In this document: positions 1 through 64,000 of the stretch, one piece after another
Layout: every line of letters begins with the position of its first letter
Position numbering within the stretch: the first letter of the stretch is position 1
From: a virus
DNA: 64,000 nucleotides
Strand: one strand, 5' to 3'
IMG/VR virus record: IMGVR_UViG_3300045973_000529
Coordinates: 64,001 to 128,000 of that record
Made by a program: the position numbers and the translations under genes
Notes under the pieces: generated by a model
What the model was told of the DNA's origin: nothing
The model's database searches: none
Seen by the model: only the letters and a program-made list of their open reading frames with translations

Positions 1-273
1 GCGCTCGACATTCTGGCTGGCGGCTTCGTGATTGCTCAAGACTTCCTCGGCAAGAAGCTCCAGGTGCGTGTACCGTCTGGATTCGATCCCAAGCTCCGTC
101 TGAAGATTGCAGGTCACGGGTACACGAACTGGCACGGCGACAAGCCCGGTCCTCGAGGCGATCTGTACCTGCGCGTTACACCACGTTTCAAACCGTTCGC
201 CGAGCTCGACAAGGACAAGATCGAAGCGTTGTATAATCTCACGAGAACACCACCCATCGAAAGAGTAGCATGA
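1..273 (+). CDS. DnaJ C-terminal domain protein (5'-truncated by window edge)
   Basis: Open frame from base 1; KKLQVRVPSG...LRLKIAGHG...PRGDLYLRV matches the DnaJ C-terminal substrate-binding pattern. Confidence 0.75.
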   Translation, partial: ALDILAGGFVIAQDFLGKKLQVRVPSGFDPKLRLKIAGHGYTNWHGDKPGPRGDLYLRVTPRFKPFAELDKDKIEALYNLTRTPPIERVA

Positions 274-557
274 GTAAGTCCGAAGGCGTCAAGGACGTCG
301 TCAAGTGGCTCGAGGAGCAGTGCAAGATCGCCAAGGCAAGCGTCGAGGTTGCCAAGCGCGAGAACTTCGCCATGGGCATGTACGAGGACTGCGGTGACTA
401 CTACCGTGAGAAGCTCGTCGAGGCTGAGGCCAAGCTGGCGACGCTGGTGTCGGTCAAGATCAGCACCGAGAAGTACATGAAGAAGCTGCGGCATGAGGAA
501 GAAGAGGCCGCGACTCTCAGAGCCGATCCTTTGAATGACGGATGGAACTACCAGTGA
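270..557 (+). CDS. hypothetical protein
   Basis: 95-aa ORF, ATGA overlap with upstream gene, phage-like codon usage. Confidence 0.75.
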   Translation: MSKSEGVKDVVKWLEEQCKIAKASVEVAKRENFAMGMYEDCGDYYREKLVEAEAKLATLVSVKISTEKYMKKLRHEEEEAATLRADPLNDGWNYQ

Positions 558-1123
558 TGGACCTCAGCAAGCGATACACGGGCCTGTACAAGGTCATCAG
601 CGGCGGTCAGACCGGTGCCGATCAGGGCGGGCTGCTTGCGGCTCATCAGCTTGGCGTCCTGACCGGTGGCACGGCTCCGGCCGGTTGGATGACGTCCCGC
701 GGCCCGCAACCGCTGCTCGAGTGCTTTGGCCTGAAGGCCGAAGGCACGCTCCAGACCCGCACGAAGAAGAACATCAAGGACTCGGGCGCCACCGTCGTGC
801 TGTCTGGCGACTTGGCTTCGTCCGGGACCGTGCTGACGATCCGGCTTTGCAAGGAACTGAACAAGCCATGTCTGGTGCTCGACATCAACAGTGTCTGTAC
901 TGCCTTCGGCGACACCGGATTGTTCCCGATGGAGACGTTCGATCAGTTGAGTAGGCCTCTATACGAGTTCCTTCTGCAACACCAGGTGCGCACTCTGAAC
1001 GTCGCTGGAAACCGCGAGCGCTTCGATGATTTGCGCACGACCAAGGCGGTGGCCGGCATCGTCGCCACGGCCCTCTCCTTCCTGGACCTCGACAATCTGC
1101 TCATTCGGGACTCGGACTTGTAA
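557..1123 (+). CDS. SLOG-superfamily protein (putative molybdenum-carrier type)
   Basis: KVISGGQTGADQGGL...GGTAPAGW...RTKKNIKDSGATVV...GTVLT...KPCL...LNVAGNRE motifs; ATG overlaps upstream TGA. Confidence 0.8.
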   Translation: MDLSKRYTGLYKVISGGQTGADQGGLLAAHQLGVLTGGTAPAGWMTSRGPQPLLECFGLKAEGTLQTRTKKNIKDSGATVVLSGDLASSGTVLTIRLCKELNKPCLVLDINSVCTAFGDTGLFPMETFDQLSRPLYEFLLQHQVRTLNVAGNRERFDDLRTTKAVAGIVATALSFLDLDNLLIRDSDL

Positions 1124-1154
1124 CAATAGGCGGTATCCACTCCGCCGTTACAAG
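1117..1154 (+). promoter_or_regulatory. hairpin linking upstream stop codon and thyA Shine-Dalgarno
   Basis: CTTGTAAC(1117-1124)/GTTACAAG(1147-1154) plus inner GGCGG/CCGCC; 5' arm contains TAA stop, 3' arm overlaps AAGGA SD. Confidence 0.55.
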
Positions 1155-1161
1155 GACCGAC

Positions 1162-2118
1162 ATGACCTCTCTCGACTACTCGCTGTACTCCCCGACGTGG
1201 GAGGATGATTACCTGAATCTGCTCGACACGATCCTCATGTTCGGTGAGGATCGGGCCGATCGAACCGGCACTGGAACCCGCGCGATCTTCGGCGACACGC
1301 TTCGCATCAATCTCGCCGATGGCTTCCCGGCCGTGACCACCAAGAAGCTCGCCTGGAAGGCAATGGCTGCTGAACTGCTCTGGTTCATCGAAGGCAGCGG
1401 TGATGAGCGTCGGCTCTGTGAAATCCAGCACGGTACTCGCGACGATTCGAAGTCCACGGTCTGGACTGCCAATGCGAATGCTCCGTACTGGCTGCCAAAG
1501 GCCAAGTTCCCAGGTGACCTCGGCCGTGTGTACGGTGTGCAGTGGCGTCACTGGAAGAACATCACCTTCCAGGAATCGGGCGACTGGCTCAGCCATCCAG
1601 CCGGTGGTGAGACGCACTTCAATGCCAAGGTCCTCGTTGAGGAAGTTGACCAGATGAAACGCGTCATCGAGACGCTGAAGACGAATCACACTGATCGTCG
1701 GATCATGCTGTCGGCCTGGAACCCAGGTGAGCTGCACCAAATGGCCTTGCCACCATGCCATCTGTTCGCACAGTTCTACCTGAGCAACGATCGCAAGCTC
1801 TCGTGCCAGATGTACATGCGCTCGATCGACACATTCCTCGGGCTGCCGTTCAACATCGCCAGCTACGCACTGCTGACACATCTGATTGCTCACGTGATCG
1901 GTGCTGACGTTGGTGAGTTGATCATGGTGTTGGGCGATACGCACATCTATAAGGACCACATCGAGCAGGTGAACGAGCAACTGAGCCGTGAAGTCAAGAA
2001 GGCGCCGAAGCTTGTGTTCAATCGGCAGGTCACAAGCATTGATGACTTCACCCTGGCTGACTTCGAGCTGGCCGACTACGATCATCACCCTGCAATCAAC
2101 GCGAAGATGAGCACCTGA
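1162..2118 (+). CDS. thyA: thymidylate synthase
   Basis: DRTGTGT, TTKKL, ELLWF, GDLGRVYGVQWR, MALPPCH, YMRSIDTFLGLPFNIASY, DTHIY motifs. Confidence 0.98.
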   Translation: MTSLDYSLYSPTWEDDYLNLLDTILMFGEDRADRTGTGTRAIFGDTLRINLADGFPAVTTKKLAWKAMAAELLWFIEGSGDERRLCEIQHGTRDDSKSTVWTANANAPYWLPKAKFPGDLGRVYGVQWRHWKNITFQESGDWLSHPAGGETHFNAKVLVEEVDQMKRVIETLKTNHTDRRIMLSAWNPGELHQMALPPCHLFAQFYLSNDRKLSCQMYMRSIDTFLGLPFNIASYALLTHLIAHVIGADVGELIMVLGDTHIYKDHIEQVNEQLSREVKKAPKLVFNRQVTSIDDFTLADFELADYDHHPAINAKMST

Positions 2119-2120
2119 AC

Positions 2121-2477
2121 ATGGGTCACTACCGCGCCGAAATGTGGTGCAACACGTGCAGCAATCATCCCTGCACGTGTACGCCAAAGCCCGAGCCAGT
2201 GCAGTGGCTTGTCGATGACGATGATGTCGTCATGACAACAGCTGCCTTCGATCTGAAATACGCGTCGATCAAGACAAAGTACGGTCCGATTCCCGGATCG
2301 CCGATGCTGAAGCGCATGGGAATGAAGCTGTACCCGTCGAAAGCGGCTGCTGAAGCCGCAATCCCAGCGCTGCTCACTGAAGAGATCGAGCACCGTGCCA
2401 AGAACATCAGAGCTCTCCAGGTGGAACTGAAGAAGCGTCAGATGAAACTGAGACGACTGATGAAGGAGCAAGCATGA
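2121..2477 (+). CDS. hypothetical protein with N-terminal Cys/His cluster
   Basis: CNTCSNHPCTC near N-terminus, basic coiled C-terminus. Confidence 0.75.
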   Translation: MGHYRAEMWCNTCSNHPCTCTPKPEPVQWLVDDDDVVMTTAAFDLKYASIKTKYGPIPGSPMLKRMGMKLYPSKAAAEAAIPALLTEEIEHRAKNIRALQVELKKRQMKLRRLMKEQA

Positions 2478-2953
2478 CCAAGTTCTACCGCTACTACCGC
2501 CCGATGAAGTACTCCGAGGACCGGGCGACGTTGGACACCCTACCACGAGGCGGTGTCTGTCTGCGGTTCGAAACCCTCGAGGACCGGCCGAACACCATGT
2601 GGTTCACACATGCCCGTTGCCACGAGACGGAGCTTTTCTCGAAGACCACCGCTCGCCAGATCGTCGATCAGCGGGCGACCCTGCTGTATGAACGTCGCTA
2701 TGATCTGCCACTGCTGCCTGCTGCGACCGATCCAGGTGCACTGTTGATGTACGTCATCCAGATGATCCACTGCTGGCAGCCGCTACCAGAGCCGATGTTC
2801 ACGGAGTACCTTGCGAAAGAGTACGAAGAGCTAGCGTCGACGATCCACGGTGTCATCACCCAGAACACGCTCGCGACTATGAAGCAGGAAGCACACACTC
2901 TGCATCTGGCTGCTCTGCAGTACGGAGAGCTCTATGCGAGTCTTGCACGGTAA
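2474..2953 (+). CDS. hypothetical protein
   Basis: 159-aa ORF, ATGA overlap, GGAG SD. Confidence 0.75.
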   Translation: MTKFYRYYRPMKYSEDRATLDTLPRGGVCLRFETLEDRPNTMWFTHARCHETELFSKTTARQIVDQRATLLYERRYDLPLLPAATDPGALLMYVIQMIHCWQPLPEPMFTEYLAKEYEELASTIHGVITQNTLATMKQEAHTLHLAALQYGELYASLAR

Positions 2954-3425
2954 CATGCTCGAGGAGGTCACCAAAGGGGTGATTCTCCAGCAAGTGAATG
3001 CCCAGGGCGTGATGGGCTCTGGGTTCGCCAAGGCCATTCGGGACAAGTGGCCGGCCGTCTGGGACGAGTATCATCAGTGGTGTCTCCCAAACCCAACTGC
3101 TGCCGAGTCAGCTGCGATGCTCGGCAAAACTCTGCTCGTCGAAGTCGAAGATGGTCTGTTCGTAGCGAACATCGTCGGTCAGAACCGGTTCTATAGGCAG
3201 GGTGAACCACGTGGCACCCGGTTCACCTCGTACGATGCCGTTGATAAGGCTCTCACCGACTTGGCTGAGGTGCTCCAGGGGCTGCCGGTGTCGTTGCATT
3301 TTCCACTTCTGGGCTCGGACCGCGGTGGTGGTCATTGGCCCGTCGTGAAAGAGATCATCAAGCACCGGCTGTCAGGGTTCGAGTTGACCCTGTGGCTGCT
3401 GGCAGGTACAACAGAACCCGCCTAA
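2934..3425 (+). CDS. macrodomain protein (ADP-ribose binding/hydrolase, T4 Tk.4-like)
   Basis: HGNML...ILQQVNAQGVMGSGFAKAIRDKWP...VANIVGQ...TSYDA...FPLLGSDRGGGHW macro motifs. Confidence 0.9.
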   Translation: MRVLHGNMLEEVTKGVILQQVNAQGVMGSGFAKAIRDKWPAVWDEYHQWCLPNPTAAESAAMLGKTLLVEVEDGLFVANIVGQNRFYRQGEPRGTRFTSYDAVDKALTDLAEVLQGLPVSLHFPLLGSDRGGGHWPVVKEIIKHRLSGFELTLWLLAGTTEPA

Positions 3426-3428
3426 ATA
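3423..3428 (+). promoter_or_regulatory. late promoter box TAAATA
   Basis: cTAAATAg, its TAA is the macrodomain stop codon; T4 late promoters are TATAAATA. Confidence 0.65.
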
Positions 3429-3459
3429 GCAACGTACTATCACAGTCCACAAGGACACC

Positions 3460-3633
3460 ATGGGCGAGCACATCTACCGCGATCCAAAGAAGAAGAAGAT
3501 CAAAGAGCATGACACCGGGGCACGTCGCACCCGCGTGACCTTCAAGAACTACCTGCGGGCGCTTGAAGAAGAGCTTCTTGAAGAAGAGCTGGACGCAACT
3601 GAAGAACAACCGGAAGACAACCAGGACGATTGA
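3460..3633 (+). CDS. small protein, basic N-terminus and acidic C-terminus (57 aa)
   Basis: Read manually: MGEHIYRDPKKKKIKEH...EEELLEEELDATEEQPEDNQDD; AAGGA SD; follows late box. Confidence 0.75.
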   Translation: MGEHIYRDPKKKKIKEHDTGARRTRVTFKNYLRALEEELLEEELDATEEQPEDNQDD

Positions 3634-3656
3634 GCCGGCCAGGTGCACGTCTGGGC

Positions 3657-3662
3657 TAAATA
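3657..3662 (+). promoter_or_regulatory. late promoter box TAAATA
   Basis: gcTAAATAgc in intergenic gap. Confidence 0.65.
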
Positions 3663-3684
3663 GCCTAGTCACTACACCAACGCC

Positions 3685-4173
3685 ATGTTCATTGTCCCGC
3701 TTCGAGGCGATAAGATCCTCTGCGCTTCCGGCGCAACGTACACCGTTCTAGGGTACACGAACCACAAGGACCAACCGTCCTTGTACGTTCAGGGGCCTGA
3801 TGTCAAGACTGACACCATTGGCTTCAGCGAGGTTCAGAAGGTGAATAGCGCAGTAGTGAAGCTTGGCCCAGGAAAGATCTTCCTTAGCGCCACCAAAACC
3901 AATCACAAGTTCACCCTCCCACAAAGGGATGACCGCGTCAAGTATCGCAATGCGACGGTGAAGGTCACCGGGCTGAAGCTGAATGAACGCGGGCATCTCG
4001 GTGCAGGTATGCTTGTCGTCGGCACGAATGTGGAAACCGATGAGAAGGTCACTGCGCGGCTGGCAAATCTCGTAAGTATCCAACGCGCCAGTGGTGATGA
4101 ACTCTTTGACTTGAAGGCTTTCAAGAGCCAGTTCCATGACTACCTTGGCTCGGAAACCGGAGCAACAGCGTGA
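3685..4173 (+). CDS. hypothetical late protein
   Basis: 162-aa ORF after late box. Confidence 0.75.
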   Translation: MFIVPLRGDKILCASGATYTVLGYTNHKDQPSLYVQGPDVKTDTIGFSEVQKVNSAVVKLGPGKIFLSATKTNHKFTLPQRDDRVKYRNATVKVTGLKLNERGHLGAGMLVVGTNVETDEKVTARLANLVSIQRASGDELFDLKAFKSQFHDYLGSETGATA

Positions 4174-4376
4174 AGAAACTTATCGCCGACATCGACAACA
4201 ATGCTGGCAAGACAGCTTGGCAGTCTTACACCGTCCGGCACGGGATTGAGACCTTCGAAGTTCTGGTTCCGCTCAAGAATGCAATGCTTTTCGAGGTGAA
4301 GATGCTGGACCCGCTGCCAACACGGTATGCGGTGCTGGATGTTCTCCGCGAATGCGGTGGCGAACTGAAGAAGTAA
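4170..4376 (+). CDS. hypothetical protein
   Basis: 68-aa ORF, GTGA overlap. Confidence 0.6.
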   Translation: MKKLIADIDNNAGKTAWQSYTVRHGIETFEVLVPLKNAMLFEVKMLDPLPTRYAVLDVLRECGGELKK

Positions 4377-4385
4377 GGACGCCAC

Positions 4386-5231
4386 ATGCCTATCTCCCTG
4401 TCGCTCAAGCAGCTCTTCACTAACAACGCAGTCACACTGCTTGCGCTGCCACTGGCAGCGACCGACACCTCGATGACGGTCATGACAGGGTATGGAACCC
4501 TGTTCCCAAATCCAGGGGTGAATGAGTTCTTCCTCGTCACGCTTGAGAATCAAGCTGCCACTGCTCGTGAAATCATCAAGGTCACCGGACGAACCGGTGA
4601 CGTCTTCACCTTTGCGCTTGCTGATCGCGGGCAGGAAGGTACCACAGCCCAAGCGTGGGGCGCCTCCTCTGGCAACGACACTCTCGTCGATCATCGAGTT
4701 ACCGCCGAGACGATGGACAGGGCGCTTGCTCTTCCACAGGCTGGGCTGAATGGCATTACGGTTCAAGATCACGGAGTACCAGTTGCTCCTGATGCTACGA
4801 CTTTGAACTTTGAAGGTGACGTCTCTGTCACCGGTTCAGGCTCAACGAAGACCATTACCATTGGAGCGGTTTCAGCCAATGCTATCCATGGTGAATCAAG
4901 TTCCCCAATCGTCATTGACCCGGGCTGGACAATCCCTGGGAATGTGGCGACGTACTCTGAGACGCAGCGCGGATTCAAGTTCTTCGTCACCGTCACTATG
5001 CCTGTCAATCACCTCTCGTCTTCATTCGAAGTTCTTGGCAACATCAGCGGGAACCTGAGCGCAAACACCGAGACTGTGTCCTTCAACCGTGTTTCACGCG
5101 TTGGTCACAAGTTTATCGGCGAGGTGAACATGGCCCTAGACACAGCGCTGAAGCAAGTCAGCCTCACGTGGACGAACAACGAAGCAAACCCCGTTGTTAT
5201 CCAATGTGTGCGAATCCAGCACACCGTTTAA
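4386..5231 (+). CDS. virion structural protein (tail/baseplate-associated)
   Basis: NNAVTLLALPLAATDTSMTV...EIIKVTGRTGDVFT...RGQEGTTAQAW pattern typical of phage tail/baseplate proteins. Confidence 0.7.
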   Translation: MPISLSLKQLFTNNAVTLLALPLAATDTSMTVMTGYGTLFPNPGVNEFFLVTLENQAATAREIIKVTGRTGDVFTFALADRGQEGTTAQAWGASSGNDTLVDHRVTAETMDRALALPQAGLNGITVQDHGVPVAPDATTLNFEGDVSVTGSGSTKTITIGAVSANAIHGESSSPIVIDPGWTIPGNVATYSETQRGFKFFVTVTMPVNHLSSSFEVLGNISGNLSANTETVSFNRVSRVGHKFIGEVNMALDTALKQVSLTWTNNEANPVVIQCVRIQHTV

Positions 5232-5240
5232 GGCCTTGGC

Positions 5241-5246
5241 TAAATA
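5241..5246 (+). promoter_or_regulatory. late promoter box TAAATA
   Basis: gcTAAATAgc, 47 nt before ATG 5293. Confidence 0.7.
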
Positions 5247-5292
5247 GCAGGCATTGATCAACGCGCCTGGCGGCGCTTTCACAGGAGTTTTT

Positions 5293-6705
5293 ATGGCACT
5301 CGACTTCTTCCGCGTAGAACGCGGTATTGAACTGGATGACCTCGTCCAGTACCTCCAAGGCTCTGGCATCCCAGGTGCATCTGGCGACACCGCTGCTGCA
5401 TTCGTTGGTTCGGTCTATACCGACAACGCTGATGGCTCGCTGTACACCAAGTTCGCTGCCGGTACAGGTACCGACAAGTGGCAGAAGATGGCATCGGAAA
5501 CGTACGTCGACAATGCTCTCGGCGCAACCGTTTCTTGGCGTGAACCAGTTGTTGTTCGCAACAACGTCGCGACGACTCTGCCAACCGGCACGGCTACCCA
5601 GCCGATCACGGTTGATGGTGTTTCGGTCACGAATGGCCAACGTGTTCTGTTCGCTGCCATCGTTGGTGGCGCTGGCAAGAACGTCTATGTCTACGACCAA
5701 GCCACTGGCCTCTTCAGCGAAGATCCACTGAACTCGGAATCGGGCGGTGACGCGGTCTACGTTCTGGATGGCACCTCAGCCGGCAAGACGTACATCTACA
5801 ACGGTTCAGACTGGGTCCAATCTGACCAATCGTCCCTTGACGAAGAAGGCTACATCCGTGCCTTCATCGGCAAGGCAACGGCTGGTGCAGTCATGCCAAC
5901 GTACTCGAGCACGAACTTCGTTGCTCAGTCGTCCTCGCTGCAAACCGCTGTCTCGGCTCTCGATGCTGAGTTTGGCCCGAACGTTTCCCTCGGGAACTTC
6001 ATCGATCCAGCCTTCAAGGTCAACGGCAACATCCAAGCCCTCGACACTGAAATCGGTCCGAACGTCACGAATGGTGGCTTCATCACCGCTGGCAACAGCG
6101 TCAACCAGAACGTCCAAGCGATCGACACCCATCTCGGTGTGAACTTCGCTGCTGGCAATTACATCTCCCTGAACCAGACGGTTTCGGGTGCTGTGACTGC
6201 CCTCGACGTGGCCATTGGCCCGAACGTCGTCAATGGCAACTGGATCCTCGCATCGAACAAGGTTCAAGCGAACATCCAAGCTCTTGACAGCCAGATCGGC
6301 GCTGCAGTCACCACTGGTGGCTACATTGTCAACACGAACACGGTCAACCAGAACGTCCAAGCTCTTGACGCTGCGGTCACGCAAGTCACGCAACAGACTT
6401 CTGTCACGAACGTCACCTCGGTCCAGACCATCGACACCGTCGTTGCTGACGCTGCCAAGTGGTTTGTTCGCGTTGAACTCGTGTCTGACACGACCCGCGT
6501 GTACGCTACCGAAGTGTACGCTCTGAGCGACGGTGAACTGAACACCGACTTCACGCGTTACGCAACCCTCAAGCTCGGCACTGCCATCCCAGGCCTCGTG
6601 GTCTCGGTTGACAATGACGGCGCAACCAACGGTCAGCTGCGCCTTCGCGTTGCTGCTACCGGCGCCGTGAACGTCATCGCCCGCCGCGCATCGGTTCTCG
6701 TGTAA
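5293..6705 (+). CDS. fibrous virion protein with 27-aa tandem repeats
   Basis: AGGAG SD before ATG 5293; repeats of G.N...G.FI.....V..N.QALD; beta-rich C-terminal domain. Confidence 0.8.
   Translation: MALDFFRVERGIELDDLVQYLQGSGIPGASGDTAAAFVGSVYTDNADGSLYTKFAAGTGTDKWQKMASETYVDNALGATVSWREPVVVRNNVATTLPTGTATQPITVDGVSVTNGQRVLFAAIVGGAGKNVYVYDQATGLFSEDPLNSESGGDAVYVLDGTSAGKTYIYNGSDWVQSDQSSLDEEGYIRAFIGKATAGAVMPTYSSTNFVAQSSSLQTAVSALDAEFGPNVSLGNFIDPAFKVNGNIQALDTEIGPNVTNGGFITAGNSVNQNVQAIDTHLGVNFAAGNYISLNQTVSGAVTALDVAIGPNVVNGNWILASNKVQANIQALDSQIGAAVTTGGYIVNTNTVNQNVQALDAAVTQVTQQTSVTNVTSVQTIDTVVADAAKWFVRVELVSDTTRVYATEVYALSDGELNTDFTRYATLKLGTAIPGLVVSVDNDGATNGQLRLRVAATGAVNVIARRASVLV
5893..6378 (+). repeat. six 81-bp (27-aa) degenerate tandem repeats
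   Basis: Units start 5893, 5974, 6055, 6136, 6217, 6298 (e.g. GPNVSLGNFIDPAFKVNGNIQALDTEI / GPNVTNGGFITAGNSVNQNVQAIDTHL). Confidence 0.85.
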
Positions 6706-6728
6706 TCAACCTCAAGAGTTGAATCCTC

Positions 6729-6758
6729 AAGGGCTCCTTCGGGAGCCCTTTCTGTTTT
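6729..6758 (+). terminator. intrinsic terminator, UUCG loop
   Basis: AAGGGCTCC-TTCG-GGAGCCCTT followed by TCTGTTTT. Confidence 0.9.
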
Positions 6759-6764
6759 CCGGCT

Positions 6765-6770
6765 TAAATA
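6765..6770 (+). promoter_or_regulatory. late promoter box TAAATA
   Basis: Directly after terminator, before the long tail fibre gene. Confidence 0.7.
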
Positions 6771-6796
6771 GGTCATCACCCCTATGAGTACAGTCC

Positions 6797-9700
6797 GTGG
6801 CAAACATCGCACTTGCATTCCAGCCAGAAAACGGCATCAATCTTGACGACTTGGCCGGTATCTTTGCAGGTACCGCCGACCCGACAGTTCTTGGTGAAGC
6901 CGCACCAATCGGTTCTCTGTACCTTCGCACGAATGGTATGCTGTTCCAGAAGATTGGGTCAGCTGATACTGCTTGGATGGTCTTCTCGCAAGGCCTCGGC
7001 GAAGCAGTCAAGATTTCGGCGACTGACACGAATGCAGGATACCTGAACGCCAAGTTGCTGGTCACCTCTTCGCTCTCGAAGTCGGTCCAGAACGCGGGTG
7101 CAAATGAGACCCTGACGCTTGATCTGGCGAATGTCGGCACGGCAGGCACTTACACCCAGGTCACAACGAACGCCAAGGGACAAGTTACCGCAGGTACCAA
7201 TCCAACGACGCTCGCTGGCTATGGCATCACGAACGGTCAACCACTCGATGCAACGCTGACAGCACTTGCCGCGTACGCCACTGTTGGCTTCGTAGCAATG
7301 ACTGCGACGGACGTCTTTGCCGGTCGCACAATGACCGGCACCGCGAACCAGATCACCGTTACGAACGGTGCTGGCACTGCTGGCAACCCAACGTTCTCGT
7401 TCCCAACGACCATTCTGTTCCCAGGCACCACTGGTGTTCGTCCGCCATCTGGCACGACTGCTCAGCGAGTTGCCACAGCCCCGTACCTGCGGTACAACAC
7501 CGACACGACTCGGATGGAGTACTTCAATGGCACCGTATGGGTTGAACTCGTTGCTTCGACTGGTGGTACTGTCACCTCGGTCGCCACCTCAGCACCGGCA
7601 CAAGGTCTCACAATCTCTGGCGGTCCTGTCACTACCTCTGGTACGCTGACCTTTGCTCTTGCAAACGATCTGGCTGCCGTTGAAGGACTGGTGACGACTG
7701 GCTTCGCTACTCGAACCGCAACCGACACGTGGGCAACTTGGGCGATGGCCGGCACAACGGATCGCATCACGGTCACGAACGGCGATGGTTCCATTGGCGC
7801 CCCTACCTTCGACATCGCGGCAACGTACGTCGGTCAGACCTCCATCACGACGCTTGGCAACATCAGCACTGGTACTTGGCTCGGCACGACAGTTGACACC
7901 GCACACGGCGGTACAGGTCGTACCTCCATCGGCACGGCAAACACGTTGCTCGGTGTGAACACCACGGCAACTGGGCTTGAGTACAAGAACCTCGTCGCTG
8001 GCGCCGGTATCACCATTGCACCAGCTTCGCAGCAGATCACGATCACCAACACTGGTGTCACCTCAATCACAGGTACTGCGAATCAGGTCATCGCATCTGC
8101 TGCTACTGGTGCTGTGACTCTGTCGCTGCCACAGAGCATTGGAACTGGTTCATCGCCGACATTTGCTCAGGTGACTCTCGCTGCTGATCCAACGACTCCA
8201 ATGTCGGCGGCAACGAAGCAGTATGTCGACGCTCGCTCGAACGGTCTGATTTGGCGTGCCCCAATCTTCGCGAACGGACTGCTGGACGATTCGATCACTG
8301 CTCCTCCATCGACCCCGAACTCGCACGACTCGTACATCGTACCAACTGGCGCGACAGGTGTTTGGACCGGTTTGGCTGGGCATCTCGTTGAGTACACTGG
8401 TGTCTCGTGGGTTGATCTTGGTCTCATTCCAAGTGGCACCCGCATCGGCATTTCACTTGAATCAGGGTCAACACCAACTGGCACCTTTGCTGGCAAGGCG
8501 AATCAGATCGTCACGGTCACTGGCACCTTCCCATACTCCTACGCGTACACCGCGCCATCGGATGGCGATGCAGTGCTGGTGTCCAATCCAGATGCCTATG
8601 ATGCGTACCACCAGTACACGTACGTTGCTGCAACGTCTTCGTGGATTGAGTTCTCCGGTCCTGTCACGATTGACGCTGGCACTGGGCTGGCGTTCGCTGG
8701 CAACACGCTGAACATTGCTGATGTTGGCACCGCGGGCACGTACAACAACGTCACAACGAACGCACAGGGTCAGGTCATCAGCGGTTCCTCCGTGGCGTAT
8801 CTGACTGGAAACCAAAACATCACGCTCAGCGGCGACGTCACTGGCGTCGGTTCAACCTCTATCACGACGGCACTGTCTGCGACTGGCGTCACCGCTGGTA
8901 CATACAAGTCGGTGACCGTTGACGCCAAGGGTCGTGTCAGTGCGGGTACCAATCCGACGACGCTTGCTGGGTACGGCATCAGCGATGCTCAGGGGCTGGA
9001 TGCTTTCCTGACAGCGCTCGCCAACGCAAGTACTGATGGCATCATGATCCGCTCTGGTGACACGGTCCTGACACGCGCCGTCATCGCTGGATCGACGAAG
9101 GTCTCAGTGGCGAACGGCGACGGCATTGCTGGCAATCCATCAGTCGATGTCATCGAAGCAAATCTGACGCTGACCAACATCGGTGGAACCTTGAGCGTTG
9201 CAAAGGGCGGCACCAATCTCACGTCACTTGGAGCTGCGAACCAAATCCTAGGTGTGAATGCTGGTGGTACAGCACTTGAGTACAAGGCAGTCACCGCTGG
9301 CTCAGGCATCACCATCACCCCTGGCGCGAACAGCATCACCATTGCAGCAGTGAACTCAGGCACCGTGACTTCGGTGGCAGCGACTGGTTCGACCGGTCTG
9401 ACAGTCGGTGGATCACCAATCACATCGAGCGGCACACTGACCTTCACACTCGGCACTGAACTCCAAGGTCTGTCGGCCCTGTCAGCCGTTGGTCTCGTGA
9501 CACGCACTGCTGCTGGTACGTACGCTTCTCGTTCCGTGGTCTCGGGCGTTGGCACCATCTCCATCACCAATCCAACAGGTGCTGCTGGAAACGTTGCTCT
9601 CGATCTGACGACAGTTGGCACCGCTGGCACCTATCGCTCAGTCACCACTGACACCTTCGGCCGTGTCACTTCGGGTACCAATCCAACGACGCTCGCTGGG

Positions 9701-12688
9701 TACGGTATCACTGACGCTGCTCCGATCACGACTCCGTTCGTTACCATCGGCGCTGTCGCAGGTATGGCAAACGAGCGGGCCCTGACTGGTTCGGCGAACA
9801 TCACGATCACCGACAACGGTGCGAACTCGACTGTTGCTATTGGTCTTGCTGACAATCCAATTTTGGTTGGTACCGCGAACCTGCGCCTGCCAGTTGGCAC
9901 CACTGCTCAGCGTCCAGGTACAGCGGCAACTGGTGATACCCGCTTCAACACTGATCTTTCGGTTGTTGAGTACTACGATGGCACTTCGTGGATCCGCGTT
10001 GGCAACCAACCGTTCGTCGATTCGAAGATGACACAAGGCTTCATCGACAACACGCAATCAGTTCTCTCCTTCACGGCAGGTACTCGAACCGTCACCATCA
10101 CGCCGACTGGTGCGAACTTCGTGTACTACTTCGCTGGCTCCAAGATCGTCAAGACTGTGGCAGACAGCGTAGTGTTCCCGAACACCAATGGTCTGTGGTT
10201 CATCTACTACGACGCCAACTCGGTTCTCACCGCCTCGGCTTCATTCTATGACCTGAAGACGATGGTGCCGGTGGCGGTCATTTGTTGGGATGCGGCGAAC
10301 AGCAAGTTCGTCACCATCGCTGATGAGCGGCACAATGCTACGATGGACTGGTCGACTCACCTGTACTTGCACGTCACAAATGGCACCAAGTACGCGAATG
10401 GTCTTGGCATCCAGAACTTCACGACTGCGGGCACTGGTGCCGCAAACACGGACGCCCAGATCGGCTTCGCAAACGGTACACTGTACGACGAAGACCTGAA
10501 GATCTCGATCACGCACTCAGCAACTCCGACTGCTGAGTTCGAACAGGTGTTGTCATCGGCTGCAAAGCTCCCGGTGTTGTACCGCGTCGGCACAGGCGCG
10601 TCGAACTGGACTGCTGACACGGCCACAGTGTACCCAGTCAAGCAAGGCACTGCGCGCATCAAGTACAACTTGAACACCGCAGGCACCTGGTCGGCTACCG
10701 ACGCTGGTGAAGGCGAATACGTTGCAATGTGGGTGTTCGGTTCGAATGGCTACTTCGAACCAATGATCGCCTTCATGGGCCAACGGTCAGATGCATCACT
10801 GCAGACGGCCAAGGACAACAACACGATTGACTTGGCTGACTTCGGGAACATCCCATCGCCAGAGACCAAGATCCTGTATCGTTTGATCTTCCAAACATCA
10901 TCTGGCTACGCGAACGCTCCAAAGGCGCGACTGGTTGATGTGGTGGACATGCGCACGGTGACCGTGCTGGTCACCTCGACCGCTGGCGCAAACTCGCACA
11001 GCCTGTTGTCGGGTCTCTCTGCTGATGACCACCCACAGTACGTGCACAACACGACACCTCGCACCATCAGCGCGGTTCACACCTTCAACCCAATCACAGC
11101 CACGGCACCATTTGCGTTGGGTGCGAATGCAACTGGACAGTTGGTCACAGGTCTGAATGCTGACACGGTTGACGGCTTCCATGCAGCATCGTTCCAACCA
11201 GCTGACACTGACTTGACGGCCCTTGCGAACATTGCAAGCACTGGTCTATACGCCGTCACAGGCTCTGGCACTTCGACAACTCGCACGATCTTGGCACCTG
11301 CTGCCGGCATCACGGTGACGAATGGTTCAGGTGTCGCTGGTAATCCAACCCTGGTGCTGGCCAACGACTTGGCTGGTGTCGAAGGTCTTGCTGGTACCGG
11401 TCTCGCAGTCCGTACAGCAACCGACACCTGGACCACTCGCACTCTGGTTGCTGGCTCTGGCATCAGCATCACGAACGCTGATGGTACTGCTGGTAACATC
11501 ACCATTGCCCTTACTGGTGGTGGCACGGGTACTGTCACTTCAGTTGGTCTTGCGCTGCCAAACATCTTCACGGTCTCGAATTCGCCAGTCACAACGACTG
11601 GTACCTTGACAGGAACACTGGCAACTCAGACTGCTGGCACGTTCTTCGTTGGTCCGACCACTGGCTCTGCTGCTCCGACCTTCCGCACTGTCTCCATCGA
11701 CGAAATGTCGGATGTGGTCATCACGACGCCGTCGACCAATCAGGTCATCGCGTACAATGGCACCAGCTGGGTGAACACTGGTGCTGTGGGTTCCAATGCT
11801 GCTGGTCTCGTTGGTGTTGGACAGGCTGGTGCAGCTGCTTGGACGCTAGTCTCTGGCTCCACGTACACTGCTGACTTCGCGCACAATCTCGGCACCACGA
11901 ATGTCGTCATCACGGTCTTCGACAGCAGCACACTTGCAGTCGTTGTTCCGGATCTCGTCACTTGTACGAACACGAACACGGTCCGCATCCGTGTCATTGG
12001 CAACACCCGTACCCTGAAGGTCGTGGTTGTTGCAAACGGACAGTCGATTGTCGCTGGTGGTTCAACTCCTTCGTCGGTCATCACTGCCAAGGACGGTGTC
12101 ACGGTCTCTGCTGCAGCCACGAAGTTGAACTTCACTGGCCAAGCCGTGAACGTCACTGATGCTGGCTCAGGTACCACAAACATCTCGATTGGTGCTCGCT
12201 TCGCGTACGTCGCGAACTCGCTCGACAACCCAAGCAATGCTGACTTCGCGGTCAATGCACTGGCGCCAACGACCACTGACCCAACGTTCAACTCACTGAC
12301 CGTTCGCTCGTTCTCGAATACGGTGGAACAGGGTGTCGGCTTCACCTGCTCGATTCCGCCGAACGCGACACAGGTGACCTTCAAGTTCCGCGGTCGTGCT
12401 GCAACGGCTCCTGGTGCTGCTTCTGTGGTTCAACCACGACTGTACGCTCGTCAGATTCCGAACAACAGCGCCGTTGGTGCTTGGTCGGCTGCGAACGAAC
12501 TGGCGAACATCAGCATCCCAACGAATGCGTTCTTCCAGTACGCAACACAGACGATTGCGTTGTCAACGCTCGGTCTCACTGCTGACCGGTTGTACCAGTT
12601 CGAGTTGACTCGTCGCATCGCTGGTGTCACGGGTACCAATCTTGCTTCAGCCTTCTACCTGGCTGAGATCATTGCTGAGTTCGCCTAA
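6797..12688 (+). CDS. long tail fibre protein (1963 aa)
   Basis: Gly/Thr/Ala-rich; repeated AGTY..VT..AKG.VT.GTNPTTLAGYGI.D tail-fibre motif; internal DUF2793-like segment PPSTP...YIVPTGATGVWTGLAG. Confidence 0.9.
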   Translation: MANIALAFQPENGINLDDLAGIFAGTADPTVLGEAAPIGSLYLRTNGMLFQKIGSADTAWMVFSQGLGEAVKISATDTNAGYLNAKLLVTSSLSKSVQNAGANETLTLDLANVGTAGTYTQVTTNAKGQVTAGTNPTTLAGYGITNGQPLDATLTALAAYATVGFVAMTATDVFAGRTMTGTANQITVTNGAGTAGNPTFSFPTTILFPGTTGVRPPSGTTAQRVATAPYLRYNTDTTRMEYFNGTVWVELVASTGGTVTSVATSAPAQGLTISGGPVTTSGTLTFALANDLAAVEGLVTTGFATRTATDTWATWAMAGTTDRITVTNGDGSIGAPTFDIAATYVGQTSITTLGNISTGTWLGTTVDTAHGGTGRTSIGTANTLLGVNTTATGLEYKNLVAGAGITIAPASQQITITNTGVTSITGTANQVIASAATGAVTLSLPQSIGTGSSPTFAQVTLAADPTTPMSAATKQYVDARSNGLIWRAPIFANGLLDDSITAPPSTPNSHDSYIVPTGATGVWTGLAGHLVEYTGVSWVDLGLIPSGTRIGISLESGSTPTGTFAGKANQIVTVTGTFPYSYAYTAPSDGDAVLVSNPDAYDAYHQYTYVAATSSWIEFSGPVTIDAGTGLAFAGNTLNIADVGTAGTYNNVTTNAQGQVISGSSVAYLTGNQNITLSGDVTGVGSTSITTALSATGVTAGTYKSVTVDAKGRVSAGTNPTTLAGYGISDAQGLDAFLTALANASTDGIMIRSGDTVLTRAVIAGSTKVSVANGDGIAGNPSVDVIEANLTLTNIGGTLSVAKGGTNLTSLGAANQILGVNAGGTALEYKAVTAGSGITITPGANSITIAAVNSGTVTSVAATGSTGLTVGGSPITSSGTLTFTLGTELQGLSALSAVGLVTRTAAGTYASRSVVSGVGTISITNPTGAAGNVALDLTTVGTAGTYRSVTTDTFGRVTSGTNPTTLAGYGITDAAPITTPFVTIGAVAGMANERALTGSANITITDNGANSTVAIGLADNPILVGTANLRLPVGTTAQRPGTAATGDTRFNTDLSVVEYYDGTSWIRVGNQPFVDSKMTQGFIDNTQSVLSFTAGTRTVTITPTGANFVYYFAGSKIVKTVADSVVFPNTNGLWFIYYDANSVLTASASFYDLKTMVPVAVICWDAANSKFVTIADERHNATMDWSTHLYLHVTNGTKYANGLGIQNFTTAGTGAANTDAQIGFANGTLYDEDLKISITHSATPTAEFEQVLSSAAKLPVLYRVGTGASNWTADTATVYPVKQGTARIKYNLNTAGTWSATDAGEGEYVAMWVFGSNGYFEPMIAFMGQRSDASLQTAKDNNTIDLADFGNIPSPETKILYRLIFQTSSGYANAPKARLVDVVDMRTVTVLVTSTAGANSHSLLSGLSADDHPQYVHNTTPRTISAVHTFNPITATAPFALGANATGQLVTGLNADTVDGFHAASFQPADTDLTALANIASTGLYAVTGSGTSTTRTILAPAAGITVTNGSGVAGNPTLVLANDLAGVEGLAGTGLAVRTATDTWTTRTLVAGSGISITNADGTAGNITIALTGGGTGTVTSVGLALPNIFTVSNSPVTTTGTLTGTLATQTAGTFFVGPTTGSAAPTFRTVSIDEMSDVVITTPSTNQVIAYNGTSWVNTGAVGSNAAGLVGVGQAGAAAWTLVSGSTYTADFAHNLGTTNVVITVFDSSTLAVVVPDLVTCTNTNTVRIRVIGNTRTLKVVVVANGQSIVAGGSTPSSVITAKDGVTVSAAATKLNFTGQAVNVTDAGSGTTNISIGARFAYVANSLDNPSNADFAVNALAPTTTDPTFNSLTVRSFSNTVEQGVGFTCSIPPNATQVTFKFRGRAATAPGAASVVQPRLYARQIPNNSAVGAWSAANELANISIPTNAFFQYATQTIALSTLGLTADRLYQFELTRRIAGVTGTNLASAFYLAEIIAEFA
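7193..7218 (+). repeat. 26-bp exact repeat, copy 1
   Basis: GGTACCAATCCAACGACGCTCGCTGG identical at 9674-9699; degenerate copy near 8944. Confidence 0.85.
9674..9699 (+). repeat. 26-bp exact repeat, copy 2
   Basis: Identical to 7193-7218. Confidence 0.85.
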
Positions 12689-13407
12689 TGCCGATCCAAC
12701 TGAACGCCTCTGACATTCATCTTCGCTCCAGCCAAGCGATGGGGCTGCGTACCAGTGATGCACTCAGCATCTCGGTGTGGATCAATGCCACTTGGACTGG
12801 TGGTGCTCGTATCTCATTGATCGGCATCTACGGTCCAGCTACCGACGTGCCGCTCGGAGCTCCAATCACTGCCGTGCAGATTGGCAGCACAGCCGGTGGT
12901 GGCGAACTGTCCTGCTGGACTTGGGGTGGTGGAACGCTTACCACTACTGTAGCGGGCTCGATGACGGCGTTCAATGGTCAGTGGGTGCACCTAGTGTACA
13001 CCCACAACGGTGGTACTCACACGCTCTATCGAAATGGTGTTCAGGTTTCCACATCAACGACAGCGCAGATCACTGGCTTCTTGAACCAGGTATACGTGAA
13101 CGGTTTTCCGGGTGGCGGTACCAGCGAAGTTGCCTCGTTCCAAGCTGACGCGTATACTCTCTATCGTAGAGCATTGACCGCCGATGAAGTGCTTACGATC
13201 TACAACGCGCAGGGTGACCGTCACGGGATCGTTACCTCGCTGATCTGCCACTACGACTTTGACGAACTTGGTCAAGGTGCTACCTGCACCAGTGTCAATG
13301 ATACTTCAGGGACAGGGCTCAATCTGACAGTTACTGGAGTGGGGACAGCGATCACCCATACATACACTGCCGCCCTCGCAAACTCCAACCTTAGGCCAGT
13401 CCAATGA
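12688..13407 (+). CDS. LamG/concanavalin A-like lectin domain tail protein
   Basis: LSISVWIN...GQWVHLVYTHNGGTHTLYRNGVQV...TLYRRALTADEV...YDFDE LamG_3 pattern. Confidence 0.85.
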   Translation: MPIQLNASDIHLRSSQAMGLRTSDALSISVWINATWTGGARISLIGIYGPATDVPLGAPITAVQIGSTAGGGELSCWTWGGGTLTTTVAGSMTAFNGQWVHLVYTHNGGTHTLYRNGVQVSTSTTAQITGFLNQVYVNGFPGGGTSEVASFQADAYTLYRRALTADEVLTIYNAQGDRHGIVTSLICHYDFDELGQGATCTSVNDTSGTGLNLTVTGVGTAITHTYTAALANSNLRPVQ

Positions 13408-14264
13408 GCAATGAAGTCCTCGGTTCTTCAACCTTCCTTGTCACCCCAACGGTGAACGGCGCTGATGTGCTGCTGAACGCTGGCGGTGTCCCTGCTATTC
13501 TGTCCGACACTACTGCGAACCGGCCCGCTGCCGGCAGTACCGGTCGACTGTTCCTTGACACTACGCTGAATGCGTTCTATCGGGACAACGGAGCTAGCTG
13601 GGACGCAATCGTCGCAGCAGCCTCGGTAAGCGGCACCACCAACCAAATCAACGTCGCGGGTGGCGTAGTATCGATTGCTGACAATGCTGTGCTACCGGGC
13701 ACCGGAGCCTTCCGTCCACCAGTTGGAACAACAGCTCAACGACCTGGTGCACCGACTGCTGGTGACACTCGGTGGAACACTACAACGGCTGAATCTGAAG
13801 AGTTCAACGGCACGTTCTGGAAGCCAAAGGGCGTCGTGCTCCAAATGGTCTCAGGTTCCATCGCGGCTTCTACTGGCACGTCACAGACACCGCTCGACAA
13901 CACCGTACCAACGAGCACTGAAGGCACGCAGATCTGGACGCAATCATTCACACCGTTGTCGACGACATCGAAGATTATGATCATGTTCAACCTTGTGCAC
14001 TCGAACTCGAGCAACGCGAACACGAACATCTTGGCCGTGTTTGCTGGCACTACGAACATCGGAGCATCCATTGGTCGTGTCAGCGCCAACAACGGCGCTG
14101 GTTCCATGGGGCTCTGTATCACATACACACCAGGTTCGACTGCTGCCATCACCTTCTCGGGACGGCTTGGAAGCACTGGCGGTACCTGGTATGTGAACCA
14201 AACATCAGCCGCAACCCTCGGTGGCTCATTGGCTACCGAGTACACCATCACCGAGTACGCATAA
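13404..14264 (+). CDS. short tail fibre-like protein
   Basis: Shares PVGTTAQRPG...GDTRWNTT motif with the long fibre; GVVLQMV...FTPLSTTSKIMI C-terminal domain. Confidence 0.75.
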   Translation: MSNEVLGSSTFLVTPTVNGADVLLNAGGVPAILSDTTANRPAAGSTGRLFLDTTLNAFYRDNGASWDAIVAAASVSGTTNQINVAGGVVSIADNAVLPGTGAFRPPVGTTAQRPGAPTAGDTRWNTTTAESEEFNGTFWKPKGVVLQMVSGSIAASTGTSQTPLDNTVPTSTEGTQIWTQSFTPLSTTSKIMIMFNLVHSNSSNANTNILAVFAGTTNIGASIGRVSANNGAGSMGLCITYTPGSTAAITFSGRLGSTGGTWYVNQTSAATLGGSLATEYTITEYA

Positions 14265-14779
14265 TGGCCATCATCCGTCCTACCTACATTGACGTCATCT
14301 CAACAATGACACCAAGGATCGACGTCACCGCGATGGGTGACGGATCCGACTATGACTCACTTGTGGCGCATGGTGGTACCTTGCCGTCGAAGGACACTCT
14401 TGATGCGCTACTCATCGCCGCCACAAAAGAGAAGGCGTGGCTGGCCATCAAGGAGAAGCGCGACTTCTTGAAAGGAAATGGCACCAAGGTCGGGAACTAT
14501 TGGTTTCACGCCGATGATGCTTCTCGCATTCAACAACTTGGCCTTGTGATGTTTGGCGCCAATCTTCCAGCCGGCATCATGTGGAAGACTATGTCGGGTG
14601 CTTTTGTCCCGATGACACAACAACTGGCCATGCAGATCTTCATTGCACAGGCGACGCATGACACAATGCTCTTCACGATTGCTGAACAGAAACGACAAGC
14701 AATGATGGTCAGTGCTGACCCGGCGCAGTACGATCAGGATTCTGGTTGGCCGGAAACTTATCAAGGAGCAGCAACATGA
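14264..14779 (+). CDS. DUF4376-like tail fibre assembly protein
   Basis: WLAIKEKRD...G...WFHADDASR...WKTMSGAFVPMT...GWP pattern; follows tail fibre genes. Confidence 0.75.
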   Translation: MAIIRPTYIDVISTMTPRIDVTAMGDGSDYDSLVAHGGTLPSKDTLDALLIAATKEKAWLAIKEKRDFLKGNGTKVGNYWFHADDASRIQQLGLVMFGANLPAGIMWKTMSGAFVPMTQQLAMQIFIAQATHDTMLFTIAEQKRQAMMVSADPAQYDQDSGWPETYQGAAT

Positions 14780-15393
14780 ACGTTTTTCAACGCATTGAGC
14801 GTGGGATCGCACTGGGGATCGGCAAGATCCACTGGAAGGGTACCAATGAACTCGATCAAGAGCAGGTCAGTCACATCAAGGGTCTCCTTGAGAAGGACTA
14901 CTACATCCTTCTGTCACATCGAAACAACCATCTGAGCACGTTCTTCATTGGACTGCTCTCGTTCTGCCTCACAGGTAAGTGGGCATACTGGTGCCACGCG
15001 TTGATGAACGTTGAAGATGAGGTCAAGACGGATGATGACTACCGCTTCATCGAGGCAGTTGGTACCGGTGTCCGGTATGCTGGGGTCAGTGAAGTCCTGG
15101 ATGTGCACGGCATCGTGCTCTTGAAGCCGAAGAACATGTCACTCGAAGAGTGGACGGCGGCCCTGGACAGGGCAAAGACGGAACTCGGCAAGCCTTATGA
15201 CACGTTGTTCGACCTGAGCAATGATCAGTCGTTGTCATGCGTCGAGCTTGTTCGTGTTGCACTTCAAGGCAGCCCGAACTACGCGGCGGACTTTGCGAAC
15301 TTCGAAGCCATGATCAAGGCAAAGAAGAACCTGACGCCTTCAATGTTCTACGACTGCCCGGACTTCGAGGTGGTGTACGAAGTTCGTCGGTAA
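14776..15393 (+). CDS. permuted papain-like NlpC/P60 (YiiX/YaeF-type) enzyme
   Basis: His upstream (WCHA), then AKTELGKPYDTLF...SCVELV catalytic Cys motif, i.e. permuted order. Confidence 0.75.
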   Translation: MNVFQRIERGIALGIGKIHWKGTNELDQEQVSHIKGLLEKDYYILLSHRNNHLSTFFIGLLSFCLTGKWAYWCHALMNVEDEVKTDDDYRFIEAVGTGVRYAGVSEVLDVHGIVLLKPKNMSLEEWTAALDRAKTELGKPYDTLFDLSNDQSLSCVELVRVALQGSPNYAADFANFEAMIKAKKNLTPSMFYDCPDFEVVYEVRR

Positions 15394-15396
15394 ATA
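15391..15396 (+). promoter_or_regulatory. late promoter box TAAATA
   Basis: TAA is the upstream stop codon; ATG only 4 nt after the box. Confidence 0.65.
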
Positions 15397-15400
15397 GAGC

Positions 15401-15784
15401 ATGTCCATCAACGCCTGCTCCATCAACGGTTTCACCATTGACGCCAGGCGTTGCCGTGACAAGTTCCACGACCTGATTCCGATTCTGCACCCACCAACCA
15501 CCACACCGACATCGAACGGTGGTTGGACGCAGAAGCGGCCGCCTGAGCATTATCGTGGCATCAACCCGCCACGCTGGGATGACAAGCAGGTTCCGACCCC
15601 GACCGAGCTGGATCGCGTTACCGTCACTGTCGAGATCTTCGGCATGAAGGGCTCTGATGAACAGCAGATCGTACCGCGTCTGGATCTGGTCACCGTCACC
15701 GACATCCACATTGAGAACGGTGATGTTGACGTCCACATCGACAACTTCCAAGTGACCATTCATGCTGACACTGACAAGCACTAA
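15401..15784 (+). CDS. hypothetical late protein
   Basis: 127-aa ORF after late box. Confidence 0.75.
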   Translation: MSINACSINGFTIDARRCRDKFHDLIPILHPPTTTPTSNGGWTQKRPPEHYRGINPPRWDDKQVPTPTELDRVTVTVEIFGMKGSDEQQIVPRLDLVTVTDIHIENGDVDVHIDNFQVTIHADTDKH

Positions 15785-16370
15785 TCGGGTAACCTTCAAC
15801 GTGAACGTGTTCGGCACTGCCGCAACACCAACGGTGAGGTGCATCCTGGGTGAAGGTCCTGGGCTGTCGTTCCCAGCGACGAAACTTCAGGACGGACAGT
15901 ATGAAGTTCTCATGGACCTGCCGAAGGACCTGAAAGTGGGTGCGCACCCGTTCAAAGTCGAAGTACTATTGAACGGTCGGCTGTTCACTCCAGTGACTCA
16001 CAGCGTCGAGGTAACAGGCGGAGCCACTAATCCTGTTCCACCTGTTGTTGCACCTGCCGTGCCTGTAGCCACACCAGAGTCCGTGGCTCCTGCACCGACC
16101 GTTTCACTGATGGCCAGTGTCACCGAAACTGGCGCAAAAAGCCGTGCAGCTATTTCAGCACTCGAAGCACTGGCAAAGAAGCCAGTCGAGCAGCGGGTCG
16201 CGCCAAAGCATGAGCCTGTTCGGGCGAAACTCACAATGGCTGACATTGCTATGACAGCGGAAGCCATTGAGCCGACTCGCAAGCCAAAGAAGGCAGCCAA
16301 AGTTCCTGAAGCCATCTGCACTCCAACCGTCCCGGTCACAATGACCAAGGGCGCCATCATCTACAAGTGA
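15762..16370 (+). CDS. hypothetical protein, Ig-like N-terminus and Pro/Ala-rich linker
   Basis: 202-aa ORF overlapping upstream gene; beta-strand pattern followed by PVVAPAVPVATP. Confidence 0.7.
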   Translation: MLTLTSTNRVTFNVNVFGTAATPTVRCILGEGPGLSFPATKLQDGQYEVLMDLPKDLKVGAHPFKVEVLLNGRLFTPVTHSVEVTGGATNPVPPVVAPAVPVATPESVAPAPTVSLMASVTETGAKSRAAISALEALAKKPVEQRVAPKHEPVRAKLTMADIAMTAEAIEPTRKPKKAAKVPEAICTPTVPVTMTKGAIIYK

Positions 16371-16380
16371 CATACACATC

Positions 16381-16560
16381 ATGAAGATCCTCAGCGACAA
16401 CGCCGTCTCGAAGACTGAACTCAACGACCTCCTAGCAAACCAGACCGTTCTCCTGAACGAGTGGGCGGTCCAGAAGAACCAAATCACGGACCTGAAGGCA
16501 ATGCTCTTCGCCTCATTCGTCGTGAACATCGTGGTGGCGCTCGTCTGCAAGTTCGTCTAA
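16381..16560 (+). CDS. small protein with coiled N-terminus and one C-terminal TM helix (59 aa)
   Basis: Read manually: MKILSDNAVSKTELNDLL...AMLFASFVVNIVVALVCKFV. Confidence 0.7.
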   Translation: MKILSDNAVSKTELNDLLANQTVLLNEWAVQKNQITDLKAMLFASFVVNIVVALVCKFV

Positions 16561-16602
16561 CGCGCGGAGCGTAGCAGGCATTAGCCGACGAATAGCCCGC
16601 CG

Positions 16603-16648
16603 CCGTTACAGACCCGTTCAACACGGGTTCAAGGTTCTGTGGTATAGT
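16603..16648 (+). promoter_or_regulatory. early/middle promoter: CCGTTACA box + TATAGT -10
   Basis: CCGTTACA 16603-16610, TATAGT 16643-16648, start of accessory cluster. Confidence 0.7.
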
Positions 16649-16679
16649 GCTCCTATGCACTTCCACAAGGACCTTTCCA

Positions 16680-16898
16680 ATGCTCACTGCTAGCCAAATC
16701 GCTGTCCTCAACGGCGTGATCTCTCGTCTCCAGGAATTGGTCAACATCAAACGGGACTCCGTCAGAGACCTGCTGCAGGTCTACACCGTCGGTGGTCACG
16801 ACGCCGAAGCCGCTCGGGTCCTCGCCGAGACCGAATCCATCGAAATCGCCCACATCGTCACCACCATCACGGAACTGCGCAACCTGCGCGGGAACTGA
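16680..16898 (+). CDS. hypothetical early protein
   Basis: AAGGA SD, ATG 16680. Confidence 0.75.
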   Translation: MLTASQIAVLNGVISRLQELVNIKRDSVRDLLQVYTVGGHDAEAARVLAETESIEIAHIVTTITELRNLRGN

Positions 16899-16899
16899 C

Positions 16900-17109
16900 A
16901 TGACCATCGAAACCAACGTACAAGCCACGCTCGAGTACCTGGATGCGGCCATCGATGCAGCGCATCGCGGCATCGCCTTGGTGCACCAGACGCTCGGAGC
17001 AGCCCGCAACAGCGATCAACGCAAGGGGTCCGAACTCGCGCTGGCCGTGGCAGAACGCCGCCTCGACGAGCTGAAGACGGTCCGCAAGCTGCTGACCAAG
17101 GTTGCCTGA
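16900..17109 (+). CDS. hypothetical helical protein
   Basis: ATG 1 nt after upstream stop; MTIETNVQATLEYL... Confidence 0.7.
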   Translation: MTIETNVQATLEYLDAAIDAAHRGIALVHQTLGAARNSDQRKGSELALAVAERRLDELKTVRKLLTKVA

Positions 17110-17111
17110 TC

Positions 17112-17435
17112 ATGTCTGAAGTCCTCGATCGTCAAGCCGCGATCCTCACGGCCGCCCGCCACGCTGGTGATCACATCGCCCGCGTCGTGCAGCTGCTCAT
17201 CGACGGTGTTGCCTTCCCGACGGACGGCAAGACCTACGAGGTCTTCAGTCACGAGGGTGACGAGCTCGGTTCCATCACTACCGCCGATCTTGGCTTCGCC
17301 ATCAACCTCATGCGTCGCATGGGCCGCGAACCTGGTAAGTGCAAGCACTACACCTACGACCCAGCCACGAAGACCTTCCCACCGACCTACCAACCAGCTT
17401 TCACTTTCGCGTGGGTTGGTTGGATCGGCCACTGA
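17112..17435 (+). CDS. hypothetical protein
   Basis: 107-aa ORF in tightly packed operon. Confidence 0.75.
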   Translation: MSEVLDRQAAILTAARHAGDHIARVVQLLIDGVAFPTDGKTYEVFSHEGDELGSITTADLGFAINLMRRMGREPGKCKHYTYDPATKTFPPTYQPAFTFAWVGWIGH

Positions 17436-17451
17436 ATCGCTAAGGACATCC

Positions 17452-18603
17452 ATGTTCCCGAACATCAAGCATCTCTCCGATCTGGTCCCGCACATCCAGG
17501 ACAACCCGCAGATCCGGGTGAAGGTCGAGCCGAATGGCTTCACCGTCGTGTGCTACATGCTGCAGGACGAGGACACCTTCTCGGGTGCCAACGCCGAGTT
17601 CGCAGCCGAGTGCCGCGGTATCACGTTCGACACGAACGGCAAGATCGCGGCTCGGACGCTGCACAAGTTCTTCAACGTCGGCCAGGAAGACAGCACCCGT
17701 CCCGAGGTGATCCGCTGGCAGGACGTCGTTCGCATCATGGACAAGCGTGACGGATCGATGATCACGCCGGTGCTGGTGAACGGCGGCGTGAAGTGCAAGA
17801 CCAAGAAGTCGTTCGACACCAAGGAAGCGGCCCTGGCCGACGAGATCCTGCACCAAATCGAAACCATCGATGGTGCCAAGGACCAGTTCAAGCTCGAATG
17901 GACGCGCAATCTGCTTCGCTTCGGCTACACGCCGACCTTCGAGATCACGTCACCGAAGTTGCCGATCGTGCTGCTGTACGACAAGGACGAACTGACCCTG
18001 CTGCATGTTCGCGAGAACGTGACCGGCCGGTACCTCGACGAAGACGAGGTGAAGGCGCTCGAGCCGCCGTTCCCGATCGTCGAGAACGTGATGCGGCAGT
18101 TCATGCGCCCAGGCGTGCCGGCCAATCTCGTGTCCTGGGACCTGCTCAAGACCGCGGCCGAGACGGCCGAAGGTGTCGAGGGCTGGGTGATCCAGTTCCG
18201 CAATGGCGATATGGTCAAGCTCAAGACGGCCTGGTACTGCGCGCTGCATCACTCGGTGACCTTCACCCGGTGGCGTGACATCGCTCGCTCGGTGGTTGCG
18301 GATCAGTCCGATGACCTGAAGGCGGCGTTCGCGATGACGGGCCGCTCGATCGAGCCGATCCTGTTCGTGGAACGCGCCATCAAGAACAAGATCGCGCTTG
18401 ACCGTGGAACGGCTGAAGTGCATGCACTTATCGGCACGCTGGGCAAGACGGCCAAGGACATGGCGCTCATGCACAAGGGCCATCCGCTGTTCGGCCAGAT
18501 CATGCGGCTGTTCCGTGGTCAGGAAGTGAACTGGATGGAGTTCTACGAGAAGAACCATCTCGACACCGACTGGTCGCTGGAAGTCGTGGGAGAAGAAGCA
18601 TGA
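17452..18603 (+). CDS. rnl1: T4 Rnl1-like RNA ligase
   Basis: ECRGI, HKFFNVG, motif I KRDGSMI, FEITSP..PIV, EGWVI, MVKLKTAWY; AAGGA SD before ATG 17452. Confidence 0.92.
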   Translation: MFPNIKHLSDLVPHIQDNPQIRVKVEPNGFTVVCYMLQDEDTFSGANAEFAAECRGITFDTNGKIAARTLHKFFNVGQEDSTRPEVIRWQDVVRIMDKRDGSMITPVLVNGGVKCKTKKSFDTKEAALADEILHQIETIDGAKDQFKLEWTRNLLRFGYTPTFEITSPKLPIVLLYDKDELTLLHVRENVTGRYLDEDEVKALEPPFPIVENVMRQFMRPGVPANLVSWDLLKTAAETAEGVEGWVIQFRNGDMVKLKTAWYCALHHSVTFTRWRDIARSVVADQSDDLKAAFAMTGRSIEPILFVERAIKNKIALDRGTAEVHALIGTLGKTAKDMALMHKGHPLFGQIMRLFRGQEVNWMEFYEKNHLDTDWSLEVVGEEA

Positions 18604-18929
18604 GCTATCGCGAACGCAGTCACTGGCTTCTCCTCACGCAGGAGGAGCTGAATGCCAAGCCGACTCGTGAGCTGCTCGCCATCCTGCAGTGGGCGCGGTA
18701 CGTGCCGAAGTGCTCTTGCGGTCAGATGCTCGGTGACTGCGACGGTGGCCTGACTGAGGACGAGCGCCAGCGCGTTCAACAGCGCTTCGCGCTGAAGATC
18801 CGTACCAAGACCGCGCTGAACACGCAGTACGACGGCGTCGTTCGCGGTCATGTCCCGGGTCGCGCCGAAGGCAAGAAGATCCGCCGTGATCGTCAAGCCC
18901 GCAAAGAACGCAAGCAATTGGAGTATTGA
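18600..18929 (+). CDS. hypothetical protein
   Basis: 109 aa, CSC...C cluster, basic C-terminus, ATGA overlap. Confidence 0.7.
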   Translation: MSYRERSHWLLLTQEELNAKPTRELLAILQWARYVPKCSCGQMLGDCDGGLTEDERQRVQQRFALKIRTKTALNTQYDGVVRGHVPGRAEGKKIRRDRQARKERKQLEY

Positions 18930-18930
18930 C

Positions 18931-19143
18931 ATGGCCTGCAACTGTCCCGATGCCGAGTGGCACTACACCTCTCGCTGCGCTGGTGCTCAACGACTGCCAG
19001 CGGCGCAGCCTGCGACGTACCAACCGGCTCGGCCGGCCGAGCCGCGACAAAACATGCTGGCCTGCAAGTGCCCAGATGCCGAATGGCACCACTACGGCTG
19101 CGCCTTGTCTGTGCAGCGCCACCCGTTCACCTTCAACGCGTGA
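18931..19143 (+). CDS. 70-aa protein with duplicated CxCPDAEWH...C motif
   Basis: MACNCPDAEWHYTSRC ... LACKCPDAEWHHYGC; GGAG SD. Confidence 0.75.
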   Translation: MACNCPDAEWHYTSRCAGAQRLPAAQPATYQPARPAEPRQNMLACKCPDAEWHHYGCALSVQRHPFTFNA

Positions 19144-19148
19144 AGATC

Positions 19149-19445
19149 ATGTCCGAATACACCATCACCCACGACACTGGCATGGAAATCTGGCGCGGCC
19201 AGGCGCCGTGTCCCGAGCAACTCCCGTACGCAGGTGATGTGCTCGAGGTCGTCAAACCGTTCTGGACGCTGGGCGAGTACCAGTACCTCGAAGGCGACAC
19301 GCTGACGCTCGAGCAGCGGACCCGCAAGGCACCCTTTGGCCGGTCCAGCTCGCTCGGGAATTGGATCGTCAAGGACAAGTACCAGACCTCGATCTGGACA
19401 AACATCGAGTGGATGCTGGCTGACGGCATCGTGAAGGTCAAGTGA
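19149..19445 (+). CDS. hypothetical protein
   Basis: MSEYTITHDTG..., 98 aa. Confidence 0.7.
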   Translation: MSEYTITHDTGMEIWRGQAPCPEQLPYAGDVLEVVKPFWTLGEYQYLEGDTLTLEQRTRKAPFGRSSSLGNWIVKDKYQTSIWTNIEWMLADGIVKVK

Positions 19446-19603
19446 TGATCACCGATTTCAGGGGCGTGGTCGATGACCTCTTCGAGTACCTGTACCGGCA
19501 GCGCGACGATTCGCTCCGTGCTGGCGACATGGCTGGGTACTCTGAAGCCGTCGACGCGCTGAATCTGCTTCGCGACATGGTCGCCAAGAACACAACATCA
19601 TGA
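19445..19603 (+). CDS. small hypothetical protein (52 aa)
   Basis: Read manually: MITDFRGVVDDLFEYLYRQ...; overlaps both neighbours by TGATG/ATGA. Confidence 0.65.
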   Translation: MITDFRGVVDDLFEYLYRQRDDSLRAGDMAGYSEAVDALNLLRDMVAKNTTS

Positions 19604-20013
19604 CCACCTTCAAGCACTACGAGCTGGGGTCGCTGAAAGTAGGTGCGCAGCTCGCGCTCTCGAATCGGCTCTACGTCTCTGGTTGGACGTTGTCGAATCT
19701 CTACCGCGACTTCGTCGACGGTTACAGGGCCGAGGGCTCGCAGATCGTGATCGCAAGCCATGGCTCAAATCCAGCAACCCCAGTCGCCCTGGCGCTGTAC
19801 TACGGGCGGGACCATCAGGTCATGGCTTTCACGCGTCAGTCATTCCGCCGTCAGGGGCTGGCGGTCGAGTGCGTCAAGCGACTGAAGAACCTCCCAGAGA
19901 ACGTCGTCGCTGGTGAAGGCATTGATGGCACGCTCGAGTTCTGGCAGAAGGCCGGCATCCCAGCCCACGCCCGCGACTACAACTTTTGGCCAAGAGGTCA
20001 TCGCTTCGAATAG
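19600..20013 (+). CDS. GNAT-like acetyltransferase
   Basis: MAFTRQSFRRQGLAVECV resembles acetyl-CoA binding motif A; LEFWQKAG resembles motif B. Confidence 0.6.
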   Translation: MTTFKHYELGSLKVGAQLALSNRLYVSGWTLSNLYRDFVDGYRAEGSQIVIASHGSNPATPVALALYYGRDHQVMAFTRQSFRRQGLAVECVKRLKNLPENVVAGEGIDGTLEFWQKAGIPAHARDYNFWPRGHRFE

Positions 20014-20037
20014 CGGTCGGCGACACCAGGAATGCAC

Positions 20038-20057
20038 CAGGGACCCTAGGGTCCCTG
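20038..20057. repeat. perfect 20-bp palindrome CAGGGACCCTAGGGTCCCTG
   Basis: Self-complementary; 18-bp core identical at 37293-37310. Confidence 0.9.
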
Positions 20058-20118
20058 AGTTGTTTGGTACTACACCGACACCTTCGAGTGTCGCCGGCCT
20101 GGAACTGTTACATCTGCT

Positions 20119-20143
20119 GAAGAAAGCGGGGCCGTAGCCCCAC
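20119..20143 (-). terminator. intrinsic terminator for phoH unit
   Basis: Minus strand GTGGGGC-TACG-GCCCCGC then TTTCTTC, 6 nt after the phoH stop. Confidence 0.7.
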
Positions 20144-20149
20144 TGAAAC

Positions 20150-20902
20150 TTACGCGCGACGGCGGACTTGGCCGCCAGCGGAGACGCGCTCTTCAGGCGC
20201 GTCGAGGTGCGTGAGGAGCTCACGCACGAGTTCAGAACGTTGGATGTCGCGATGGGTGAACTGGATCACCTGAATCATGCGTGACTTCCCAGCCAAGCGG
20301 CGCGTCAGCCACTCAAGGCCATTCTCGGCGATACCGCGAAGATCGCACTGAGAACCGTCGCCGTTCACGACGAATGTGCTGTAGTTGCCGGCACGTGTGA
20401 CGAAGAGCTTGATCTGCTCGATCGTCGTATTCTGTGCTTCGTCCAGAATCACGTACGAGTTGTTGAACGTTCGACCACGCATGTACGCGAGCGGCGCGAA
20501 CTCGATCTTGCCGCTGTCCATGAGCTTCTTGGCCATGGTAACGCCGACGAGCTCTTCAAGCGCGTCGAGCAGTGGGCGGAGATACGGACTGATCTTCTCT
20601 TCGAAGGTGCCTGGAAGGAACCCAAGGCTTTCACCTGCTTCGCAGACCGGGCGTGTCAGCACGATCTTGGAAACTTCATTGGACAGAAGCTTCTCAACGC
20701 CAACAGCCATGGCGAGGAAGGACTTACCGGAACCTGCAGGACCATCGCCAATCGTCAGCGGCATTTGGCGCAGCGACTCAAGGTAAAGTTCTTGTGCAAG
20801 TGATTTCGGTTGTGGAGTGAAGCGGAGTTTGATAACCTTTGGACCCTCTTGGGAAATCGGTTGTGGATACTTGTTTTCGCGGTTGAGAAGCTTACGACCC
20901 AT
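20150..20902 (-). CDS. phoH: PhoH family ATPase
   Basis: GPAGSGKS, LTRP, LGFLPG, PLAYMRGRT, ILDEAQN, GD.SQCD, IQRS motifs; AGGAGG SD. Confidence 0.97.
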   Translation of the reverse strand: MGRKLLNRENKYPQPISQEGPKVIKLRFTPQPKSLAQELYLESLRQMPLTIGDGPAGSGKSFLAMAVGVEKLLSNEVSKIVLTRPVCEAGESLGFLPGTFEEKISPYLRPLLDALEELVGVTMAKKLMDSGKIEFAPLAYMRGRTFNNSYVILDEAQNTTIEQIKLFVTRAGNYSTFVVNGDGSQCDLRGIAENGLEWLTRRLAGKSRMIQVIQFTHRDIQRSELVRELLTHLDAPEERVSAGGQVRRRA

Positions 20903-20931
20903 GTGATCCTCCTACAGGACTGGGTGATGGC

Positions 20932-21089
20932 GAACTCGTCAGAGCAGGAGGTTGGCCTCCTGATGGCGGGCGATAACAGACAAACGGGCCGGAGTAAAAG
21001 GCTGTGCGACGATTGTTCGCACCTGTTGTAGGGGTTGGCCCTCATCTGCCTCGAGAACGATGCAGGCTTGTTGCTGCACCGGGGAGTTC
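20932..21089 (-). ncRNA. candidate structured cis-regulatory RNA in the phoH leader
   Basis: Closing stem GAACTC/GAGTTC enclosing three helices; see findings. Confidence 0.45.
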
Positions 21090-21102
21090 CTTGTGTTGGA
21101 CA

Positions 21103-21486
21103 TTAGTCCTGCTTGTAGGTAACGAACTTCATCCAATCGACGACGTTCTGTTCCTTGTTGTGCAGCATGCACTCACCAGCGGCGAGGCAGTCCAACAGGT
21201 ACTGCGCGAGCTTCACATGCTCAGCGTCCTTCATTTTCAACAGCGCTTCCTTGACTGCGGCTGACGTGCTGTCATCACCGTAGTTCACAGGATCTTCCAT
21301 CTGGAGATCGGCGCTCTTCAAGCCGTTCTTGAAGAAGCCACTGACCTTCGCGAGGACAAACAGCTGATAGGGGTTCGTGACCTTGCCGGCACTGACAATT
21401 TCCTGCAGCGTGAGATCGACGAGACGTGGAGTGTGCGTTGGAGCACCGTACACGGTATCGCTTTCGATCAGTTGATGGAGTTTCAT
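21103..21486 (-). CDS. hypothetical late protein
   Basis: 127 aa, MKLHQLIES N-terminus, downstream of minus-strand late box. Confidence 0.8.
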   Translation of the reverse strand: MKLHQLIESDTVYGAPTHTPRLVDLTLQEIVSAGKVTNPYQLFVLAKVSGFFKNGLKSADLQMEDPVNYGDDSTSAAVKEALLKMKDAEHVKLAQYLLDCLAAGECMLHNKEQNVVDWMKFVTYKQD

Positions 21487-21514
21487 AGTGCTGCCGGTTA
21501 GGTTGACGATGTGC

Positions 21515-21520
21515 TATTTA
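21515..21520 (-). promoter_or_regulatory. late promoter box TAAATA (minus)
   Basis: gcTATTTAgc on plus strand. Confidence 0.7.
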
Positions 21521-21526
21521 GCCCCG

Positions 21527-21532
21527 TAAATA
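21527..21532 (+). promoter_or_regulatory. late promoter box TAAATA
   Basis: gTAAATAg, back-to-back with the minus box. Confidence 0.7.
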
Positions 21533-21553
21533 GGTTGTGCCAAGGAGAGAACC

Positions 21554-21775
21554 ATGTCCGAGACCTTTGTTGATCAGCCTACGAACCCTATTCCTCCGCC
21601 AGACACCTGGCATGAGCTATCGTATAACCAATTGCTCGATGCTAAGACCCAACTTATGAACAAGCTCTACCTGGCCCGCGGGAAGCCTCTGTACCTCAAA
21701 CCGCTGAATACGGCGCTTGAGCGCATCGAGGCCTTCATTGCAGCGAAGCTGCAAGATCCGCGCGGTTTGGGTTAA
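21554..21775 (+). CDS. hypothetical late protein
   Basis: AAGGAG SD, 73 aa. Confidence 0.8.
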   Translation: MSETFVDQPTNPIPPPDTWHELSYNQLLDAKTQLMNKLYLARGKPLYLKPLNTALERIEAFIAAKLQDPRGLG

Positions 21776-22026
21776 TGCGCCTTGTAAGTTTCGAGCATGC
21801 GCTCGAGCTGCGCGTGCAGGTTCACTAGATCGGCCGTCAGGCCCTTCGGAAGCTTTCGCTCCAGGACCTGCCCGATGAGGTAGTACGCCTCATCGATGAC
21901 ATCAGCCCAGTCTTGTTCGTCCATTTCATCAGGTGGAACGACATCCAGCAGATACATGTCGTGAACCTCGACTTTCTCGAGGAGCTCCTCGACTGTCGGT
22001 TCATTGGGCTCATTCTTGCTAGGCAT
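21772..22026 (-). CDS. hypothetical acidic protein
   Basis: 84 aa, converges on and overlaps the stop of the previous gene. Confidence 0.75.
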   Translation of the reverse strand: MPSKNEPNEPTVEELLEKVEVHDMYLLDVVPPDEMDEQDWADVIDEAYYLIGQVLERKLPKGLTADLVNLHAQLERMLETYKAH

Positions 22027-22049
22027 CCTGTTCCCCTTACACGTGGCAC

Positions 22050-22055
22050 TAAATA
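22050..22055 (+). promoter_or_regulatory. late promoter box TAAATA
   Basis: cTAAATAc upstream of structural gene 22126. Confidence 0.65.
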
Positions 22056-22095
22056 CGACAGCACCGTCAACCTAGACAGCCGACCGTGACGGAGC

Positions 22096-22101
22096 TATTT
22101 A
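22096..22101 (-). promoter_or_regulatory. late promoter box TAAATA (minus)
   Basis: gcTATTTAc, upstream of minus gene ending at 21772. Confidence 0.6.
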
Positions 22102-22125
22102 CCATCAGTCGGCGGAGGTATCACC

Positions 22126-24237
22126 ATGGCTTATTCTCTCTTCTGGCGCTCGCCAGCGCTGCCGTTCACCCAGAAGCAGACCGCAATCAGCGTTCCAGCT
22201 GGCGCGGTAGTTTCAAACGCAGCGTCACTTCGCTTCACCGGCAAGGGTGCGACGAACTACGGCAAGGTTCAACAAGAGAACCTGCTCCGTCTGCTCGAGA
22301 ACTTCGCAGGCCCAACAGCTCCAGACTTTCCAACTGTTGGCCAGTGCTGGTACGACACCACGGAAAACAACCTCAAGGTCTGCATTGCGACCTTGGGTGC
22401 TGGCTATCCAGCGGTCGTTTGGCAACAGCTGAACGCCACGCAAATCACCGGCGTTGGTGATGCACCGCCACCAAATCCAGTGCTTGGTGATACTTGGTTC
22501 TCACGGACTGGCAGCGCCTCTGGCATCATGTACATGTACACTGGCATTGGCCGGTATCCACAGCAAGCGTGGGATGCAACGATCGACTACTGGCCAACAA
22601 CCTCCACCACTGCCGCTGTCAAGCTGAACACCACGACCTTTGCAGGTGCCGTTGGTTCAGGTTATGGTGAAGCCTACGTCAGTGCTCCAGCTTCAGACAC
22701 GAATGGCACTATCAGTGTGCTCGGTGTTACCACTGCACTGCCGCGTGGTATCATCGGAAGCCGTTGGCCTGTGACTGATGCCCTTATTGTCTGGGACCAG
22801 GGTGGCACCATCAGTGCACCGCTTTCAACGTATGTCATCGTACAGCAAACGGTAGATGGTAGCCGCTGGTTCTACGACAATCAGACAACGCTTGTGGAGT
22901 TCACTCCGACTGCCAGTCAGTATGCCATTGGCGTGATCACCGTTGGCGTCCAAGATGACCAGCTCTCGCCTGGTATCACCTCCGCCACGTTGTGGAGCAC
23001 CGCGATGCCTCTCAAGAACATGATGCAGGCTCCAGCTGCACTTGCTGAAGGCGCCATTGGCGGTTGGGAACAGATTTGGCCAACAGTTGAGACCCATGGT
23101 GGTCGTGCTGAGTATGAGTACGTGTACAACCAGCTGGCGCAGCTCATTGGCGATCCAATCATCTTCGGTGGCTCAGGCGCCGAAGGTCGTTCCATTCCGT
23201 GGCTCACCGATTTCCGCGCTCTCGATGCAAGCATGCAGCTCGCGTACACCAACATCACACCGCTCGACACGAACGTATCCGCTGGATCATACACGGTGGC
23301 GAATGGGTTGAACGCATTGAAGGTCGACGTGAACTCCCAGGACTGGGACAAGCTGCTTGCCGCATGCCGTTATGCGGTGAACCGGCTTGAGCTGCCAAGT
23401 GGCATCACTGATGACATTGCCTTTCATCCATTCGTGCAAGACGGCCTGCCTGGGGACCCGAACATCACGGCACTGTCCGGTATTCGTGCAATTCCACGTG
23501 ATCGCCGCCAGCGCAATCGCATCGGCGGTCTGACTGTGTTCTCGTCCTATCAGGAAACACTGAACGTGCTGCGCGCTGCGATTCAAAACCGCTACCTGCT
23601 CAAGGGCATTCTCGAGGCTTCCGGTGTTGGCAACGCGCTGTACACGAATGCGGCCATCACTGCTCAAACAGCGTTCACCGCCACAGCAGCGTCATTCACA
23701 GGAACAGTCACGCACGGTCTCGACTTCGTGTTCACTGATTCGACACCTGACGTCGAACAGTTCTTCCGTTCTGGTGGTGCTCTGCAGTTCATCATCTCAC
23801 ACGTGCCATCTGCATCGCCAACTGCAGCCGACACAGCATTGAAGTCGATCTGCGATACGATGGGCCGCGTCCGGGTGTTGAACAGCTCGACTCTGGTGAT
23901 GTCTCCATCCCCATCCCCAACCGCAACCTTGGCGCAAGCCCCTGGTGCAAGCGGGTTCGCAAACATGACGTCCACTGGTGTGACATTGGCAACAATGACT
24001 AGCGGCACTGCAACGGTTACAGTTCGTGGGTTGGTGGTACAGGTGAACTTCGTGAACACCCGAGCTCGGGTGTTGTTCGACATCACTCCAGGTGGTGCAA
24101 CGACCGGCACGTTCTCGGTGGCTTGGAGCTACATCTCTGACAACGAGATGTACAACAATCCTGGTGCGGTGCACGTCTATCCGGTGCCAATCGCGTATGT
24201 CGCTGCACACAAGCAAGGCTCGGCGTTGTTCATCTAA
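22126..24237 (+). CDS. baseplate/tail structural protein (703 aa)
   Basis: LRFTGKGATNYG...ENLLRLLENFAG.TAP..P..GQCWYDT N-terminal pattern common in T4-like phage baseplate/tail proteins; GGAGG SD. Confidence 0.75.
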   Translation: MAYSLFWRSPALPFTQKQTAISVPAGAVVSNAASLRFTGKGATNYGKVQQENLLRLLENFAGPTAPDFPTVGQCWYDTTENNLKVCIATLGAGYPAVVWQQLNATQITGVGDAPPPNPVLGDTWFSRTGSASGIMYMYTGIGRYPQQAWDATIDYWPTTSTTAAVKLNTTTFAGAVGSGYGEAYVSAPASDTNGTISVLGVTTALPRGIIGSRWPVTDALIVWDQGGTISAPLSTYVIVQQTVDGSRWFYDNQTTLVEFTPTASQYAIGVITVGVQDDQLSPGITSATLWSTAMPLKNMMQAPAALAEGAIGGWEQIWPTVETHGGRAEYEYVYNQLAQLIGDPIIFGGSGAEGRSIPWLTDFRALDASMQLAYTNITPLDTNVSAGSYTVANGLNALKVDVNSQDWDKLLAACRYAVNRLELPSGITDDIAFHPFVQDGLPGDPNITALSGIRAIPRDRRQRNRIGGLTVFSSYQETLNVLRAAIQNRYLLKGILEASGVGNALYTNAAITAQTAFTATAASFTGTVTHGLDFVFTDSTPDVEQFFRSGGALQFIISHVPSASPTAADTALKSICDTMGRVRVLNSSTLVMSPSPSPTATLAQAPGASGFANMTSTGVTLATMTSGTATVTVRGLVVQVNFVNTRARVLFDITPGGATTGTFSVAWSYISDNEMYNNPGAVHVYPVPIAYVAAHKQGSALFI

Positions 24238-24255
24238 CGGTCCCAACTTTCACAG

Positions 24256-24284
24256 TTTACACCTCTGGCACGATACGCTACAAT
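24256..24284 (+). promoter_or_regulatory. sigma70-like promoter
   Basis: TTTACA-17 nt-TACAAT. Confidence 0.8.
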
Positions 24285-24315
24285 GAACTCTGTCCCACCA
24301 CCAACAGGAAAATTC

Positions 24316-24591
24316 ATGTCGCGTACCCCCATCATTGTGCCAGGTCAAGTGTACCTGCATCCCGTGTTCAACGAGTACTTCGTTGTGACGAAGGCAACCC
24401 GCGGTGACATCCAATTTCGGGGACCCGGTTTCAGGGGGATGCACGAGGTCGAGTTGTTTCTCCAGCGCTTCCAACCGGTCGACAGCAATGATCTGAACGG
24501 CGCGGAAATCCAAGCGCTTGCCGAGTTCACAACCGCGCCGCTCAGCACCGGCTGGGTTGCCCGCGATGACGACGAGTTCGATGAGGAGTGA
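24316..24591 (+). CDS. hypothetical protein
   Basis: AGGA SD, ATG 24316, acidic tail. Confidence 0.75.
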   Translation: MSRTPIIVPGQVYLHPVFNEYFVVTKATRGDIQFRGPGFRGMHEVELFLQRFQPVDSNDLNGAEIQALAEFTTAPLSTGWVARDDDEFDEE

Positions 24592-24594
24592 CCT

Positions 24595-25074
24595 ATGGCG
24601 AAGATTCTTACTTCACGCGATGATGAACCCAGTGTCATCGGCACCATTCAAGAGCTCATTGGCATTGGGTGCGATGTCATGGGGCTTGACACCGAAGAAC
24701 CATCTGATGATCTTGAAGACACAGTTGGTGAGCTGATCGACGTGGTCGTCGGCATGGCGAACAAGATCGACGATCAAGCGACAATGATCGGGGTCCTGAA
24801 CATGGACGCGCTCGGGATGAGCATGGCGAACATGGCGCTTCGCAGTGACCTGATGCAGGCGGTTCGCGTCATCAGCGCGCTTGGTGCGCGCGTTCAAGAC
24901 GGTGGACATGCGTTCCAGCATGCGTACACGGCGTTTACCGCGAACTCAGTCGCGAGTTACGACCACACGAATGGCGCAATCGAGATCACGTACCGCGAAG
25001 ACGATCTTCGCAAGGCACTTGCCTCGGCCATCGAGGACTACATCACCGAAGTGGCGCGTTCAGCACTTGCCTGA
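24595..25074 (+). CDS. hypothetical helical protein
   Basis: 159 aa, GAGGAG SD. Confidence 0.8.
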   Translation: MAKILTSRDDEPSVIGTIQELIGIGCDVMGLDTEEPSDDLEDTVGELIDVVVGMANKIDDQATMIGVLNMDALGMSMANMALRSDLMQAVRVISALGARVQDGGHAFQHAYTAFTANSVASYDHTNGAIEITYREDDLRKALASAIEDYITEVARSALA

Positions 25075-25494
25075 ACCATGCGGCCGTGTTAGCACGGCAT
25101 CTCCATAAAGGGACCTCAGGTACGCTGAGTGTCCCTTTTCTGCTTCCTTGGCTTCAGCCATCGTTAGCCCACCCTCAATGACCCTGAAGGATAACTGCAC
25201 CGCGGTGACGTCGTAGAGTTCATCGGTGAAGAGCTCGCTGATGCCGACGTTGATCGTGGCTCGCGCATTTCGGAAGTTGCTCTTGTGCCCAGAGAGACGG
25301 GTCTTCGGACTTTTGGTACGGCCTGCGTACCAAAAGGTTTCGGTCTGCGCACCTCGCGTTAGATCGAACTGCAACTCGTAGACGCTTTGCTTCCCGGGTT
25401 CGTGGCTCCCGTCGTCAAGGCTATCCGTGAAAGGAATGGATTTGAGATGCTGCGCGTATTGAGCAGCAAGCCCGTTCAAAGAGTTGGTGGTCAT
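25060..25494 (-). CDS. GIY-YIG nuclease (free-standing, homing endonuclease-like)
   Basis: SVYEL...WYAGRTKSPKTRLSGHKSN...EAKEAE matches the GIY..YIG.T..L..R..H...E catalytic layout; isolated on the opposite strand. Confidence 0.7.
   Translation of the reverse strand: MTTNSLNGLAAQYAQHLKSIPFTDSLDDGSHEPGKQSVYELQFDLTRGAQTETFWYAGRTKSPKTRLSGHKSNFRNARATINVGISELFTDELYDVTAVQLSFRVIEGGLTMAEAKEAEKGHSAYLRSLYGDAVLTRPHGSGKC
25107..25139 (+). terminator. hairpin with T-tail at convergent junction
   Basis: AAAGGGAC-CTCAG-GTACG-CTGAG-T-GTCCCTTT T. Confidence 0.6.
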
Positions 25495-25530
25495 TGCTGC
25501 TCTTGGTGATGAACAGCTTCTGGCATTCTA

Positions 25531-25593
25531 AGTTACAGATTTCTTGGACCGTTACACTTCCGTGGTTCTCGAACCCGAAACTCATGTTAAGAT
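25531..25593 (+). promoter_or_regulatory. early/middle promoter: tandem GTTACA boxes + CCCGA + TAAGAT
   Basis: GTTACA 25532 and 25551, CCCGA 25574, -10 at 25588-25593; near-identical layout at 30866. Confidence 0.75.
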
Positions 25594-25600
25594 GCCTGTC

Positions 25601-25966
25601 ATGAACACCCCTACCTTCTTCTTCGCAGCCACGGACATCGTGGTCACGGGTTCCAACCCCGAAAACGCGGACGTCACGAATCCTCGCGGCGAGTACTTCG
25701 GTTCCGCAGGTTACGTGGTCGCTGAGGACGCCGTCGGCAATCGCGTTCGCCTGCACATCAAGACCGAGCAACGCGATGCCGACGCTCTTGCCGCAGCCGG
25801 TCGCGTTGCCGATGCGCTGAACGCTCGCCTGGCTTCTGGCAAGCTGCCCGTCGCGTTCGATCGTTGGGAGGAAACCTTCCCCGCCTACGGCTCCGCTGCG
25901 TACGACCCGCAAGAAGAGATTGAATGGGAACGTCGCGTCGAAGAAGACGCCGCCTGGTGTCAGTGA
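25601..25966 (+). CDS. hypothetical early protein (likely leaderless)
   Basis: ATG 7 nt after the -10 box, no SD. Confidence 0.75.
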   Translation: MNTPTFFFAATDIVVTGSNPENADVTNPRGEYFGSAGYVVAEDAVGNRVRLHIKTEQRDADALAAAGRVADALNARLASGKLPVAFDRWEETFPAYGSAAYDPQEEIEWERRVEEDAAWCQ

Positions 25967-26175
25967 TGGCAACCCCAGCGCAACCCATGCTCTGGACACA
26001 GAGCACGAAGACCTCGCTCGCCGCGCTGACCATCGGCACGGTCTGCTGGGTGTACTCGCAGGACACCACGCGCTGCCAGACCGCCGTGCGAGCCGAAGAC
26101 GGCTGGCGCTGCCACGGTCAAGACCACTTCTACGTTTCTGGCGTCTCCAAGTTCATCGTTCTCCCCACGAAGTAA
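25966..26175 (+). CDS. hypothetical protein
   Basis: TGATG overlap, 69 aa. Confidence 0.7.
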   Translation: MATPAQPMLWTQSTKTSLAALTIGTVCWVYSQDTTRCQTAVRAEDGWRCHGQDHFYVSGVSKFIVLPTK

Positions 26176-26180
26176 CCACC

Positions 26181-26396
26181 ATGAAACTGCATCGCGAAAA
26201 GGCGCTGCGCGAAATCCTCGCCAGCGAAGACACCATCGAAACTGCCGTGAACGGGCAGACCGCTCAAGAGCAGCGCCAGGCGGGATACGCCGCGCGCCGC
26301 GAAGCCGAGCTGGACGCCCTGGGCCGCTGGATGAACTCCAAGCAGCGCCGTAATCTCCGCAAGACACTGGAACGCGCGAACGCGCAAGAGGACTGA
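26181..26396 (+). CDS. hypothetical protein
   Basis: MKLHREKALREIL..., 71 aa. Confidence 0.7.
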   Translation: MKLHREKALREILASEDTIETAVNGQTAQEQRQAGYAARREAELDALGRWMNSKQRRNLRKTLERANAQED

Positions 26397-26399
26397 CTC

Positions 26400-26669
26400 A
26401 TGAAACTGCTCAAGGAACTCGCCATGTACAAGAGCCTGTACGTGATGCAGCTGCAGGCCGAAGATGCCCTGAAGACCTGCACACCCGCCGAGAAGCCGGT
26501 GCTGGAAGCGCTGCTGACCGTGAACGATCTCGACATGGCGCGACTGCTCATCGCCGAAGCCACGGGCGATGAAGAGACGGCCAAGACGCTGCGCGAGTGG
26601 CTCGTGAAGAAGACCATGCGCAAGGCCGGCACGTCGAAGTTCTCGGATCCGTTCGGGCTCCTGCCCTGA
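26400..26669 (+). CDS. hypothetical protein
   Basis: 89 aa, packed operon. Confidence 0.75.
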   Translation: MKLLKELAMYKSLYVMQLQAEDALKTCTPAEKPVLEALLTVNDLDMARLLIAEATGDEETAKTLREWLVKKTMRKAGTSKFSDPFGLLP

Positions 26670-26673
26670 GAGA

Positions 26674-26711
26674 TGTAACGGTCAGCACACCGTCCCGAAC
26701 CGTGATAGAAT
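26674..26711 (+). promoter_or_regulatory. early/middle promoter: inverted box TGTAACGG + CCCGA + extended -10
   Basis: TGTAACGG 26674, CCCGA 26694, TGa-TAGAAT 26706-26711. Confidence 0.7.
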
Positions 26712-26732
26712 GATCTTCTCAACGGAGAAAAC

Positions 26733-28013
26733 ATGTCACTGTTCAACGTTCCCCGTCTTCAACAATACCGTGCTCTCGGCTACAACGTCCTGCTGTCCGG
26801 CCATGCCGGCGTCGGCAAGACGGCCGTGATCACGAAGGTCTTCGAAGGGCTGAAGTGGAAGTACTTCAGTGCCCCGACGATGGACCCGTGGGTCGATCTC
26901 GTCGGCGTGCCGCATCCAGTCGACGACAAGGTGCGTGGTGGCAAGGTCCTCGAGCTCGTGCGCCCCGAGTTCATCAAGGCTGATGACATCGAGGCGATCT
27001 TCATCGATGAGCTGAACCGCGCACCGGACAAGGTGCTGAACGCGCTGATGGAGCTGATCCAGTTCGGGAGCATCAACGGCCTGAAGCTGAACAACCTCAA
27101 GATGATCTGGGCGGCCATCAACCCTGACGACGACGAGGGCGAATACGCGGTGAACAAGCTCGACCGCGCGCTCAAGGACCGCTTCCAAGTCCAGATCGAA
27201 GTGCCGTTCAAGCTCGACGAGGAATGGTTCAACGCCAAGTACCCCGACGTCGGTCCCGCGTTCTGCAGCTGGTGGAATGACCTGCCGTTGGACCTCAAGA
27301 AGGACATCTCGCCGCGCCGCCTCGATTACGCAGCGGAAGCGTACCTGAACGACTGCCATCTCGGCGATTTCCTGCCGGAACGCGCGAACATCGGCAAGCT
27401 CCGCCAGTCCATCAAGGCCGTGCCATTCGCCGAGCAGCTCGCCGCGATCAAGACCGAAGCCGAGGCCAGGAAGTTCCTGAGCTCCATCAACAACGCGACG
27501 CGACTGCTGCAGCTCGCAACGGCCAAGAACCCGCAGGCCGTCGAGTTCTTCAACAAGTTCCGCTCAGTCATGCCACAGGAACTCGTGGATGCGTTGACAC
27601 CCGCGGTTGCTGCAGCCGCCGCGAATGCGCGAGTCACGACGCTGGCCGAGCTGCTGCCCTCGATCGACAAGGCCGGAAAGCTCGGCGAAGTCGAGCTCAC
27701 GCATCTCTTCAACGAGCCGGCTTTCGTGTACCAAAGCGGCTCGCTCGAGGAGGACATCAAGCGCCAGGTGCGAATCGGTTCCGCGTCGTTCCGCAAGCTC
27801 GTGGGACACCTGAACCTCGTGCTCGGCAAGGCCGCCAAGCCGACGCTCGCCAAGGCCTGCCTGAAAGCCGATGGAACTCGCACGAATCTCGCGACGATCG
27901 CGATGCACATCGCAGCGCACGACACGACGTTCCAGTGGTTCTCGAAGGAAGAGCGCAAGAAGATCAACGCCCACACGTACCTCCATGGCGTTGCCGCAGC
28001 GAAGTGGATGTAA
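26733..28013 (+). CDS. MoxR-like AAA+ ATPase
   Basis: Walker A GHAGVGKT, Walker B IFIDELNRA, sensor AAINP, LDRALKDRF, ISPRRL. Confidence 0.9.
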   Translation: MSLFNVPRLQQYRALGYNVLLSGHAGVGKTAVITKVFEGLKWKYFSAPTMDPWVDLVGVPHPVDDKVRGGKVLELVRPEFIKADDIEAIFIDELNRAPDKVLNALMELIQFGSINGLKLNNLKMIWAAINPDDDEGEYAVNKLDRALKDRFQVQIEVPFKLDEEWFNAKYPDVGPAFCSWWNDLPLDLKKDISPRRLDYAAEAYLNDCHLGDFLPERANIGKLRQSIKAVPFAEQLAAIKTEAEARKFLSSINNATRLLQLATAKNPQAVEFFNKFRSVMPQELVDALTPAVAAAAANARVTTLAELLPSIDKAGKLGEVELTHLFNEPAFVYQSGSLEEDIKRQVRIGSASFRKLVGHLNLVLGKAAKPTLAKACLKADGTRTNLATIAMHIAAHDTTFQWFSKEERKKINAHTYLHGVAAAKWM

Positions 28014-28047
28014 CGCTCAGCCCAAGCCTTCGGGCTTGGGATAGAAT
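28009..28047 (+). promoter_or_regulatory. promoter (TGTAAC ... TAGAAT) with embedded UUCG hairpin
   Basis: TGTAAC 28009, CCCAAGCC-TTCG-GGCTTGGG 28021-28040, TAGAAT 28042-28047. Confidence 0.65.
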
Positions 28048-28053
28048 GTCTCT

Positions 28054-28272
28054 ATGAACGCCGAAACCATCCTCACCGCCGCCTTCCTGTCGCTTCTCAA
28101 CGCCGAGGAACAACAGCTCGTTTGTGATCGCATGCGCCACGGGTACGCGCTCTTCGACGCTGGTGAAGCCGAAGCCTGGCTGCGCCGGATCCTCGACGAG
28201 AAGCTGCATCTGAGCGTCAGCTACTCTGGCTTCTACAGCGGCCAGAACATTCCGGCCCCCTGCCTGCGCTGA
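28054..28272 (+). CDS. hypothetical protein (likely leaderless)
   Basis: ATG 6 nt after the -10 box, no SD. Confidence 0.7.
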   Translation: MNAETILTAAFLSLLNAEEQQLVCDRMRHGYALFDAGEAEAWLRRILDEKLHLSVSYSGFYSGQNIPAPCLR

Positions 28273-28275
28273 ACC

Positions 28276-29535
28276 ATGAAGCACGACTTCAAGTCCATCG
28301 AGCCGATCTCGGCTGAGCTGAAGCGCGAGATCAGCGCGGAGCTCGAGCAGTTCCATCGCGTCTTCGACGTGTTCTGGGGCCTGTCCGAGATCTTCTTCGC
28401 GCCGGCCGGACACTCGCTGAAGACCGCCTGCGTCGCCTTCCCGCCCGGTGGCAAGTGCCACATGATCATCTCGAAGCCGTTCTGGGACGGCCTGAACGCT
28501 GACGAGAAGCTCTTCGTGATCATCCACGAGTGCTTGCACGTGATGCTGGACCACGGCCTGCGGAACGCGCGGAACATCCCTGGTGCGACGCCCAAGCTGA
28601 TCAACATCGCGCAGGACATCACGATCAACGAGATGATCGTCGACATGTTCAACTTCATGCGTGGCCTGATGCGCGACTGGCGCAAGTACTGCTGGATCGA
28701 GACCTGCTTCGCGGATCCGAGCCAGATCGAGCGGAACCAGGTCTTCGAGTACTACCTCAAGGAGCTGATCAAGAATCCGCCGCCCGAAGACATGGACTCC
28801 ATGGATGACCACGACGAACTCGGCGGCTACAATGACGGTGATCCGGATCCGCTCGCGCAACAGCTCGGCGAGTACCTGACCTGGGACGAACTTCAGGCCA
28901 TGGTGAAGTCCATGGGCAAGGAAGACGGTCGCGGCATCGGACTCTCGCCGTTCAACGTGATCCTCGAGAATCGCACTCCCGCGGTCGTGGACTTCAACAT
29001 GCTCGTGCGGAAGCTCAAGCGGAATGCGAAGGCCAAGGCCTACAAGGAAGAAGACTCGTTCGCTCGCAGCCCGCGCCGCTTCGCCAGCGTCTCATCTTCC
29101 ATCATCCTGCCGGGCCGGCTCGAAGGCAAGCCGCACCATCAGACCCTGATCACTGCGCTGTTCTTCGACGTGTCTGGCTCCTGCATGAGCTACTTCAACA
29201 CCTTCAACGCGGTGCGCCAGGCCTTCGAGAAGGAAGAGAAGCTCTTCGACATAAGGACCTATGCCTTCGACACGCGAGTGCAACCGGTGAAGCCTGGTGA
29301 GAAGCTGGCTGTAGGCGGTGGCACCTCGTTCGACATCATCGAGACCGAGTGCCGCAAGCTCGAGCTCGAGACCGGCAAGTACCCTGATTGTGTCGTCGTC
29401 ATCACGGACGGCGAAGGAAACCGCGTCGCTCCGAAGCACCCTGGCCGCTGGGTTTGGCTGCTCACGAAGGGTGCCAAGCAGACATACATCGATTCCCGCT
29501 CAGCCGCCTGGCCAATCGCCAACGTCACCTTCTAA
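28276..29535 (+). CDS. HExxH metallopeptidase + vWA-like domain protein (DUF2201-type)
   Basis: IHECLHVMLDH...NIAQDITIN, then FFDVSGSC MIDAS, GGGTSF, VVVITDGEG. Confidence 0.88.
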   Translation: MKHDFKSIEPISAELKREISAELEQFHRVFDVFWGLSEIFFAPAGHSLKTACVAFPPGGKCHMIISKPFWDGLNADEKLFVIIHECLHVMLDHGLRNARNIPGATPKLINIAQDITINEMIVDMFNFMRGLMRDWRKYCWIETCFADPSQIERNQVFEYYLKELIKNPPPEDMDSMDDHDELGGYNDGDPDPLAQQLGEYLTWDELQAMVKSMGKEDGRGIGLSPFNVILENRTPAVVDFNMLVRKLKRNAKAKAYKEEDSFARSPRRFASVSSSIILPGRLEGKPHHQTLITALFFDVSGSCMSYFNTFNAVRQAFEKEEKLFDIRTYAFDTRVQPVKPGEKLAVGGGTSFDIIETECRKLELETGKYPDCVVVITDGEGNRVAPKHPGRWVWLLTKGAKQTYIDSRSAAWPIANVTF

Positions 29536-29543
29536 GGACCACC

Positions 29544-29906
29544 ATGAACTTTGCCCTTGAACTCGCTCGCGAAATGGATCGTCGCTTCCAGAGCGGAAAC
29601 GCGATCGCCATCGAGAAGGCCACTGTCCCGACTTTCGAGTGGAAGCTCCTGTACGCGGCCATCGAGACTGACACGGCTTCGCTCGCGGATGCGCTGACCC
29701 GCATCGACGCGATGCAAGCCAAGATCGACGCGCTGATGCTCGAGTTCTGTCCCGAGGACATGACGCCTGAGCAGATCGCTGAATGGGGTGCGCACCAGCG
29801 CCCGGTCAGCGAAGTCGACGCGACGTTCGATCTGTCGTTCGCCGCGAGAGACCTGCCGCCCGCGGATCTGGCCGAGTTGGCCGGGTCTCGTCACATCCCC
29901 ACCTGA
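29544..29906 (+). CDS. hypothetical protein
   Basis: AAGGA SD, ATG 29544. Confidence 0.7.
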   Translation: MNFALELAREMDRRFQSGNAIAIEKATVPTFEWKLLYAAIETDTASLADALTRIDAMQAKIDALMLEFCPEDMTPEQIAEWGAHQRPVSEVDATFDLSFAARDLPPADLAELAGSRHIPT

Positions 29907-29915
29907 GGAAATCAC

Positions 29916-30230
29916 ATGACCACTGTTGCCGAAGACCTGCTGAACTCCATCCAAGCCGCGTACGACGAGCGTGCCCGGCTGCTCCACGCCGCCGAGATGA
30001 CGACCGTGCGTATCAAGCGCCTCCAAGCCGAGCACGGCGTCGCGAGCAATCCGCCGACCTGGAAGAACACGCTGAAGAACGACGGCCGCGTCAGCGGCGA
30101 TGCCTTCAGCCGCATGGCCAGCGAACTCGGGTACAAGTACACCCTGTGGAACGACCGCATCTATCACGTGGATCACGACGCCGAGAACAACGACACCGGC
30201 CTGACGGTCGAATACCTGGAGCGGACATGA
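29916..30230 (+). CDS. hypothetical protein
   Basis: GAGGA SD, 104 aa. Confidence 0.8.
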   Translation: MTTVAEDLLNSIQAAYDERARLLHAAEMTTVRIKRLQAEHGVASNPPTWKNTLKNDGRVSGDAFSRMASELGYKYTLWNDRIYHVDHDAENNDTGLTVEYLERT

Positions 30231-30487
30231 ACAAAGCAGAACTGAAGGCCCTCATCACGCGCGAGCTGACGGCCGCCGCTCAAGCCCAGATTCGTGAAGC
30301 GCTCGAAATGCGGATCAAGGCAGCTCGCATGCTGACTGAAGCGAATGCGCTGCTGGAGGCCGCCACCAAGCGAATCGACTGCGACACTAATGGGCAACAC
30401 GAGTTCCAGACGGTGCCCGGCACCGGCATGATGGGCGACCGCTTCGAAGAGAAGTGCATTCACTGCGGATGGGTACACACATGCTGA
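30227..30487 (+). CDS. hypothetical protein with C-terminal zinc-ribbon-like motif
   Basis: ATGA overlap; C...H.F...CIHCG. Confidence 0.7.
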   Translation: MNKAELKALITRELTAAAQAQIREALEMRIKAARMLTEANALLEAATKRIDCDTNGQHEFQTVPGTGMMGDRFEEKCIHCGWVHTC

Positions 30488-30861
30488 TCTCTGAACACAT
30501 CGCGTTCCTGCAACGCCAGCTCGAAGAACTCGGCGACGTCGAGTTCCTGAAGCTCGACTGCGAATGGGGTGCAGCCGAGTTCGATCACAAGCCGAGCGAG
30601 TACCGGCGCGTGACCTTGCCTGAAGGCACCGAGCTGATCAGCGTCGAACACTACCAGCTCTCGCACCAGAACATCCAGCAGCACAATGAAAGCTTCACCG
30701 CGCTCGAGGACCTGATCGAAGAAGCGAAGCACAACCCAGCCAGCGTGAACGCGCTCTTCGGCGATCCGGACGAGGTCATGAAGTTCTACATGATCGGCTA
30801 CCACCGCGATCTGGCCATCGTCAAGGCCTGGCACGAGTCGCCGAGAGTTCTGGTGCTCTGA
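30481..30861 (+). CDS. hypothetical protein
   Basis: MLISEHIAF..., 126 aa. Confidence 0.7.
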   Translation: MLISEHIAFLQRQLEELGDVEFLKLDCEWGAAEFDHKPSEYRRVTLPEGTELISVEHYQLSHQNIQQHNESFTALEDLIEEAKHNPASVNALFGDPDEVMKFYMIGYHRDLAIVKAWHESPRVLVL

Positions 30862-30865
30862 GGAC

Positions 30866-30928
30866 AGTTACAGATCTCTGGAACCGTTACACTCTCCGGC
30901 AGTTTTCTGGCCGAAACCGGGTTATAGT
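30866..30928 (+). promoter_or_regulatory. early/middle promoter: tandem GTTACA boxes + CCGA + TATAGT
   Basis: GTTACA 30867 and 30886 (19-nt period, as at 25532/25551), TATAGT 30923-30928. Confidence 0.75.
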
Positions 30929-30961
30929 TCACCTATCGCATCGACAACCCCGGAGAAACGA

Positions 30962-31963
30962 ATGTCCAATACCTGCCAAGTCGCGTTCAACCAAGTCCTC
31001 GGTCGCTGGGAAGCGAACTTCAACGGCCGCACGCTGGCCTCGTCGAAGGACCCGGTCGGCGGCCCCGAGTATCTGAAGCGCGTCATCGAAGGCGGCTTCA
31101 GCAACAAGGCCAAGAACCTGAACGTCACGAAGTGCAACGTTATCGGCGGCCCGGTTCTGAACGCCGTCACCGCGACTCTCGAAGCTGCCGAGCCCGAAGC
31201 GCCGGTCGTGACGCTGGAAAGCGAATTCAGCATCAACGAGCGCTTCGACATCATGGTGGACTACGCCGACATGGTCGCCAAGCGCGAACTCGCTTCGGCC
31301 CTGGTCACTGGCGACGGCGGTCTCGGCAAGACCTTCACAGTCATGAAGACCCTCCGCGCCAGCGGCCTGCAGGATGTCAGCAAGATGGACATCGGCGCCA
31401 AGTTCGATGGCCAACGCGGTTACGTCGTCGTTAAGGGCTACAGCACTGCCAAGGGTCTCTTCCGCACGCTGTACGAAAACCGCAACCAAATCATCGTGTT
31501 CGACGACTGCGACAGCGTCCTGAAGGACCCGACCGCCGTGAACATCCTGAAGGCCGCGCTCGACAGCTACGACGTTCGCATGGTCACCTGGAACGCCGAA
31601 GGCTGGGGCAGCGACGAGGATCTCCCCAAGAGCTTCGAGTTCACTGGTGGTGTGATCTTCATCAGCAACATGCCGAAGCACAAGGTGCCGTCGCCGATTC
31701 GCAGTCGCGCTATGAGTGCTGACGTGAGCATGACCCGCCTCGAAGTCATCGAACGCATGCGCATGATCGTGGCGTCGCCCGAGTTCATGCCCGAGTTCGA
31801 TGACGAGCACAAGCTCGAAGCGCTCGAGTTCGTCGCCGACAACGCGAACCACCCGCTCGTTCCGACGCTGAATCTCCGCTCGCTCGTGAACGTCGTCAAG
31901 GCCCGCGCCGCGAAGCCCGACACGTGGCGCCGCCTGGCTCTGTACTCGATGGCCAACGCCTAA
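30962..31963 (+). CDS. P-loop ATPase (AAA-like, phage type)
   Basis: ALVTGDGGLGKT Walker A, IIVFDDCD Walker B, NILKAALDS, IRSR. Confidence 0.85.
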   Translation: MSNTCQVAFNQVLGRWEANFNGRTLASSKDPVGGPEYLKRVIEGGFSNKAKNLNVTKCNVIGGPVLNAVTATLEAAEPEAPVVTLESEFSINERFDIMVDYADMVAKRELASALVTGDGGLGKTFTVMKTLRASGLQDVSKMDIGAKFDGQRGYVVVKGYSTAKGLFRTLYENRNQIIVFDDCDSVLKDPTAVNILKAALDSYDVRMVTWNAEGWGSDEDLPKSFEFTGGVIFISNMPKHKVPSPIRSRAMSADVSMTRLEVIERMRMIVASPEFMPEFDDEHKLEALEFVADNANHPLVPTLNLRSLVNVVKARAAKPDTWRRLALYSMANA

Positions 31964-31972
31964 TCGGCCACC

Positions 31973-32001
31973 GACCAGCGACACGACGTGCGTCGCTGGT
32001 C
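31973..32001 (+). terminator. 10-bp stem hairpin (terminator or processing site)
   Basis: GACCAGCGAC/GTCGCTGGTC followed by ACCTTCTTC. Confidence 0.5.
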
Positions 32002-32029
32002 ACCTTCTTCAACTTCGATGAGGTACCCT

Positions 32030-32197
32030 ATGTCCGCCGCCAGAACATCAACGATGGAGCTCGAGCTGCAACGCCTGGCCCTGGCCGCGGCAGTGGAACG
32101 CCTCATCGCTACGCTCCCCGCCGAGTCGCTCGAAAAGCGCGACGCGATCAAGACCCTGGAGGCCAGCGGCTTCCAACCGAAGGAGACCCTGCAATGA
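32030..32197 (+). CDS. small hypothetical protein
   Basis: GAGG SD before ATG 32030. Confidence 0.6.
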   Translation: MSAARTSTMELELQRLALAAAVERLIATLPAESLEKRDAIKTLEASGFQPKETLQ

Positions 32198-32463
32198 ACC
32201 TCAAGACCACCGCAGCGCTGATCTGCATTGCGCTCGCTGGCTGCGACGCACGGCTGACCGTCGAGTCGGACAGCGGCAAACCGGTCGAGGTCAAGATCGG
32301 CTCGCAAGATGGCACCAAGACGACCATGTACATCTCCGAGATCTGCTACGACGGTGTTGTGTACCTCGTGACGCCGCAAGGTGGCATGGCTCCGAAGGTG
32401 AACAAGGACGATGACGGCGCGATGATGGGCATCAGCAAGTCACCGTTCGTCAAGTGCCGCTGA
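32194..32463 (+). CDS. lipoprotein
   Basis: MNLKTTAALICIALAG|C lipobox signal peptide. Confidence 0.8.
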   Translation: MNLKTTAALICIALAGCDARLTVESDSGKPVEVKIGSQDGTKTTMYISEICYDGVVYLVTPQGGMAPKVNKDDDGAMMGISKSPFVKCR

Positions 32464-32517
32464 CCACGACGGCCACCCCTGCGACACCGAATCTGAACTT
32501 CCAATAGGACATACACC

Positions 32518-32946
32518 ATGGACTTCGAACGCTACAAGAACACCGCCGAGTACCCGTCCAAGGCGGCGTACACCACCACGTACTGGTACCGCGCCGGCAA
32601 GACGGTTGCACAGCGCACCGGCAATGGCGAGATCGAGATCCTCGACTCCCGGGTCGGTGCTACTCATTCCTCTGACGGCATCGAACTCGGCGCCTGCGCC
32701 AAGGAATCGGTGACTGACACGACCTCGTTCAACGCAGCGAAGCGCCTGTACAACGACGAGACCGGCCGCCTCACGAACATGTTCAAGCAGGACCTGTTCG
32801 CCGAGCTCGGCATCGTCGGTCACCCGAAGGCCGAGAAGCTGTACTCCATCGCCTGGGACCGCGGCCATTCCGGCGGCCTGGCCGACGTCGAGTCCGTCGC
32901 CTGGGACCTGCTGCCCCTGATCCAGGGCGACCCCTTCACCAGCTGA
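32518..32946 (+). CDS. hypothetical protein
   Basis: AGGA SD, 142 aa. Confidence 0.8.
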   Translation: MDFERYKNTAEYPSKAAYTTTYWYRAGKTVAQRTGNGEIEILDSRVGATHSSDGIELGACAKESVTDTTSFNAAKRLYNDETGRLTNMFKQDLFAELGIVGHPKAEKLYSIAWDRGHSGGLADVESVAWDLLPLIQGDPFTS

Positions 32947-32965
32947 TCGTTCGTGGTACGATCAG
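32943..32965 (+). promoter_or_regulatory. extended -10 (TGG-TACGAT) within an inverted repeat
   Basis: CTGATCGT-TCGTGGT-ACGATCAG; TACGAT 32957-32962. Confidence 0.45.
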
Positions 32966-32991
32966 ACAAAGCCACCACACCGGAGACCATC

Positions 32992-33429
32992 ATGACACAA
33001 CGCCTGCCCGCTGGCAAGTACTACATCGGCGATCCCTGCTACGTCTTCAACGACAAGACCTGGGATCATCTCAACGAGGTTCACTGGGACTCCATGTCCA
33101 CTGGCGAGATCTTCGAACACGGCGGTGGCCAAGTCTGGATGCACACCACCAAGTTCGGCGATGGCGTGTACGATGATCAGAACGGCACCGAGTACGGCGT
33201 CGACTCCGGTCTGATCGGCATCGTGCCGATCGCGCTGATCGAAGACCCGGCTGGCGAAGAGAACGGCACGATTCTCGAATTCGCGCGCGGTGTCACCGTG
33301 TCGTACGACAACGGCACGTTCTACATCGGGAACATCACGATCAAGACGAACAGCGACATCGATCTGGACTTCGACGAAGATGAAGTCGACGGCGGGTACG
33401 GCGATGCTGACAACGATCGCTTCATCTAA
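32992..33429 (+). CDS. conserved-type phage hypothetical protein with acidic tail
   Basis: GKYYIGDPCYV...T.FGDGVY.D.....VDSGLIGIVP motif; GGAG SD. Confidence 0.8.
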   Translation: MTQRLPAGKYYIGDPCYVFNDKTWDHLNEVHWDSMSTGEIFEHGGGQVWMHTTKFGDGVYDDQNGTEYGVDSGLIGIVPIALIEDPAGEENGTILEFARGVTVSYDNGTFYIGNITIKTNSDIDLDFDEDEVDGGYGDADNDRFI

Positions 33430-33664
33430 GCTGGCGAATACAGCGCTGAACGCGCTGAGCATGCTGTCTGGTATGCTCGGCGCGGTGATGATGGCCGCGA
33501 ACGTTGGACATGCACCACTCGCATTCGGCCTGTTCCTGATCAGCTCGTCAACCTCAGTGATCTTGATGTGGGGCAACGCACAACAGCGCGGACTGCTGGC
33601 GACGCAGATCTTCTTCGTAGGGGTGAACGTCTTCGGGTTGCTGCGCTGGAGCAATGTGCTTTGA
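33404..33664 (+). CDS. small 3-TM membrane protein
   Basis: Three hydrophobic segments ending QIFFVGVNVFGLLRW; start uncertain. Confidence 0.65.
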   Translation: MLTTIASSKLANTALNALSMLSGMLGAVMMAANVGHAPLAFGLFLISSSTSVILMWGNAQQRGLLATQIFFVGVNVFGLLRWSNVL

Positions 33665-33680
33665 CCACCCGGGCACCGGG

Positions 33681-33686
33681 TAAATA
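33681..33686 (+). promoter_or_regulatory. late promoter box TAAATA inside accessory cluster
   Basis: gTAAATAg 10 nt before ATG 33697. Confidence 0.65.
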
Positions 33687-33696
33687 GCTCCAAATC

Positions 33697-34116
33697 ATGG
33701 AGCTTACCTTGGCAGATCAACAACTGGTGCTTGCGAAAGCCATCGACGGCGCCGTGCTGCTGGACCAACAGCTGAACAAGCTGTTGGATCTGTTCGACTT
33801 CTACGTCGAGCGCTATCCAGCTGACACCCCCTCTGAGCGTCTCGAGCTCACTGATCTATCCGTCTCCATCAAGGAGCTCGGCACCCTGCCACGAGTCGTG
33901 GCCCTCAATCTCCATGCTTGGCGCCACGGCACTCCGCCAGTCCTCAGCCGTCAGGGCTTCGAGGAACACGCCCTCGGAGAGCTCGAGCTGCATCTCTTCG
34001 CGCTGCATTCGTTCTTCGAACGCAAGGGACTCGACACCTCAGCATACAGTCCAATCTTGGTGAACGATTCAATGGACGCTCTGCGCCTGGCGAACAAGCT
34101 GCTCTGCCCGGCCTGA
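33697..34116 (+). CDS. hypothetical late protein
   Basis: 139 aa after late box. Confidence 0.75.
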   Translation: MELTLADQQLVLAKAIDGAVLLDQQLNKLLDLFDFYVERYPADTPSERLELTDLSVSIKELGTLPRVVALNLHAWRHGTPPVLSRQGFEEHALGELELHLFALHSFFERKGLDTSAYSPILVNDSMDALRLANKLLCPA

Positions 34117-34180
34117 CCCACGAGTGGTGCCTGAAGCACCTTGCAGTGTGAGACAATAGACTCACAATCGGAGACCTTCT

Positions 34181-34711
34181 ATGCGACTGCTGGCGTTCCT
34201 CGTGGCCTTAGTGACGTTCAGCGTCCAAGCCCAATCTGTCCCTCAAGCTTGGGAAGAGCTTCGGCCAGGCGGTCCAGTCGAGATCTACTCGGTTGACACG
34301 GATCAGCCTACCCCGTTCCTGACGGGGTACATCCCTGAGACGAGAACCTGCCATCTGCTCGTGAACAACGCGGCAATTCAGCCGACTGAGCTCGAGTACC
34401 GCATCCAGGTCGCGCATGAAGCTGGGCACTGCGTTGCACTGCGAACCGGCAAGCAGACCCTCGGCGATCTTGGCATCAGCAACCGACGGTACGGCGAAAC
34501 GTTTGGCGACATCTACGCGCTCGCTTGGGTGTTCGTGAATGAGCCGCAGAATCTTGATGAAGCATTCCGGCTGCTGTCTGAGACTCGCAAGCGCGATCTG
34601 CGACAGGACCGAGCATACGACACCCTTCGTGGTATGAACCTCGCGTACCGGTTGCTCAAGTCTTCGACCACTGGTGATCCAGCAACCTTTACCCTGAAGC
34701 TTTATGAGTGA
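34181..34711 (+). CDS. secreted HExxH metallopeptidase-like protein
   Basis: Signal peptide MRLLAFLVALVTFSVQA|Q; VAHEAGHC; downstream E..GD.YA. Confidence 0.7.
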   Translation: MRLLAFLVALVTFSVQAQSVPQAWEELRPGGPVEIYSVDTDQPTPFLTGYIPETRTCHLLVNNAAIQPTELEYRIQVAHEAGHCVALRTGKQTLGDLGISNRRYGETFGDIYALAWVFVNEPQNLDEAFRLLSETRKRDLRQDRAYDTLRGMNLAYRLLKSSTTGDPATFTLKLYE

Positions 34712-34898
34712 CATCTGTGTGTACATGGAGCAGCTTCCTTGGAAGGAAGCGATGCAGAAGATCAAGGCCCTGAAGGTCAAGAAGCATGCGAAGCTCGGGT
34801 TCTGGTACAAGCTGCTTGAGCTCGAGACAGGCGGCACCGGGCAAGTGGTTCTCTCAATCTACAGGCCGCCGTATCGTGTTGTCAAAGAAAACCGCTAA
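34704..34898 (+). CDS. hypothetical protein
   Basis: 64 aa overlapping upstream stop. Confidence 0.65.
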   Translation: MSDICVYMEQLPWKEAMQKIKALKVKKHAKLGFWYKLLELETGGTGQVVLSIYRPPYRVVKENR

Positions 34899-35094
34899 GA
34901 AGGTCATCGAGTACTCGGCGGCTGCATTCCTGCAGACGTTGATCTTGGTGTGCATCTTCCCCGAGTTCCGCGCTCCGCTCGCGGCGCTGATCGCCACGGT
35001 GACGCTCGTGACTGCGGTGGTGCTGACTGTCGAGCACTTCTACGACGGTAACGATCCTGAGAAGGACCCGCCCAACGATAAGCGGAAACGCTAA
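34876..35094 (+). CDS. small 2-TM membrane protein
   Basis: AAAFLQTLILVCIF and LAALIATVTLVTAVVL hydrophobic segments; start uncertain. Confidence 0.6.
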   Translation: MLSKKTAKKVIEYSAAAFLQTLILVCIFPEFRAPLAALIATVTLVTAVVLTVEHFYDGNDPEKDPPNDKRKR

Positions 35095-35171
35095 AATAGA
35101 CATGTTGCTGATGAGGCGACGTTCCTAAGTCCTGCGACGAGCAGGCCACCTTCAACCACTCGGAGAACGAG

Positions 35172-36047
35172 ATGTCACAAACCGACAAGACCACGCTTGG
35201 CGACCGCATGAAGTCGTATGAGCAACCCACCACCTCGCGCAAGGCCTTCAAGGGCCAGCCGATCATCGCTCGCCTCGATGGCAAGAGCTTCCACACCTTC
35301 TGCAAGGGCCTCAAGCGCCCGTTCGACGAGCGGCTGTCGCAGCTGATGGTGATCGTCATGAAGGAACTCGTTGATCGGTACCAAGCCGTCGTTGGGTACA
35401 CGCAGTCCGACGAGATCACGCTCATGTGGTACACCGCGGCCGACTCGCAGCAGGACTACCCGTTCGACGGCCGGATCCAGAAGCTTGAGAGCCTGCTCGC
35501 TGCGTTCGCCACGGCCGTGTTCAACAAGCACCTCGCCGAGTTCCTTCCCGAGAAGGCGGACCTCCTGCCGATCTTCGACTGCCGCGCCTTCGTCGTGCCA
35601 AACAAGCAAGAAGCCTATCACGCCTTCCTGTGGCGTCAGCAGGACGCGACCAAGAACGCCATCAGCATGGCAGCCCAATCGATGTTCACGCACAAGTCAC
35701 TGCAGGGCCTGCACGGCCCTGAGATGCAGGAAAAGATGTGGAAGGAAAAGGGCGTGAACTTCAACGACTACCCGCCGTTCTTCAAGCGCGGAACTTTCGC
35801 TCGTCGTGCCAAGGTCCGTCGTCAGATGACGGACATGGATTTCGAACGCATCCCCGAGAGCTACCGTCCGGCTGATGGCATGATCGAGCGGACCGAGATC
35901 CAGGCCTTCGACTGCTGGCTGTCACGCGAAGAAGATCCAGTGGCTGTGCTGTTCGATGGCCAGACCCCTGGCATCGAGAAGAAGGCTTGGGTGCCTGGAA
36001 CTGGCAACTTCGCTGACTCTCGCGAGTCGTACCTGAACCACTCCTGA
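35172..36047 (+). CDS. tRNA(His) guanylyltransferase Thg1-like
   Basis: RLDGKSFHTF, GYTQSDEITL, FDGRIQKL, FDCR, WRQQDATKNA, FKRGT motifs. Confidence 0.93.
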   Translation: MSQTDKTTLGDRMKSYEQPTTSRKAFKGQPIIARLDGKSFHTFCKGLKRPFDERLSQLMVIVMKELVDRYQAVVGYTQSDEITLMWYTAADSQQDYPFDGRIQKLESLLAAFATAVFNKHLAEFLPEKADLLPIFDCRAFVVPNKQEAYHAFLWRQQDATKNAISMAAQSMFTHKSLQGLHGPEMQEKMWKEKGVNFNDYPPFFKRGTFARRAKVRRQMTDMDFERIPESYRPADGMIERTEIQAFDCWLSREEDPVAVLFDGQTPGIEKKAWVPGTGNFADSRESYLNHS

Positions 36048-36057
36048 AAGAGACCCC

Positions 36058-36267
36058 ATGATTCCGAAACCTTTCGCCCTGACCTGGGAAGAACAGTCAA
36101 ACCTCGCGCACTTCCTTGAGGGTCCGGCGAAGAAGATGCTGGACAAGGGCGCTCAATGGGCGCTTGTCTTCAGCGCTGGTTCTGGTATCGGGACCTCCGT
36201 CACCGTGACTGCGAAGCTCGGTGACGAGATCTTCAGTGAAGACATCACTGACTACAGCGACTGGTGA
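36058..36267 (+). CDS. hypothetical protein
   Basis: 69 aa ending DITDYSDW. Confidence 0.75.
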   Translation: MIPKPFALTWEEQSNLAHFLEGPAKKMLDKGAQWALVFSAGSGIGTSVTVTAKLGDEIFSEDITDYSDW

Positions 36268-36312
36268 CCGTTACACTTCTCTGGTGTTCTGATCCCGAGG
36301 TTGTGTTATGAT
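36268..36312 (+). promoter_or_regulatory. early/middle promoter: CCGTTACA + CCCGA + extended -10
   Basis: GTTACA 36270, CCCGA 36294, TGT-TATGAT 36307-36312; 24-nt stretch nearly identical to 53760-53783. Confidence 0.78.
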
Positions 36313-36338
36313 GCCATCATACCAACCTCGGAGCCATT

Positions 36339-36539
36339 ATGCGCTACGACAAAGTGAACCCCTTCGAACTCGGCCGTCAGCACGCGCAAGAGTGGCTCGA
36401 CGCCGGCAAGCCGCGGGTCGGCGCAAGCCGGAATCCGTTCCAACAGCCCACCGGCAAGTGGTGCGAGTACAACAAGGGCTACAACCGCACGGCCCTGCCC
36501 GAGTACTACGCGCCGAAGAAGGAGCTGGTATGCGCGTGA
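36339..36539 (+). CDS. hypothetical protein
   Basis: GGAG SD, 66 aa. Confidence 0.75.
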   Translation: MRYDKVNPFELGRQHAQEWLDAGKPRVGASRNPFQQPTGKWCEYNKGYNRTALPEYYAPKKELVCA

Positions 36540-36616
36540 TCCTCATCGAGCTGGAAATCATCTGGCTCGACTTCCGAATCCTTGTTCTCGACACACTGGA
36601 GTTCCTCCTATCATGA
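36530..36616 (+). CDS. 28-aa hydrophobic peptide
   Basis: AGGAG SD; MRVILIELEIIWLDFRILVLDTLEFLLS; overlaps both neighbours. Confidence 0.5.
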   Translation: MRVILIELEIIWLDFRILVLDTLEFLLS

Positions 36617-36834
36617 GTGCACCTGACAAAGACCTGAACGCCTGGATCGCCGATTACCTGAAGCCCAAGGCCCGCCCTGTGCCGAAGGCGCTGGCTGTCG
36701 TGGCACCTCCGATCCCGGCCGCCGAGGTTGTGAACGAACCCGAAGTCAAGCGTTCGCCGAATGACCTGCGCGGACTGCATGTCCGCGAGCTCACCTGGGA
36801 ACAAGCCATGGCCCTTCAAACGAGAGCAAAGTAA
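36613..36834 (+). CDS. hypothetical protein
   Basis: ATGA overlap, 73 aa. Confidence 0.7.
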   Translation: MSAPDKDLNAWIADYLKPKARPVPKALAVVAPPIPAAEVVNEPEVKRSPNDLRGLHVRELTWEQAMALQTRAK

Positions 36835-37085
36835 TGAGCTTCATGTCCTTCATCCGCAGCCTGCCGTTCGGCGCCGTCAGCGAACCGCATCTCGTCATGA
36901 CCGTGCACTTCACCGGTGGCAGCACAGTGCGCCTACTCGGCGTGAAGAGCGTCGAGACGGCGAAGACTGCAGCTGGTGGCTTCGCCAGCTACAAGATCGA
37001 GTGGCATGACGGCTACAAGCCGCCGCTGGTCTCCTTCGCGCTCGATCACATCACGGCGATCATCGTCGAAAGGGCACACCTGTGA
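36834..37085 (+). CDS. hypothetical protein
   Basis: TAATG overlap, 83 aa. Confidence 0.75.
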   Translation: MSFMSFIRSLPFGAVSEPHLVMTVHFTGGSTVRLLGVKSVETAKTAAGGFASYKIEWHDGYKPPLVSFALDHITAIIVERAHL

Positions 37086-37255
37086 TCGGCCACCCTGCAA
37101 TCGATCTGCTGTTCCTCGTCACCTCGGTGGCGACGGCTGCCTGGCATCTCGGCTCTGGTGTTCGCTGGAACGAACCGCGCGTTCTCATCGAGCTTGCCTT
37201 TACGGCGGCGTTTTTGTCGATGGTCGCCAAGGACCTTGGCCTGATTGGTGCCTGA
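37082..37255 (+). CDS. small 2-TM membrane protein (57 aa)
   Basis: Read manually from GTGA overlap: MIGHPAIDLLFLVTSVATAAWHLG...LIELAFTAAFLSMVAKDLGLIGA. Confidence 0.6.
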   Translation: MIGHPAIDLLFLVTSVATAAWHLGSGVRWNEPRVLIELAFTAAFLSMVAKDLGLIGA

Positions 37256-37290
37256 AGACACCGAATCAGACGGACATAGAACCAATCAAT

Positions 37291-37312
37291 CGAGGGACCC
37301 TAGGGTCCCTCG
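37291..37312. repeat. perfect 22-bp palindrome CGAGGGACCCTAGGGTCCCTCG
   Basis: Self-complementary; 18-bp core identical to 20039-20056. Confidence 0.9.
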
Positions 37313-37343
37313 GCTGTTTCTGGTGGACCAGAACGGTATCCGG

Positions 37344-38666
37344 TCAGTGGTACTGCACCGTCTTGGCGACAGCATCAGTCGCCTTCGCGTAGGCTTCCTT
37401 GTCTGGATCAGCCTTCATTCTGCCGCCCTTGATGTCCCAAGTCTTCACGAGCTTGATCTGTGAAGCAGGCACCGTGCCAGGGTATGCGGTGACCCCATCC
37501 GTCTTCAGCGATTTCGTGGCGTTCGCCTGGATGAAGGTGTTCATAATGGCAACGTACAGCTCCTTCTCGAGCTCCACAATGTTCTTGCTGGTGTAGCCGT
37601 ACTTCTTCAGCACTGTGCGAGCATGCACCCGGAACTCGTTGCCGCGATCGTCATCATCAAACAACCACGACAGCCCGTACCTCTGAGTGCTGTGGTGCAT
37701 GTTCTTGATGTGCACATCAAAGCCATCCTTCACACGCTCTGGCGACCAGATCTGACTGAGCATCGGGTACTTCGCCAACAGGGCCCGGCGGTACTTCTCA
37801 CCGAGGTACTTGAACCAGTGCATCGTGTCCTCATCGGGCAGAAGCTTCATCACCATCATCGGAGTCAACGTCACCTCGAGCACCGCAGCTTCAGAGCCGT
37901 CATTGACAGCTTCACGGGTCGCGTAGTTCGCGGCTTCGGCTGCGCTTGAGGCTAGGTACACATTCTTCTGTGAATACCCGTTGATCATGTCGCTGTAGAC
38001 TGAACCACGTTGACTTGGGCGCAAGCCTGTCTTCAGCACAGCGCCGGCACGGCGCATGGACGTGCCATGGAACAGCGTCAGGCTCTGGACCTTGCCGGTG
38101 AATGCACGACGGTGGTCGTACTTTTCAGCTCCACCATCGATCACCTCTTGCACCGTCATGCCGCGCACACGGTCATCACCCTTGATTTGGTAGTCGGCAG
38201 TCGCTGGCTTCACCTTCACAAGCGCCATCAGACACTTCTGCATGTCGACGATGCGCTTGAAGGAGACCTCACCGCCGAGAATTGGCACCTCTTTGGCGCG
38301 ATCACGCTTATCGTGACTCTTCGGGTCGTCCATCTTGATGTCTTTGCGTCGATTGCTGGTGCCAGTGATTTTCGACATGTCGAAGTGCACGACGCCAGAC
38401 TCCACATAGAACAAAGCAGATGAGTTCGGCTTATCGTAGTCGGCAGCCATTGCAGCGCTGACTTTCCGTTGGGCCGTTTTGTTTTCTTTGGAGGTGTAAT
38501 CATCGCTGTCCGGATCACCACCAAAGAATTTGAACAGATCACGATCGCGGCTGTTCGAGTACTTCGGGTAGAAGTTGATCTTCGGCATGCGGTACATCAC
38601 CCAGAACGCATCCTCGCTCTTGGCGATCTTCTTGTTCTTGCCTACGATGATTTCAAGGAGTAGCAT
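37344..38666 (-). CDS. ADP-ribosyltransferase-fold protein (KptA/Tpt1- or DarT-like core), putative head-packaged
   Basis: LFHGTS...VLKTGLRP...NVYLASS...AANYA...AVLEV...AYPGTVPASQIK; in late minus-strand unit. Confidence 0.65.
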   Translation of the reverse strand: MLLLEIIVGKNKKIAKSEDAFWVMYRMPKINFYPKYSNSRDRDLFKFFGGDPDSDDYTSKENKTAQRKVSAAMAADYDKPNSSALFYVESGVVHFDMSKITGTSNRRKDIKMDDPKSHDKRDRAKEVPILGGEVSFKRIVDMQKCLMALVKVKPATADYQIKGDDRVRGMTVQEVIDGGAEKYDHRRAFTGKVQSLTLFHGTSMRRAGAVLKTGLRPSQRGSVYSDMINGYSQKNVYLASSAAEAANYATREAVNDGSEAAVLEVTLTPMMVMKLLPDEDTMHWFKYLGEKYRRALLAKYPMLSQIWSPERVKDGFDVHIKNMHHSTQRYGLSWLFDDDDRGNEFRVHARTVLKKYGYTSKNIVELEKELYVAIMNTFIQANATKSLKTDGVTAYPGTVPASQIKLVKTWDIKGGRMKADPDKEAYAKATDAVAKTVQYH

Positions 38667-39127
38667 TATCGCAACCTAAATGAGAACGCACCAGGATCCA
38701 AGTTCTTCTTCTCTTGCTTGAGAATGTATCGGAACTGGGTCTCAGGACCAGCTGGATGCGATGTACCCTCATACCGACTGGCCACCTTGTCAACGACACG
38801 CTTGTAGATCTTTGCACGTGTCTCCGTCTCGGCAGTGAACTCGAACTCAGCTGGCGCATAACGTTGTAGGAACTCTGTGAAAGAGTCGCGCACAAAAGCA
38901 CCCACCTGTAGAGCTGATCCGGAGCCAGTAGCTCCGTACGTCTTTGTGTCCTTGGACACCATCTCACCGAAGTCGATGTGCCAGAGATTGTCGCCGTGGT
39001 ACGATGCGTCGAACACAACCTTCCGGTCGCCAACCACCGCCTCGGTGCTGAATCGGTGAGACTTCTCTTTGGTGACGTGGTATTTGACCTTGCTGTCAAG
39101 CGCCTCGAGCAGTTCAGCGACTTGCAT
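38666..39127 (-). CDS. hypothetical late protein
   Basis: 153 aa, MQVAELLEA N-terminus, stop/start overlaps. Confidence 0.8.
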   Translation of the reverse strand: MQVAELLEALDSKVKYHVTKEKSHRFSTEAVVGDRKVVFDASYHGDNLWHIDFGEMVSKDTKTYGATGSGSALQVGAFVRDSFTEFLQRYAPAEFEFTAETETRAKIYKRVVDKVASRYEGTSHPAGPETQFRYILKQEKKNLDPGAFSFRLR

Positions 39128-39486
39128 CAGCGCCCCGACATACTCGACATACTCGGCATCTTGGCCATGCGAGCGCCTGATTTGTTCGCTTCGCGATCGC
39201 GATCGTACGGACCATGCTTCTCATCGTCATCGTCCCGCAGCGACGGCATCTTTTCGGTCGCTTTGTCCAGCCAGCCATCAAGCTCGGCCGCCTTCTGCGT
39301 CGCAAGCTTGTCACGACGGTTCTTAAGCTTGTCACGCTCAGCCTTAATCTTGTCGATCTTGGCCTTGTTGTCAGGACCCTTGAGCCAGCCGAAGCCTGGG
39401 ACGTCAGACAGCCCTTCTTCGATCGCTTGAAACTCTTCATCGCTCAGCCCGGTGGCCTGAACAAACTGCTTGAAAGTGATAGTCAT
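39127..39486 (-). CDS. hypothetical late protein, internal-protein-like
   Basis: MTITFKQFVQ N-terminus, Lys-rich; first gene after minus late box. Confidence 0.75.
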   Translation of the reverse strand: MTITFKQFVQATGLSDEEFQAIEEGLSDVPGFGWLKGPDNKAKIDKIKAERDKLKNRRDKLATQKAAELDGWLDKATEKMPSLRDDDDEKHGPYDRDREANKSGARMAKMPSMSSMSGR

Positions 39487-39512
39487 ACCCGATCCTGGGT
39501 GAAGTTCAGACC

Positions 39513-39518
39513 TATTTA
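39513..39518 (-). promoter_or_regulatory. late promoter box TAAATA (minus)
   Basis: ccTATTTAgc on plus strand. Confidence 0.7.
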
Positions 39519-39559
39519 GCCTCGTCCCAACACCAGCATACATAGAGAGCACTGCACGT

Positions 39560-39565
39560 TACAAT
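39560..39565 (+). promoter_or_regulatory. -10 box TACAAT
   Basis: cGTTACAAT, 7 nt before ATG 39573. Confidence 0.55.
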
Positions 39566-39572
39566 TGCCACT

Positions 39573-40061
39573 ATGAACTACATCTCAACACTCGAAGTCG
39601 CGACCCGCTATGTGCTGGGCTTCGCCTTTACCCCGTCCCGCAAGGGCGTGATCTTGATCAAGAAGAAGCGGCCAAACTGGCAAGCTGGGAAGCTGAACGG
39701 CCCTGGTGGCAAGATCGAAGCTGGTGAAACCCCTGAGCAAGCGATGATTCGCGAGTTCAAGGAGGAGACCGGCATCGACACCGAGCTTGGCCAGTGGTCT
39801 GGCTTCGGCACGCACGTTCGACCGTCTGGCGATGAGCGTAGCTACTCGCTCGACATGTTCTCGACGGTGCTGACCCTACAGCAGTGCCAACAGCTCGACA
39901 TGCCGACCGATGAAGAGCCTTGCTGGCGCTCGATCGAAGGTATGAACTTCATGGATGAAGCGTACGTGGATGGCACGGTGATGTACATCGCGATGGCGGT
40001 GAATCACATGGGTCGCCCGTTCTTCACCACAACGCTCGAAATCGACGAGGAGCCAGTATGA
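39573..40061 (+). CDS. NUDIX hydrolase
   Basis: GGKIEAGETPEQAMIREFKEETG Nudix box. Confidence 0.95.
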   Translation: MNYISTLEVATRYVLGFAFTPSRKGVILIKKKRPNWQAGKLNGPGGKIEAGETPEQAMIREFKEETGIDTELGQWSGFGTHVRPSGDERSYSLDMFSTVLTLQQCQQLDMPTDEEPCWRSIEGMNFMDEAYVDGTVMYIAMAVNHMGRPFFTTTLEIDEEPV

Positions 40062-40387
40062 GGAACTTCGTGTTGGTCACTGCCACGGCGTCTGATCGAA
40101 TGGGCAAAACCACCTCGGGCTCAGGCATCAAGAAGCTCAAGCGTGGCCTGGCTCTCGAGCAGTTCGCAACGGCGTATCTCAGCACAGTGTTCGACACCAG
40201 CACGTACTGGGAGTTCCTCGAGCGTGACAAGTCGTGGGTCGCCATCCGGACGCTGCCTGACATGGTGTACACCTGGACATTCACCCAGTACCCGGAGCCG
40301 GAGCTGCTGTCAGCCGTCAGTCATCTGACTCGCGATGAGCTCTTCCGTGACCTCAAGGAACTTCTTCCTTTGAAAGCTGGCGTATGA
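40058..40387 (+). CDS. hypothetical protein
   Basis: ATGA overlap, 109 aa. Confidence 0.75.
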   Translation: MRNFVLVTATASDRMGKTTSGSGIKKLKRGLALEQFATAYLSTVFDTSTYWEFLERDKSWVAIRTLPDMVYTWTFTQYPEPELLSAVSHLTRDELFRDLKELLPLKAGV

Positions 40388-41019
40388 AAGTCGTTGGTCT
40401 GTCTGGCGCCCAAGGTGGCGGCAAGAGCTCGCTGCTTGCTGAGCTTCAGCGACGTGGTTGGCTGGTGGACTCGTTCCGTGTCAGCCGCGCCGTGCAAGCT
40501 GCTCTGGGCTGGGATTCCCTCGATCGCGTCAAGGAGTCGTTCGAGACGATGGCGTCCTTTCAAGAGGAGGTCTTCTTCCAGAAGCATCGAAACGACTTCG
40601 CGCTGCATGAGAAGGCATGTGCCCGAACCATGGACCCCAAGGGACATGTGGTCCTCACAGAGCGCACGTTCGCTGACATCAACGCGTACACGAACCTCTG
40701 GACTTGGGGCTTTGTCGACAATGAGCAGGTCTCATTGGCGCATGCGATCGACTTCCTTCGCGGGTACACCCACGACTGCGCTGAAGCGCATGCCAAGATC
40801 TACCATGCGACTCTGCTGATGCCGCTGATGGATCACATCCCCTGGGAGAACGATCCGAACCGCGCCAAGAGGGAAGATGCTCAGTCGGTGTACGAAGACA
40901 TCGAGCGGTTTGTGGATCGCAAGACGCACATCATGCACCCGCGGCACCGCATCACGAGCAAGTCCGTTGAAGAGCGGGCTGACGAGGTCGAAACGTTCTT
41001 GGCGGGCTATGGACTATGA
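40384..41019 (+). CDS. P-loop nucleotide kinase (NadR/AAA_28-like)
   Basis: VVGLSGAQGGGKSSL Walker A, VLTERTFADINAY, PWENDPNR. Confidence 0.75.
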   Translation: MKVVGLSGAQGGGKSSLLAELQRRGWLVDSFRVSRAVQAALGWDSLDRVKESFETMASFQEEVFFQKHRNDFALHEKACARTMDPKGHVVLTERTFADINAYTNLWTWGFVDNEQVSLAHAIDFLRGYTHDCAEAHAKIYHATLLMPLMDHIPWENDPNRAKREDAQSVYEDIERFVDRKTHIMHPRHRITSKSVEERADEVETFLAGYGL

Positions 41020-41192
41020 GCACTGAACGCGACTTCGATGCCGAGCTCATGGACGCCATCTCCGATGTGGTGGACTGGTTGGACTACGAGGTCTGGTACA
41101 CCTGTCCAGGCCTCGAGGAATCCGTTAGGAAGTTGAGAAACGCGCGCATGGCGAAGCTCGTGCACCAGAAACGAACCAAGAAGGAAGACTGA
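41016..41192 (+). CDS. small hypothetical protein (58 aa)
   Basis: Read manually: MSTERDFDAELMDAIS...; ATGA and TGATG overlaps. Confidence 0.7.
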   Translation: MSTERDFDAELMDAISDVVDWLDYEVWYTCPGLEESVRKLRNARMAKLVHQKRTKKED

Positions 41193-41803
41193 TGGCCTAC
41201 ATCAAGGGATACTCACGCGCCCATCCGGGCAAGTACTCAATCGTCATCGACTGGGAGACCACTGGGTCGACATTCGGTGGTGACTCGAGTGTCGACTACC
41301 AAGGCATCGCGTTCGGCGTTGTGGTCGCTGACAACAACACCTGGGAAGAGGTCGACTGCCTGTACCGCGAGCTGCACTTCGACGAGACGAAGTACAAGTG
41401 GACCGACAAGGCTGAAGAGATTCATGGTCTGAGCCGTGCCCATCTGCTCGAACACGGGGTGTCGCGTGAAGAGGCACTGGCTGATCTGCTCGATCTGCTC
41501 CTGAAGTACTGGGCGCCTGGTCAGAAGATCATGCTCATCGGTCACAACAGCGGCTTCGATGCCGACTTCACGAACCAACTCTTCACTGACTTCGGCGTGG
41601 AGCTGAACATCCATCACGTCATGCCTGACAGCTCCGCAGTCGCCTTTGTGCTGACTGGCGAGTACAAGTCGGACGTGGTGTTCGAGATCCTCGGCGGCAT
41701 CGACAAGCGTGGGCTGCACAATGCTCTCGACGATGCTCGTGCCTGCCTCACCTGCCTTCGCAATGCGAAGCAGATCTTCACTGCTGGATTGGGAGCCCAA
41801 TGA
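41192..41803 (+). CDS. DEDDh 3'-5' exonuclease (DnaQ-like)
   Basis: IVIDWETTG (ExoI), IHGL, GHNSGFD (ExoII), HNALDDA (ExoIII). Confidence 0.92.
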   Translation: MAYIKGYSRAHPGKYSIVIDWETTGSTFGGDSSVDYQGIAFGVVVADNNTWEEVDCLYRELHFDETKYKWTDKAEEIHGLSRAHLLEHGVSREEALADLLDLLLKYWAPGQKIMLIGHNSGFDADFTNQLFTDFGVELNIHHVMPDSSAVAFVLTGEYKSDVVFEILGGIDKRGLHNALDDARACLTCLRNAKQIFTAGLGAQ

Positions 41804-42501
41804 TGGACGACAAGACGATTGATGACCTGAACGCTGAGCTGCGCGAGCAAGACTTCCTCGATCTCGATGGTGAGCTTGCTGATGTCATCGAGGCCATGAT
41901 GCTCGCTGAAGACGCGGCCTTCATGGCTGGGGCGCTCGAGCCGATCGACATGTCTGGATGGACGATGACAACGACCCAGATCGTCAGTCCGTACTTCGTG
42001 GAGCCGGTGGAAGCCAAGATGGATCTACCAGAGGTTGATGTGCCTGGCGCTGTGCGGTACGTGAACGAGGAGAATGCGTCGTACATGTTCAAGGACGGCA
42101 AGTGGATTGTGTTCAGCATGACGGCAACCAAGCCCGATCGTGCACCACCACGGATGTTGACGGGCACGTGCGATGGCGTCCATCCGCCACGCAGCATGGA
42201 CTACTTCCGTCGATTTGCAGATGCACCAACCAATGCAGAGGAACTCAAGATGTGGGCCTCAATCGGTGTGAGCGGCAGCGTGTTGCGCGAGTGGGCGGGT
42301 GTCTACCCGATCGAAGATCAAGTCGTGTTCAAGGTCCCGAAGAGCTTGCGTGATCGCAGCGAGTACTGCACTGATGTGCCGCACAAGCACTCAGCTGGTC
42401 CGAACCCATGCAATGAAGTCCAGCTCATGGCACCGCAACCATGCACGCTGATTGGCCCCGACCCACTACCCAAGAAGCGCAAGATCCTGGTGTCGCGATG
42501 A
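41800..42501 (+). CDS. hypothetical protein
   Basis: 233 aa, acidic N-terminus. Confidence 0.7.
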   Translation: MMDDKTIDDLNAELREQDFLDLDGELADVIEAMMLAEDAAFMAGALEPIDMSGWTMTTTQIVSPYFVEPVEAKMDLPEVDVPGAVRYVNEENASYMFKDGKWIVFSMTATKPDRAPPRMLTGTCDGVHPPRSMDYFRRFADAPTNAEELKMWASIGVSGSVLREWAGVYPIEDQVVFKVPKSLRDRSEYCTDVPHKHSAGPNPCNEVQLMAPQPCTLIGPDPLPKKRKILVSR

Positions 42502-42926
42502 ACCAGTACCCATTCACCATCAAGCTACTTGTGCAGCGTCGTCCGCACATGCGCGACGACAATCTCGAGATGGTCATGCACATGGGCACTCGTGTTCTGC
42601 GACAGATCTTCGATGACATGCGGGTTGATCCAACGGTCGAGCACCTTGTGCTGTACTTCCCAGAGCGCTGGATGAACATCATCGAGGAACGGAGCCTGTG
42701 GGACCGCCTCGTGAAGTACTGTCCGAATCTCAAGAGCGTCGAGGTCATGACCCAGTCGGTGTACATCATCCAGTGTACCCGTGCCGAGAACGTCCTCATC
42801 GTCTCCTCTGAAGATGAGGTTGCTCGCACCAAGGCTGAAGGTGGCCTGACTCAGGAATCGTCTGAAGGTCGGCTGTGGTACAAGAATGTGCACGGCTTCG
42901 ATTTCAGCAAGCTCACGGTAATGTGA
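42498..42926 (+). CDS. hypothetical protein
   Basis: ATGA overlap, MNQYPFTIKL... Confidence 0.75.
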   Translation: MNQYPFTIKLLVQRRPHMRDDNLEMVMHMGTRVLRQIFDDMRVDPTVEHLVLYFPERWMNIIEERSLWDRLVKYCPNLKSVEVMTQSVYIIQCTRAENVLIVSSEDEVARTKAEGGLTQESSEGRLWYKNVHGFDFSKLTVM

Positions 42927-42938
42927 CCCAAACCCAGG

Positions 42939-42968
42939 TTGTCACTTTCTGGGTCGTATTGCTACAAT
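42939..42968 (+). promoter_or_regulatory. sigma70-like promoter
   Basis: TTGTCA-18 nt-TACAAT. Confidence 0.7.
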
Positions 42969-42973
42969 AGCGT

Positions 42974-43291
42974 ATGACTTGGAAACTTTACCTCGACGAT
43001 CTGCGCGCGCCACCCGATCAAACTTGGGTGGTGGCCAGATCCGTGCCAGCTGCCTGGCACCACATCTGCACGTACGGGCTGCCACTCGAAATGAGCCTTG
43101 ATCACGATCTTGGCACTGACACCGACGCCCCTGTACTGCTGCACTCCTTTATCGAAGCGTACCTCGACCGTGAGGAAGACAGGCGATTCGAGGGCGTCCG
43201 CAACATCAAGTTCAAAGTTCATTCTGCAAACCCCACGGGCGCGCGGAACATGGAGCTGCTTTGGGCGAATTTTCTGAGGTGTACTGAATGA
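42974..43291 (+). CDS. cyclic-phosphate processing receiver-like domain protein
   Basis: KLYLDDLRAPP..W..ARS...SLDHDLG...KVHSANPTGARNM pattern. Confidence 0.8.
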   Translation: MTWKLYLDDLRAPPDQTWVVARSVPAAWHHICTYGLPLEMSLDHDLGTDTDAPVLLHSFIEAYLDREEDRRFEGVRNIKFKVHSANPTGARNMELLWANFLRCTE

Positions 43292-43539
43292 ACTACGTCT
43301 ACAACGACGTCGAAGTGAAGCTCACAGGCCGCAAGGCCTCAAAGCCTGGCATCGGCGGCAAGCGGTCTGAACTTCATGAGATCACGCCAGCCGATGAGAA
43401 TAACGGCGACTGGAAGAAGTGGGTGCCGATGCAGGCGCTCTTCCAGATCGAAGAGCAGCCAAAGCTGCCAGTACCGATGTCACGAACAAAAGCTGATGGG
43501 AGTGGCTGGGAAGACATTCAACCTGGAGAATCCCGATGA
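43288..43539 (+). CDS. hypothetical protein
   Basis: VEVKLTGRKA...EITP...WKKWV...LF.I, ATGA overlap. Confidence 0.8.
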   Translation: MNYVYNDVEVKLTGRKASKPGIGGKRSELHEITPADENNGDWKKWVPMQALFQIEEQPKLPVPMSRTKADGSGWEDIQPGESR

Positions 43540-43796
43540 AGTACACCGTTCTTTCGACCATGCAGTTGCTGATCATGACCCTGTTGACCGGTCTACTGGC
43601 TGGCGCGCTGTCCATCGGCTTCGTCATCTGGCGTGACTACAAGCTGCTGCCAATCGTCGCCACCACTGTAGGTGGCGAGTGCATCAAGGTGCTGAACCTC
43701 CAGAACGGGCATGCCTTCTCGTGCCCGGACAAGGACGTGCTGCTGCGACAGTACCGGGTGCAGGTGCTCCCGGTTGAGGCCAAAGCCAGCCAATAA
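43536..43796 (+). CDS. membrane-anchored small protein
   Basis: N-terminal TM helix, C..C pair in soluble part. Confidence 0.75.
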   Translation: MKYTVLSTMQLLIMTLLTGLLAGALSIGFVIWRDYKLLPIVATTVGGECIKVLNLQNGHAFSCPDKDVLLRQYRVQVLPVEAKASQ

Positions 43797-43805
43797 CCGG
43801 TGGCC

Positions 43806-43811
43806 TAAATA
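43806..43811 (+). promoter_or_regulatory. late promoter box TAAATA
   Basis: cTAAATAg overlapping the 5' arm of a 9-bp hairpin. Confidence 0.7.
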
Positions 43812-43836
43812 GGGCTGTTGCAATGACAGCCCTACC

Positions 43837-45009
43837 ATGAAAAAGTATGTGACGATGAAGTGCTCCGTGTGCGCACGGACACGCGATTCGCTGATTGACA
43901 TCACGCACTACGCCACCGACAAATGCACCATCACTTTGGGGTGCGAAGGTCGGTTGGCCCCAATTGGTTATACCAGTGATGGCACGGTGCTGAACAGCAT
44001 TCCTCCAACGGGATTGACGAACTGGTATCCGCGCGGCAGTGCTGTCACCGGCATCATTCCCCTAACTGAACAAACGCTGTACGACACTGCCACGGGAGCC
44101 ACTAAGCGGCAGTTCATTCTCGCCGTGTCAAACACTTCACTGGGGTTCGTTCCAAGCGACAACGCCACCATTGCACTGCACCTCGCCGGTGAGCCGCAAT
44201 CAGCGAAAGACTATCGGCAGTACCTGTACCGCAAGTCTGGTTCGTTCACTACTGTGAACGGCACTGAAGATGGTGCCAGCAAGAAGGTGCTGCGGTATGA
44301 CATCACAGGCACCAATCCTGATGTGGTTGACGTGTACGTGAACGGGGTGAAGTACGTCAGAGGCACGACTGCCGGTACCTATCGGCTCTATGATGGCACC
44401 GTCACCTCGGCAGCGCCACCGAACACGGTTCTGTTCAACACCACCATCACCGGTTCCTCTACCCAAGTGGATGTGATCGTCACGAAGGCAGCAGTTCCGA
44501 CTGAGCTGACACTGAACTTCTCGCGCATGATTCTTGACGAGTCACGCACTGGCACCGGCGCATGGGAGGGCATTGACGCCGTCAAGCATCAAGCCACCAA
44601 GGTAATGCACTCGCTGTTCTACTGCGACGTCTCTGAGGTGGCACCTCTGCAAGACGTGAAGCTTCGACTTAGCAGCACGGCGAGCACGCTGCACGATGCC
44701 GCTACCGTCACGCTCAATCCGGCTTGGGGCATCATTCTGCTGTCGCATGAAAAGCTCTACACACCACTGGATCGTCAGCGTGCCATGTACGTACCATTGA
44801 GTGCATTGAACAATGCAACCAATTACCTCGTGATGAAGTTCATCGACGGGGTGTACCAATTGCTCGTCACGAAGGACTCTGCAGTGGACGTGTTTCCACC
44901 GTTTGAAGTCATTCGCCTGAGCACCGCTGCGCTGGTGAAGACTGGCGTCACAGGCGATTCGAGCGCGCAGCAGCTCAACAACTCTGTCATCGTAGGACCA
45001 GACGCATGA
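43837..45009 (+). CDS. late (probably virion) protein with N-terminal zinc-binding motif
   Basis: KCSVC...KCTITLGC; beta-rich Thr/Gly body with VDVYVNGV motif. Confidence 0.75.
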   Translation: MKKYVTMKCSVCARTRDSLIDITHYATDKCTITLGCEGRLAPIGYTSDGTVLNSIPPTGLTNWYPRGSAVTGIIPLTEQTLYDTATGATKRQFILAVSNTSLGFVPSDNATIALHLAGEPQSAKDYRQYLYRKSGSFTTVNGTEDGASKKVLRYDITGTNPDVVDVYVNGVKYVRGTTAGTYRLYDGTVTSAAPPNTVLFNTTITGSSTQVDVIVTKAAVPTELTLNFSRMILDESRTGTGAWEGIDAVKHQATKVMHSLFYCDVSEVAPLQDVKLRLSSTASTLHDAATVTLNPAWGIILLSHEKLYTPLDRQRAMYVPLSALNNATNYLVMKFIDGVYQLLVTKDSAVDVFPPFEVIRLSTAALVKTGVTGDSSAQQLNNSVIVGPDA

Positions 45010-45461
45010 TCACTCCCCCTCTCGTTGTTCCAAGTTTCTACACGGCATTGTTCGAGCGCACAGGCGCTCAAGAGATCATGAAGCTGGTCGCGCCAACGAG
45101 TGGCAAGGACATTGACCAAGTGCTCGTGACGTCAATCGACATGGCATCAGATCTTGAAGCCAGCGTTGAGCTTCGTGATGCGATCATGAAGGTCATGGAC
45201 GGCGCTGGCGTGCTGTTCGATGAGAAGTTGAAATTCAATCCGCTGTACCTCCCCACTGATTCAGACGTGCTGGCAGAGGCGATGGAGGTTGACGACGACG
45301 GTGTAGTCAAGTCTATCAGCGGGTTCGACAATCCGTTCATCACCATGAACATGTCAATTATGACGGCTGATGAAGGTGAAGCGGTGCTTGGCAAGGTGTG
45401 CTACAAGCAGTTCGAGCTGCCACCATACAACGACATCTTCGAAAGCAGAAAGCCATCATGA
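45006..45461 (+). CDS. hypothetical acidic protein
   Basis: 151 aa, ATGA overlap. Confidence 0.75.
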   Translation: MITPPLVVPSFYTALFERTGAQEIMKLVAPTSGKDIDQVLVTSIDMASDLEASVELRDAIMKVMDGAGVLFDEKLKFNPLYLPTDSDVLAEAMEVDDDGVVKSISGFDNPFITMNMSIMTADEGEAVLGKVCYKQFELPPYNDIFESRKPS

Positions 45462-45865
45462 ACTTCGCCACCCCTGTGAACTATCGCTATGCGATGAACC
45501 TGAAGCTGAATCAAGTTCACGGCACTGCGCCAACTCAGCCGTTCTTCCCATCAATCGAAGACATCGTCTTCAGCTCCCGCGAGTTCAGGGAGTTCGACGA
45601 GGCAGTGCAGTCGGCAAACATGTTCGTGGCCGAGGTGACCAGAACGGCGAATGACATGGCGAAGCTTGAGAAGTACAAGATGATCAGTGAGATCAACCCC
45701 AAGTTCACCGGCAAGGAAACGATCTCGAAGAACTGGGACAGCAACGAGGTTGCGAAGCTGTGGATCATCGACGCAGCGCGACAGGAAAAGTACCCTGGTC
45801 AGATGCTGGCGGTTGGGCTGACCCAGATTCTCGAAGTGCCACAGGAACTGGTCCCGCTCATGTGA
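45458..45865 (+). CDS. hypothetical protein
   Basis: ATGA overlap at 45458. Confidence 0.75.
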   Translation: MNFATPVNYRYAMNLKLNQVHGTAPTQPFFPSIEDIVFSSREFREFDEAVQSANMFVAEVTRTANDMAKLEKYKMISEINPKFTGKETISKNWDSNEVAKLWIIDAARQEKYPGQMLAVGLTQILEVPQELVPLM

Positions 45866-45891
45866 CCCAGTCCCTTGCTTGGGACGCCTCT

Positions 45892-45912
45892 CGTTACAGT
45901 TGGTTGTACAAT
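45892..45912 (+). promoter_or_regulatory. promoter upstream of replication genes
   Basis: CGTTACA 45892-45898 and TG-TACAAT 45907-45912. Confidence 0.55.
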
Positions 45913-45944
45913 GACGTTACGACTTACCAACCACAGAGGTGCAC

Positions 45945-46295
45945 ATGCGCGAACTCTCCAACACTGTCTCCGCCGACAAGCCGAACACCAAGTTCCGTTC
46001 CATTCAGGACATCCTCAAGGACCCGCTCCTGAAGGCCAAGCTGAACAATCTCGTCGACGAAGCGGTGCGCTGCAAGCAACGCATCTACGGCGAGCAGCAA
46101 GCGATCAAGGATCTGCGCGACGTCGCTCGCAATGATGTGTCGCTGAACCCGAAGCACTTCAACTACTACGTGGCGATGGTGTTCAACAACGACTACGCAG
46201 CGCGCAAGGAAGACGTCGATCAACTCGGCACGCTGATCGATGCAGTGCTGGCTCTGGGCATCAACGACGATGTGCCTGGCGATGCCGACGACTGA
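45945..46295 (+). CDS. dsbA: T4 DsbA-like double-stranded DNA-binding protein
   Basis: LNNLVDEAVRCKQRIYGEQQAIKDLRDVARNDVSLNPKHFN resembles T4 DsbA LAKFIKEASDHKLKISGYNELIKDIR..AKDELGVDGKMFN; GAGG SD. Confidence 0.7.
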   Translation: MRELSNTVSADKPNTKFRSIQDILKDPLLKAKLNNLVDEAVRCKQRIYGEQQAIKDLRDVARNDVSLNPKHFNYYVAMVFNNDYAARKEDVDQLGTLIDAVLALGINDDVPGDADD

Positions 46296-46596
46296 CCTGG
46301 TCGGGTACAAGCTCTTCAGGCTTCGGAAGGACGGGTCACTTGGCCCATTGTTCATCAACAAGCAGCTACGGCTGGATGTTGGTGGAACGTACGAAGCTGA
46401 AGAGCATCGCACCAAGGGCTACGCTTTCCGACCGGGCTGGCACCTGTGCAAGACCCCAACAGCGCCTCATCTGTCCAAGAACAACCGTGTTTGGGCGAAG
46501 GTCATGGCGTACGATGCCACAGAGTATCCGCGGCCTGAGTCACAGGGCGGCGCTTGGTTGTTGGCGAAACGAATCACCATTCTTGAACTTGCATGA
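46282..46596 (+). CDS. hypothetical protein
   Basis: YKLFRLRKDGSLGPLFIN...H.TKGYA.RPGWH...APHL...RVW motif-rich ORF. Confidence 0.8.
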   Translation: MPTTDLVGYKLFRLRKDGSLGPLFINKQLRLDVGGTYEAEEHRTKGYAFRPGWHLCKTPTAPHLSKNNRVWAKVMAYDATEYPRPESQGGAWLLAKRITILELA

Positions 46597-49502
46597 ACAC
46601 TTCCTACATCAGCTCCACCACCGACTGGGATACCGATCAAGTCATGGTGTGGGAGCGTCCAGTCGACGGTGGCCCAAGAACGCTGCAGCTTCACAAAGCG
46701 CTGCGATACTTCTATGTGCCTGACCCGGATGGAAAGCACACGGCCATCGATGGTCGCCAGCTCAAGCGGATTGACTGCGACTCGAGGGACGAACTGACAG
46801 AGACGTTGAAGCGGTATCGCGACAAGTACGAGTCGGACTTCCAGCCTGAGGCCCGTGTTCTGATGGACAAGTACTACGGTCGGCCAACGCCAATCGTGCA
46901 CTATGCGTTCCTCGACATCGAGGTCGACTACAAGTCGAAGCTCGGTTTCAGCTCACCTGAGAATCCGTACGCACCAATCAACGCGATCACGATCTACCAG
47001 TCGTGGACACGCGAGTACTTCACATACGCCGTGCCGCCAAAGGGCTGGAAAGGCACGCAAGAGTCGCTCCAAGTCGAAATCGACAAGCTTTGGGCCGAGC
47101 ACAAGCTCGCCTTCAAACCAAACGTCACGATCTGCAACACGGAACGTGACTTGCTGCTGTACATGCTCGGCGACATCGAAGACGCTGACATCATCAGCGG
47201 TTGGAACTCAGAGTTCTTCGACAATCCATACATCATCAAGCGCCTTGAGCGGGTGCTTGGCAAGAAGGCCATGGCTAGCATGTGCTTCAAAGGAGCACCA
47301 GCTCCGAAGGAGCGTGTCGTCAAGCGATTCGGTAGTGATGCCATCACGTACACCTTGTACGGTCGTACTCATCTGGACTACTTGGACCTCTTCAAGAAGT
47401 TCACATTCGAAGGGCGGGTTTCGTACTCACTCGCGAACATCGCAGCCGAAGAGCTGGACGTTCCGAAGCTGGACTACCCTGGCACTCTTGAGCAGCTGTA
47501 CAACAACGACTTCGCGCACTTCATCACGTACAACGCACGTGACGTCGAAGTCCTCGTGAAGCTGGACGTGAAGTTCAAGCTCATGCAGCTCGTGAACCAG
47601 ATGGCGCATGAGAACACCGTGCCGTTCATGGCGATTCTTGGCACAGTGCGATACGTCGAGACGGGCATCACGAACCGCGCGCACAACGTGCACAACAAGA
47701 TCGTGCTTGACAAGCGCATGGGTGCGACCAAGAACAAGAAGGTCGAAGGTGCGGTAGTGATGACCCCGTTCGCGGGTCTGCATGACTGGCTCGGTTCAGT
47801 GGACATCACGTCCCTGTACCCGTCCGTGATCCGTGCTTTGAACATGTCGATCGAGACGTTCGTTGGTCAGTTTGTGGATGAAGAAGCCGCATGGGCTGGC
47901 ATTCGCAAGAAGGACCACAACGACTGGACGCTGGTGATGGCTGACGACACGGCCATGACGCTGACTGGCGCCAAGTGGCACGAGTGGATGCGTGAGATGA
48001 ACTGCGCCGTGTCCGCGTTCGGCACCGTGTTTGATCAGAACCAGGCTGGCATGGTGGCAGACACCCTCACGTACTGGTTCAACGAGCGCGTCAGATTGAA
48101 CGCGGAGAAGAAGAAGTACGCCAAGCTGGCCGAGAATGAGAAGGATCCAGAAAAGCAAGCCGAGTATCAGCGGCAAGCAGATCACTTCGACCTGTTGCAG
48201 CTCACCAAGAAGATCCAACTAAACTCGACCTATGGTGCCTTGTTGAATGAAGCCTTCCGCTTCGGTCGCCGTGAAATCGGTGCCTCAGTGACGGGCACTG
48301 GTCGTCAGATCAGCACGCACATGGCGCAGACGATTGGTGAGGTCATCAGTGGGCGACCATGCGAGCTACGCAAGCGGTTCGCTCCTGGCACGCATGATCT
48401 TGACGAGAACGAAATCCGTCAGAAGGCGGGTGATTGGATCGTCAAGAAGAACAAGCCAGCACCAGCACGCACCACTGAACCATACGCTCGTGCGCTGCAA
48501 GCTGGGAACATTGCCGCGTTGTCGGAGCTTCTTGCCACTGCACTTGAGCTTGAGCTGAAGAAGGATCCAGATACTGGCGACATGATTCTGGCTCCAACCG
48601 GTGCTGTGTACTTCCCGGTGTTCACGGACAAGGAAGAGCATGCTGGTGACATCATCTACGGTGACACCGACTCGTGCTACTTCAAGACGCACGGTGTGGA
48701 CTACGAGGATGCAGTCCAGAAGGCTGACTCCATTGCGGAGCAGACGAATGCGACCTTCCCAGCGTTCATGGCTGAGGCGTTCAACTGTACCGATGGCCGT
48801 GAAAAGCTGATCAAGGCGGCTCGTGAAGTCGTTGCTGAGCGTGGCCTGTTCATGCACGCCAAGAAGAAGTACACCTTGCGTGTCGTGAACTTGGATGGCA
48901 AGGATCTGCGTGCCAAGCCGAAGCTGAAGTCGATGGGCTCCGAAATCAAGAAGGCCGACACGCCCAAGATCGTGCAGGACTTCCTGAAGGACCTCATGGA
49001 CTTGGTGTTGACGGGCAAGGAGTACAAGACGCTGGAGGAGTTCGTGAACTCGCACCGTGGCGAGCTCCTTGGTCCTGGGGTTGACATCCTGTCGTTGGCA
49101 CCATCGAAGCAAGTGAACAATCTGGATGAGTACTACGCCGAATACAAGCGCACCGAGAAGATCAAGCGCGGCAAGATGAAGGTCTGTCCAGGTCACGTAC
49201 GCGCTGCGATCAACTACAACGAGATGATCGAGCAGTTCGATCCAGGTACAGCAAAGCCGCTCAAGGCAGGCGACAAAGCCGCGATTCTGTACTTGCGCGA
49301 GAACTCGTTTGGGCTGAAGTCGATTGGCTTCCCGGCCGACATGCAGCATCTGCCCGACTGGTTCAATAAGAACTTCAAGGTCGACATGAAACTCACCGAA
49401 GAGAAGATGGTCGACTCCAAGATCGATGGCATCTTCGAGGCGCTTGGGTTCGAGGTGCCGACCTTGCAGCGCTCCTTCCTAGGAACCATGTTCACATTTT
49501 GA
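46593..49502 (+). CDS. 43: family B DNA polymerase (T4 gp43-like)
   Basis: FLDIE, GWNSEFFD, SVDITSLYPS, KIQLNSTYG, YGDTDS, KKKY motifs. Confidence 0.98.
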   Translation: MNTSYISSTTDWDTDQVMVWERPVDGGPRTLQLHKALRYFYVPDPDGKHTAIDGRQLKRIDCDSRDELTETLKRYRDKYESDFQPEARVLMDKYYGRPTPIVHYAFLDIEVDYKSKLGFSSPENPYAPINAITIYQSWTREYFTYAVPPKGWKGTQESLQVEIDKLWAEHKLAFKPNVTICNTERDLLLYMLGDIEDADIISGWNSEFFDNPYIIKRLERVLGKKAMASMCFKGAPAPKERVVKRFGSDAITYTLYGRTHLDYLDLFKKFTFEGRVSYSLANIAAEELDVPKLDYPGTLEQLYNNDFAHFITYNARDVEVLVKLDVKFKLMQLVNQMAHENTVPFMAILGTVRYVETGITNRAHNVHNKIVLDKRMGATKNKKVEGAVVMTPFAGLHDWLGSVDITSLYPSVIRALNMSIETFVGQFVDEEAAWAGIRKKDHNDWTLVMADDTAMTLTGAKWHEWMREMNCAVSAFGTVFDQNQAGMVADTLTYWFNERVRLNAEKKKYAKLAENEKDPEKQAEYQRQADHFDLLQLTKKIQLNSTYGALLNEAFRFGRREIGASVTGTGRQISTHMAQTIGEVISGRPCELRKRFAPGTHDLDENEIRQKAGDWIVKKNKPAPARTTEPYARALQAGNIAALSELLATALELELKKDPDTGDMILAPTGAVYFPVFTDKEEHAGDIIYGDTDSCYFKTHGVDYEDAVQKADSIAEQTNATFPAFMAEAFNCTDGREKLIKAAREVVAERGLFMHAKKKYTLRVVNLDGKDLRAKPKLKSMGSEIKKADTPKIVQDFLKDLMDLVLTGKEYKTLEEFVNSHRGELLGPGVDILSLAPSKQVNNLDEYYAEYKRTEKIKRGKMKVCPGHVRAAINYNEMIEQFDPGTAKPLKAGDKAAILYLRENSFGLKSIGFPADMQHLPDWFNKNFKVDMKLTEEKMVDSKIDGIFEALGFEVPTLQRSFLGTMFTF

Positions 49503-49511
49503 CCAATTTGT

Positions 49512-49517
49512 TACAAT
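49512..49517 (+). promoter_or_regulatory. -10 box TACAAT
   Basis: tGTTACAAT, 6 nt before ATG 49524. Confidence 0.55.
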
Positions 49518-49523
49518 TACATC

Positions 49524-50246
49524 ATGAAACTTACACCCTCAGACATCTTGAAGATCCGTGGTGCGTTGATCGCAGCACGAACCGCTGGCATCAACTCGGT
49601 CGTGATCACGAACGGGTACGTGGCTGGCGTCCATGAGAAGCACATCGCTGCGATCTTCAGTGCGTTGGCACTTGATCTCGACCCCGCCATCAGCATTGGC
49701 CTTGCAAAGCTCACTGACCTGGAGAAGCGACTTTCGCTCTTCGGTGAGATTGAAGTCGAGGGCGAGGTGAACGCGAACCAGAAGATGTGCAAGCTTGCGA
49801 TCCGCGGCAAGGGTGGCAAGATCGACTATCGCTGCAGCGATGAGCGACTGATCACGTACCCCAAGTCGAACAGCGACGAGCCAGGCATCGTGGTCACGAT
49901 CTCGAAGCCAGAGATTGCGCTCCTTTCGAAGGGGGCCAAGACCCTCAGTGCTGAGCACCTGACCTTGCAGGTCAAGCGTGACGGCACCGTGCACTTCGAG
50001 TGCCACGACACCAATCAAGACGAGTTCCAGACGGATCTCGAAGCTCAAGCTGAGTTCGTCGATGAGGTGTACCCCTATGTGAACCCGTTCGACGTGTCAT
50101 CGGGCGGAGTGTTCCTTGCACTCCTCGAGCACATGGTGAAGGACGCTGACACCGCGCAGCTGGTGGTGATGAAGACCGGCAACATCAGCCTACAAGTACA
50201 CGGACACGAAGTGTTCGCTGTCCCAAGAATCCAACATGGAGAATGA
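49524..50246 (+). CDS. probable sliding clamp (T4 gp45-like)
   Basis: 240 aa next to the polymerase; KIDYRCSDERLITYPK...VTISKPEIALL..GAKTL resembles gp45 TIFWPAADPSTVVAP...EIKAEDLQQLL..SRGL; inference. Confidence 0.6.
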   Translation: MKLTPSDILKIRGALIAARTAGINSVVITNGYVAGVHEKHIAAIFSALALDLDPAISIGLAKLTDLEKRLSLFGEIEVEGEVNANQKMCKLAIRGKGGKIDYRCSDERLITYPKSNSDEPGIVVTISKPEIALLSKGAKTLSAEHLTLQVKRDGTVHFECHDTNQDEFQTDLEAQAEFVDEVYPYVNPFDVSSGGVFLALLEHMVKDADTAQLVVMKTGNISLQVHGHEVFAVPRIQHGE

Positions 50247-50610
50247 CATGGATGACATCGAAAAGAGTCGCGTGGACTACGTGACACGCCTGGAAACGCA
50301 GCTGCAACATGCGCAGTCAGAGCTGGCCAATTACCGTGCAATCGCTGAGAAGTGGCAGCCGGTGCTGCACTCGGAAATCAGCACCGCCGACAAGCAAGCT
50401 CGCTTCACGTTGTCCTTCGGTGGCAAGCGTTCAACGGCCACGGTGCCGTTCAACACGATGCTGCAGTCCGATGCATTGACCCTGGCCTCGGCCGTTGTTG
50501 ATGCGCTGGTGCAGAGCAACGTGCAAGACCGGCTCCGCGAACAAGTACTGCCTGAAGTGCAGCGACTGCTGCCGTCGATCAGTACCATCAACGGCGCGGG
50601 GCAGTGGTGA
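50236..50610 (+). CDS. hypothetical protein
   Basis: 124 aa, coiled-coil N-terminus. Confidence 0.75.
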   Translation: MENDMDDIEKSRVDYVTRLETQLQHAQSELANYRAIAEKWQPVLHSEISTADKQARFTLSFGGKRSTATVPFNTMLQSDALTLASAVVDALVQSNVQDRLREQVLPEVQRLLPSISTINGAGQW

Positions 50611-50963
50611 TGAAGTGGCTCAAGAAACTGTTCGGGACGCGTGAGCTGACCGATGCTGAGCAGCTCTTGAGCACTCGTGACGCGTTCATGGCTTCGCAAG
50701 AGGGGACTGAAACCCCATGGGCCATGTTCGAAGTCATGGGGTTCGAGGCGAACGGCCAGATCCGCGTTGAGTTCAACTGGAACGACGCATTCATCAAGCG
50801 TATCAACGAGCTCGGCTTCCAGGCTGAGACTGCTGAAGACGCCGTGCAGTTGTTCTTCTATGCCAGTCAGATGAAGCCAACTGAACTTTCGGGCGGTGAT
50901 GATGCGGTGCAAGCCGATCAGACCCCGCATCTGAGTGCCCCAGCAAACAGGATCGTCGTATGA
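50610..50963 (+). CDS. hypothetical protein
   Basis: KWLKKLFG...PWA...FNWNDAFI...LGF; TGATG overlap. Confidence 0.8.
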   Translation: MKWLKKLFGTRELTDAEQLLSTRDAFMASQEGTETPWAMFEVMGFEANGQIRVEFNWNDAFIKRINELGFQAETAEDAVQLFFYASQMKPTELSGGDDAVQADQTPHLSAPANRIVV

Positions 50964-51997
50964 AACGCCTCGTGATTGACACCTCAAATCTCTTCTGGCG
51001 TGCCGTCTCCGCTCAACAGCGGTACGGTCCAGCAGATGCAGGCGACTCAGCCGGTCTTGGGCTGCATATGTCACTGATGTCGATGCGCAAGCATTGGAAC
51101 CACATTCAGCCGGACAAGTTGGCCGTTGTGTTCGAAGGCAAGGACAACTGGCGCAAGAAGTACACCCGCTCCGAAGAGTGCTACTCCAAGCGGCTGTACA
51201 AGGGCAATCGCGTCGCTGACCCCGGCATGGCGGTGTTGTTCGACGTCATGAAGGCGTTCGAAGACCTCGTTCGTGAGCACACGAACATCGTGACGCTTCA
51301 GCACCCAGAGCTCGAGGGCGATGACTTGATCGGTGGGTACGCCCAGCACTTCAGCGCATTGGGTGACGATGTCACGATCCTGTCGGGCGACAAGGACTTC
51401 GTGCAACTCCTCGGTGGCGATGGTCGCATCAGGCTCGTGAATCCGGACGACGGCAAGGAGCGGACCCTGACTGGTGTCTGCGAAGTCGACGACCCTGGGT
51501 ACTTCATGTTCGAGAAGTGCATGCGCGGCGACTCAGGCGACAACGTGCTGCCTGCCTTCCCGCGAGTCCGGAAGACGAAGCTGTACAAGGCCTATGGAGT
51601 CAAGGACGGCAAGGTGGATCCGGCACTGGCTGACTCGTTCGAGATGAGCAACCTGCTGAACAGTCAGTGGGAGTTCATTGACCCTGAGTCTGGTGACAAG
51701 CGCATGATGTCAGTCGAGAAGATGTTCGAAGAGAACCATCTCCTCATGAACCTTGCAGGTCAGCCAGCACACGTTCGCGAGAAGATCACGCAAGTGATTG
51801 AGCACGAGAGCGAGCACCATGGGTCCTTCAACTTCTTCAAGTTCAACGCGTTCCTCGGCAAGTACGAACTGAAGCAGATCGCTGAGCGTGCCAGTGACTT
51901 CGTGCCAATGTTCAGTGGCAAGCTGCCACAGGGCGAGACTGCGGCGCAGTCCAAGGTCAAGCGTCTGGCGGACAAGCTGTCAGGGTTCAACTTCTGA
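50960..51997 (+). CDS. rnh: T4 RNase H-like 5'-3' exonuclease
   Basis: VIDTSN, VFEG..NWRK, YKGNR, EGDDLIG, ILSGDKDF, GDSGDNV motifs. Confidence 0.93.
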   Translation: MKRLVIDTSNLFWRAVSAQQRYGPADAGDSAGLGLHMSLMSMRKHWNHIQPDKLAVVFEGKDNWRKKYTRSEECYSKRLYKGNRVADPGMAVLFDVMKAFEDLVREHTNIVTLQHPELEGDDLIGGYAQHFSALGDDVTILSGDKDFVQLLGGDGRIRLVNPDDGKERTLTGVCEVDDPGYFMFEKCMRGDSGDNVLPAFPRVRKTKLYKAYGVKDGKVDPALADSFEMSNLLNSQWEFIDPESGDKRMMSVEKMFEENHLLMNLAGQPAHVREKITQVIEHESEHHGSFNFFKFNAFLGKYELKQIAERASDFVPMFSGKLPQGETAAQSKVKRLADKLSGFNF

Positions 51998-52015
51998 CGA
52001 TCAATCTCTCCTTGC

Positions 52016-52021
52016 TAAATA
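52016..52021 (+). promoter_or_regulatory. late promoter box TAAATA
   Basis: gcTAAATAg immediately after an anti-SD tract. Confidence 0.7.
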
Positions 52022-52109
52022 GGTTGCGGCTTCGTCCGCAACAAAGGGTTCGGGAAGACGTGTTGTCCTACCGGTAAATCGTTCACGATCACCCGCAAGG
52101 AGAGAAAAC

Positions 52110-52535
52110 ATGGCACAGAACACAATCGAAAAGCGCGCGACCGATCTCAAGCACGTTTGGCTCATCGACTGGAACGATGACGGACTGCTGAAGGAAATCG
52201 CGGTTGTGATGGAAACGCAGGACGGTACGCTCTTCGGGATCGAAGTCGACAAGCTGCATCCGATCGACAAGGCGCGTCTGAAGAAGGTCATCACATCGGT
52301 CCACGCCGACAAGTACCCGCTCTGGGAACTGCTGTCACAAGGTCGTCTGAACAACGGCCTGAACGCACTGGACTTCTTCCACCAGAACTACGTCAAGGTC
52401 AAGCGTCCTCGTGGCGCCGTGATCGGCGGCGGTCTCGCCTCCGTTCAGTTGGATCTCGACGACGGTCGCCAAATCGGCTCGTCATTCAGCAACCCGCGTG
52501 GTGCTGTGACGGCAGGTGAAGCACCGAAGATGTAA
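52110..52535 (+). CDS. hypothetical late protein
   Basis: AAGGAG SD; LIDWNDDG...IDKARLKK...YPLWELLSQ...NALDFFH. Confidence 0.85.
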   Translation: MAQNTIEKRATDLKHVWLIDWNDDGLLKEIAVVMETQDGTLFGIEVDKLHPIDKARLKKVITSVHADKYPLWELLSQGRLNNGLNALDFFHQNYVKVKRPRGAVIGGGLASVQLDLDDGRQIGSSFSNPRGAVTAGEAPKM

Positions 52536-52558
52536 GATCAGAACGATCGACCATTGGC

Positions 52559-52582
52559 AAGGGTCGCTTCGGCGACCCTTTT
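52559..52582 (+). terminator. intrinsic terminator, UUCG loop
   Basis: AAGGGTCGC-TTCG-GCGACCCTT TT. Confidence 0.9.
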
Positions 52583-52633
52583 CGGCCTCCGGGCCTCTGA
52601 CACAGAAAGGACTTCCCGAGTAGTAGCACGCTC

Positions 52634-52641
52634 TGTATAAT
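52634..52641 (+). promoter_or_regulatory. -10 box TATAAT
   Basis: ctg-TATAAT 52636-52641 after terminator; no clear -35. Confidence 0.6.
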
Positions 52642-52711
52642 GCGCCTACCTCTGACCAATAGCCAGACGGAGCGGTTTACGCCCGCCAACTAACACTAAG
52701 GAGTATCCACA

Positions 52712-53350
52712 ATGTATAAGATCCATGCAACCCTCGCGGTTGTTCTAGCTCTTGTTTGCACCGCAGTTTTCAAGCTCGAAGTCTTGATGCCATCACCGAC
52801 GGCGAACGTCGTCATGGCCGAGAAGTCGACTACCGTCATGGGAGGCCAAGTCGCGGTGCTTGTCCCAAATGATCTGACCACATCTCAGCACCAGATCCTG
52901 AACAGGGCGTACGTGCAAGCGAAGGCCGATGGTCACCCGAATCCTGAGATCGTTCAGGGCGTTCTCCTTCAGGAGTCCAAGGCCGGTGGCATGGGTTCGT
53001 ACAAGGTTGCTGGGAACAAGGGTGACGAGTACTTCGGTCTCGGTCAGCTCAAGCTCGGCGCGACGCGCGAGGTCATGAGCACGTTCCCAGCACTCTGGAC
53101 GAAGTACGCGTTCCACACACGGACCGACGACGAGCTGAAGGCGAACTTGATTCTGAACCCGACCTTCAACATCGAGATCACCTCCAAGTACCTGCGGATC
53201 CTGCAGACCAAGTACGGGTTCAAGGGTCGTGAGCTGATGAATGCGTACAACCGCGGACCAGGTGGTGTAAAATTGGTCGGTGCCGATTACGGCTATGCAC
53301 TCAGTGCTGAGGCGAAGCTCGCCACCGCACGTCGTCAAGGAAAGCTATGA
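52712..53350 (+). CDS. lytic transglycosylase (SLT-like) with N-terminal membrane segment
   Basis: GVLLQESKAG catalytic Glu, YFGLGQLK, NIEITSKYL, NAYNRGPG; hydrophobic N-terminus. Confidence 0.85.
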   Translation: MYKIHATLAVVLALVCTAVFKLEVLMPSPTANVVMAEKSTTVMGGQVAVLVPNDLTTSQHQILNRAYVQAKADGHPNPEIVQGVLLQESKAGGMGSYKVAGNKGDEYFGLGQLKLGATREVMSTFPALWTKYAFHTRTDDELKANLILNPTFNIEITSKYLRILQTKYGFKGRELMNAYNRGPGGVKLVGADYGYALSAEAKLATARRQGKL

Positions 53351-53748
53351 CCAAGTTCGTTCCGAAAAGCACTGAAGTCGAGGTTGTCACCAAGTGCCGG
53401 GCCTGTGATGGGACCGGACAGAGCAATGGCGAAACTTGCCAGATCTGCGACGGTGAAGGTGTCGTGCCGTACCTTGCACCTCGCTCGATCTTCGCCATGT
53501 CGCCTGAAGAGCGGAAGGCGATCATGGAGGCCAATCCTCCTGAGGTCACCTGCATTCACGGAGCCAATGCGTACTTCGACTGGTCGTGGATGGGCTGTGG
53601 GCACGGTCAGCTTTCGTTCTCGGTCGACAGCTTCGGTCACATCACCTGCATGGATGAGCACATGGGCCGTGACCGCGTTCGCACGCTGCTGCATGCACTG
53701 GCCGATCACATCGCTGACAACGCGGTGCTGGACGGCGACGAGGTGTAA
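53347..53748 (+). CDS. protein with DnaJ-type zinc finger repeats
   Basis: CRACDGTG and CQICDGEG (CxxCxGxG x2). Confidence 0.75.
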   Translation: MTKFVPKSTEVEVVTKCRACDGTGQSNGETCQICDGEGVVPYLAPRSIFAMSPEERKAIMEANPPEVTCIHGANAYFDWSWMGCGHGQLSFSVDSFGHITCMDEHMGRDRVRTLLHALADHIADNAVLDGDEV

Positions 53749-53781
53749 CGGTTCTCCACGATCCCGAGATCGTGTTATGAT
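53744..53781 (+). promoter_or_regulatory. early/middle promoter: inverted box TGTAACGG + CCCGA + extended -10
   Basis: TGTAACGG 53744, CCCGA 53763, TGT-TATGAT 53776-53781. Confidence 0.78.
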
Positions 53782-53807
53782 GCAATCCTCGAATCAAGGA
53801 TAGCAAC

Positions 53808-54188
53808 ATGAGCTACGTTCAAGTCCCCCGCGAACTCTTCCTGGCCCGCCTCACCGAGTGCGGCTTCCAGGTGGACGAGACGCAGGAAGGCGGCGAGCTG
53901 GTCGTGACCCGCCAGCACCACAACGATGGAACGATGTTCGTGAAGATCTTCACCACGCTCCCGAAGGCTGGTGGTGATGTCCGCGCCAAGGGTGCTGACG
54001 CGATCCGCGTCGTGCTGATCTTCAAGAACGGCGATCGCTCTGGTTGCCTCATGAAGCTGCCCAAGGTTCTTCGCACCGGTTCTGCCGAGGCTGTGATCGA
54101 GCGCACGATCGAACGTGCTCGTGAAGCCTATGGCGAAGCCAATCGTCGCCACAATGAGCACGTTCTCGCTCGCCGCTCCAGGAGCTGA
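53808..54188 (+). CDS. hypothetical early protein
   Basis: AAGGA SD, 126 aa. Confidence 0.8.
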   Translation: MSYVQVPRELFLARLTECGFQVDETQEGGELVVTRQHHNDGTMFVKIFTTLPKAGGDVRAKGADAIRVVLIFKNGDRSGCLMKLPKVLRTGSAEAVIERTIERAREAYGEANRRHNEHVLARRSRS

Positions 54189-54191
54189 TTC

Positions 54192-54350
54192 ATGGATGCC
54201 TCCAACTTTCTCCTGATCCTCTTCGGGATCCTCGTGTTGTTGCTCATCGTGGCGCTCGTGATGTCGTTGTACTACAGCCACAAGTACCCATCCAAGCTGC
54301 CGCCGGCCTTTCCGAAGCAGACCAACGCCGACATCTACAAAGGACTGTGA
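54192..54350 (+). CDS. small single-TM protein (52 aa)
   Basis: Read manually: MDASNFLLILFGILVLLLIVALVMSLYY...; GGAG SD. Confidence 0.7.
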   Translation: MDASNFLLILFGILVLLLIVALVMSLYYSHKYPSKLPPAFPKQTNADIYKGL

Positions 54351-54595
54351 TGCCAATCGTCAAACGTGTCCGCACCTCCACCTACGCTGTGGCCGTGATC
54401 TACGACCCGCTGCCGATGACCTTGCCCGCGAAACGCTTCGACGACTGCACGCACGAGGCTGTCGTTGCGGCCCTGGAGCGGGAATACGGCAACGATCTGA
54501 TCTGCGTCATGACGTACGATGTTCGTACGATCGATGTCGATGGTGAGCGGTTCCACTCTGACCCACAGAACAAGCGCAAGTGGAGCAAGGCATGA
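54350..54595 (+). CDS. hypothetical protein
   Basis: TGATG overlap, 81 aa. Confidence 0.7.
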   Translation: MPIVKRVRTSTYAVAVIYDPLPMTLPAKRFDDCTHEAVVAALEREYGNDLICVMTYDVRTIDVDGERFHSDPQNKRKWSKA

Positions 54596-54702
54596 ACGAC
54601 AAGTACTCGAAGACCTGGGCCTATCGTGGCCCGTCCAAGAAGCAGATCGAAGCGATGGAACGCGCAGCGTTTCTGAGGAAGCTTCGGAAGTCCAAGTACT
54701 GA
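54592..54702 (+). CDS. 36-aa basic peptide
   Basis: Read manually: MNDKYSKTWAYRGPSKKQIEAMERAAFLRKLRKSKY; ATGA overlap. Confidence 0.6.
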   Translation: MNDKYSKTWAYRGPSKKQIEAMERAAFLRKLRKSKY

Positions 54703-54724
54703 GCACCTCCTCGGTGCACCAGAC

Positions 54725-54749
54725 AAAGGCCGGTTCATCCGGCCTTTTT
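54725..54749 (+). terminator. intrinsic terminator
   Basis: AAAGGCCGG-TTCAT-CCGGCCTTT TT. Confidence 0.85.
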
Positions 54750-54849
54750 CGTTTGAGGAGACATACACCGCACCTAGGGAACTCCACCGGCACCACCTAA
54801 TGGTCGCCACCGTTACAGGTTGGTGATTTCGAGCCATTCAGTCAAGGTC

Positions 54850-54855
54850 TAAATA
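54850..54855 (+). promoter_or_regulatory. late promoter box TAAATA
   Basis: cTAAATAc 23 nt before ATG 54879. Confidence 0.7.
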
Positions 54856-54878
54856 CGGAACTTCGATGTGAATGCGCA

Positions 54879-57800
54879 ATGGCCAAAGACTACCACCTCC
54901 CGTACCTCGATCTGACCAACCTCGTTCCGAGTCAACAGCGGAACCCGATGGTCAAGTCGCTGATCGACAATCTGTTCAACCGGTTCCTGACCCAAGACGA
55001 GTCGGTTCCGCTGTATGGGTATGTGGGAGTGAAGCCAGCGTCAGTTGACGACAGCACTCCTAAGATCATGCAATCAACGGTCGAGCGTGATGTGAACTCA
55101 CTGGTTCCAGTGTTGTCGTTCACCGCTGGACAGGAGACCTTCTCGTACACGCCTCAGGACTTGATCCGCAAGGCAGAGGTGCTTGGTGTTTCAGCTGATC
55201 AGTCGTCATGGCTGTACTCGCAAGGGAACAACTACTGCCCACCGATTGATTTTGACCGGTTCACGAACTTCTTCAACTACTACTGGGTGGCGAAGGCACT
55301 ACCAACGGTGCCGGTTCTGCCGTGGAATCCAACAGCGGCACCTGAGTACTACATCATGGCTCGCCCAGCGCCAGCCGATCTGGACAAGCTGAACGTGCAT
55401 GTGGCGACCACCACGACCGTCGTGCTCACTGGCTCTGGGTACTACGATCAAACTTGGACGGTGACCTTCCTCACCCCAACTACGTTCATGATCCAAGCGA
55501 ACGGCTCCACAATTGGCTTTGCTCCAGGTGAAGATCTGCAAGGACCGTTTATTCTTCCTGATCTGCCACCAGTCAGTGCCCCAGGTCCGTACCCAACGAT
55601 CATCGACACCTTCCAATTCTCCATCGCCTCTTCAGTTGAACCACTGTTGATCTTCAACGTCGTGCGTGATGCGATCTTGGACAACAGCGGTGGACCATAC
55701 GCTTACGAAGGTTTCGAAGCGGGTGATGCTTTCCTAATCGACGCCCCATTCCTGTCGAGCACGTACTCCGTGTCGTTCAGCGGCGGCCCTGGTCAAAAGG
55801 GCAAGATCTCGGGTGTGAACTCACTGGATACGTTCCAGACAATTGACGGTCGTGTGCTGCAGGTCAATGACCGAGTGCTTGTTCGCCACGGTTCCCCGAG
55901 TGACCAAGGCATCTACGCCGTTCAATCAGGTGCCTGGGTCCGCACAGCTGATTTCGACGACAGCACTGGAACTGCCCAGGCGGGTGCTCGTGTCTTTGTT
56001 GTCAACGGCAGCCAAGCTGATACGCTGTGGGTGTCCTTTGCTTCGGGCGGCGGGTTTGGTTGGACGTCAACCGTCAACACTGTGTCGAACACGAGCAACT
56101 GGCAAGAGGGCAACTACTGGGTGCACCGTGATGCGCTGACTGGAGTTGACCTGACCAAGATCGTTCAGGCGTCTCGCCCGATCATTGAGTTCTCGGCGAA
56201 CCTCAAGCTGAACACTCGCGTCGCAAGCACCGGTCTTCCGACTGATACGGGTGGCACACTGTACGAGCAGGTCAAGACTGAGTTCAACCAGGCGCCGCTG
56301 TTCGATCTGTACCGGTATGATGGCAGCCACGCGCACTGTGTGTCGCCGATCTTCTTCTATGTCGAAGACGCGACTGAAGCTATCGACACTGTGCTGCAAC
56401 GACGTGTCAAGCACAGCTCCAATCTGTCAGGGGACTTCCTCTTTGATCACGGTCTGCGCGACACTGCTGGTCAGTTGTTCTACAAGGACACCAGCGGAGC
56501 ATTGCACTCGATTTGGCACCCTGGATACTCATCGCCGTCAGTCATCGACACGGTGTACGAAGGTGTTGGCGCTGGTACCATTGTGCTCGGCGCTGGAGCC
56601 AATGCCTTCGCGTCGCAACAGATCTGGACGCTGGTTGCTGAGACACCAACCACCTTCAGCGTCTCTGGCTCGAAGAACAAGACCCTGCCTACCCCTTACG
56701 ATGTCTTGACGGTTGGCACTCCGTATTCAAACGGGCTGTTCAACGCGACCCTCTTTGCGGGTGCTATTCCATTCGTGGCAGGTGACACTTACCAGTTCAG
56801 CTTCGGGAACTTCGAGACGACTCGGTACGTGTACCGTGAGACGAACAACCAGCTGTACGATCTGTTCGGTGGTCCTGCACTCGATTCTGATGGCATTGGC
56901 GCATGGCAGACTCCACGGATGTTCTTCCACAACTTTGCAGCTGCCAGTGGTGGTGAACTTCCGGAGGGCACGCTGTACAGCCACTTCCGAGGAATCCTTG
57001 CCAATCAACTGCCTGGAGCAGTGCAAGACAATGCGTTCGGTGGTTCCATCAAGTTGTGGTCTGAGCAAGAGAACTTGCTCGCCGCGCTGCTGATGCAGCG
57101 TGATGTGACCCCAATCAGCATGATCGACATGGCTCAACAGCAGTACCAAGTCGCGTTGAACTCTGTCACTGACATCTACCTGTCGAACATCTTGAAGTAC
57201 TTCAGCGAAGTTGAAGTGCTGAACCGGCCGTCTGACACGGCCGAGCTGCTTGATTACATCTTGGCGATCCGGGTCCAAGACAATGAAGTACGTACCGTGC
57301 TGTACGACAGCACCTCACCGGTACCTGGCTTCCCGGCAACGCTGCCGCAACTCGGTGTGCTGCCACTGGTCTTGCCTGGAGCCGTGTTTGACGATGAGCT
57401 CGGTGCGACGCTCTTCCAACACCATGATGGTCATCTGAGCTCGTTCTTCGAGCAGACCCCTGCATTCCGTGACCAGTTCCTCGGAGCAAACACGACCATT
57501 GTTCGCTCTGATGGTCTCGTGACACCAGCAGTTGGCTCATACACGACCACCGCTCCAGCAATGCCGTACAAGGGTCTGTTGTGGCAGTACCCAGGTGTGG
57601 ACACCGAGTTCCGCGTCTTTGACGTGGTGTCTGACTCCTTCATTGCTCCTGCTGCCGCTGGCCTCGTGACTGGCGACTATTGGTACAACCGCGGTGTGAA
57701 CATCCTGTATCGCTGGGCTGGCGCATGGGTCGTTGAACCGAACATGCTGGCTCCTTGGGTCACTATCAACATCGCTGAGCTGCTGAATGATCTCATCGAA

Positions 57801-60800
57801 GCTGTTGAGACCCGCCTGTACTACGGCATCTCGTCTGCTCAGCGACAGTACTTCTCTGCCAGCGATGTCAAGACCGCTGTCAATGGACCATTGGGTACAC
57901 AGCTGCAGCGTGAGCTCGCGACCTGGGCGGCGCAGAATCAGTTTGACCCGTTGGCACCTGACTTCGTGAGCACTGACGCATTCACGTGGAACTACAGCTC
58001 TAGCACGCTCATGGCCGCGATGACGCCGCCGTTTCCAGCTCGCTGGTTTGACGTTCTACGCGCCCACCAGGCAACGTTCGGCGCGCTGGTGATTCCGACC
58101 GCTCGCCCAAATCTCGAGCCGTGGAAGCTGCTCGGGAACCCTACCAAGCCATCGACTTGGGATACGACGTGGAAGAATCCTGTCACTCCAAGCGACGTGG
58201 CTGCTGATGCTTCGTACGCAAACAGCTGGAACGTGACGGTGGTGAAGTACTCGGCAACAAACATCACCACCGCGTTGACTGGGCTTCCAACGATCGACGG
58301 CGTCGTTCTGTCAGCTGGACAGGCCGTGCTATTGGTCAGTGAAGGTGTCGCCGCCAACAATGGGGTTTGGGTCGTCTCCTCTGGTCCTTGGACTCGCAGC
58401 GCTGTGGTGCCAATGACACTGCACACGGTGGTCACCGTCGATCGTGGTACGCTCTTCAGTGGCACCTCATGGGCGCTGACAACGGTTACTCCACTGACGT
58501 TCACGCAAATTCGACTGTGGAAGTCGACGATGTGGACATCCATTGCTGCATCACGTCCAACTTTGAAGCTCTCTGTCGATGTGAATCGCGATGCTCTGCT
58601 GCCACCGTACGTGTCGGCTTCGCTCCCGTGGTCGTCGAACGCACTGACAACCACGATGCCGTCGAATCCGTCAGCAGCATACACCTTCGGCCAGAACTCA
58701 CCAGTTGAAACCGTCTGGAAGAAGACGGTCGACTATCGGTATGCCCTTGCGCGTGCTCTCTTCCGTTCAGCACCACTGTCGTTCCTTGGGAACTGCTGGG
58801 GCTTCGAGTGGCAAGAGGTCGATGGCATCCTGTACGACGGCTTCGACATGGCAATGCCAGGGCAACCGAACTTCAGGCTCCATGGTGACACCATCAGCGA
58901 CGTGACCAGAACCGCTCCTTTCACCGCTGGGCTCATCACCAGCACCGCTGCTTACACGCTGACCATCAAGCATGACGGGTACACTGCAGCTCGTCGTCAG
59001 GCGTTCTCTGTGTATGACCAGAACGGTGTGTTCGTGACGACACTGCTTGAGGGTGTTGCCACTTCGATGTCCAATGCTGGCTTCACCTTCACGAACGTGA
59101 AGATCGAAGACGAAGGCAAGCCATTCCGTGTCGGTGACACTTTCACCGTGACTGGCAGCGCAAACGGCACCGGTCTCTCTGCCGTGCTGACACAGGCGAA
59201 CTACCACCAGATCAATGGCTTTGGCCAGACGTTCACACAAGCTCTGCGTGCCTCGAGCATCGACACCAGCGCTGGGTACGCTATTCAGGCCTTCAGGAAC
59301 TTCAACGTCAATCTCGGTTACCGCGCTGGTGGCCTCGTGAACACTGATGATCTGCGTGTGTACTCTGAGAGCGTTGAGCTTCCAAGCTCGTCGTATCAGC
59401 TGCGCTTCAAGAAGTCACAGTACGCGAACGATCTTTGGCTACAAGCCCTCCGTATCACCGTGGTGCAGCCAGGGGCGGCTACCGTTCAGGGTGATCGGTA
59501 CTATCCGGCTGGTGATGCCAGTGACTGGGTGTTCCGCATTGAAGGGTACAACACCCGGTATCTCGGACTGCAGTACTACCCGCTCGGTGGCGAGTACAGC
59601 ACCTTCAATGCGCTGAGCAAGGCACACACTACTCTTGCGTGGAAGCACCACTCTGACAAGCTTGGCACCCCAATCAGCACACAACTACCGCTGATCGTTA
59701 CTGGGCTGCAGAACGTCGTGAACATTCTGTTTGGCTACGCACTGAAGCTTGAGGAAGACGGCTGGGTGTTCAACGATCCAGATGCCTCGAACATCGACGA
59801 AGCGACTGGTCGTGTCCGGAACTGGCAGCTCGAAATCGAGAAGCTGGTGGATGCAGTGTACACTGGTCTGACGTTTGGTCAGGGTCATGTCTGCAATCCG
59901 TTCATTGACAAGGTGTGGCTCCAACAGCCAACAGGACTGTTGGCATCGTTCAGTGACACATCGCTGTTTGATGTGCATGCGCACCCAGCAGTGTTCGACA
60001 CTCTTGGGGTGAAGCTCAAGACCGATGATCTGACGGTGCTGCGTCAGCGCGGTGTTTCGCGTATCAGCGCTTCAGTTCCAATGTTCAGTGTGCACGCACA
60101 GGTCGATGAGTACGAGCACTTGTTCGTGTTCAATGACCTCTCATCGCCAAGCACAGGTGAAGGCACGATCTACGATCCGTTCTCGGGTGCTCGAGTTGTG
60201 ATGCTGAAGTTGAACGGTCGTCGTCAAGGACCTGGTACCATGCGGCCTGAGTTTGGTGGTCACTACATGTCAGGTGATGAAGTTCGTAAGAACTTCCAAG
60301 CTGCAACTCAGACGATTTCGAAGTACTATGACGCGGATGCAGTGTTCGAAGATGAGCTCAGCACCCGTCACGCGTTGGCGCTGCTCGGCTTCTCACCCAA
60401 GCAGTACATGACTGATCTCGATCTGAACAACAACACGCAGTTCAACTTCTGGCGTGGTCTGATCCAGATGAAGGGAACGAACGCCTCGATCGGTGCGTTC
60501 CTGAACAACGACCGCTTCGAAGACGCAAAGATCGACGAGTACTGGGCGTACAAGGTCGCTGAGTACGGTGACTCGCGCTCAAAGATCTTCCCTGAACTGA
60601 AGCTCACGGTTGATGACACCCTGCAGCAGTTCACGAAGTTCTTGTTTGACGACGCACCTGCCGCTGACTTCACTTCTTTCGTGCTGATCAAGTCAAGTGA
60701 CGAGACACGTTGGTTCACGCTTGACGACCTGTCTGACACCCCTGTGACCTTCGAGGCACAGGTTGTTGGCACGTACAGCGCGGATGTTAGCCCAGCGACC

Positions 60801-63800
60801 GTGTACGAAGCTGGGCTACCGGCCGGGGTGATCCGTCTTCCATTCTTGGCAGATGTGCTGAACATCAACAAGGACATCCAGACGGTTGTTGATGTTCGAG
60901 CTGCGTCCGTCGCCAATGTACCACCACCAATTTCTGGCGCCCTGACGATCGACGGTGTCGCACTGTCGATTGGCGACAAGGTGTTGCTGAAGAATCAAAC
61001 AACTCTACCAGGTGGTTCCACTGCGAATGGGATTTGGGTTGTGTCCGCTGGCACTTGGGTGCGGCACGCTGACTACGACACAATTGCGGAAGTGAATAGT
61101 ACGTACGTAGTGCGTGTCAATGCTGGTACGCAAGCCAACAGCCTCTGGACACGGACATTGCCGCTGGATCCGTACACATACACACGTCTTGCAAACGTTG
61201 AGGTTGTAAATGGAAACACACTGCTGGTGGTGAATGCAGGGGCACTTGATGTTGTTGGCTACGGACCAGCTGCTCCCAAGTTCAATCCAGTGAAGCTGTT
61301 GAACTACGTCGATGCTGAAATGGTTGAGGAGATCCCAATCTGGCACCCAGCCGCCGGTCAACACGCACCAGTCGCAATGGAGTCAGTGAACATCGTCTCG
61401 ACCAAGGATCCGGCACGGTACAACAAGTCGACGCTGGTGACGGGGAACAGCAACTACGATCCACTACGGATGTGGGGTGCCAATGAAGTTGGTCGTGTCT
61501 GGTTTGACACTACGAGCCTCGAGTACCTGCCGTACTGGGACGCCAAGATCTACACGACCGTCGATGAGCGACTGGCGCGTTGGGGGACCCTAACCGACTA
61601 CGCTTCGGTGGATGTGGTTGAGTGGGTTGAGAGCACAGTTGCACCATCGTTGTACGATGCCCAAGCGGCGATCGATGCTGGCAACTCGGATCTGGACGCT
61701 CACACCCGTGCTGAAGGTACGGTGTACGGTGCCAAGACCTACCAGCGTGAACGTGTTTGGAACGTGTACCCTATCTTCTGGAGCCATGCTGCAGTTGCGG
61801 CAGAGGAAGCGCACCCACAGCCACTTGGGTCCTACGATTCGAATTTGTTCTTTACGGCGACCACCCCAGTGCTCGCGTATCTGGAAAGTAAGACATTCTT
61901 GCAGTGTGGTATTGGAGCTAGTGCTCGGCTTGGAGCTTGGCAAGATGATGTTACTCAGAACATTCAGCGCCCCTTGAGCGAGTACGTCGTGCTGGATGGA
62001 TTCACGAAGCACTTTGAGGGTATCCCGACCACAACCGTGAATTTTACGCAATCAAGCTACGCCCCTACGAGCACGTTGGCTGCTAAGGTATCCTTGACGG
62101 CCACCACTCACACTGAAACCATTGGGCAACTCTTGTTCGTCTTCGACTCCGTCGATTTGATTGCTACCCAATTGCGTGATGCTGACGGGCTGCTTACGAC
62201 AGCTTGGGACATTGCAACATACGTGCGGGTGATCGTGAACGGGGCTACGGAGATTTTCCAAGTTCGAAATGATCGCGGCACTGGTAGCACTTCTGCCGCG
62301 GCAATTGCAAGTGCCACGTTTGCAACATTGGCTGGACAGACATTCCAGTTCACCATTCCAGCTTACGGACTGCAGCTCACAGTAACCTCTCAATCAGCTG
62401 GTACACACAACACCACAATGCTTGCGGCTTTTATCGAAGCTGCTCTTAGTGGTAGCGTAACAATGTTCGATGCTGTCACTGTGGAAGCTGTGGTCAATCT
62501 CGACACCACGACGCTTGCTGAAGCTGGAATTAGCATTGGCGCATCGCACGGGTTCAGTAATACCAGCGATGCTAACGGGCAAATTCCAGACCCACTTTAC
62601 ACGGCAAACAGTGGTGTGGGTTGGCGTGCCTGGTCAGTTCCAACACAGGCGCAGTTGGATGCTGACTCGGTTGTTCCTAATAGCTCATGGTTGCCTTATG
62701 TTGGCATTCCTTATTCCTTCACACATGCAGCTGTCCCGATCGGTATCGTGCAAGACGCTGCAGCTGGAGCTTCGTACTCGTTGAACGACGGCACCACCAT
62801 CGAACGGTACTCAACAACCTGGAGTGACTGGACCGAGCTGCAACAAGCCATGATTCGTCAGACCCAGACGGCATTGGGTGTTCCGTCAATGACCATCGCA
62901 GTGCCAATTGTTTCAAGCGACCGTGTCTCCGTGTACGTGAACGGTGTTGCACAGCTCACTGGCACGTACACTCTGTCAGGTGGCACTCTCACTGTGCTTA
63001 GTGTTCCATACGGACACAATGTCACGGTCATCATCCGTGCGTACTCACCGTCGATCAAGGAGCTCGCATTTGATCCAGCAGCGAAGGATGATCTGCTGGT
63101 CCAGCGCCAGTACAAGACGGACTACCAGTACGTCGAGATCCCGGTGCGCGATAGTGCTGGTGCGTTGTCACTGACGAAGTACTACTTCTGGGTCAAGAAC
63201 CGTGCCACTGCAGCGCCGAAGAACAATCTGTCCGTGAAGGCTGTGACACAGCTCCTGACGAGCGGTCCGTCGCAGTACCTGACGTTCCAAAGCATCAACA
63301 GCTCTGCTCCGTTCGCGTACTCAGGGGTCGCCATTGCTGGGTTGAACTACTTGGTGACGAAGGACAACACCTTCAAGCTTCGCTTCACACGGAACTTCAC
63401 TCTGCGGGATGACCCAAATCAACTCGATCTGAAGGACACGCACGTTGAGTGGTCGCTGATCCGTCCAGGACAGCGCACCAAGATCCCTGAAGCCCTGTGG
63501 CTCAAGCTCACCAACACCGCTTGTGGTCAAGATCCAGCTGGAAACACGCTGCCATCGCCACGTCGAACAGCGTACGACGAGCGGAATGGAACCAAGACAC
63601 AGTTCGGGTTTGCTGATGACCAAGTGCTTGCTCCACCCGAGATGGTGCAAGTAACCTTGCTCTCCACGATCCTAAATACTCGGCTGGTGGATGATAGCGG
63701 CGTAGTGACTATTCCTGACTACATTGGGTTCCTGGACTTTGACCAGTACCTGACGTGGTTCGATACACCAGCACACACGCGAAACACCCTGACACGCATT

Positions 63801-63965
63801 TGGAACGAGGCGAAAGTGAGCCAGATCAATGAACTGTTCTTCGCAGTCCTTGAGGACATTGTTGCGGCGAACTATGAGCTGTCAGACGTGTTCAAGACTT
63901 CTCGCTTGAGCGCATACTCGATCAAGATCGTGCGTCCTAGCACCAATGCAACGGTGTACGAATGA
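54879..63965 (+). CDS. giant virion structural protein (3028 aa; baseplate wedge/tail-type)
   Basis: Uninterrupted 9-kb ORF after late box; three TIDG..L..GD.VL....NG(I/V)W.V..G.W.R repeats; specific role inferred. Confidence 0.8.
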   Translation: MAKDYHLPYLDLTNLVPSQQRNPMVKSLIDNLFNRFLTQDESVPLYGYVGVKPASVDDSTPKIMQSTVERDVNSLVPVLSFTAGQETFSYTPQDLIRKAEVLGVSADQSSWLYSQGNNYCPPIDFDRFTNFFNYYWVAKALPTVPVLPWNPTAAPEYYIMARPAPADLDKLNVHVATTTTVVLTGSGYYDQTWTVTFLTPTTFMIQANGSTIGFAPGEDLQGPFILPDLPPVSAPGPYPTIIDTFQFSIASSVEPLLIFNVVRDAILDNSGGPYAYEGFEAGDAFLIDAPFLSSTYSVSFSGGPGQKGKISGVNSLDTFQTIDGRVLQVNDRVLVRHGSPSDQGIYAVQSGAWVRTADFDDSTGTAQAGARVFVVNGSQADTLWVSFASGGGFGWTSTVNTVSNTSNWQEGNYWVHRDALTGVDLTKIVQASRPIIEFSANLKLNTRVASTGLPTDTGGTLYEQVKTEFNQAPLFDLYRYDGSHAHCVSPIFFYVEDATEAIDTVLQRRVKHSSNLSGDFLFDHGLRDTAGQLFYKDTSGALHSIWHPGYSSPSVIDTVYEGVGAGTIVLGAGANAFASQQIWTLVAETPTTFSVSGSKNKTLPTPYDVLTVGTPYSNGLFNATLFAGAIPFVAGDTYQFSFGNFETTRYVYRETNNQLYDLFGGPALDSDGIGAWQTPRMFFHNFAAASGGELPEGTLYSHFRGILANQLPGAVQDNAFGGSIKLWSEQENLLAALLMQRDVTPISMIDMAQQQYQVALNSVTDIYLSNILKYFSEVEVLNRPSDTAELLDYILAIRVQDNEVRTVLYDSTSPVPGFPATLPQLGVLPLVLPGAVFDDELGATLFQHHDGHLSSFFEQTPAFRDQFLGANTTIVRSDGLVTPAVGSYTTTAPAMPYKGLLWQYPGVDTEFRVFDVVSDSFIAPAAAGLVTGDYWYNRGVNILYRWAGAWVVEPNMLAPWVTINIAELLNDLIEAVETRLYYGISSAQRQYFSASDVKTAVNGPLGTQLQRELATWAAQNQFDPLAPDFVSTDAFTWNYSSSTLMAAMTPPFPARWFDVLRAHQATFGALVIPTARPNLEPWKLLGNPTKPSTWDTTWKNPVTPSDVAADASYANSWNVTVVKYSATNITTALTGLPTIDGVVLSAGQAVLLVSEGVAANNGVWVVSSGPWTRSAVVPMTLHTVVTVDRGTLFSGTSWALTTVTPLTFTQIRLWKSTMWTSIAASRPTLKLSVDVNRDALLPPYVSASLPWSSNALTTTMPSNPSAAYTFGQNSPVETVWKKTVDYRYALARALFRSAPLSFLGNCWGFEWQEVDGILYDGFDMAMPGQPNFRLHGDTISDVTRTAPFTAGLITSTAAYTLTIKHDGYTAARRQAFSVYDQNGVFVTTLLEGVATSMSNAGFTFTNVKIEDEGKPFRVGDTFTVTGSANGTGLSAVLTQANYHQINGFGQTFTQALRASSIDTSAGYAIQAFRNFNVNLGYRAGGLVNTDDLRVYSESVELPSSSYQLRFKKSQYANDLWLQALRITVVQPGAATVQGDRYYPAGDASDWVFRIEGYNTRYLGLQYYPLGGEYSTFNALSKAHTTLAWKHHSDKLGTPISTQLPLIVTGLQNVVNILFGYALKLEEDGWVFNDPDASNIDEATGRVRNWQLEIEKLVDAVYTGLTFGQGHVCNPFIDKVWLQQPTGLLASFSDTSLFDVHAHPAVFDTLGVKLKTDDLTVLRQRGVSRISASVPMFSVHAQVDEYEHLFVFNDLSSPSTGEGTIYDPFSGARVVMLKLNGRRQGPGTMRPEFGGHYMSGDEVRKNFQAATQTISKYYDADAVFEDELSTRHALALLGFSPKQYMTDLDLNNNTQFNFWRGLIQMKGTNASIGAFLNNDRFEDAKIDEYWAYKVAEYGDSRSKIFPELKLTVDDTLQQFTKFLFDDAPAADFTSFVLIKSSDETRWFTLDDLSDTPVTFEAQVVGTYSADVSPATVYEAGLPAGVIRLPFLADVLNINKDIQTVVDVRAASVANVPPPISGALTIDGVALSIGDKVLLKNQTTLPGGSTANGIWVVSAGTWVRHADYDTIAEVNSTYVVRVNAGTQANSLWTRTLPLDPYTYTRLANVEVVNGNTLLVVNAGALDVVGYGPAAPKFNPVKLLNYVDAEMVEEIPIWHPAAGQHAPVAMESVNIVSTKDPARYNKSTLVTGNSNYDPLRMWGANEVGRVWFDTTSLEYLPYWDAKIYTTVDERLARWGTLTDYASVDVVEWVESTVAPSLYDAQAAIDAGNSDLDAHTRAEGTVYGAKTYQRERVWNVYPIFWSHAAVAAEEAHPQPLGSYDSNLFFTATTPVLAYLESKTFLQCGIGASARLGAWQDDVTQNIQRPLSEYVVLDGFTKHFEGIPTTTVNFTQSSYAPTSTLAAKVSLTATTHTETIGQLLFVFDSVDLIATQLRDADGLLTTAWDIATYVRVIVNGATEIFQVRNDRGTGSTSAAAIASATFATLAGQTFQFTIPAYGLQLTVTSQSAGTHNTTMLAAFIEAALSGSVTMFDAVTVEAVVNLDTTTLAEAGISIGASHGFSNTSDANGQIPDPLYTANSGVGWRAWSVPTQAQLDADSVVPNSSWLPYVGIPYSFTHAAVPIGIVQDAAAGASYSLNDGTTIERYSTTWSDWTELQQAMIRQTQTALGVPSMTIAVPIVSSDRVSVYVNGVAQLTGTYTLSGGTLTVLSVPYGHNVTVIIRAYSPSIKELAFDPAAKDDLLVQRQYKTDYQYVEIPVRDSAGALSLTKYYFWVKNRATAAPKNNLSVKAVTQLLTSGPSQYLTFQSINSSAPFAYSGVAIAGLNYLVTKDNTFKLRFTRNFTLRDDPNQLDLKDTHVEWSLIRPGQRTKIPEALWLKLTNTACGQDPAGNTLPSPRRTAYDERNGTKTQFGFADDQVLAPPEMVQVTLLSTILNTRLVDDSGVVTIPDYIGFLDFDQYLTWFDTPAHTRNTLTRIWNEAKVSQINELFFAVLEDIVAANYELSDVFKTSRLSAYSIKIVRPSTNATVYE
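63673..63678 (+). promoter_or_regulatory. possible internal late box TAAATA
   Basis: cTAAATAc inside the CDS, ~285 nt before the next gene. Confidence 0.3.
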
Positions 63966-64000
63966 CCAACAAGAACTCGATCTATCTCGGAGCCCTGACC
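63962..64000 (+). CDS. next late gene, 3'-truncated by window edge
   Basis: ATGA overlap, MTNKNSIYLGALT... Confidence 0.55.
   Translation, partial: MTNKNSIYLGALT

Follow-up and report, generated by a model that had tools for sequence, protein, structure and literature searches.

A box at a fixed distance from host-type promoters

In a giant, uncultured relative of phage T4 and in phages related to it, the 8-mer CCGTTACA stands at a fixed distance upstream of many host-type promoters. The window, by which we mean the whole 64,000-nt stretch analysed here, holds 8 copies where 0.91 are expected, and none of 100 shuffles reached 8. Across the 190-kb contig to which the window belongs, the same word ranks top in intergenic enrichment, the late-promoter motif excepted; the 7-mer CGTTACA is third among 7-mers by this measure, with 20 of its 28 copies falling within ~5% of the DNA. 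The box has an extended form, ACCGTTACA, followed in relatives by GATTnGT, and reverse sites bear the same extended word, TGTAACGGT being its reverse complement.

An earlier sequence-only reading had listed seven box/-10 pairs in the window. All of its coordinates, distances and sub-motifs were verified on the sequence (Table 1): the pinned end of the box lies 32 nt from the -10 in five pairs and 33 nt in two. The one correction concerns the box at 28009, which is placed correctly but matches the word at 7 of 8 positions.

Table 1. Box sites in the window. Distance is from the pinned end of the box (ACA in forward, TGT in reverse copies) to the -10 or late-type box.
Feature	Position	Strand	Box	-10 or other element	Distance (pinned base/element)	Context
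Forward-box promoter	16603..16648	+	CCGTTACA 16603-16610	TGg-TATAGT 16643-16648	33 nt (16610/16643)	Small ORFs and RNA-ligase gene 17167-18603 (Pfam RNA_lig_T4_1) downstream
Two-box forward promoter	25532..25593	+	Distal GTTACA 25532-25537; proximal CCGTTACA 25549-25556	TGt-TAAGAT 25588-25593	32 nt (25556/25588)	ATG 25601, 7 nt past -10 (leaderless candidate, 121 codons); boxes retained 5' of orthologues in G006, G001 and G008
Reverse-box promoter	26674..26711	+	TGTAACGG 26674-26681	TGa-TAGAAT 26706-26711	32 nt (26674/26706)	Precedes AAA (MoxR-like) ATPase gene 26733-28013 (Pfam)
Reverse-box promoter	28009..28047	+	TGTAACGC 28009-28016 (7/8)	TAGAAT 28042-28047	33 nt (28009/28042)	TAA in box is stop codon of ATPase gene 26733-28013; GC hairpin with UUCG loop 28021-28040; ATG 28054 six nt past -10
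Two-box forward promoter	30867..30928	+	Distal GTTACA 30867-30872; proximal CCGTTACA 30884-30891	TATAGT 30923-30928	32 nt (30891/30923)	Next gene is AAA ATPase 30962-31963
Forward-box promoter	36268..36331	+	CCGTTACA 36268-36275, TGA stop adjoining on 5' side	TGt-TATGAT 36307-36312	32 nt (36275/36307)	9-bp inverted repeat 36295-36303/36323-36331 flanks -10 and extends into ribosome-binding site
Reverse-box promoter	53744..53781	+	TGTAACGG 53744-53751	TGt-TATGAT 53776-53781	32 nt (53744/53776)	TAA in box is stop codon of upstream gene; 7-bp hairpin 53757-53774; next ORF 53808-54188
Box pair without -10 link	1119..1152	+	Inverted repeat TTGTAAC 1118-1124 and CCGTTACAA 1145-1153			Box at 1145 ends 9 nt 5' of ATG of thymidylate synthase (thyA) gene 1162-2118
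Forward box before late-type box	54810..54855	+	54810-54817	TAAATA 54850-54855	33 nt	Precedes gene for 3028-aa virion protein

Genome-wide positional enrichment, which that reading had proposed as a check, was found across the 190,499-bp contig and in relatives. When the 51 GTTACA/TGTAAC 6-mers of the contig were scanned against the -10 pattern TA[N][AG][AG]T (TAnRRT), 12 forward boxes ended 31–33 nt and 7 reverse boxes began 32–33 nt before a -10, with 0.044 expected per distance. With 7-mers pooled over seven related genomes, we observed 36 forward sites against 0.89 expected (p ~1e-44) and 7 reverse sites against 0.59 (p ~3e-6); the window's contig alone gave 5 reverse sites against 0.05 (p ~2e-9). 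A chance origin of the pairing is excluded, and the box is a promoter-linked DNA element whose distance to the -10 is fixed. This distance is held in both orientations although the intergenic regions range in length from 40 to 63 nt, which argues against a signal acting at the RNA level.

The pooled forward sites peak at 21–22 nt (11 sites), 31–33 nt (36) and 50–54 nt (9), with 0.30 expected per distance, and the reverse sites at 21, 32–33 and 54 nt with the same end pinned, so that allowed positions are spaced by ~10–11 bp relative to the core promoter. Extra boxes at ~21, ~43 and ~52 nt (those at 42–43 nt weakly supported) are about one helical turn apart, as expected if a protein works from a single face of the helix. 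The second GTTACA reported upstream at two promoters was confirmed (AGTTACAGAT at 25531 and 30866). Box clusters form direct repeats with periods of 9, 11–12 and 18–20 nt as well as inverted repeats; individual promoters (G001 129540, contig 25249) carry tandem repeats of 11 nt, and periods of 9, 12 and 18–20 nt and inverted pairs are as common as these. Two window copies, at 1145 and 54810, lack the standard spacing to a sigma70-type -10. The second precedes a late-type box; a general link between box and late promoters was looked for and not found, and this is an isolated case.

Architecture of the core promoter

The -10 elements of the seven window promoters all fit TAnRRT, and four or five of them carry TGn. 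The sequence-only reading had described a three-part promoter with no good -35. The fixed box and the -10 were borne out, yet the count of parts is too low: since a GTGTAC -35 is present in many copies, the promoter has more than three. A hexamer of the form (G/T/A)TGTAC lies 17–18 nt before the -10 in 6 of the contig's 12 forward matches, and the majority of forward promoters in the relatives have it too. The description of a missing -35 is thus half correct: in the window the hexamer is degenerate at forward sites and absent from reverse ones, but six contig promoters and most in relatives have GTGTAC (GTTTAC in the T4 early consensus) 17 nt from the -10. The -35 was not clearly weaker in box promoters than in box-less candidates, a noisy comparison set, and compensation was not apparent. 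As reported, CCCGA (GCCGA at 30910) lies 7–9 nt 5' of the -10 at five sites.

The box is not itself a -35 element, being 31 nt from the -10. Nor is it a MotA box: that element is a different word and is placed 12+/-1 nt from the -10. Its position, ~-51 to -44, is where T4 early promoters have an A/T-rich UP element; no such element was found at -40 to -60, the place being occupied by CCGTTACA.

Conservation and orientation

Six related giant phages, all uncultured and with GC contents of 45–59%, have conserved the forward box. Forward boxes at 31–33 nt number 12 in G001 (0.54 expected per distance), 11 in G008 (0 with a control pattern), 7 in G009, 3 in G006, 2 each in G003, G002 and G010, and 1 each in G004 and G005. 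In orthologous promoters the forward box is invariant while the flanks drift. At the promoter of the 30962 ATPase gene, whose proteins are 63–78% identical, a four-genome alignment leaves both GTTAC cores unchanged amid varying flanking bases; in the G001 orthologue the proximal box lies 43 rather than 32 nt from the -10, one turn farther out.

Reverse copies behave differently. Orientation independence, as originally claimed, stands for the window's genome, where both orientations occur with the ACA/TGT end pinned, but not for the relatives, in which reverse sites are few and unconserved: 3 in G001 (near chance level), 2 in G008, 1 in G003 and 0 in G006. The reverse box of the 26674 promoter is lost in the G006 orthologue, the sole such orthologous promoter still present; the 33-nt stretch with box and hairpin at 28009 is missing from G006, and the 53744 promoter is entirely missing at the orthologous G008 junction. 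The TAA of TGTAAC serves as the upstream gene's stop codon at four of the five strong reverse sites. Orientation independence is a feature of the window's genome.

What might read the box

A box at a fixed distance suggests a protein that steers host RNA polymerase. We consider it an even chance that CCGTTACA forms the upstream part of a recurring cassette for sigma70-type polymerase and is bound by a protein acting from one face. In this clade of giant, uncultured relatives of T4, the main RNA polymerase of the host (sigma70-type) would read the cassette, whose parts are the box ACCGTTACA, a T4-like -35 (GTGTAC/GTTTAC, in many copies), a CGGGAT-like spacer motif and a TGn-extended TAnRAT -10. 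Most likely a sequence-specific DNA-binding protein, perhaps encoded by the phage or delivered with the virion, occupies the box and would aid polymerase from one helix face, probably by contacting the alpha subunit's flexible C-terminal domain. Such a protein would account for the ACA end pinned 32 nt from the -10 and for extra boxes one or two turns away (~21, 43 and 52 nt). It would also allow the flip about the pinned end, since factor and alpha domain would be neighbours on the two sides of the pinned base pair, whichever came first. We know of no bacterial activator with an asymmetric site that is inverted about a pinned base pair.

We searched for a candidate reader with Pfam models. 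In six-frame translations of the contig, G001 and G006, none of the models for AsiA, either MotA domain, the OmpR-type winged helix, sigma70 region 4, HTH_3, HU/IHF or LytTR found a match. Among motA/asiA families, PF09114 had no match in the window's contig (G000, ~52% complete), G001 (98% complete) or G006, and PF09158 and PF09010 had none in the window's contig, the only one searched for them. No PF00486 or PF00072 domain was found in the phages, and the ten most basic small proteins common to box-rich genomes had no Pfam match.

This outcome for the contig, G001 and G006 fits a different, though unlikely, arrangement in which host RNA polymerase reads the box directly, either as a UP-element stand-in for the alpha C-terminal domains or through an extra sigma contact. 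The alpha contact may come after phage ADP-ribosylation, as in the case of T4 Alt. The box sits exactly at the UP-element position of T4-type early promoters in a cassette otherwise homologous to them; its pinned positions (~-33, -44, -54 and -64 from the start) correspond to the places, one helical turn after another, that are open to alpha domains at UP elements and class I promoters; and GTTACA is similar to the -35-type hexamers TTTACA and T4 GTTTAC. However, the sites that alpha domains are known to use are A/T tracts recognised through the minor groove, whereas the box is a G+C-containing 8-9-mer. It is also unchanged across phages of 45–59% GC, presumably with different hosts, and of the 7 GTGTAC/TTGTAC-type promoters in the cultured relative RsoM2USA, only 2 have it.

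It is rather improbable that the box is instead an operator through which a phage repressor shuts off or tunes the promoter class later in infection, as TF1 represses SPO1 early promoters. Inverted pairs TGTAAC(G)-N0-12-(C)GTTACA within 30 nt are in excess (21 against ~6 expected in G001, 7 against 0.6 in the window's contig), the contig has a perfect 23-bp palindrome at 169560-169582, and box pairs lie directly 5' of the ATG in both thymidylate-synthase-family genes. In several promoters boxes fall within the spacer or overlap the -10, and some overlap or abut it (GTTACAAT; TGTAACG-N9-TACAAT) or stand directly before start codons; these particular boxes fit a repressor better than an activator. 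Yet the commonest position ends at ~-44, outside the core promoter and helically phased, which is typical of activation and not of occlusion, the spacing of inverted pairs varies, unlike that of a rigid dimer operator, and the palindrome CCGTTAC-N-GTAACGG is absent from all promoters. Very unlikely is a box without its own role in transcription, conserved by descent as a hitch-hiker in a mobile promoter/stem-loop (PeSL-like) cassette propagated by recombination or as a terminator-hairpin arm: some cassettes are, as first reported, near-identical (22 of 24 positions for 36291-36314 and 53760-53783), strong hairpins lie in or next to several, and cassettes come and go at orthologous junctions as PeSLs do (PMC4122927), but the box is invariant in orthologous promoters where adjoining cassette bases have changed, keeps its -10 distance in both orientations amid unrelated flanks, recurs at multiples of the helical turn and, for most forward copies, has no complementary arm nearby.

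Returning to a protein bound on one face, we tentatively entertain, as a doubtful but possible extension, that this MotA-less giant T4-related clade has its own polymerase-steering factor or a retargeted alpha, which would read ACCGTTACA on DNA probably carrying sugar-modified hydroxymethylcytosine, from one face at ~-33/-44/-54/-64, and would tolerate inversion about the pinned base pair. T4 is the model for phage takeover of host polymerase. To our knowledge its MotA/AsiA middle-gene switch is missing from many T4 relatives, and we know of no substitute in them. The box sets apart a second class of host-type promoters among T4 relatives that are very large and uncultured, and gives a precise piece of bait DNA with which to look for the factor responsible. 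The cassette is also a compact regulatory part defined by its position, and it provides a marker by which the giant-phage clade can be recognised and annotated in metagenomes.

Comparison with known promoter systems

T4 early promoters are built of UP, -35, TGn and -10 elements (PMC2988021). Like the cassette they use host sigma70 polymerase, an extended -10 and, as do many cassette copies, a GT(T/G)TAC -35 at 17 nt, and both have consensus positions beyond the standard elements. Across 44 nt spanning the core and the initial transcribed region, a Dhakavirus early promoter (GTTTAC-N17-TACTAT-acacCTATCAAC) shares 77% identity with the cassette, and has a T-rich tract upstream where the giant-phage clade has the box. 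The differences are that in the cassette a specific word containing G+C, which can be inverted and can be repeated, takes the place of the A/T-rich UP element, and that several window cassettes lack the -35-like hexamer. T4 middle promoters (MotA/AsiA) likewise combine a phage-specific box with a good sigma70 -10, often with TGn, and share a weak or missing -35 with some cassette copies; their MotA box, (a/t)(a/t)(a/t)TGCTTtA, however, replaces the -35 at 12+/-1 nt from the -10, whereas the cassette box lies upstream of the -35 position.

The PeSL cassettes of T4-like phages (PMC2839356, PMC4122927) are also repeated and well conserved, carry early promoters, stand between accessory genes, commonly together with a stem-loop, and are present or absent among relatives. 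Their descriptions (PMC2839356, PMC4122927) mention no box of specific sequence held at a set distance 5' of the -35, and PeSL hairpins lie upstream, whereas those of the giant-phage cassette, seen in some copies only, lie inside the spacer or around the -10. Class I/II activator sites of the CRP type and OmpR/PhoB tandem sites similarly lie upstream of or abut the -35 and are helically phased, and the 11-nt GTTACAGATTA direct repeats of some G001 promoters recall the OmpR/PhoB arrangement. GTTACA itself is similar to OmpR/RstA half-sites. Unlike CRP- or OmpR-type sites, the box forms no full palindromes and its repeat spacing is variable, and no OmpR-type domain was found in the phages. The phage DNA is probably cytosine-modified, and host factors would therefore be hindered. 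The box promoter is a phage promoter with an accessory upstream site, which is a known type, and this variant of it is new.

A box at a fixed distance from the -10

The window covers bases 64001-128000 of an IMG/VR contig (190,499 bp, linear, 57% GC, about 52% complete). It carries a T4-family DNA polymerase, with Ralstonia phage RsoM2USA as nearest cultured relative (49% identity), and the window also holds giant virion proteins and T4-like late promoters (TAAATAg), indicating an uncultured giant T4-related phage. Crude gene calling over the whole contig gave 233 genes and 96% coding sequence. Here, box means a GTTACA-type word (forward) or TGTAAC (reverse) upstream of a sigma70-type -10 (TAnRRT), and its distance to the -10 start is counted from the terminal A or the first T, respectively. 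The sequence-only reading had proposed an activator-bound box that works in either orientation. Its four forward boxes do lie 32 or 33 nt before TAnRRT, as do its three reverse boxes (site 28009 being a 7/8 match only). CCCGA or GCCGA 7-9 nt before the -10 (five sites), AGTTACAGAT at 25531 and 30866, and the near-identity of 36291-36314 and 53760-53783 (22/24 positions equal) were found as well.

The box is a real, conserved and position-phased cis-element. Over the whole contig, the 51 GTTACA/TGTAAC 6-mers include 12 forward copies at 31-33 nt and 7 reverse copies at 32-33 nt from TAnRRT, where 0.044 was expected per distance. The window has 8 copies of the 8-mer box where 0.91 would be expected, and when intergenic and coding sequence of the contig were compared without bias, CGTTACA was the third most enriched 7-mer, with two versions of the late-promoter word ranking above it. 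Intergenic -10 candidates upstream of genes carry the forward box at the pinned spacing in 8 of 45 cases on the contig and the reverse box in 5. Fuller promoter copies exist on the contig outside the window, such as CGTTACA-N8-GTGTAC-N4-CTCGGG-N7-TAAGAT. One gene, for a 3028-aa virion protein, has a forward box 33 nt ahead of its late TAAATA box; late promoters of four genomes gave no further case, and a general association of the box with late promoters was rejected.

Conservation in related phages

IMG/VR was scanned with two patterns, one with the full promoter architecture and a second with GTTACAGATTnGTnGTGTAC, which found related contigs of 5-336 kb; G001-G004, G006 and then G008 were fetched. 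Forward boxes at 31-33 nt number 12 in G001, 11 in G008 (control 0), 7 in G009, 3 in G006 and 1-2 in the others, and the pooled 7-mer count is 36 forward sites against 0.89 expected. Box-bearing relatives range from 45% to 59% GC, and in them the box is extended to CGTTACAGATTnGT. The box in a box-anchored logo reaches the score of the -10 in a -10-anchored logo, which makes the box the best-conserved part upstream of the -10. For the ATPase gene 30962, the orthologous promoters of four genomes share both GTTAC cores without change and the adjacent bases drift; the G001 version has its proximal box 43 nt from the -10, one turn farther out. Of the 7 GTGTAC/TTGTAC-type promoters in RsoM2USA, only 2 have the box. 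Its record contains two cassettes of the kind described here, at 186184-186226 (+ strand) and 103169-103210 (- strand). The sole match in a bacterial genome, on a Syntrophaceae MAG contig, lacks a properly placed -10 and was taken as chance.

Permitted positions

When all genomes are pooled, peaks for the forward box fall at 21-22, 31-33 and 50-54 nt, isolated cases occurring at 42-43, and reverse boxes counted from the first T peak at 21, 32-33 and 54. Permitted positions thus lie about one helical turn apart. Since the forward and reverse peaks coincide when measured in this way, the ACA/TGT end is the pinned part. Two additional reverse peaks (16 and 45) reflect the inverted partner of a -10-embedded GTTACAAT and that of a forward box, respectively. 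Direct box repeats (periods of 9, 11-12 and 18-20 nt) and inverted TGTAAC...GTTACA pairs of variable spacing are both well over expectation. A dimer palindrome around the pinned base, with the box as one of its halves, was rejected: CCGTTAC-N-GTAACGG occurs at no promoter in seven genomes, and the opposite half-site position has no similarity, relatives keeping GATTnGT there.

G008 has a class of eleven promoters in which the box precedes TACAAT by 21-22 nt; in many copies an inverted TGTAACGG stands another 9-11 nt upstream. An apparent reverse peak at 40-42 nt in G001 was rejected as an inverted box because it is due to a second upstream motif, a stop codon plus ACCYRAA (TGAACCCAAA, TAACCTGAAA). 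This motif lies 37-41 nt before the -10 in three genomes, at many promoters without the box, most of which are TACAAT-type.

The inverted box

Reverse sites read TGTAACGGT, exactly complementary to ACCGTTACA, the extended form of the forward word, which marks them as the same element inverted and not as chance 6-mers. The contig has 5 reverse 7-mer sites against 0.05 expected, and the intergenic gaps that hold reverse sites vary from 40 to 63 nt with the box-to-(-10) distance constant at 32-33 nt. In 4 of the 5 strong sites, the upstream gene uses the TAA inside the box as its stop codon. The claimed orientation independence is thus significant in this contig, but the reverse form is scarce in relatives (3 in G009, 2 in G008, 1 in G003, 3 in G001 where about 1 is expected, none in G006) and is not kept at orthologous sites. 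At the G006 orthologue of the 26733 gene, a degenerate forward CCGTTTCA at 28 nt takes the place of the reverse box. At site 28009, the conserved Met-stop of the upstream gene makes up part of TGTAA, and G006 is without a 33-nt insert; the 53744 promoter is missing in G008. Strong statistics here, set against rarity and loss in relatives, make orientation freedom look real, yet a minor and evolutionarily labile option, mainly of this genome.

Two stable GC hairpins occupy the spacer between a reverse box and the -10; they are probably the 3' hairpins of upstream transcripts.

Candidate leaderless starts and inverted repeats

Among 17 box promoters, 7 are followed by an ATG at 5-7 nt past the -10. 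It begins an ORF of 72-696 codons and leaves no space for a ribosome-binding site, the start often being ATGAAC. These are candidates for leaderless mRNAs, and the box-at-21 promoters of G008 show the same pattern.

Besides thyA, the contig has a second thymidylate-synthase-family gene, dCMP-hydroxymethylase-like, and both are preceded by a TTGTAAC...GTTACAA inverted repeat 9-10 nt before the ATG, which suggests that the two genes may be under common control by the same box. Elsewhere, a 9-bp inverted repeat (CCGAGGTTG / CAACCTCGG) surrounds a -10 and extends into a GGAG ribosome-binding site (fold -21.3 kcal/mol, z -3.5). RNA reading through from upstream would mask this ribosome-binding site and RNA begun at its own promoter would not, a putative translational lock of the T4 lysozyme type. 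Longer repeats around the -10 occur in two G001 promoters.

Positions of features associated with the promoters
Feature	Sequence	Position	Detail
Leaderless candidates	window	25588-25603, 28042-28056	
Leaderless candidates	contig	424, 55009, 55785, 166938, 169528	-10 positions
TTGTAAC...GTTACAA repeat	window	1118-1153	before thyA (1162)
TTGTAAC...GTTACAA repeat	contig	35693-35726	before dCMP-hydroxymethylase-like gene (contig 35736)
Repeat around -10	window	36295-36331	9 bp
Repeats around -10	G001	81529, 269895	12-13 bp
Spacer hairpin	window	28021-28040	8 bp, UUCG loop
Spacer hairpin	window	53757-53774	7 bp
ACCYRAA motif at gene ends	window	42927-42973; 45866-45944	further ones in G001 and G006 promoters
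Box at 21-22 nt	G008	82664, 123382, 225590, 234181, 244442, 252216, 269616, 286546, 330558, others	-10 positions
Box before late TAAATA	window	54810-54855	
cREC_REC ORF	window	42974-43291	105 aa

Possible readers of the box

The activator reading is a plausible hypothesis. We give about even chances to a sequence-specific protein that, bound to the box, aids polymerase from one face, its likely partner being the alpha C-terminal domain. Factor and alpha domain would be neighbours, one on each side of the pinned base pair and in either order, an arrangement that would explain the mirror geometry. Direct reading of the box by the polymerase is unlikely, and we think it quite improbable that the box is a repressor operator. 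That it is a passenger of the cassette (the repeated promoter unit) with no function of its own is very doubtful.

Six-frame Pfam searches of this contig, G001 (98% complete) and G006 matched no OmpR-type winged helix, receiver (PF00072), sigma70 region 4, HTH_3, HU/IHF, LytTR or MotA (by a model other than that of the C-terminal domain), and those of this contig matched neither AsiA nor the MotA C-terminal domain. The ORF at 42974 was rejected as a DNA-binding receiver: it is a cREC_REC (cyclic-phosphate-processing receiver domain, E 8e-17) with no match to classical Response_reg (PF00072). Twenty small basic or box-adjacent contig proteins yielded no DNA-binding candidate in Pfam (nor, for the first ten, in PHROGs), and the contig's small basic conserved proteins are ordinary enzymes or without family. 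Box-rich G001 and G008 share 101 small proteins missing in RsoM2USA; the ten most basic had no significant Pfam match, with two weak matches under curated cut-offs, and a single ESM Atlas look-up came back blank. One G001 protein of this shared set, encoded at 14719-15060 (113 aa, pI 10.5), lies under a three-box promoter. If cytosines are modified, a host factor would be less likely as reader of a C-containing word.

Comparison with known promoters

That these promoters lack a good -35 held in part, many of them having their own GTGTAC at 17 nt. This hexamer, and the 31 nt between box and -10, led to rejection of the box as a -35 element. A weaker -35 in box promoters gave no clear signal, and a second promoter further upstream, with the box as its -10 or -35, was rejected on unsuitable spacings of 11-15 nt. 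T4 early promoters are described as UP/-35/TGn/-10 with extra consensus positions, and T4 middle promoters have their MotA box at 12+/-1 nt from the -10 (PMC2988021), which excludes the present box as a MotA box as well as a -35. The motif strings were found in published text only as unrelated primers.

When a relative's cassette was compared with cultured phages by BLAST, the sole match was in a T4-type coliphage (Dhakavirus), to an intergenic early promoter that reads GTTTAC-N17-TACTAT-acacCTATCAAC, with 77% identity over 44 nt. This promoter, from Escherichia phage UGJNEcP3 (OV876907.1; L042 301-344), matches the core and the first transcribed bases acacCTATCgAC. From this identity, the core cassette may be very old. 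Upstream, the coliphage promoter has a T-rich tract at the box position of this clade; the box thus stands where a T4-type early cassette has its UP element. T4-like phages are known to carry repeated early-promoter/stem-loop cassettes, or PeSLs (PMC4122927), and the cassettes here behave similarly, being missing at orthologous junctions in G006 and G008.

Follow-up and report, generated by a model that had tools for sequence, protein, structure and literature searches.

In the infC-rpmI-rplT operon of E. coli, encoding IF3, L35 and L20, a long-range pseudoknot forms an operator, and translation of the downstream gene depends on both this fold and upstream translation. Structure-mediated coupling also operates in phages, as in the long-distance coat-replicase interaction of MS2 and the intercistronic hairpins of T4. 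Here, we describe a structured RNA in front of phoH, which is among the most widespread auxiliary genes of phages and whose role is unsettled. It was found in a 64-kb stretch of viral DNA (the window), belonging to a 190-kb record, where phoH occupies the minus strand (20150..20902) and encodes a PhoH-like ATPase of 250 aa (Pfam PF02562, E = 7e-71; PHROG 170). The element, composed of five helices named P1-P5, occupies 20894..21082 on the same strand, from just past the stop of the upstream gene X to 9 nt inside phoH, and is matched by the covariance model R1 with 231 bits.

The element resembles the infC-rpmI-rplT operator as a structured RNA that lies partly in an upstream coding sequence and would pair, over a long distance, with the start region of the cistron that follows. 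However, L20 binding defines that operator, whereas the phoH element has no sequence or Rfam relationship to it and, in the clade of the window, is free-standing and non-coding. As in MS2 and T4, the downstream ribosome-binding site (RBS) would be closed by pairing with a sequence that upstream ribosomes cross; those are simple two-strand interactions, though, whereas the phoH element is a conserved five-helix domain with covariation and persists in members having no abutting upstream ORF. The SAM-II/SAM-V, preQ1-II and preQ1-III riboswitches similarly draw the Shine-Dalgarno sequence (SD) into a pseudoknot or helix with a conserved upstream loop, but the phoH element matches no Rfam riboswitch model, has few conserved unpaired nucleotides and has a fold that also occurs as coding sequence in relatives. 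Finally, the int-alpA motif (RF02996) and similar anti-SD junction leaders share with it a position in a phage mRNA leader, a loop complementary to the RBS and a discovery by comparison, though the architecture differs and the phoH element is single-copy and linked to phoH only. Indeed, cmscan against Rfam 15 with permissive filters, a check that the first-pass annotation had proposed, matched no family, RF02996 included: there was no match with E ≤ 10 within 20894-21103 and none with E ≤ 1 in nine leaders from relatives. The element is a new RNA family without an Rfam match, of a known general sort, and it introduces no new regulatory principle.

The distribution of this family is narrow. R1 gave a single match in the 64-kb window and a single match in the 190-kb record, and it matched directly 5' of phoH, on the same strand, in 20 distinct contigs (the window and 19 others), whereas no match was found upstream of phoH at 77 more distant loci. 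The element is therefore strictly tied to one phoH clade. About 20 long-gap and about 10 short-gap contigs are known, all from uncultured giant phages, so its known range is small. In the genome_contigs collection, a scan turned up a single further locus, L256, which is of the short-gap type, and none of the long-gap type. When viral contigs were scanned for the internal motifs CAAGGGCNNATCCTAC and TCAAGGGC...GCCCCNCTG, the matches listed were due to chance, apart from one contig that the model confirmed and that was already in the set. Blastn and tblastn against cultured phages found neither X nor the leader, and PhoH itself reached at most 49% identity there, which leaves no tractable isolate. 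A full-text literature search yielded no publication describing a leader RNA of phoH or translational coupling of phage phoH.

Along the RNA, the P1 hairpin is followed by P2, which encloses an internal loop and P3, then by the long P4 hairpin and lastly by the local helix P5 (all coordinates below refer to the minus strand). P1 (8 bp, core GTGCAG/CTGCAT, 21081-21074 with 21065-21058) is paired in 93% of cells of the model-fitted alignment and all 8 of its pairs carry double, compensatory changes; two compensatory pairs already separate the window from its nearest relative, L028, at a PhoH identity of 96%. The long-range helix P2 joins a 5' strand of consensus AUCA-A-GGGC (21037..21048) to a 3' strand of consensus GCCC-CUC-UGAU (20977..20990) with a bulge of 2-3 nt, and shows double changes in 11 of 12 pairs; in the short-gap sister clade, GAGC/GCUC replaces GGGC/GCCC. 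A K-turn or box C/D-like reading of this bulge, made by eye, was dropped, as it calls for G-A pairs that the sequence does not have. P3 (GTGCGA/TCGCAC, 21022-21017 with 21009-21004) differs in length among subclades and is paired in 94% of cells, with double changes in 6/6 pairs. P4 (outer CGNCA/UGACG, inner CAGGAGG/CCUCCUG around the loop CCAA, 20968-20956 with 20951-20937) is paired in 95% of cells, with double changes in 11/12 pairs: the hairpin is kept, its sequence is not. Unpaired positions kept family-wide are limited to the CCUAC loop between P2 and P3 (21028..21032; 19 of 20 members), a candidate anti-SD, to the P2 bulge and to the SD region, and the remaining junctions vary between subclades.

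Support for this architecture is mainly comparative. The single-sequence fold of the window (-68.8 kcal/mol, z = -2.0) is only mildly better than chance, 5 of 200 shuffles being equally good. Among the 20 members, on the other hand, 92.4% of the cells of the model-fitted alignment pair, compared with 66.3% in shuffled and 36-45% in slid controls, percentages that are inflated by the fitting of the alignment to the structure. Changes on both sides occur in 40 of 47 pairs. Furthermore, 172 compensatory cells were observed against 49.5 in shuffles, and none of 500 shuffles reached the observed value. The covariation is strong in P1-P4, and members folded individually mostly adopt the same P1-P5 layout across 37-65% GC. 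In a strand test, G-U cells outnumbered A-C cells (44 vs 21), placing the structure on the phoH sense strand. When the full set was aligned with MAFFT alone, RNAalifold recovered almost nothing, as the variable hairpins misalign, and the covariance-model alignment was used instead.

At the 3' end, the element contacts the phoH RBS. The local helix P5 (20898..20924, 20924-20916 with 20910-20898) reads CCCAGUCCU - GUAGG - AGGAU - CAC - AUGGG and appears in the single-sequence prediction of each member. In all long-gap members it pairs AGGAU, the 3' half of the SD, and AUGGG, containing the start codon (phoH ATG at 20902). P5 is mostly invariant, with one covarying pair at columns 293/310 (GU 8, UA 5, AU 2, GC 1, UG 1). 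Its loop GUAGG (20915-20911) overlaps the 5' half of the SD AGGAGG (20913-20908), and the segment GUAGGAGGA, covering this overlap (20908..20915), is near-invariant across the 20 long-gap members. The upstream loop CCUAC is perfectly complementary to this GUAGG and could form a pseudoknot with it. Both motifs occur together in 19/20 members; the exception, L006, combines CCUAA with UUAGG and would be the one covarying lineage, its SD-side change being a one-base deletion and not a clean substitution. In the sister clade, the corresponding loop is CCUCC or CUCCU, facing GGAGG or AGGAG, and is constrained there by Pro-Ser codons. Where the RNA touches the RBS, covariation is thus thin, amounting to one pair for P5 and one lineage for the possible pseudoknot. 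With the pseudoknot excluded, opening the phoH RBS is calculated to cost 13.9 kcal/mol (median 9.6, SD 4.0), which ranks 7th among 30 crude gene starts and is above average, not extreme. By secondary structure alone, the RBS is therefore predicted to be only moderately occluded.

These contacts differ from those initially proposed. The stems listed in the first-pass annotation are all present in the sequence of the minus strand, and four of its five helices (P1-P4) are kept in the 20 contigs. The fifth, a closing helix GAACTC/GAGTTC (21084-21089 with 20932-20937), is probably fortuitous: L028 keeps GAACTC, but its 3' arm reads GAATCA and no change compensates, and the helix is not recoverable in other members. 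Likewise, the switch proposed between a decoy SD and an anti-SD in the arms of P4 does not hold as a conserved device, as only few members have its parts. The SD-like GGAG in the 5' arm occurs in 7/9 members of the subclade of the window and in L016, and the anti-SD run in the 3' arm in about 4 of 20 members. What stands from the proposal of a cis-regulatory RNA at phoH is a conserved structured RNA touching the RBS, as indicated by the covariation, by the behaviour of the overlapping ORF and by the contigs bridging the leader (see below); the CCTCCT switch itself does not. The conserved RBS contacts are made by P5 and, possibly, by the invariant CCUAC loop, both absent from the initial description, instead of the P4 arm.

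Taking these features together, our preferred explanation, to which we give a probability of roughly 65%, is that a structured RNA of ~190 nt, located between X and phoH on one late transcript, occludes the RBS and limits phoH initiation. P1-P4 would act as a scaffold presenting the anti-SD loop CCUAC, and the fold would keep the whole initiation region GUAGGAGGAU...AUGGG paired, thus limiting translation initiation. As a dedicated conserved element, it suggests that this phage clade, at least, controls phoH tightly after transcription. It also gives the search for the signal, whether translation of upstream sequence, a protein or a ligand, a defined target.

The same anatomy bears on the nature of this signal. 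The metabolite or ion riboswitch favoured by the first-pass annotation, with P1-P4 as an aptamer and P5 as its expression platform, would agree with a conserved multi-helix fold placed directly before an SD-sequestering helix, and the U tract that follows P4 in four contigs (L032, L017, L010 and L256) could represent a second type of expression platform. Yet no Rfam model matches in the window or in nine relatives, the junctions beyond CCUAC and the small bulge are unconserved between subclades, unlike those of known aptamers, and the sister clade accommodates this fold within a coding sequence. None of the results favours a metabolite ligand, the small number of conserved unpaired nucleotides argues weakly against a classic aptamer, and we consider a riboswitch unlikely. 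A scaffold kept with few conserved single-stranded nucleotides is, on the other hand, typical of shapes recognised by proteins, and precedents are provided by the T4 gene 32 and gene 43 operators and by the L20 operators of E. coli. P1-P4 and the invariant loop could hence be bound by a protein of the phage or the host, for example PhoH, X or a RegA-like repressor, stabilising or opening the fold, and the strict linkage of the element to one phoH clade would suit such an operator. However, nothing in the analysis pointed to a binding partner, and we regard this possibility as rather doubtful. Within our preferred explanation of an RBS-occluding RNA, the option for release best supported by the anatomy would be upstream translation.

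In the window, P1-P4 are overlaid by an ORF of 54 codons (20939..21103), which begins on the stop codon of gene X, its ATG and the TAA sharing bases (TAATG). This ORF is not a conserved protein. Its dN/dS values are 0.69-1.23 in six pairs, against 0.06-0.14 for phoH and 0.08-0.21 for X in the same pairs, and its synonymous divergence is below that of phoH. Its amino-acid identity falls to 34-62% where PhoH retains 78-95%, and the peptides encoded between nucleotide-conserved blocks have nothing in common. From member to member, the distances separating these blocks are not equal modulo 3, half of the family reads them in other phases, the codon phase of the CCUAC loop varies, and the frame is kept only inside the near subclade. 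L003 has a frameshift in the ORF, and in L001 the ORF runs on in frame into phoH. Pfam and PHROG gave no match to it, and tblastn no relative among 41 candidate viral stretches. Against its RNA reading, the first-pass annotation had set a translated and protein-conserved ORF lacking structural covariation; what was found is an ORF devoid of protein-level constraint, lying over helices that covary. A real gene for an active 54-aa product, with incidental RNA pairing, would account for the coupling of the ATG to the X stop, for the same frame being open in 8/8 near-clade members and for descent from X coding sequence. Such a gene is nonetheless very improbable in view of the high dN/dS, the low identity, the phase changes, the broken frames and the missing relatives, and the compensatory changes preserve helices, not residues.

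Translation of the ORF as a relay, the peptide being irrelevant, deserves separate consideration as a variant of our preferred explanation that is not exclusive with it. Ribosomes ending on X would restart at 21103, melt P1-P4 and arrive beside P5, and so couple phoH translation to X. In the subclade of the window, the ORF from the X stop would traverse P1-P4 and end about 10 nt before P5. In the near clade, the reading frame from the X stop is open in all eight members that have X, with starts that abut or overlap this stop (TAATG, TGATG, GTGA in three cases, TTGA, or an ATG or TTG within 7 nt) and ends at -33 to -42, except in L001. Furthermore, the window differs from L028 by +1 and -1 indels that restore the frame, and the stop of X in the sister clade lies at a comparable site (-40 to -52). 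Under a structure-preserving null, the probability of an open frame is 0.2-0.4 per sequence and its product over 7 lineages is 3.6e-4, a value that overstates the significance as the lineages are not independent. On the other hand, ORF length was rejected as coding evidence, dinucleotide shuffles giving equally long open runs (p = 0.14-0.73); the leaders are stop-poor in all frames, and a second frame is also wholly open in the window. No SD precedes the internal ATGs, and the more distant long-gap members mostly have no ORF starting at the X stop, so upstream translation is not a general release mechanism. The ORF may be translated as such a relay, which we regard as a tentative possibility. 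Coupling of the MS2/T4 type fits both the relay ORF in the clade of the window and the sister clade, where the fold lies within X.

Gene X itself (21103..21486, minus strand) encodes 127 aa and belongs to no Pfam family, and no homologue was found in cultured phages. As judged by sequence profiles, its 3' ~150 nt are paralogous to the RNA element: in long-gap genomes, an HMM built on the single copy of the sister clade matches the leader as well as the X 3' end, and in short-gap genomes an HMM of the leader matches the X 3' end. It seems that the element arose from a duplicated piece of this neighbouring gene. In the short-gap sister clade, the same architecture is predicted inside the X coding sequence. 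The 3' strand of P2 encodes there Ser-Ser-Ala-Asp-Trp with all third codon positions invariant; third positions are invariant on the P2 strands, with 3-4-way variation between them. Ribosomes on X would have to melt the fold in this clade, the fold being located in the 3' coding part of X. The same fold is thus found in two forms, one embedded in coding sequence with frozen synonymous sites and one as a free-standing duplicate in which pairs covary and dN/dS is ~1, which makes it useful for studying the origin of regulatory RNAs from genes.

This paralogy could also be taken as the mark of a functionless remnant, left by a tandem duplication of the X 3' end and decaying neutrally. Helix-preserving double substitutions in 40/47 pairs are not expected from neutral decay, however, and neither is the invariance of CCUAC and GUAGGAGGA, given that phoH is close to saturation at its synonymous sites (pS 0.57-0.80). 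In addition, the element is kept where X is lost or broken: L003 has no X and retains the element, and L043 and L256 have a truncated or frameshifted X and retain the RNA blocks. A remnant is therefore hardly credible. A more speculative and rather unlikely scenario, as we see it, is that the fold arose in the 3' coding sequence of X, that a tandem duplication split coding and RNA copies, and that the latter now serves as a sensor of some factor or ligand, gating phoH translation in a clade of giant freshwater and soil phages. If true, this would provide a documented split of a coding sequence into a riboregulator and a first clue to the conditions that call for PhoH in phages. In the PhoH tree, the short-gap clade is nested among long-gap members, but long-gap monophyly is not rejected (p-AU 0.12), so either a duplication or a deletion may have come first.

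The transcription context corresponds to an intercistronic position of the element. No sigma-70-like promoter and no terminator were found inside it, and the sole promoter-like box is located upstream of X. The stretch that the first-pass annotation had called the phoH leader is therefore an intercistronic segment within the unit formed by X and phoH, as opposed to a true 5' leader. Contigs from RNA libraries, two from two studies at 98-99% identity, span X and the leader (20991-21221) and the leader and phoH (20832-20982), though they carry neither strand nor transcript ends, may reflect DNA carry-over and cover the stretch patchily, so that gaps in their coverage carry no information. The box, a late-promoter-like CTAAATA (21515..21521, minus strand), lies 29 nt upstream of the X ATG and likely marks the start of an X-leader-phoH transcript. 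This motif occurs 10 times in the window against 0.48 expected. The same box is also present upstream of X in L001, L004, L005 and L006, and in L003 it stands directly upstream of the leader.

On the minus strand of the window, phoH starts at 20902, 200 nt past the stop codon (TAA) of gene X (21486-21103), which encodes 127 aa of no known family. The SD of phoH, AGGAGG (20913-20908), precedes this start, and most of the gap is occupied by a 54-codon ORF (21103-20939, minus) whose ATG overlaps the X stop (TAATG). The motif CTAAATA is present in 10 copies in the window (3422, 3656, 5240, 21515, 22049, 39513, 43805, 52015, 54849 and 63672), compared with 0.48 expected from shuffles. One copy (21521-21515, minus) lies 29 nt upstream of the X ATG, a place where relatives carry it too. 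Lying some 30 nt ahead of gene starts in the window and in relatives, CTAAATA looks, from sequence, like a late-type promoter box of this phage group resembling the T4 TATAAATA. Since such a box precedes X, and the leader contains no CTAAATA copy, no sigma-70-like promoter and no intrinsic terminator, the element most likely lies between the two cistrons of an X-phoH transcript. Two freshwater metatranscriptome contigs, from libraries of two studies, agree with co-transcription: one (231 nt, 2 differences) covers 20991-21221, bridging X and the leader, and the other (151 nt, 3 differences) covers 20832-20982, bridging the leader and phoH, though their strand and ends are not given and DNA carry-over is possible. 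A perfect 20-bp GC-rich palindrome at 20038-20057, some 95 nt past the stop codon of phoH, is the sole terminator-like site within 19900-21700.

The window belongs to a 190-kb virus record with an estimated completeness of about half, and PhoH searches of viral, metagenomic and genome contigs turned up some 30 distinct related loci, most of which lie on contigs 80-376 kb long. Among cultured phages, no PhoH exceeds 49% identity and no homologue of X was found; X, which has no Pfam family, is restricted to this giant-phage group. Twenty distinct contigs have a long gap, with about 170-205 nt between phoH and X or another upstream gene, while in about 10 short-gap contigs the X stop lies only 40-52 nt before phoH. 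The N-terminus MKLHQ of X (window 21106-21486, minus) is shared by its homologues in both clades.

Folded alone, the 208 nt of the window reach -68.8 kcal/mol, about 2 SD below dinucleotide shuffles; 5 of 200 shuffles are equally stable, and a single sequence therefore proves little. The long-gap leaders, folded singly and ranging from 37 to 65% GC, adopt the same layout in most cases: P1, a first hairpin; P2, a long-range helix carrying a small bulge; P3, a hairpin reached through an internal loop; P4, a long hairpin; and P5, a local helix with the pattern CCCAGUCCU-GUAGG-AGGAU-nnn-AUGGG. From the window and L028, its nearest relative, we built a covariance model of 47 pairs, which recovered 18 members at default filters and 2 more with filters off. 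Standard pairs fill 92.4% of the alignment cells, versus 66.3% after shuffling and 36-45% after sliding the partners; both sides change in 40 of the 47 pairs, compensatory cells number 172 versus 49.5 in shuffles, and none of 500 shuffles attains any of the observed pairing measures, a margin that is large even though fitting the alignment to the model biases these figures toward structure. Between the window and L028, P1 differs at two compensatory pairs. The excess of G-U over A-C cells (44 versus 21) favours the phoH sense strand. The model matches the phage's own record once and gives no hit in front of the 77 phoH genes that are more distant; Rfam gave no family match in the window or nine relatives, and a literature search for such an element found nothing. 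The element is an RNA family not described before, narrow in range and of a known kind, namely structured mRNA elements occluding an RBS.

All stems listed by the first-pass annotation were found where it placed them, and P1, P2, P3 and the P4 hairpin proved to be conserved helices. The closing helix GAACTC/GAGTTC is not: its 3' arm reads GAATCA in L028, uncompensated, and the other members have no equivalent. That annotation also envisaged a switch in which P4 carries both a decoy SD and an anti-SD. Within the window's subclade, 7 of 9 members do have the decoy (GGAG, 5' arm), but outside it only L016 does, and the SD-complementary run of the 3' arm is limited to about 4 of the 20 members, so this particular switch is unsupported and would be at most a local embellishment. 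The observation was largely right, and its general reading as a cis-regulatory RNA acting on phoH is supported.

Instead, the RBS of phoH has two conserved contacts: P5 and, as we propose, the CCUAC loop. P5 takes both AGGAU and AUGGG into pairing and is near invariant, with one covarying pair (GU, UA, AU, GC, UG). CCUAC, the sole invariant loop, lies between P2 and P3 and is the exact complement of GUAGG, the P5 loop overlapping the SD. Both motifs occur together in 19 of 20 members, and L006 has CCUAA with UUAGG. Since this is a single covariation event, arisen via a one-base deletion, a CCUAC:GUAGG pseudoknot is put forward as a reasoned proposal only. In most long-gap leaders, the 3' strand of the internal loop joining P2 and P3 (window, roughly 20991-21003) is rich in pyrimidines (CUUCCU, CUUUCU, UUUCCU and similar) and could form a second, wobble-rich anti-SD stretch opposite CCUAC. 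From secondary structure alone, opening the initiation region of phoH is predicted to cost 13.9 kcal/mol, rank 7 among 30 crudely called genes (median 9.6, SD 4.0), an occlusion above average and unexceptional.

A functional peptide encoded in the gap is an unlikely alternative. An ORF of 52-57 codons is present in 8 of 8 subclade members with X upstream, starting on or at most 7 nt from the X stop (TAATG, TGATG, GTGA, TTGA) and ending at -33 to -42; between the window and L028, +1 and -1 indels restore the frame. However, dN/dS over six pairs is 0.69-1.23 for the ORF, versus 0.06-0.14 for phoH and 0.08-0.21 for X, and its "synonymous" divergence is below that of the flanking genes, as expected under nucleotide-level constraint. 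Distances between the conserved blocks (AAGGGC, CCUAC, GCCCCUCUG, GUAGGAGG) vary modulo 3, so that the blocks are read in differing phases among members, and the residues common to the peptides are limited to those encoded by these RNA blocks. Neither Pfam nor PHROG has a family for the ORF, and tblastn found no relative. The longest open frame is of ordinary length for the dinucleotide composition (p = 0.14-0.73); the window has a second frame that is fully open, and a second ORF, of 96 codons in another frame (20755-21045, minus), also crosses the leader and runs into phoH; since stops are scarce in all frames of this stretch, open frames carry little weight here. Under a null keeping structure, composition and conserved columns, the frame stays open with a probability of 0.2-0.4 per sequence, giving a product of 3.6e-4 over seven lineages, which overstates significance because they share ancestry. 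These data are suggestive of a frame that stays open so as to be translated, irrespective of the peptide made. In L001, the exception, the leader ORF lacks a stop and continues in frame into phoH: an ATG 4 nt past the X stop (L001:2800-3750) opens a 317-codon frame, from which an N-terminally extended PhoH would result. Most far-clade members, the more distant of the long-gap loci, have no ORF abutting X.

The evolutionary history of the element is unusually legible. In the short-gap clade, a nucleotide HMM of the leaders aligns over its full length with the final ~150 nt of X and the short spacer behind them (E 5e-8 to 3e-4, small database). An HMM of that short-gap region, in turn, hits long-gap genomes at two places, the leader and the 3' end of X itself. 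The leader is therefore a paralogue of the X 3' end, which points to tandem duplication. In the single short-gap copy, the predicted P1-P5 fold lies within X coding sequence with the X stop in the P4 loop, and P2 pairs GAGC with GCUC instead of GGGC with GCCC. Third codon positions on both P2 strands are all invariant, six-fold Ser and Leu codons included, versus 3-4 third-position variants in the codons between them; such a pattern is the signature expected of RNA constraint over a reading frame. The RNA blocks are also kept at three loci where X is absent or decayed: L003, where the upstream gene is a different one and a CTAAATA box immediately precedes the element; L043, whose X has a ten-codon deletion and a frameshift; and L256, where X is a 64-codon remnant. 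In L043 and L256, both strands of P2 are retained, as are P4 and the SD region. A TATAAATA-type box stands ahead of X at these two loci (L043:920-1215, L256:940-1215), where internal deletion and frameshift have left 64-89 codons of the gene. In the PhoH tree, the short-gap clade branches among the long-gap lineages, but long-gap monophyly is not rejected (p-AU 0.12), so that either form, embedded or free-standing, may have come first.

Collectively, an RNA keeping the phoH initiation region paired is the best-supported reading. P5 would pair this region, the CCUAC:GUAGG contact probably reinforces P5, and P1-P4 would serve as a scaffold presenting the CCUAC loop. The anatomy indicates upstream translation as one route of opening: in the short-gap clade, ribosomes on X would have to melt P1-P3 and half of P4, and in the window's subclade the ORF would act as a relay melting the same helices and terminating about 10 nt before P5. 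Where far-clade members have no such ORF, opening would need a protein or ligand, or else the element would simply keep the level constitutively low. A metabolite riboswitch of the classic type is a less likely reading, given that conservation extends to few unpaired positions and that the fold can double as coding sequence. Some relatives carry 4-6 U directly 3' of P4, a terminator- or attenuator-like run between X and phoH (L032:1140-1180, L017:5570-5610, L010:2950-2975, L256:1138-1176); the window has no U run at this place, and in those relatives the tract would fit attenuation.
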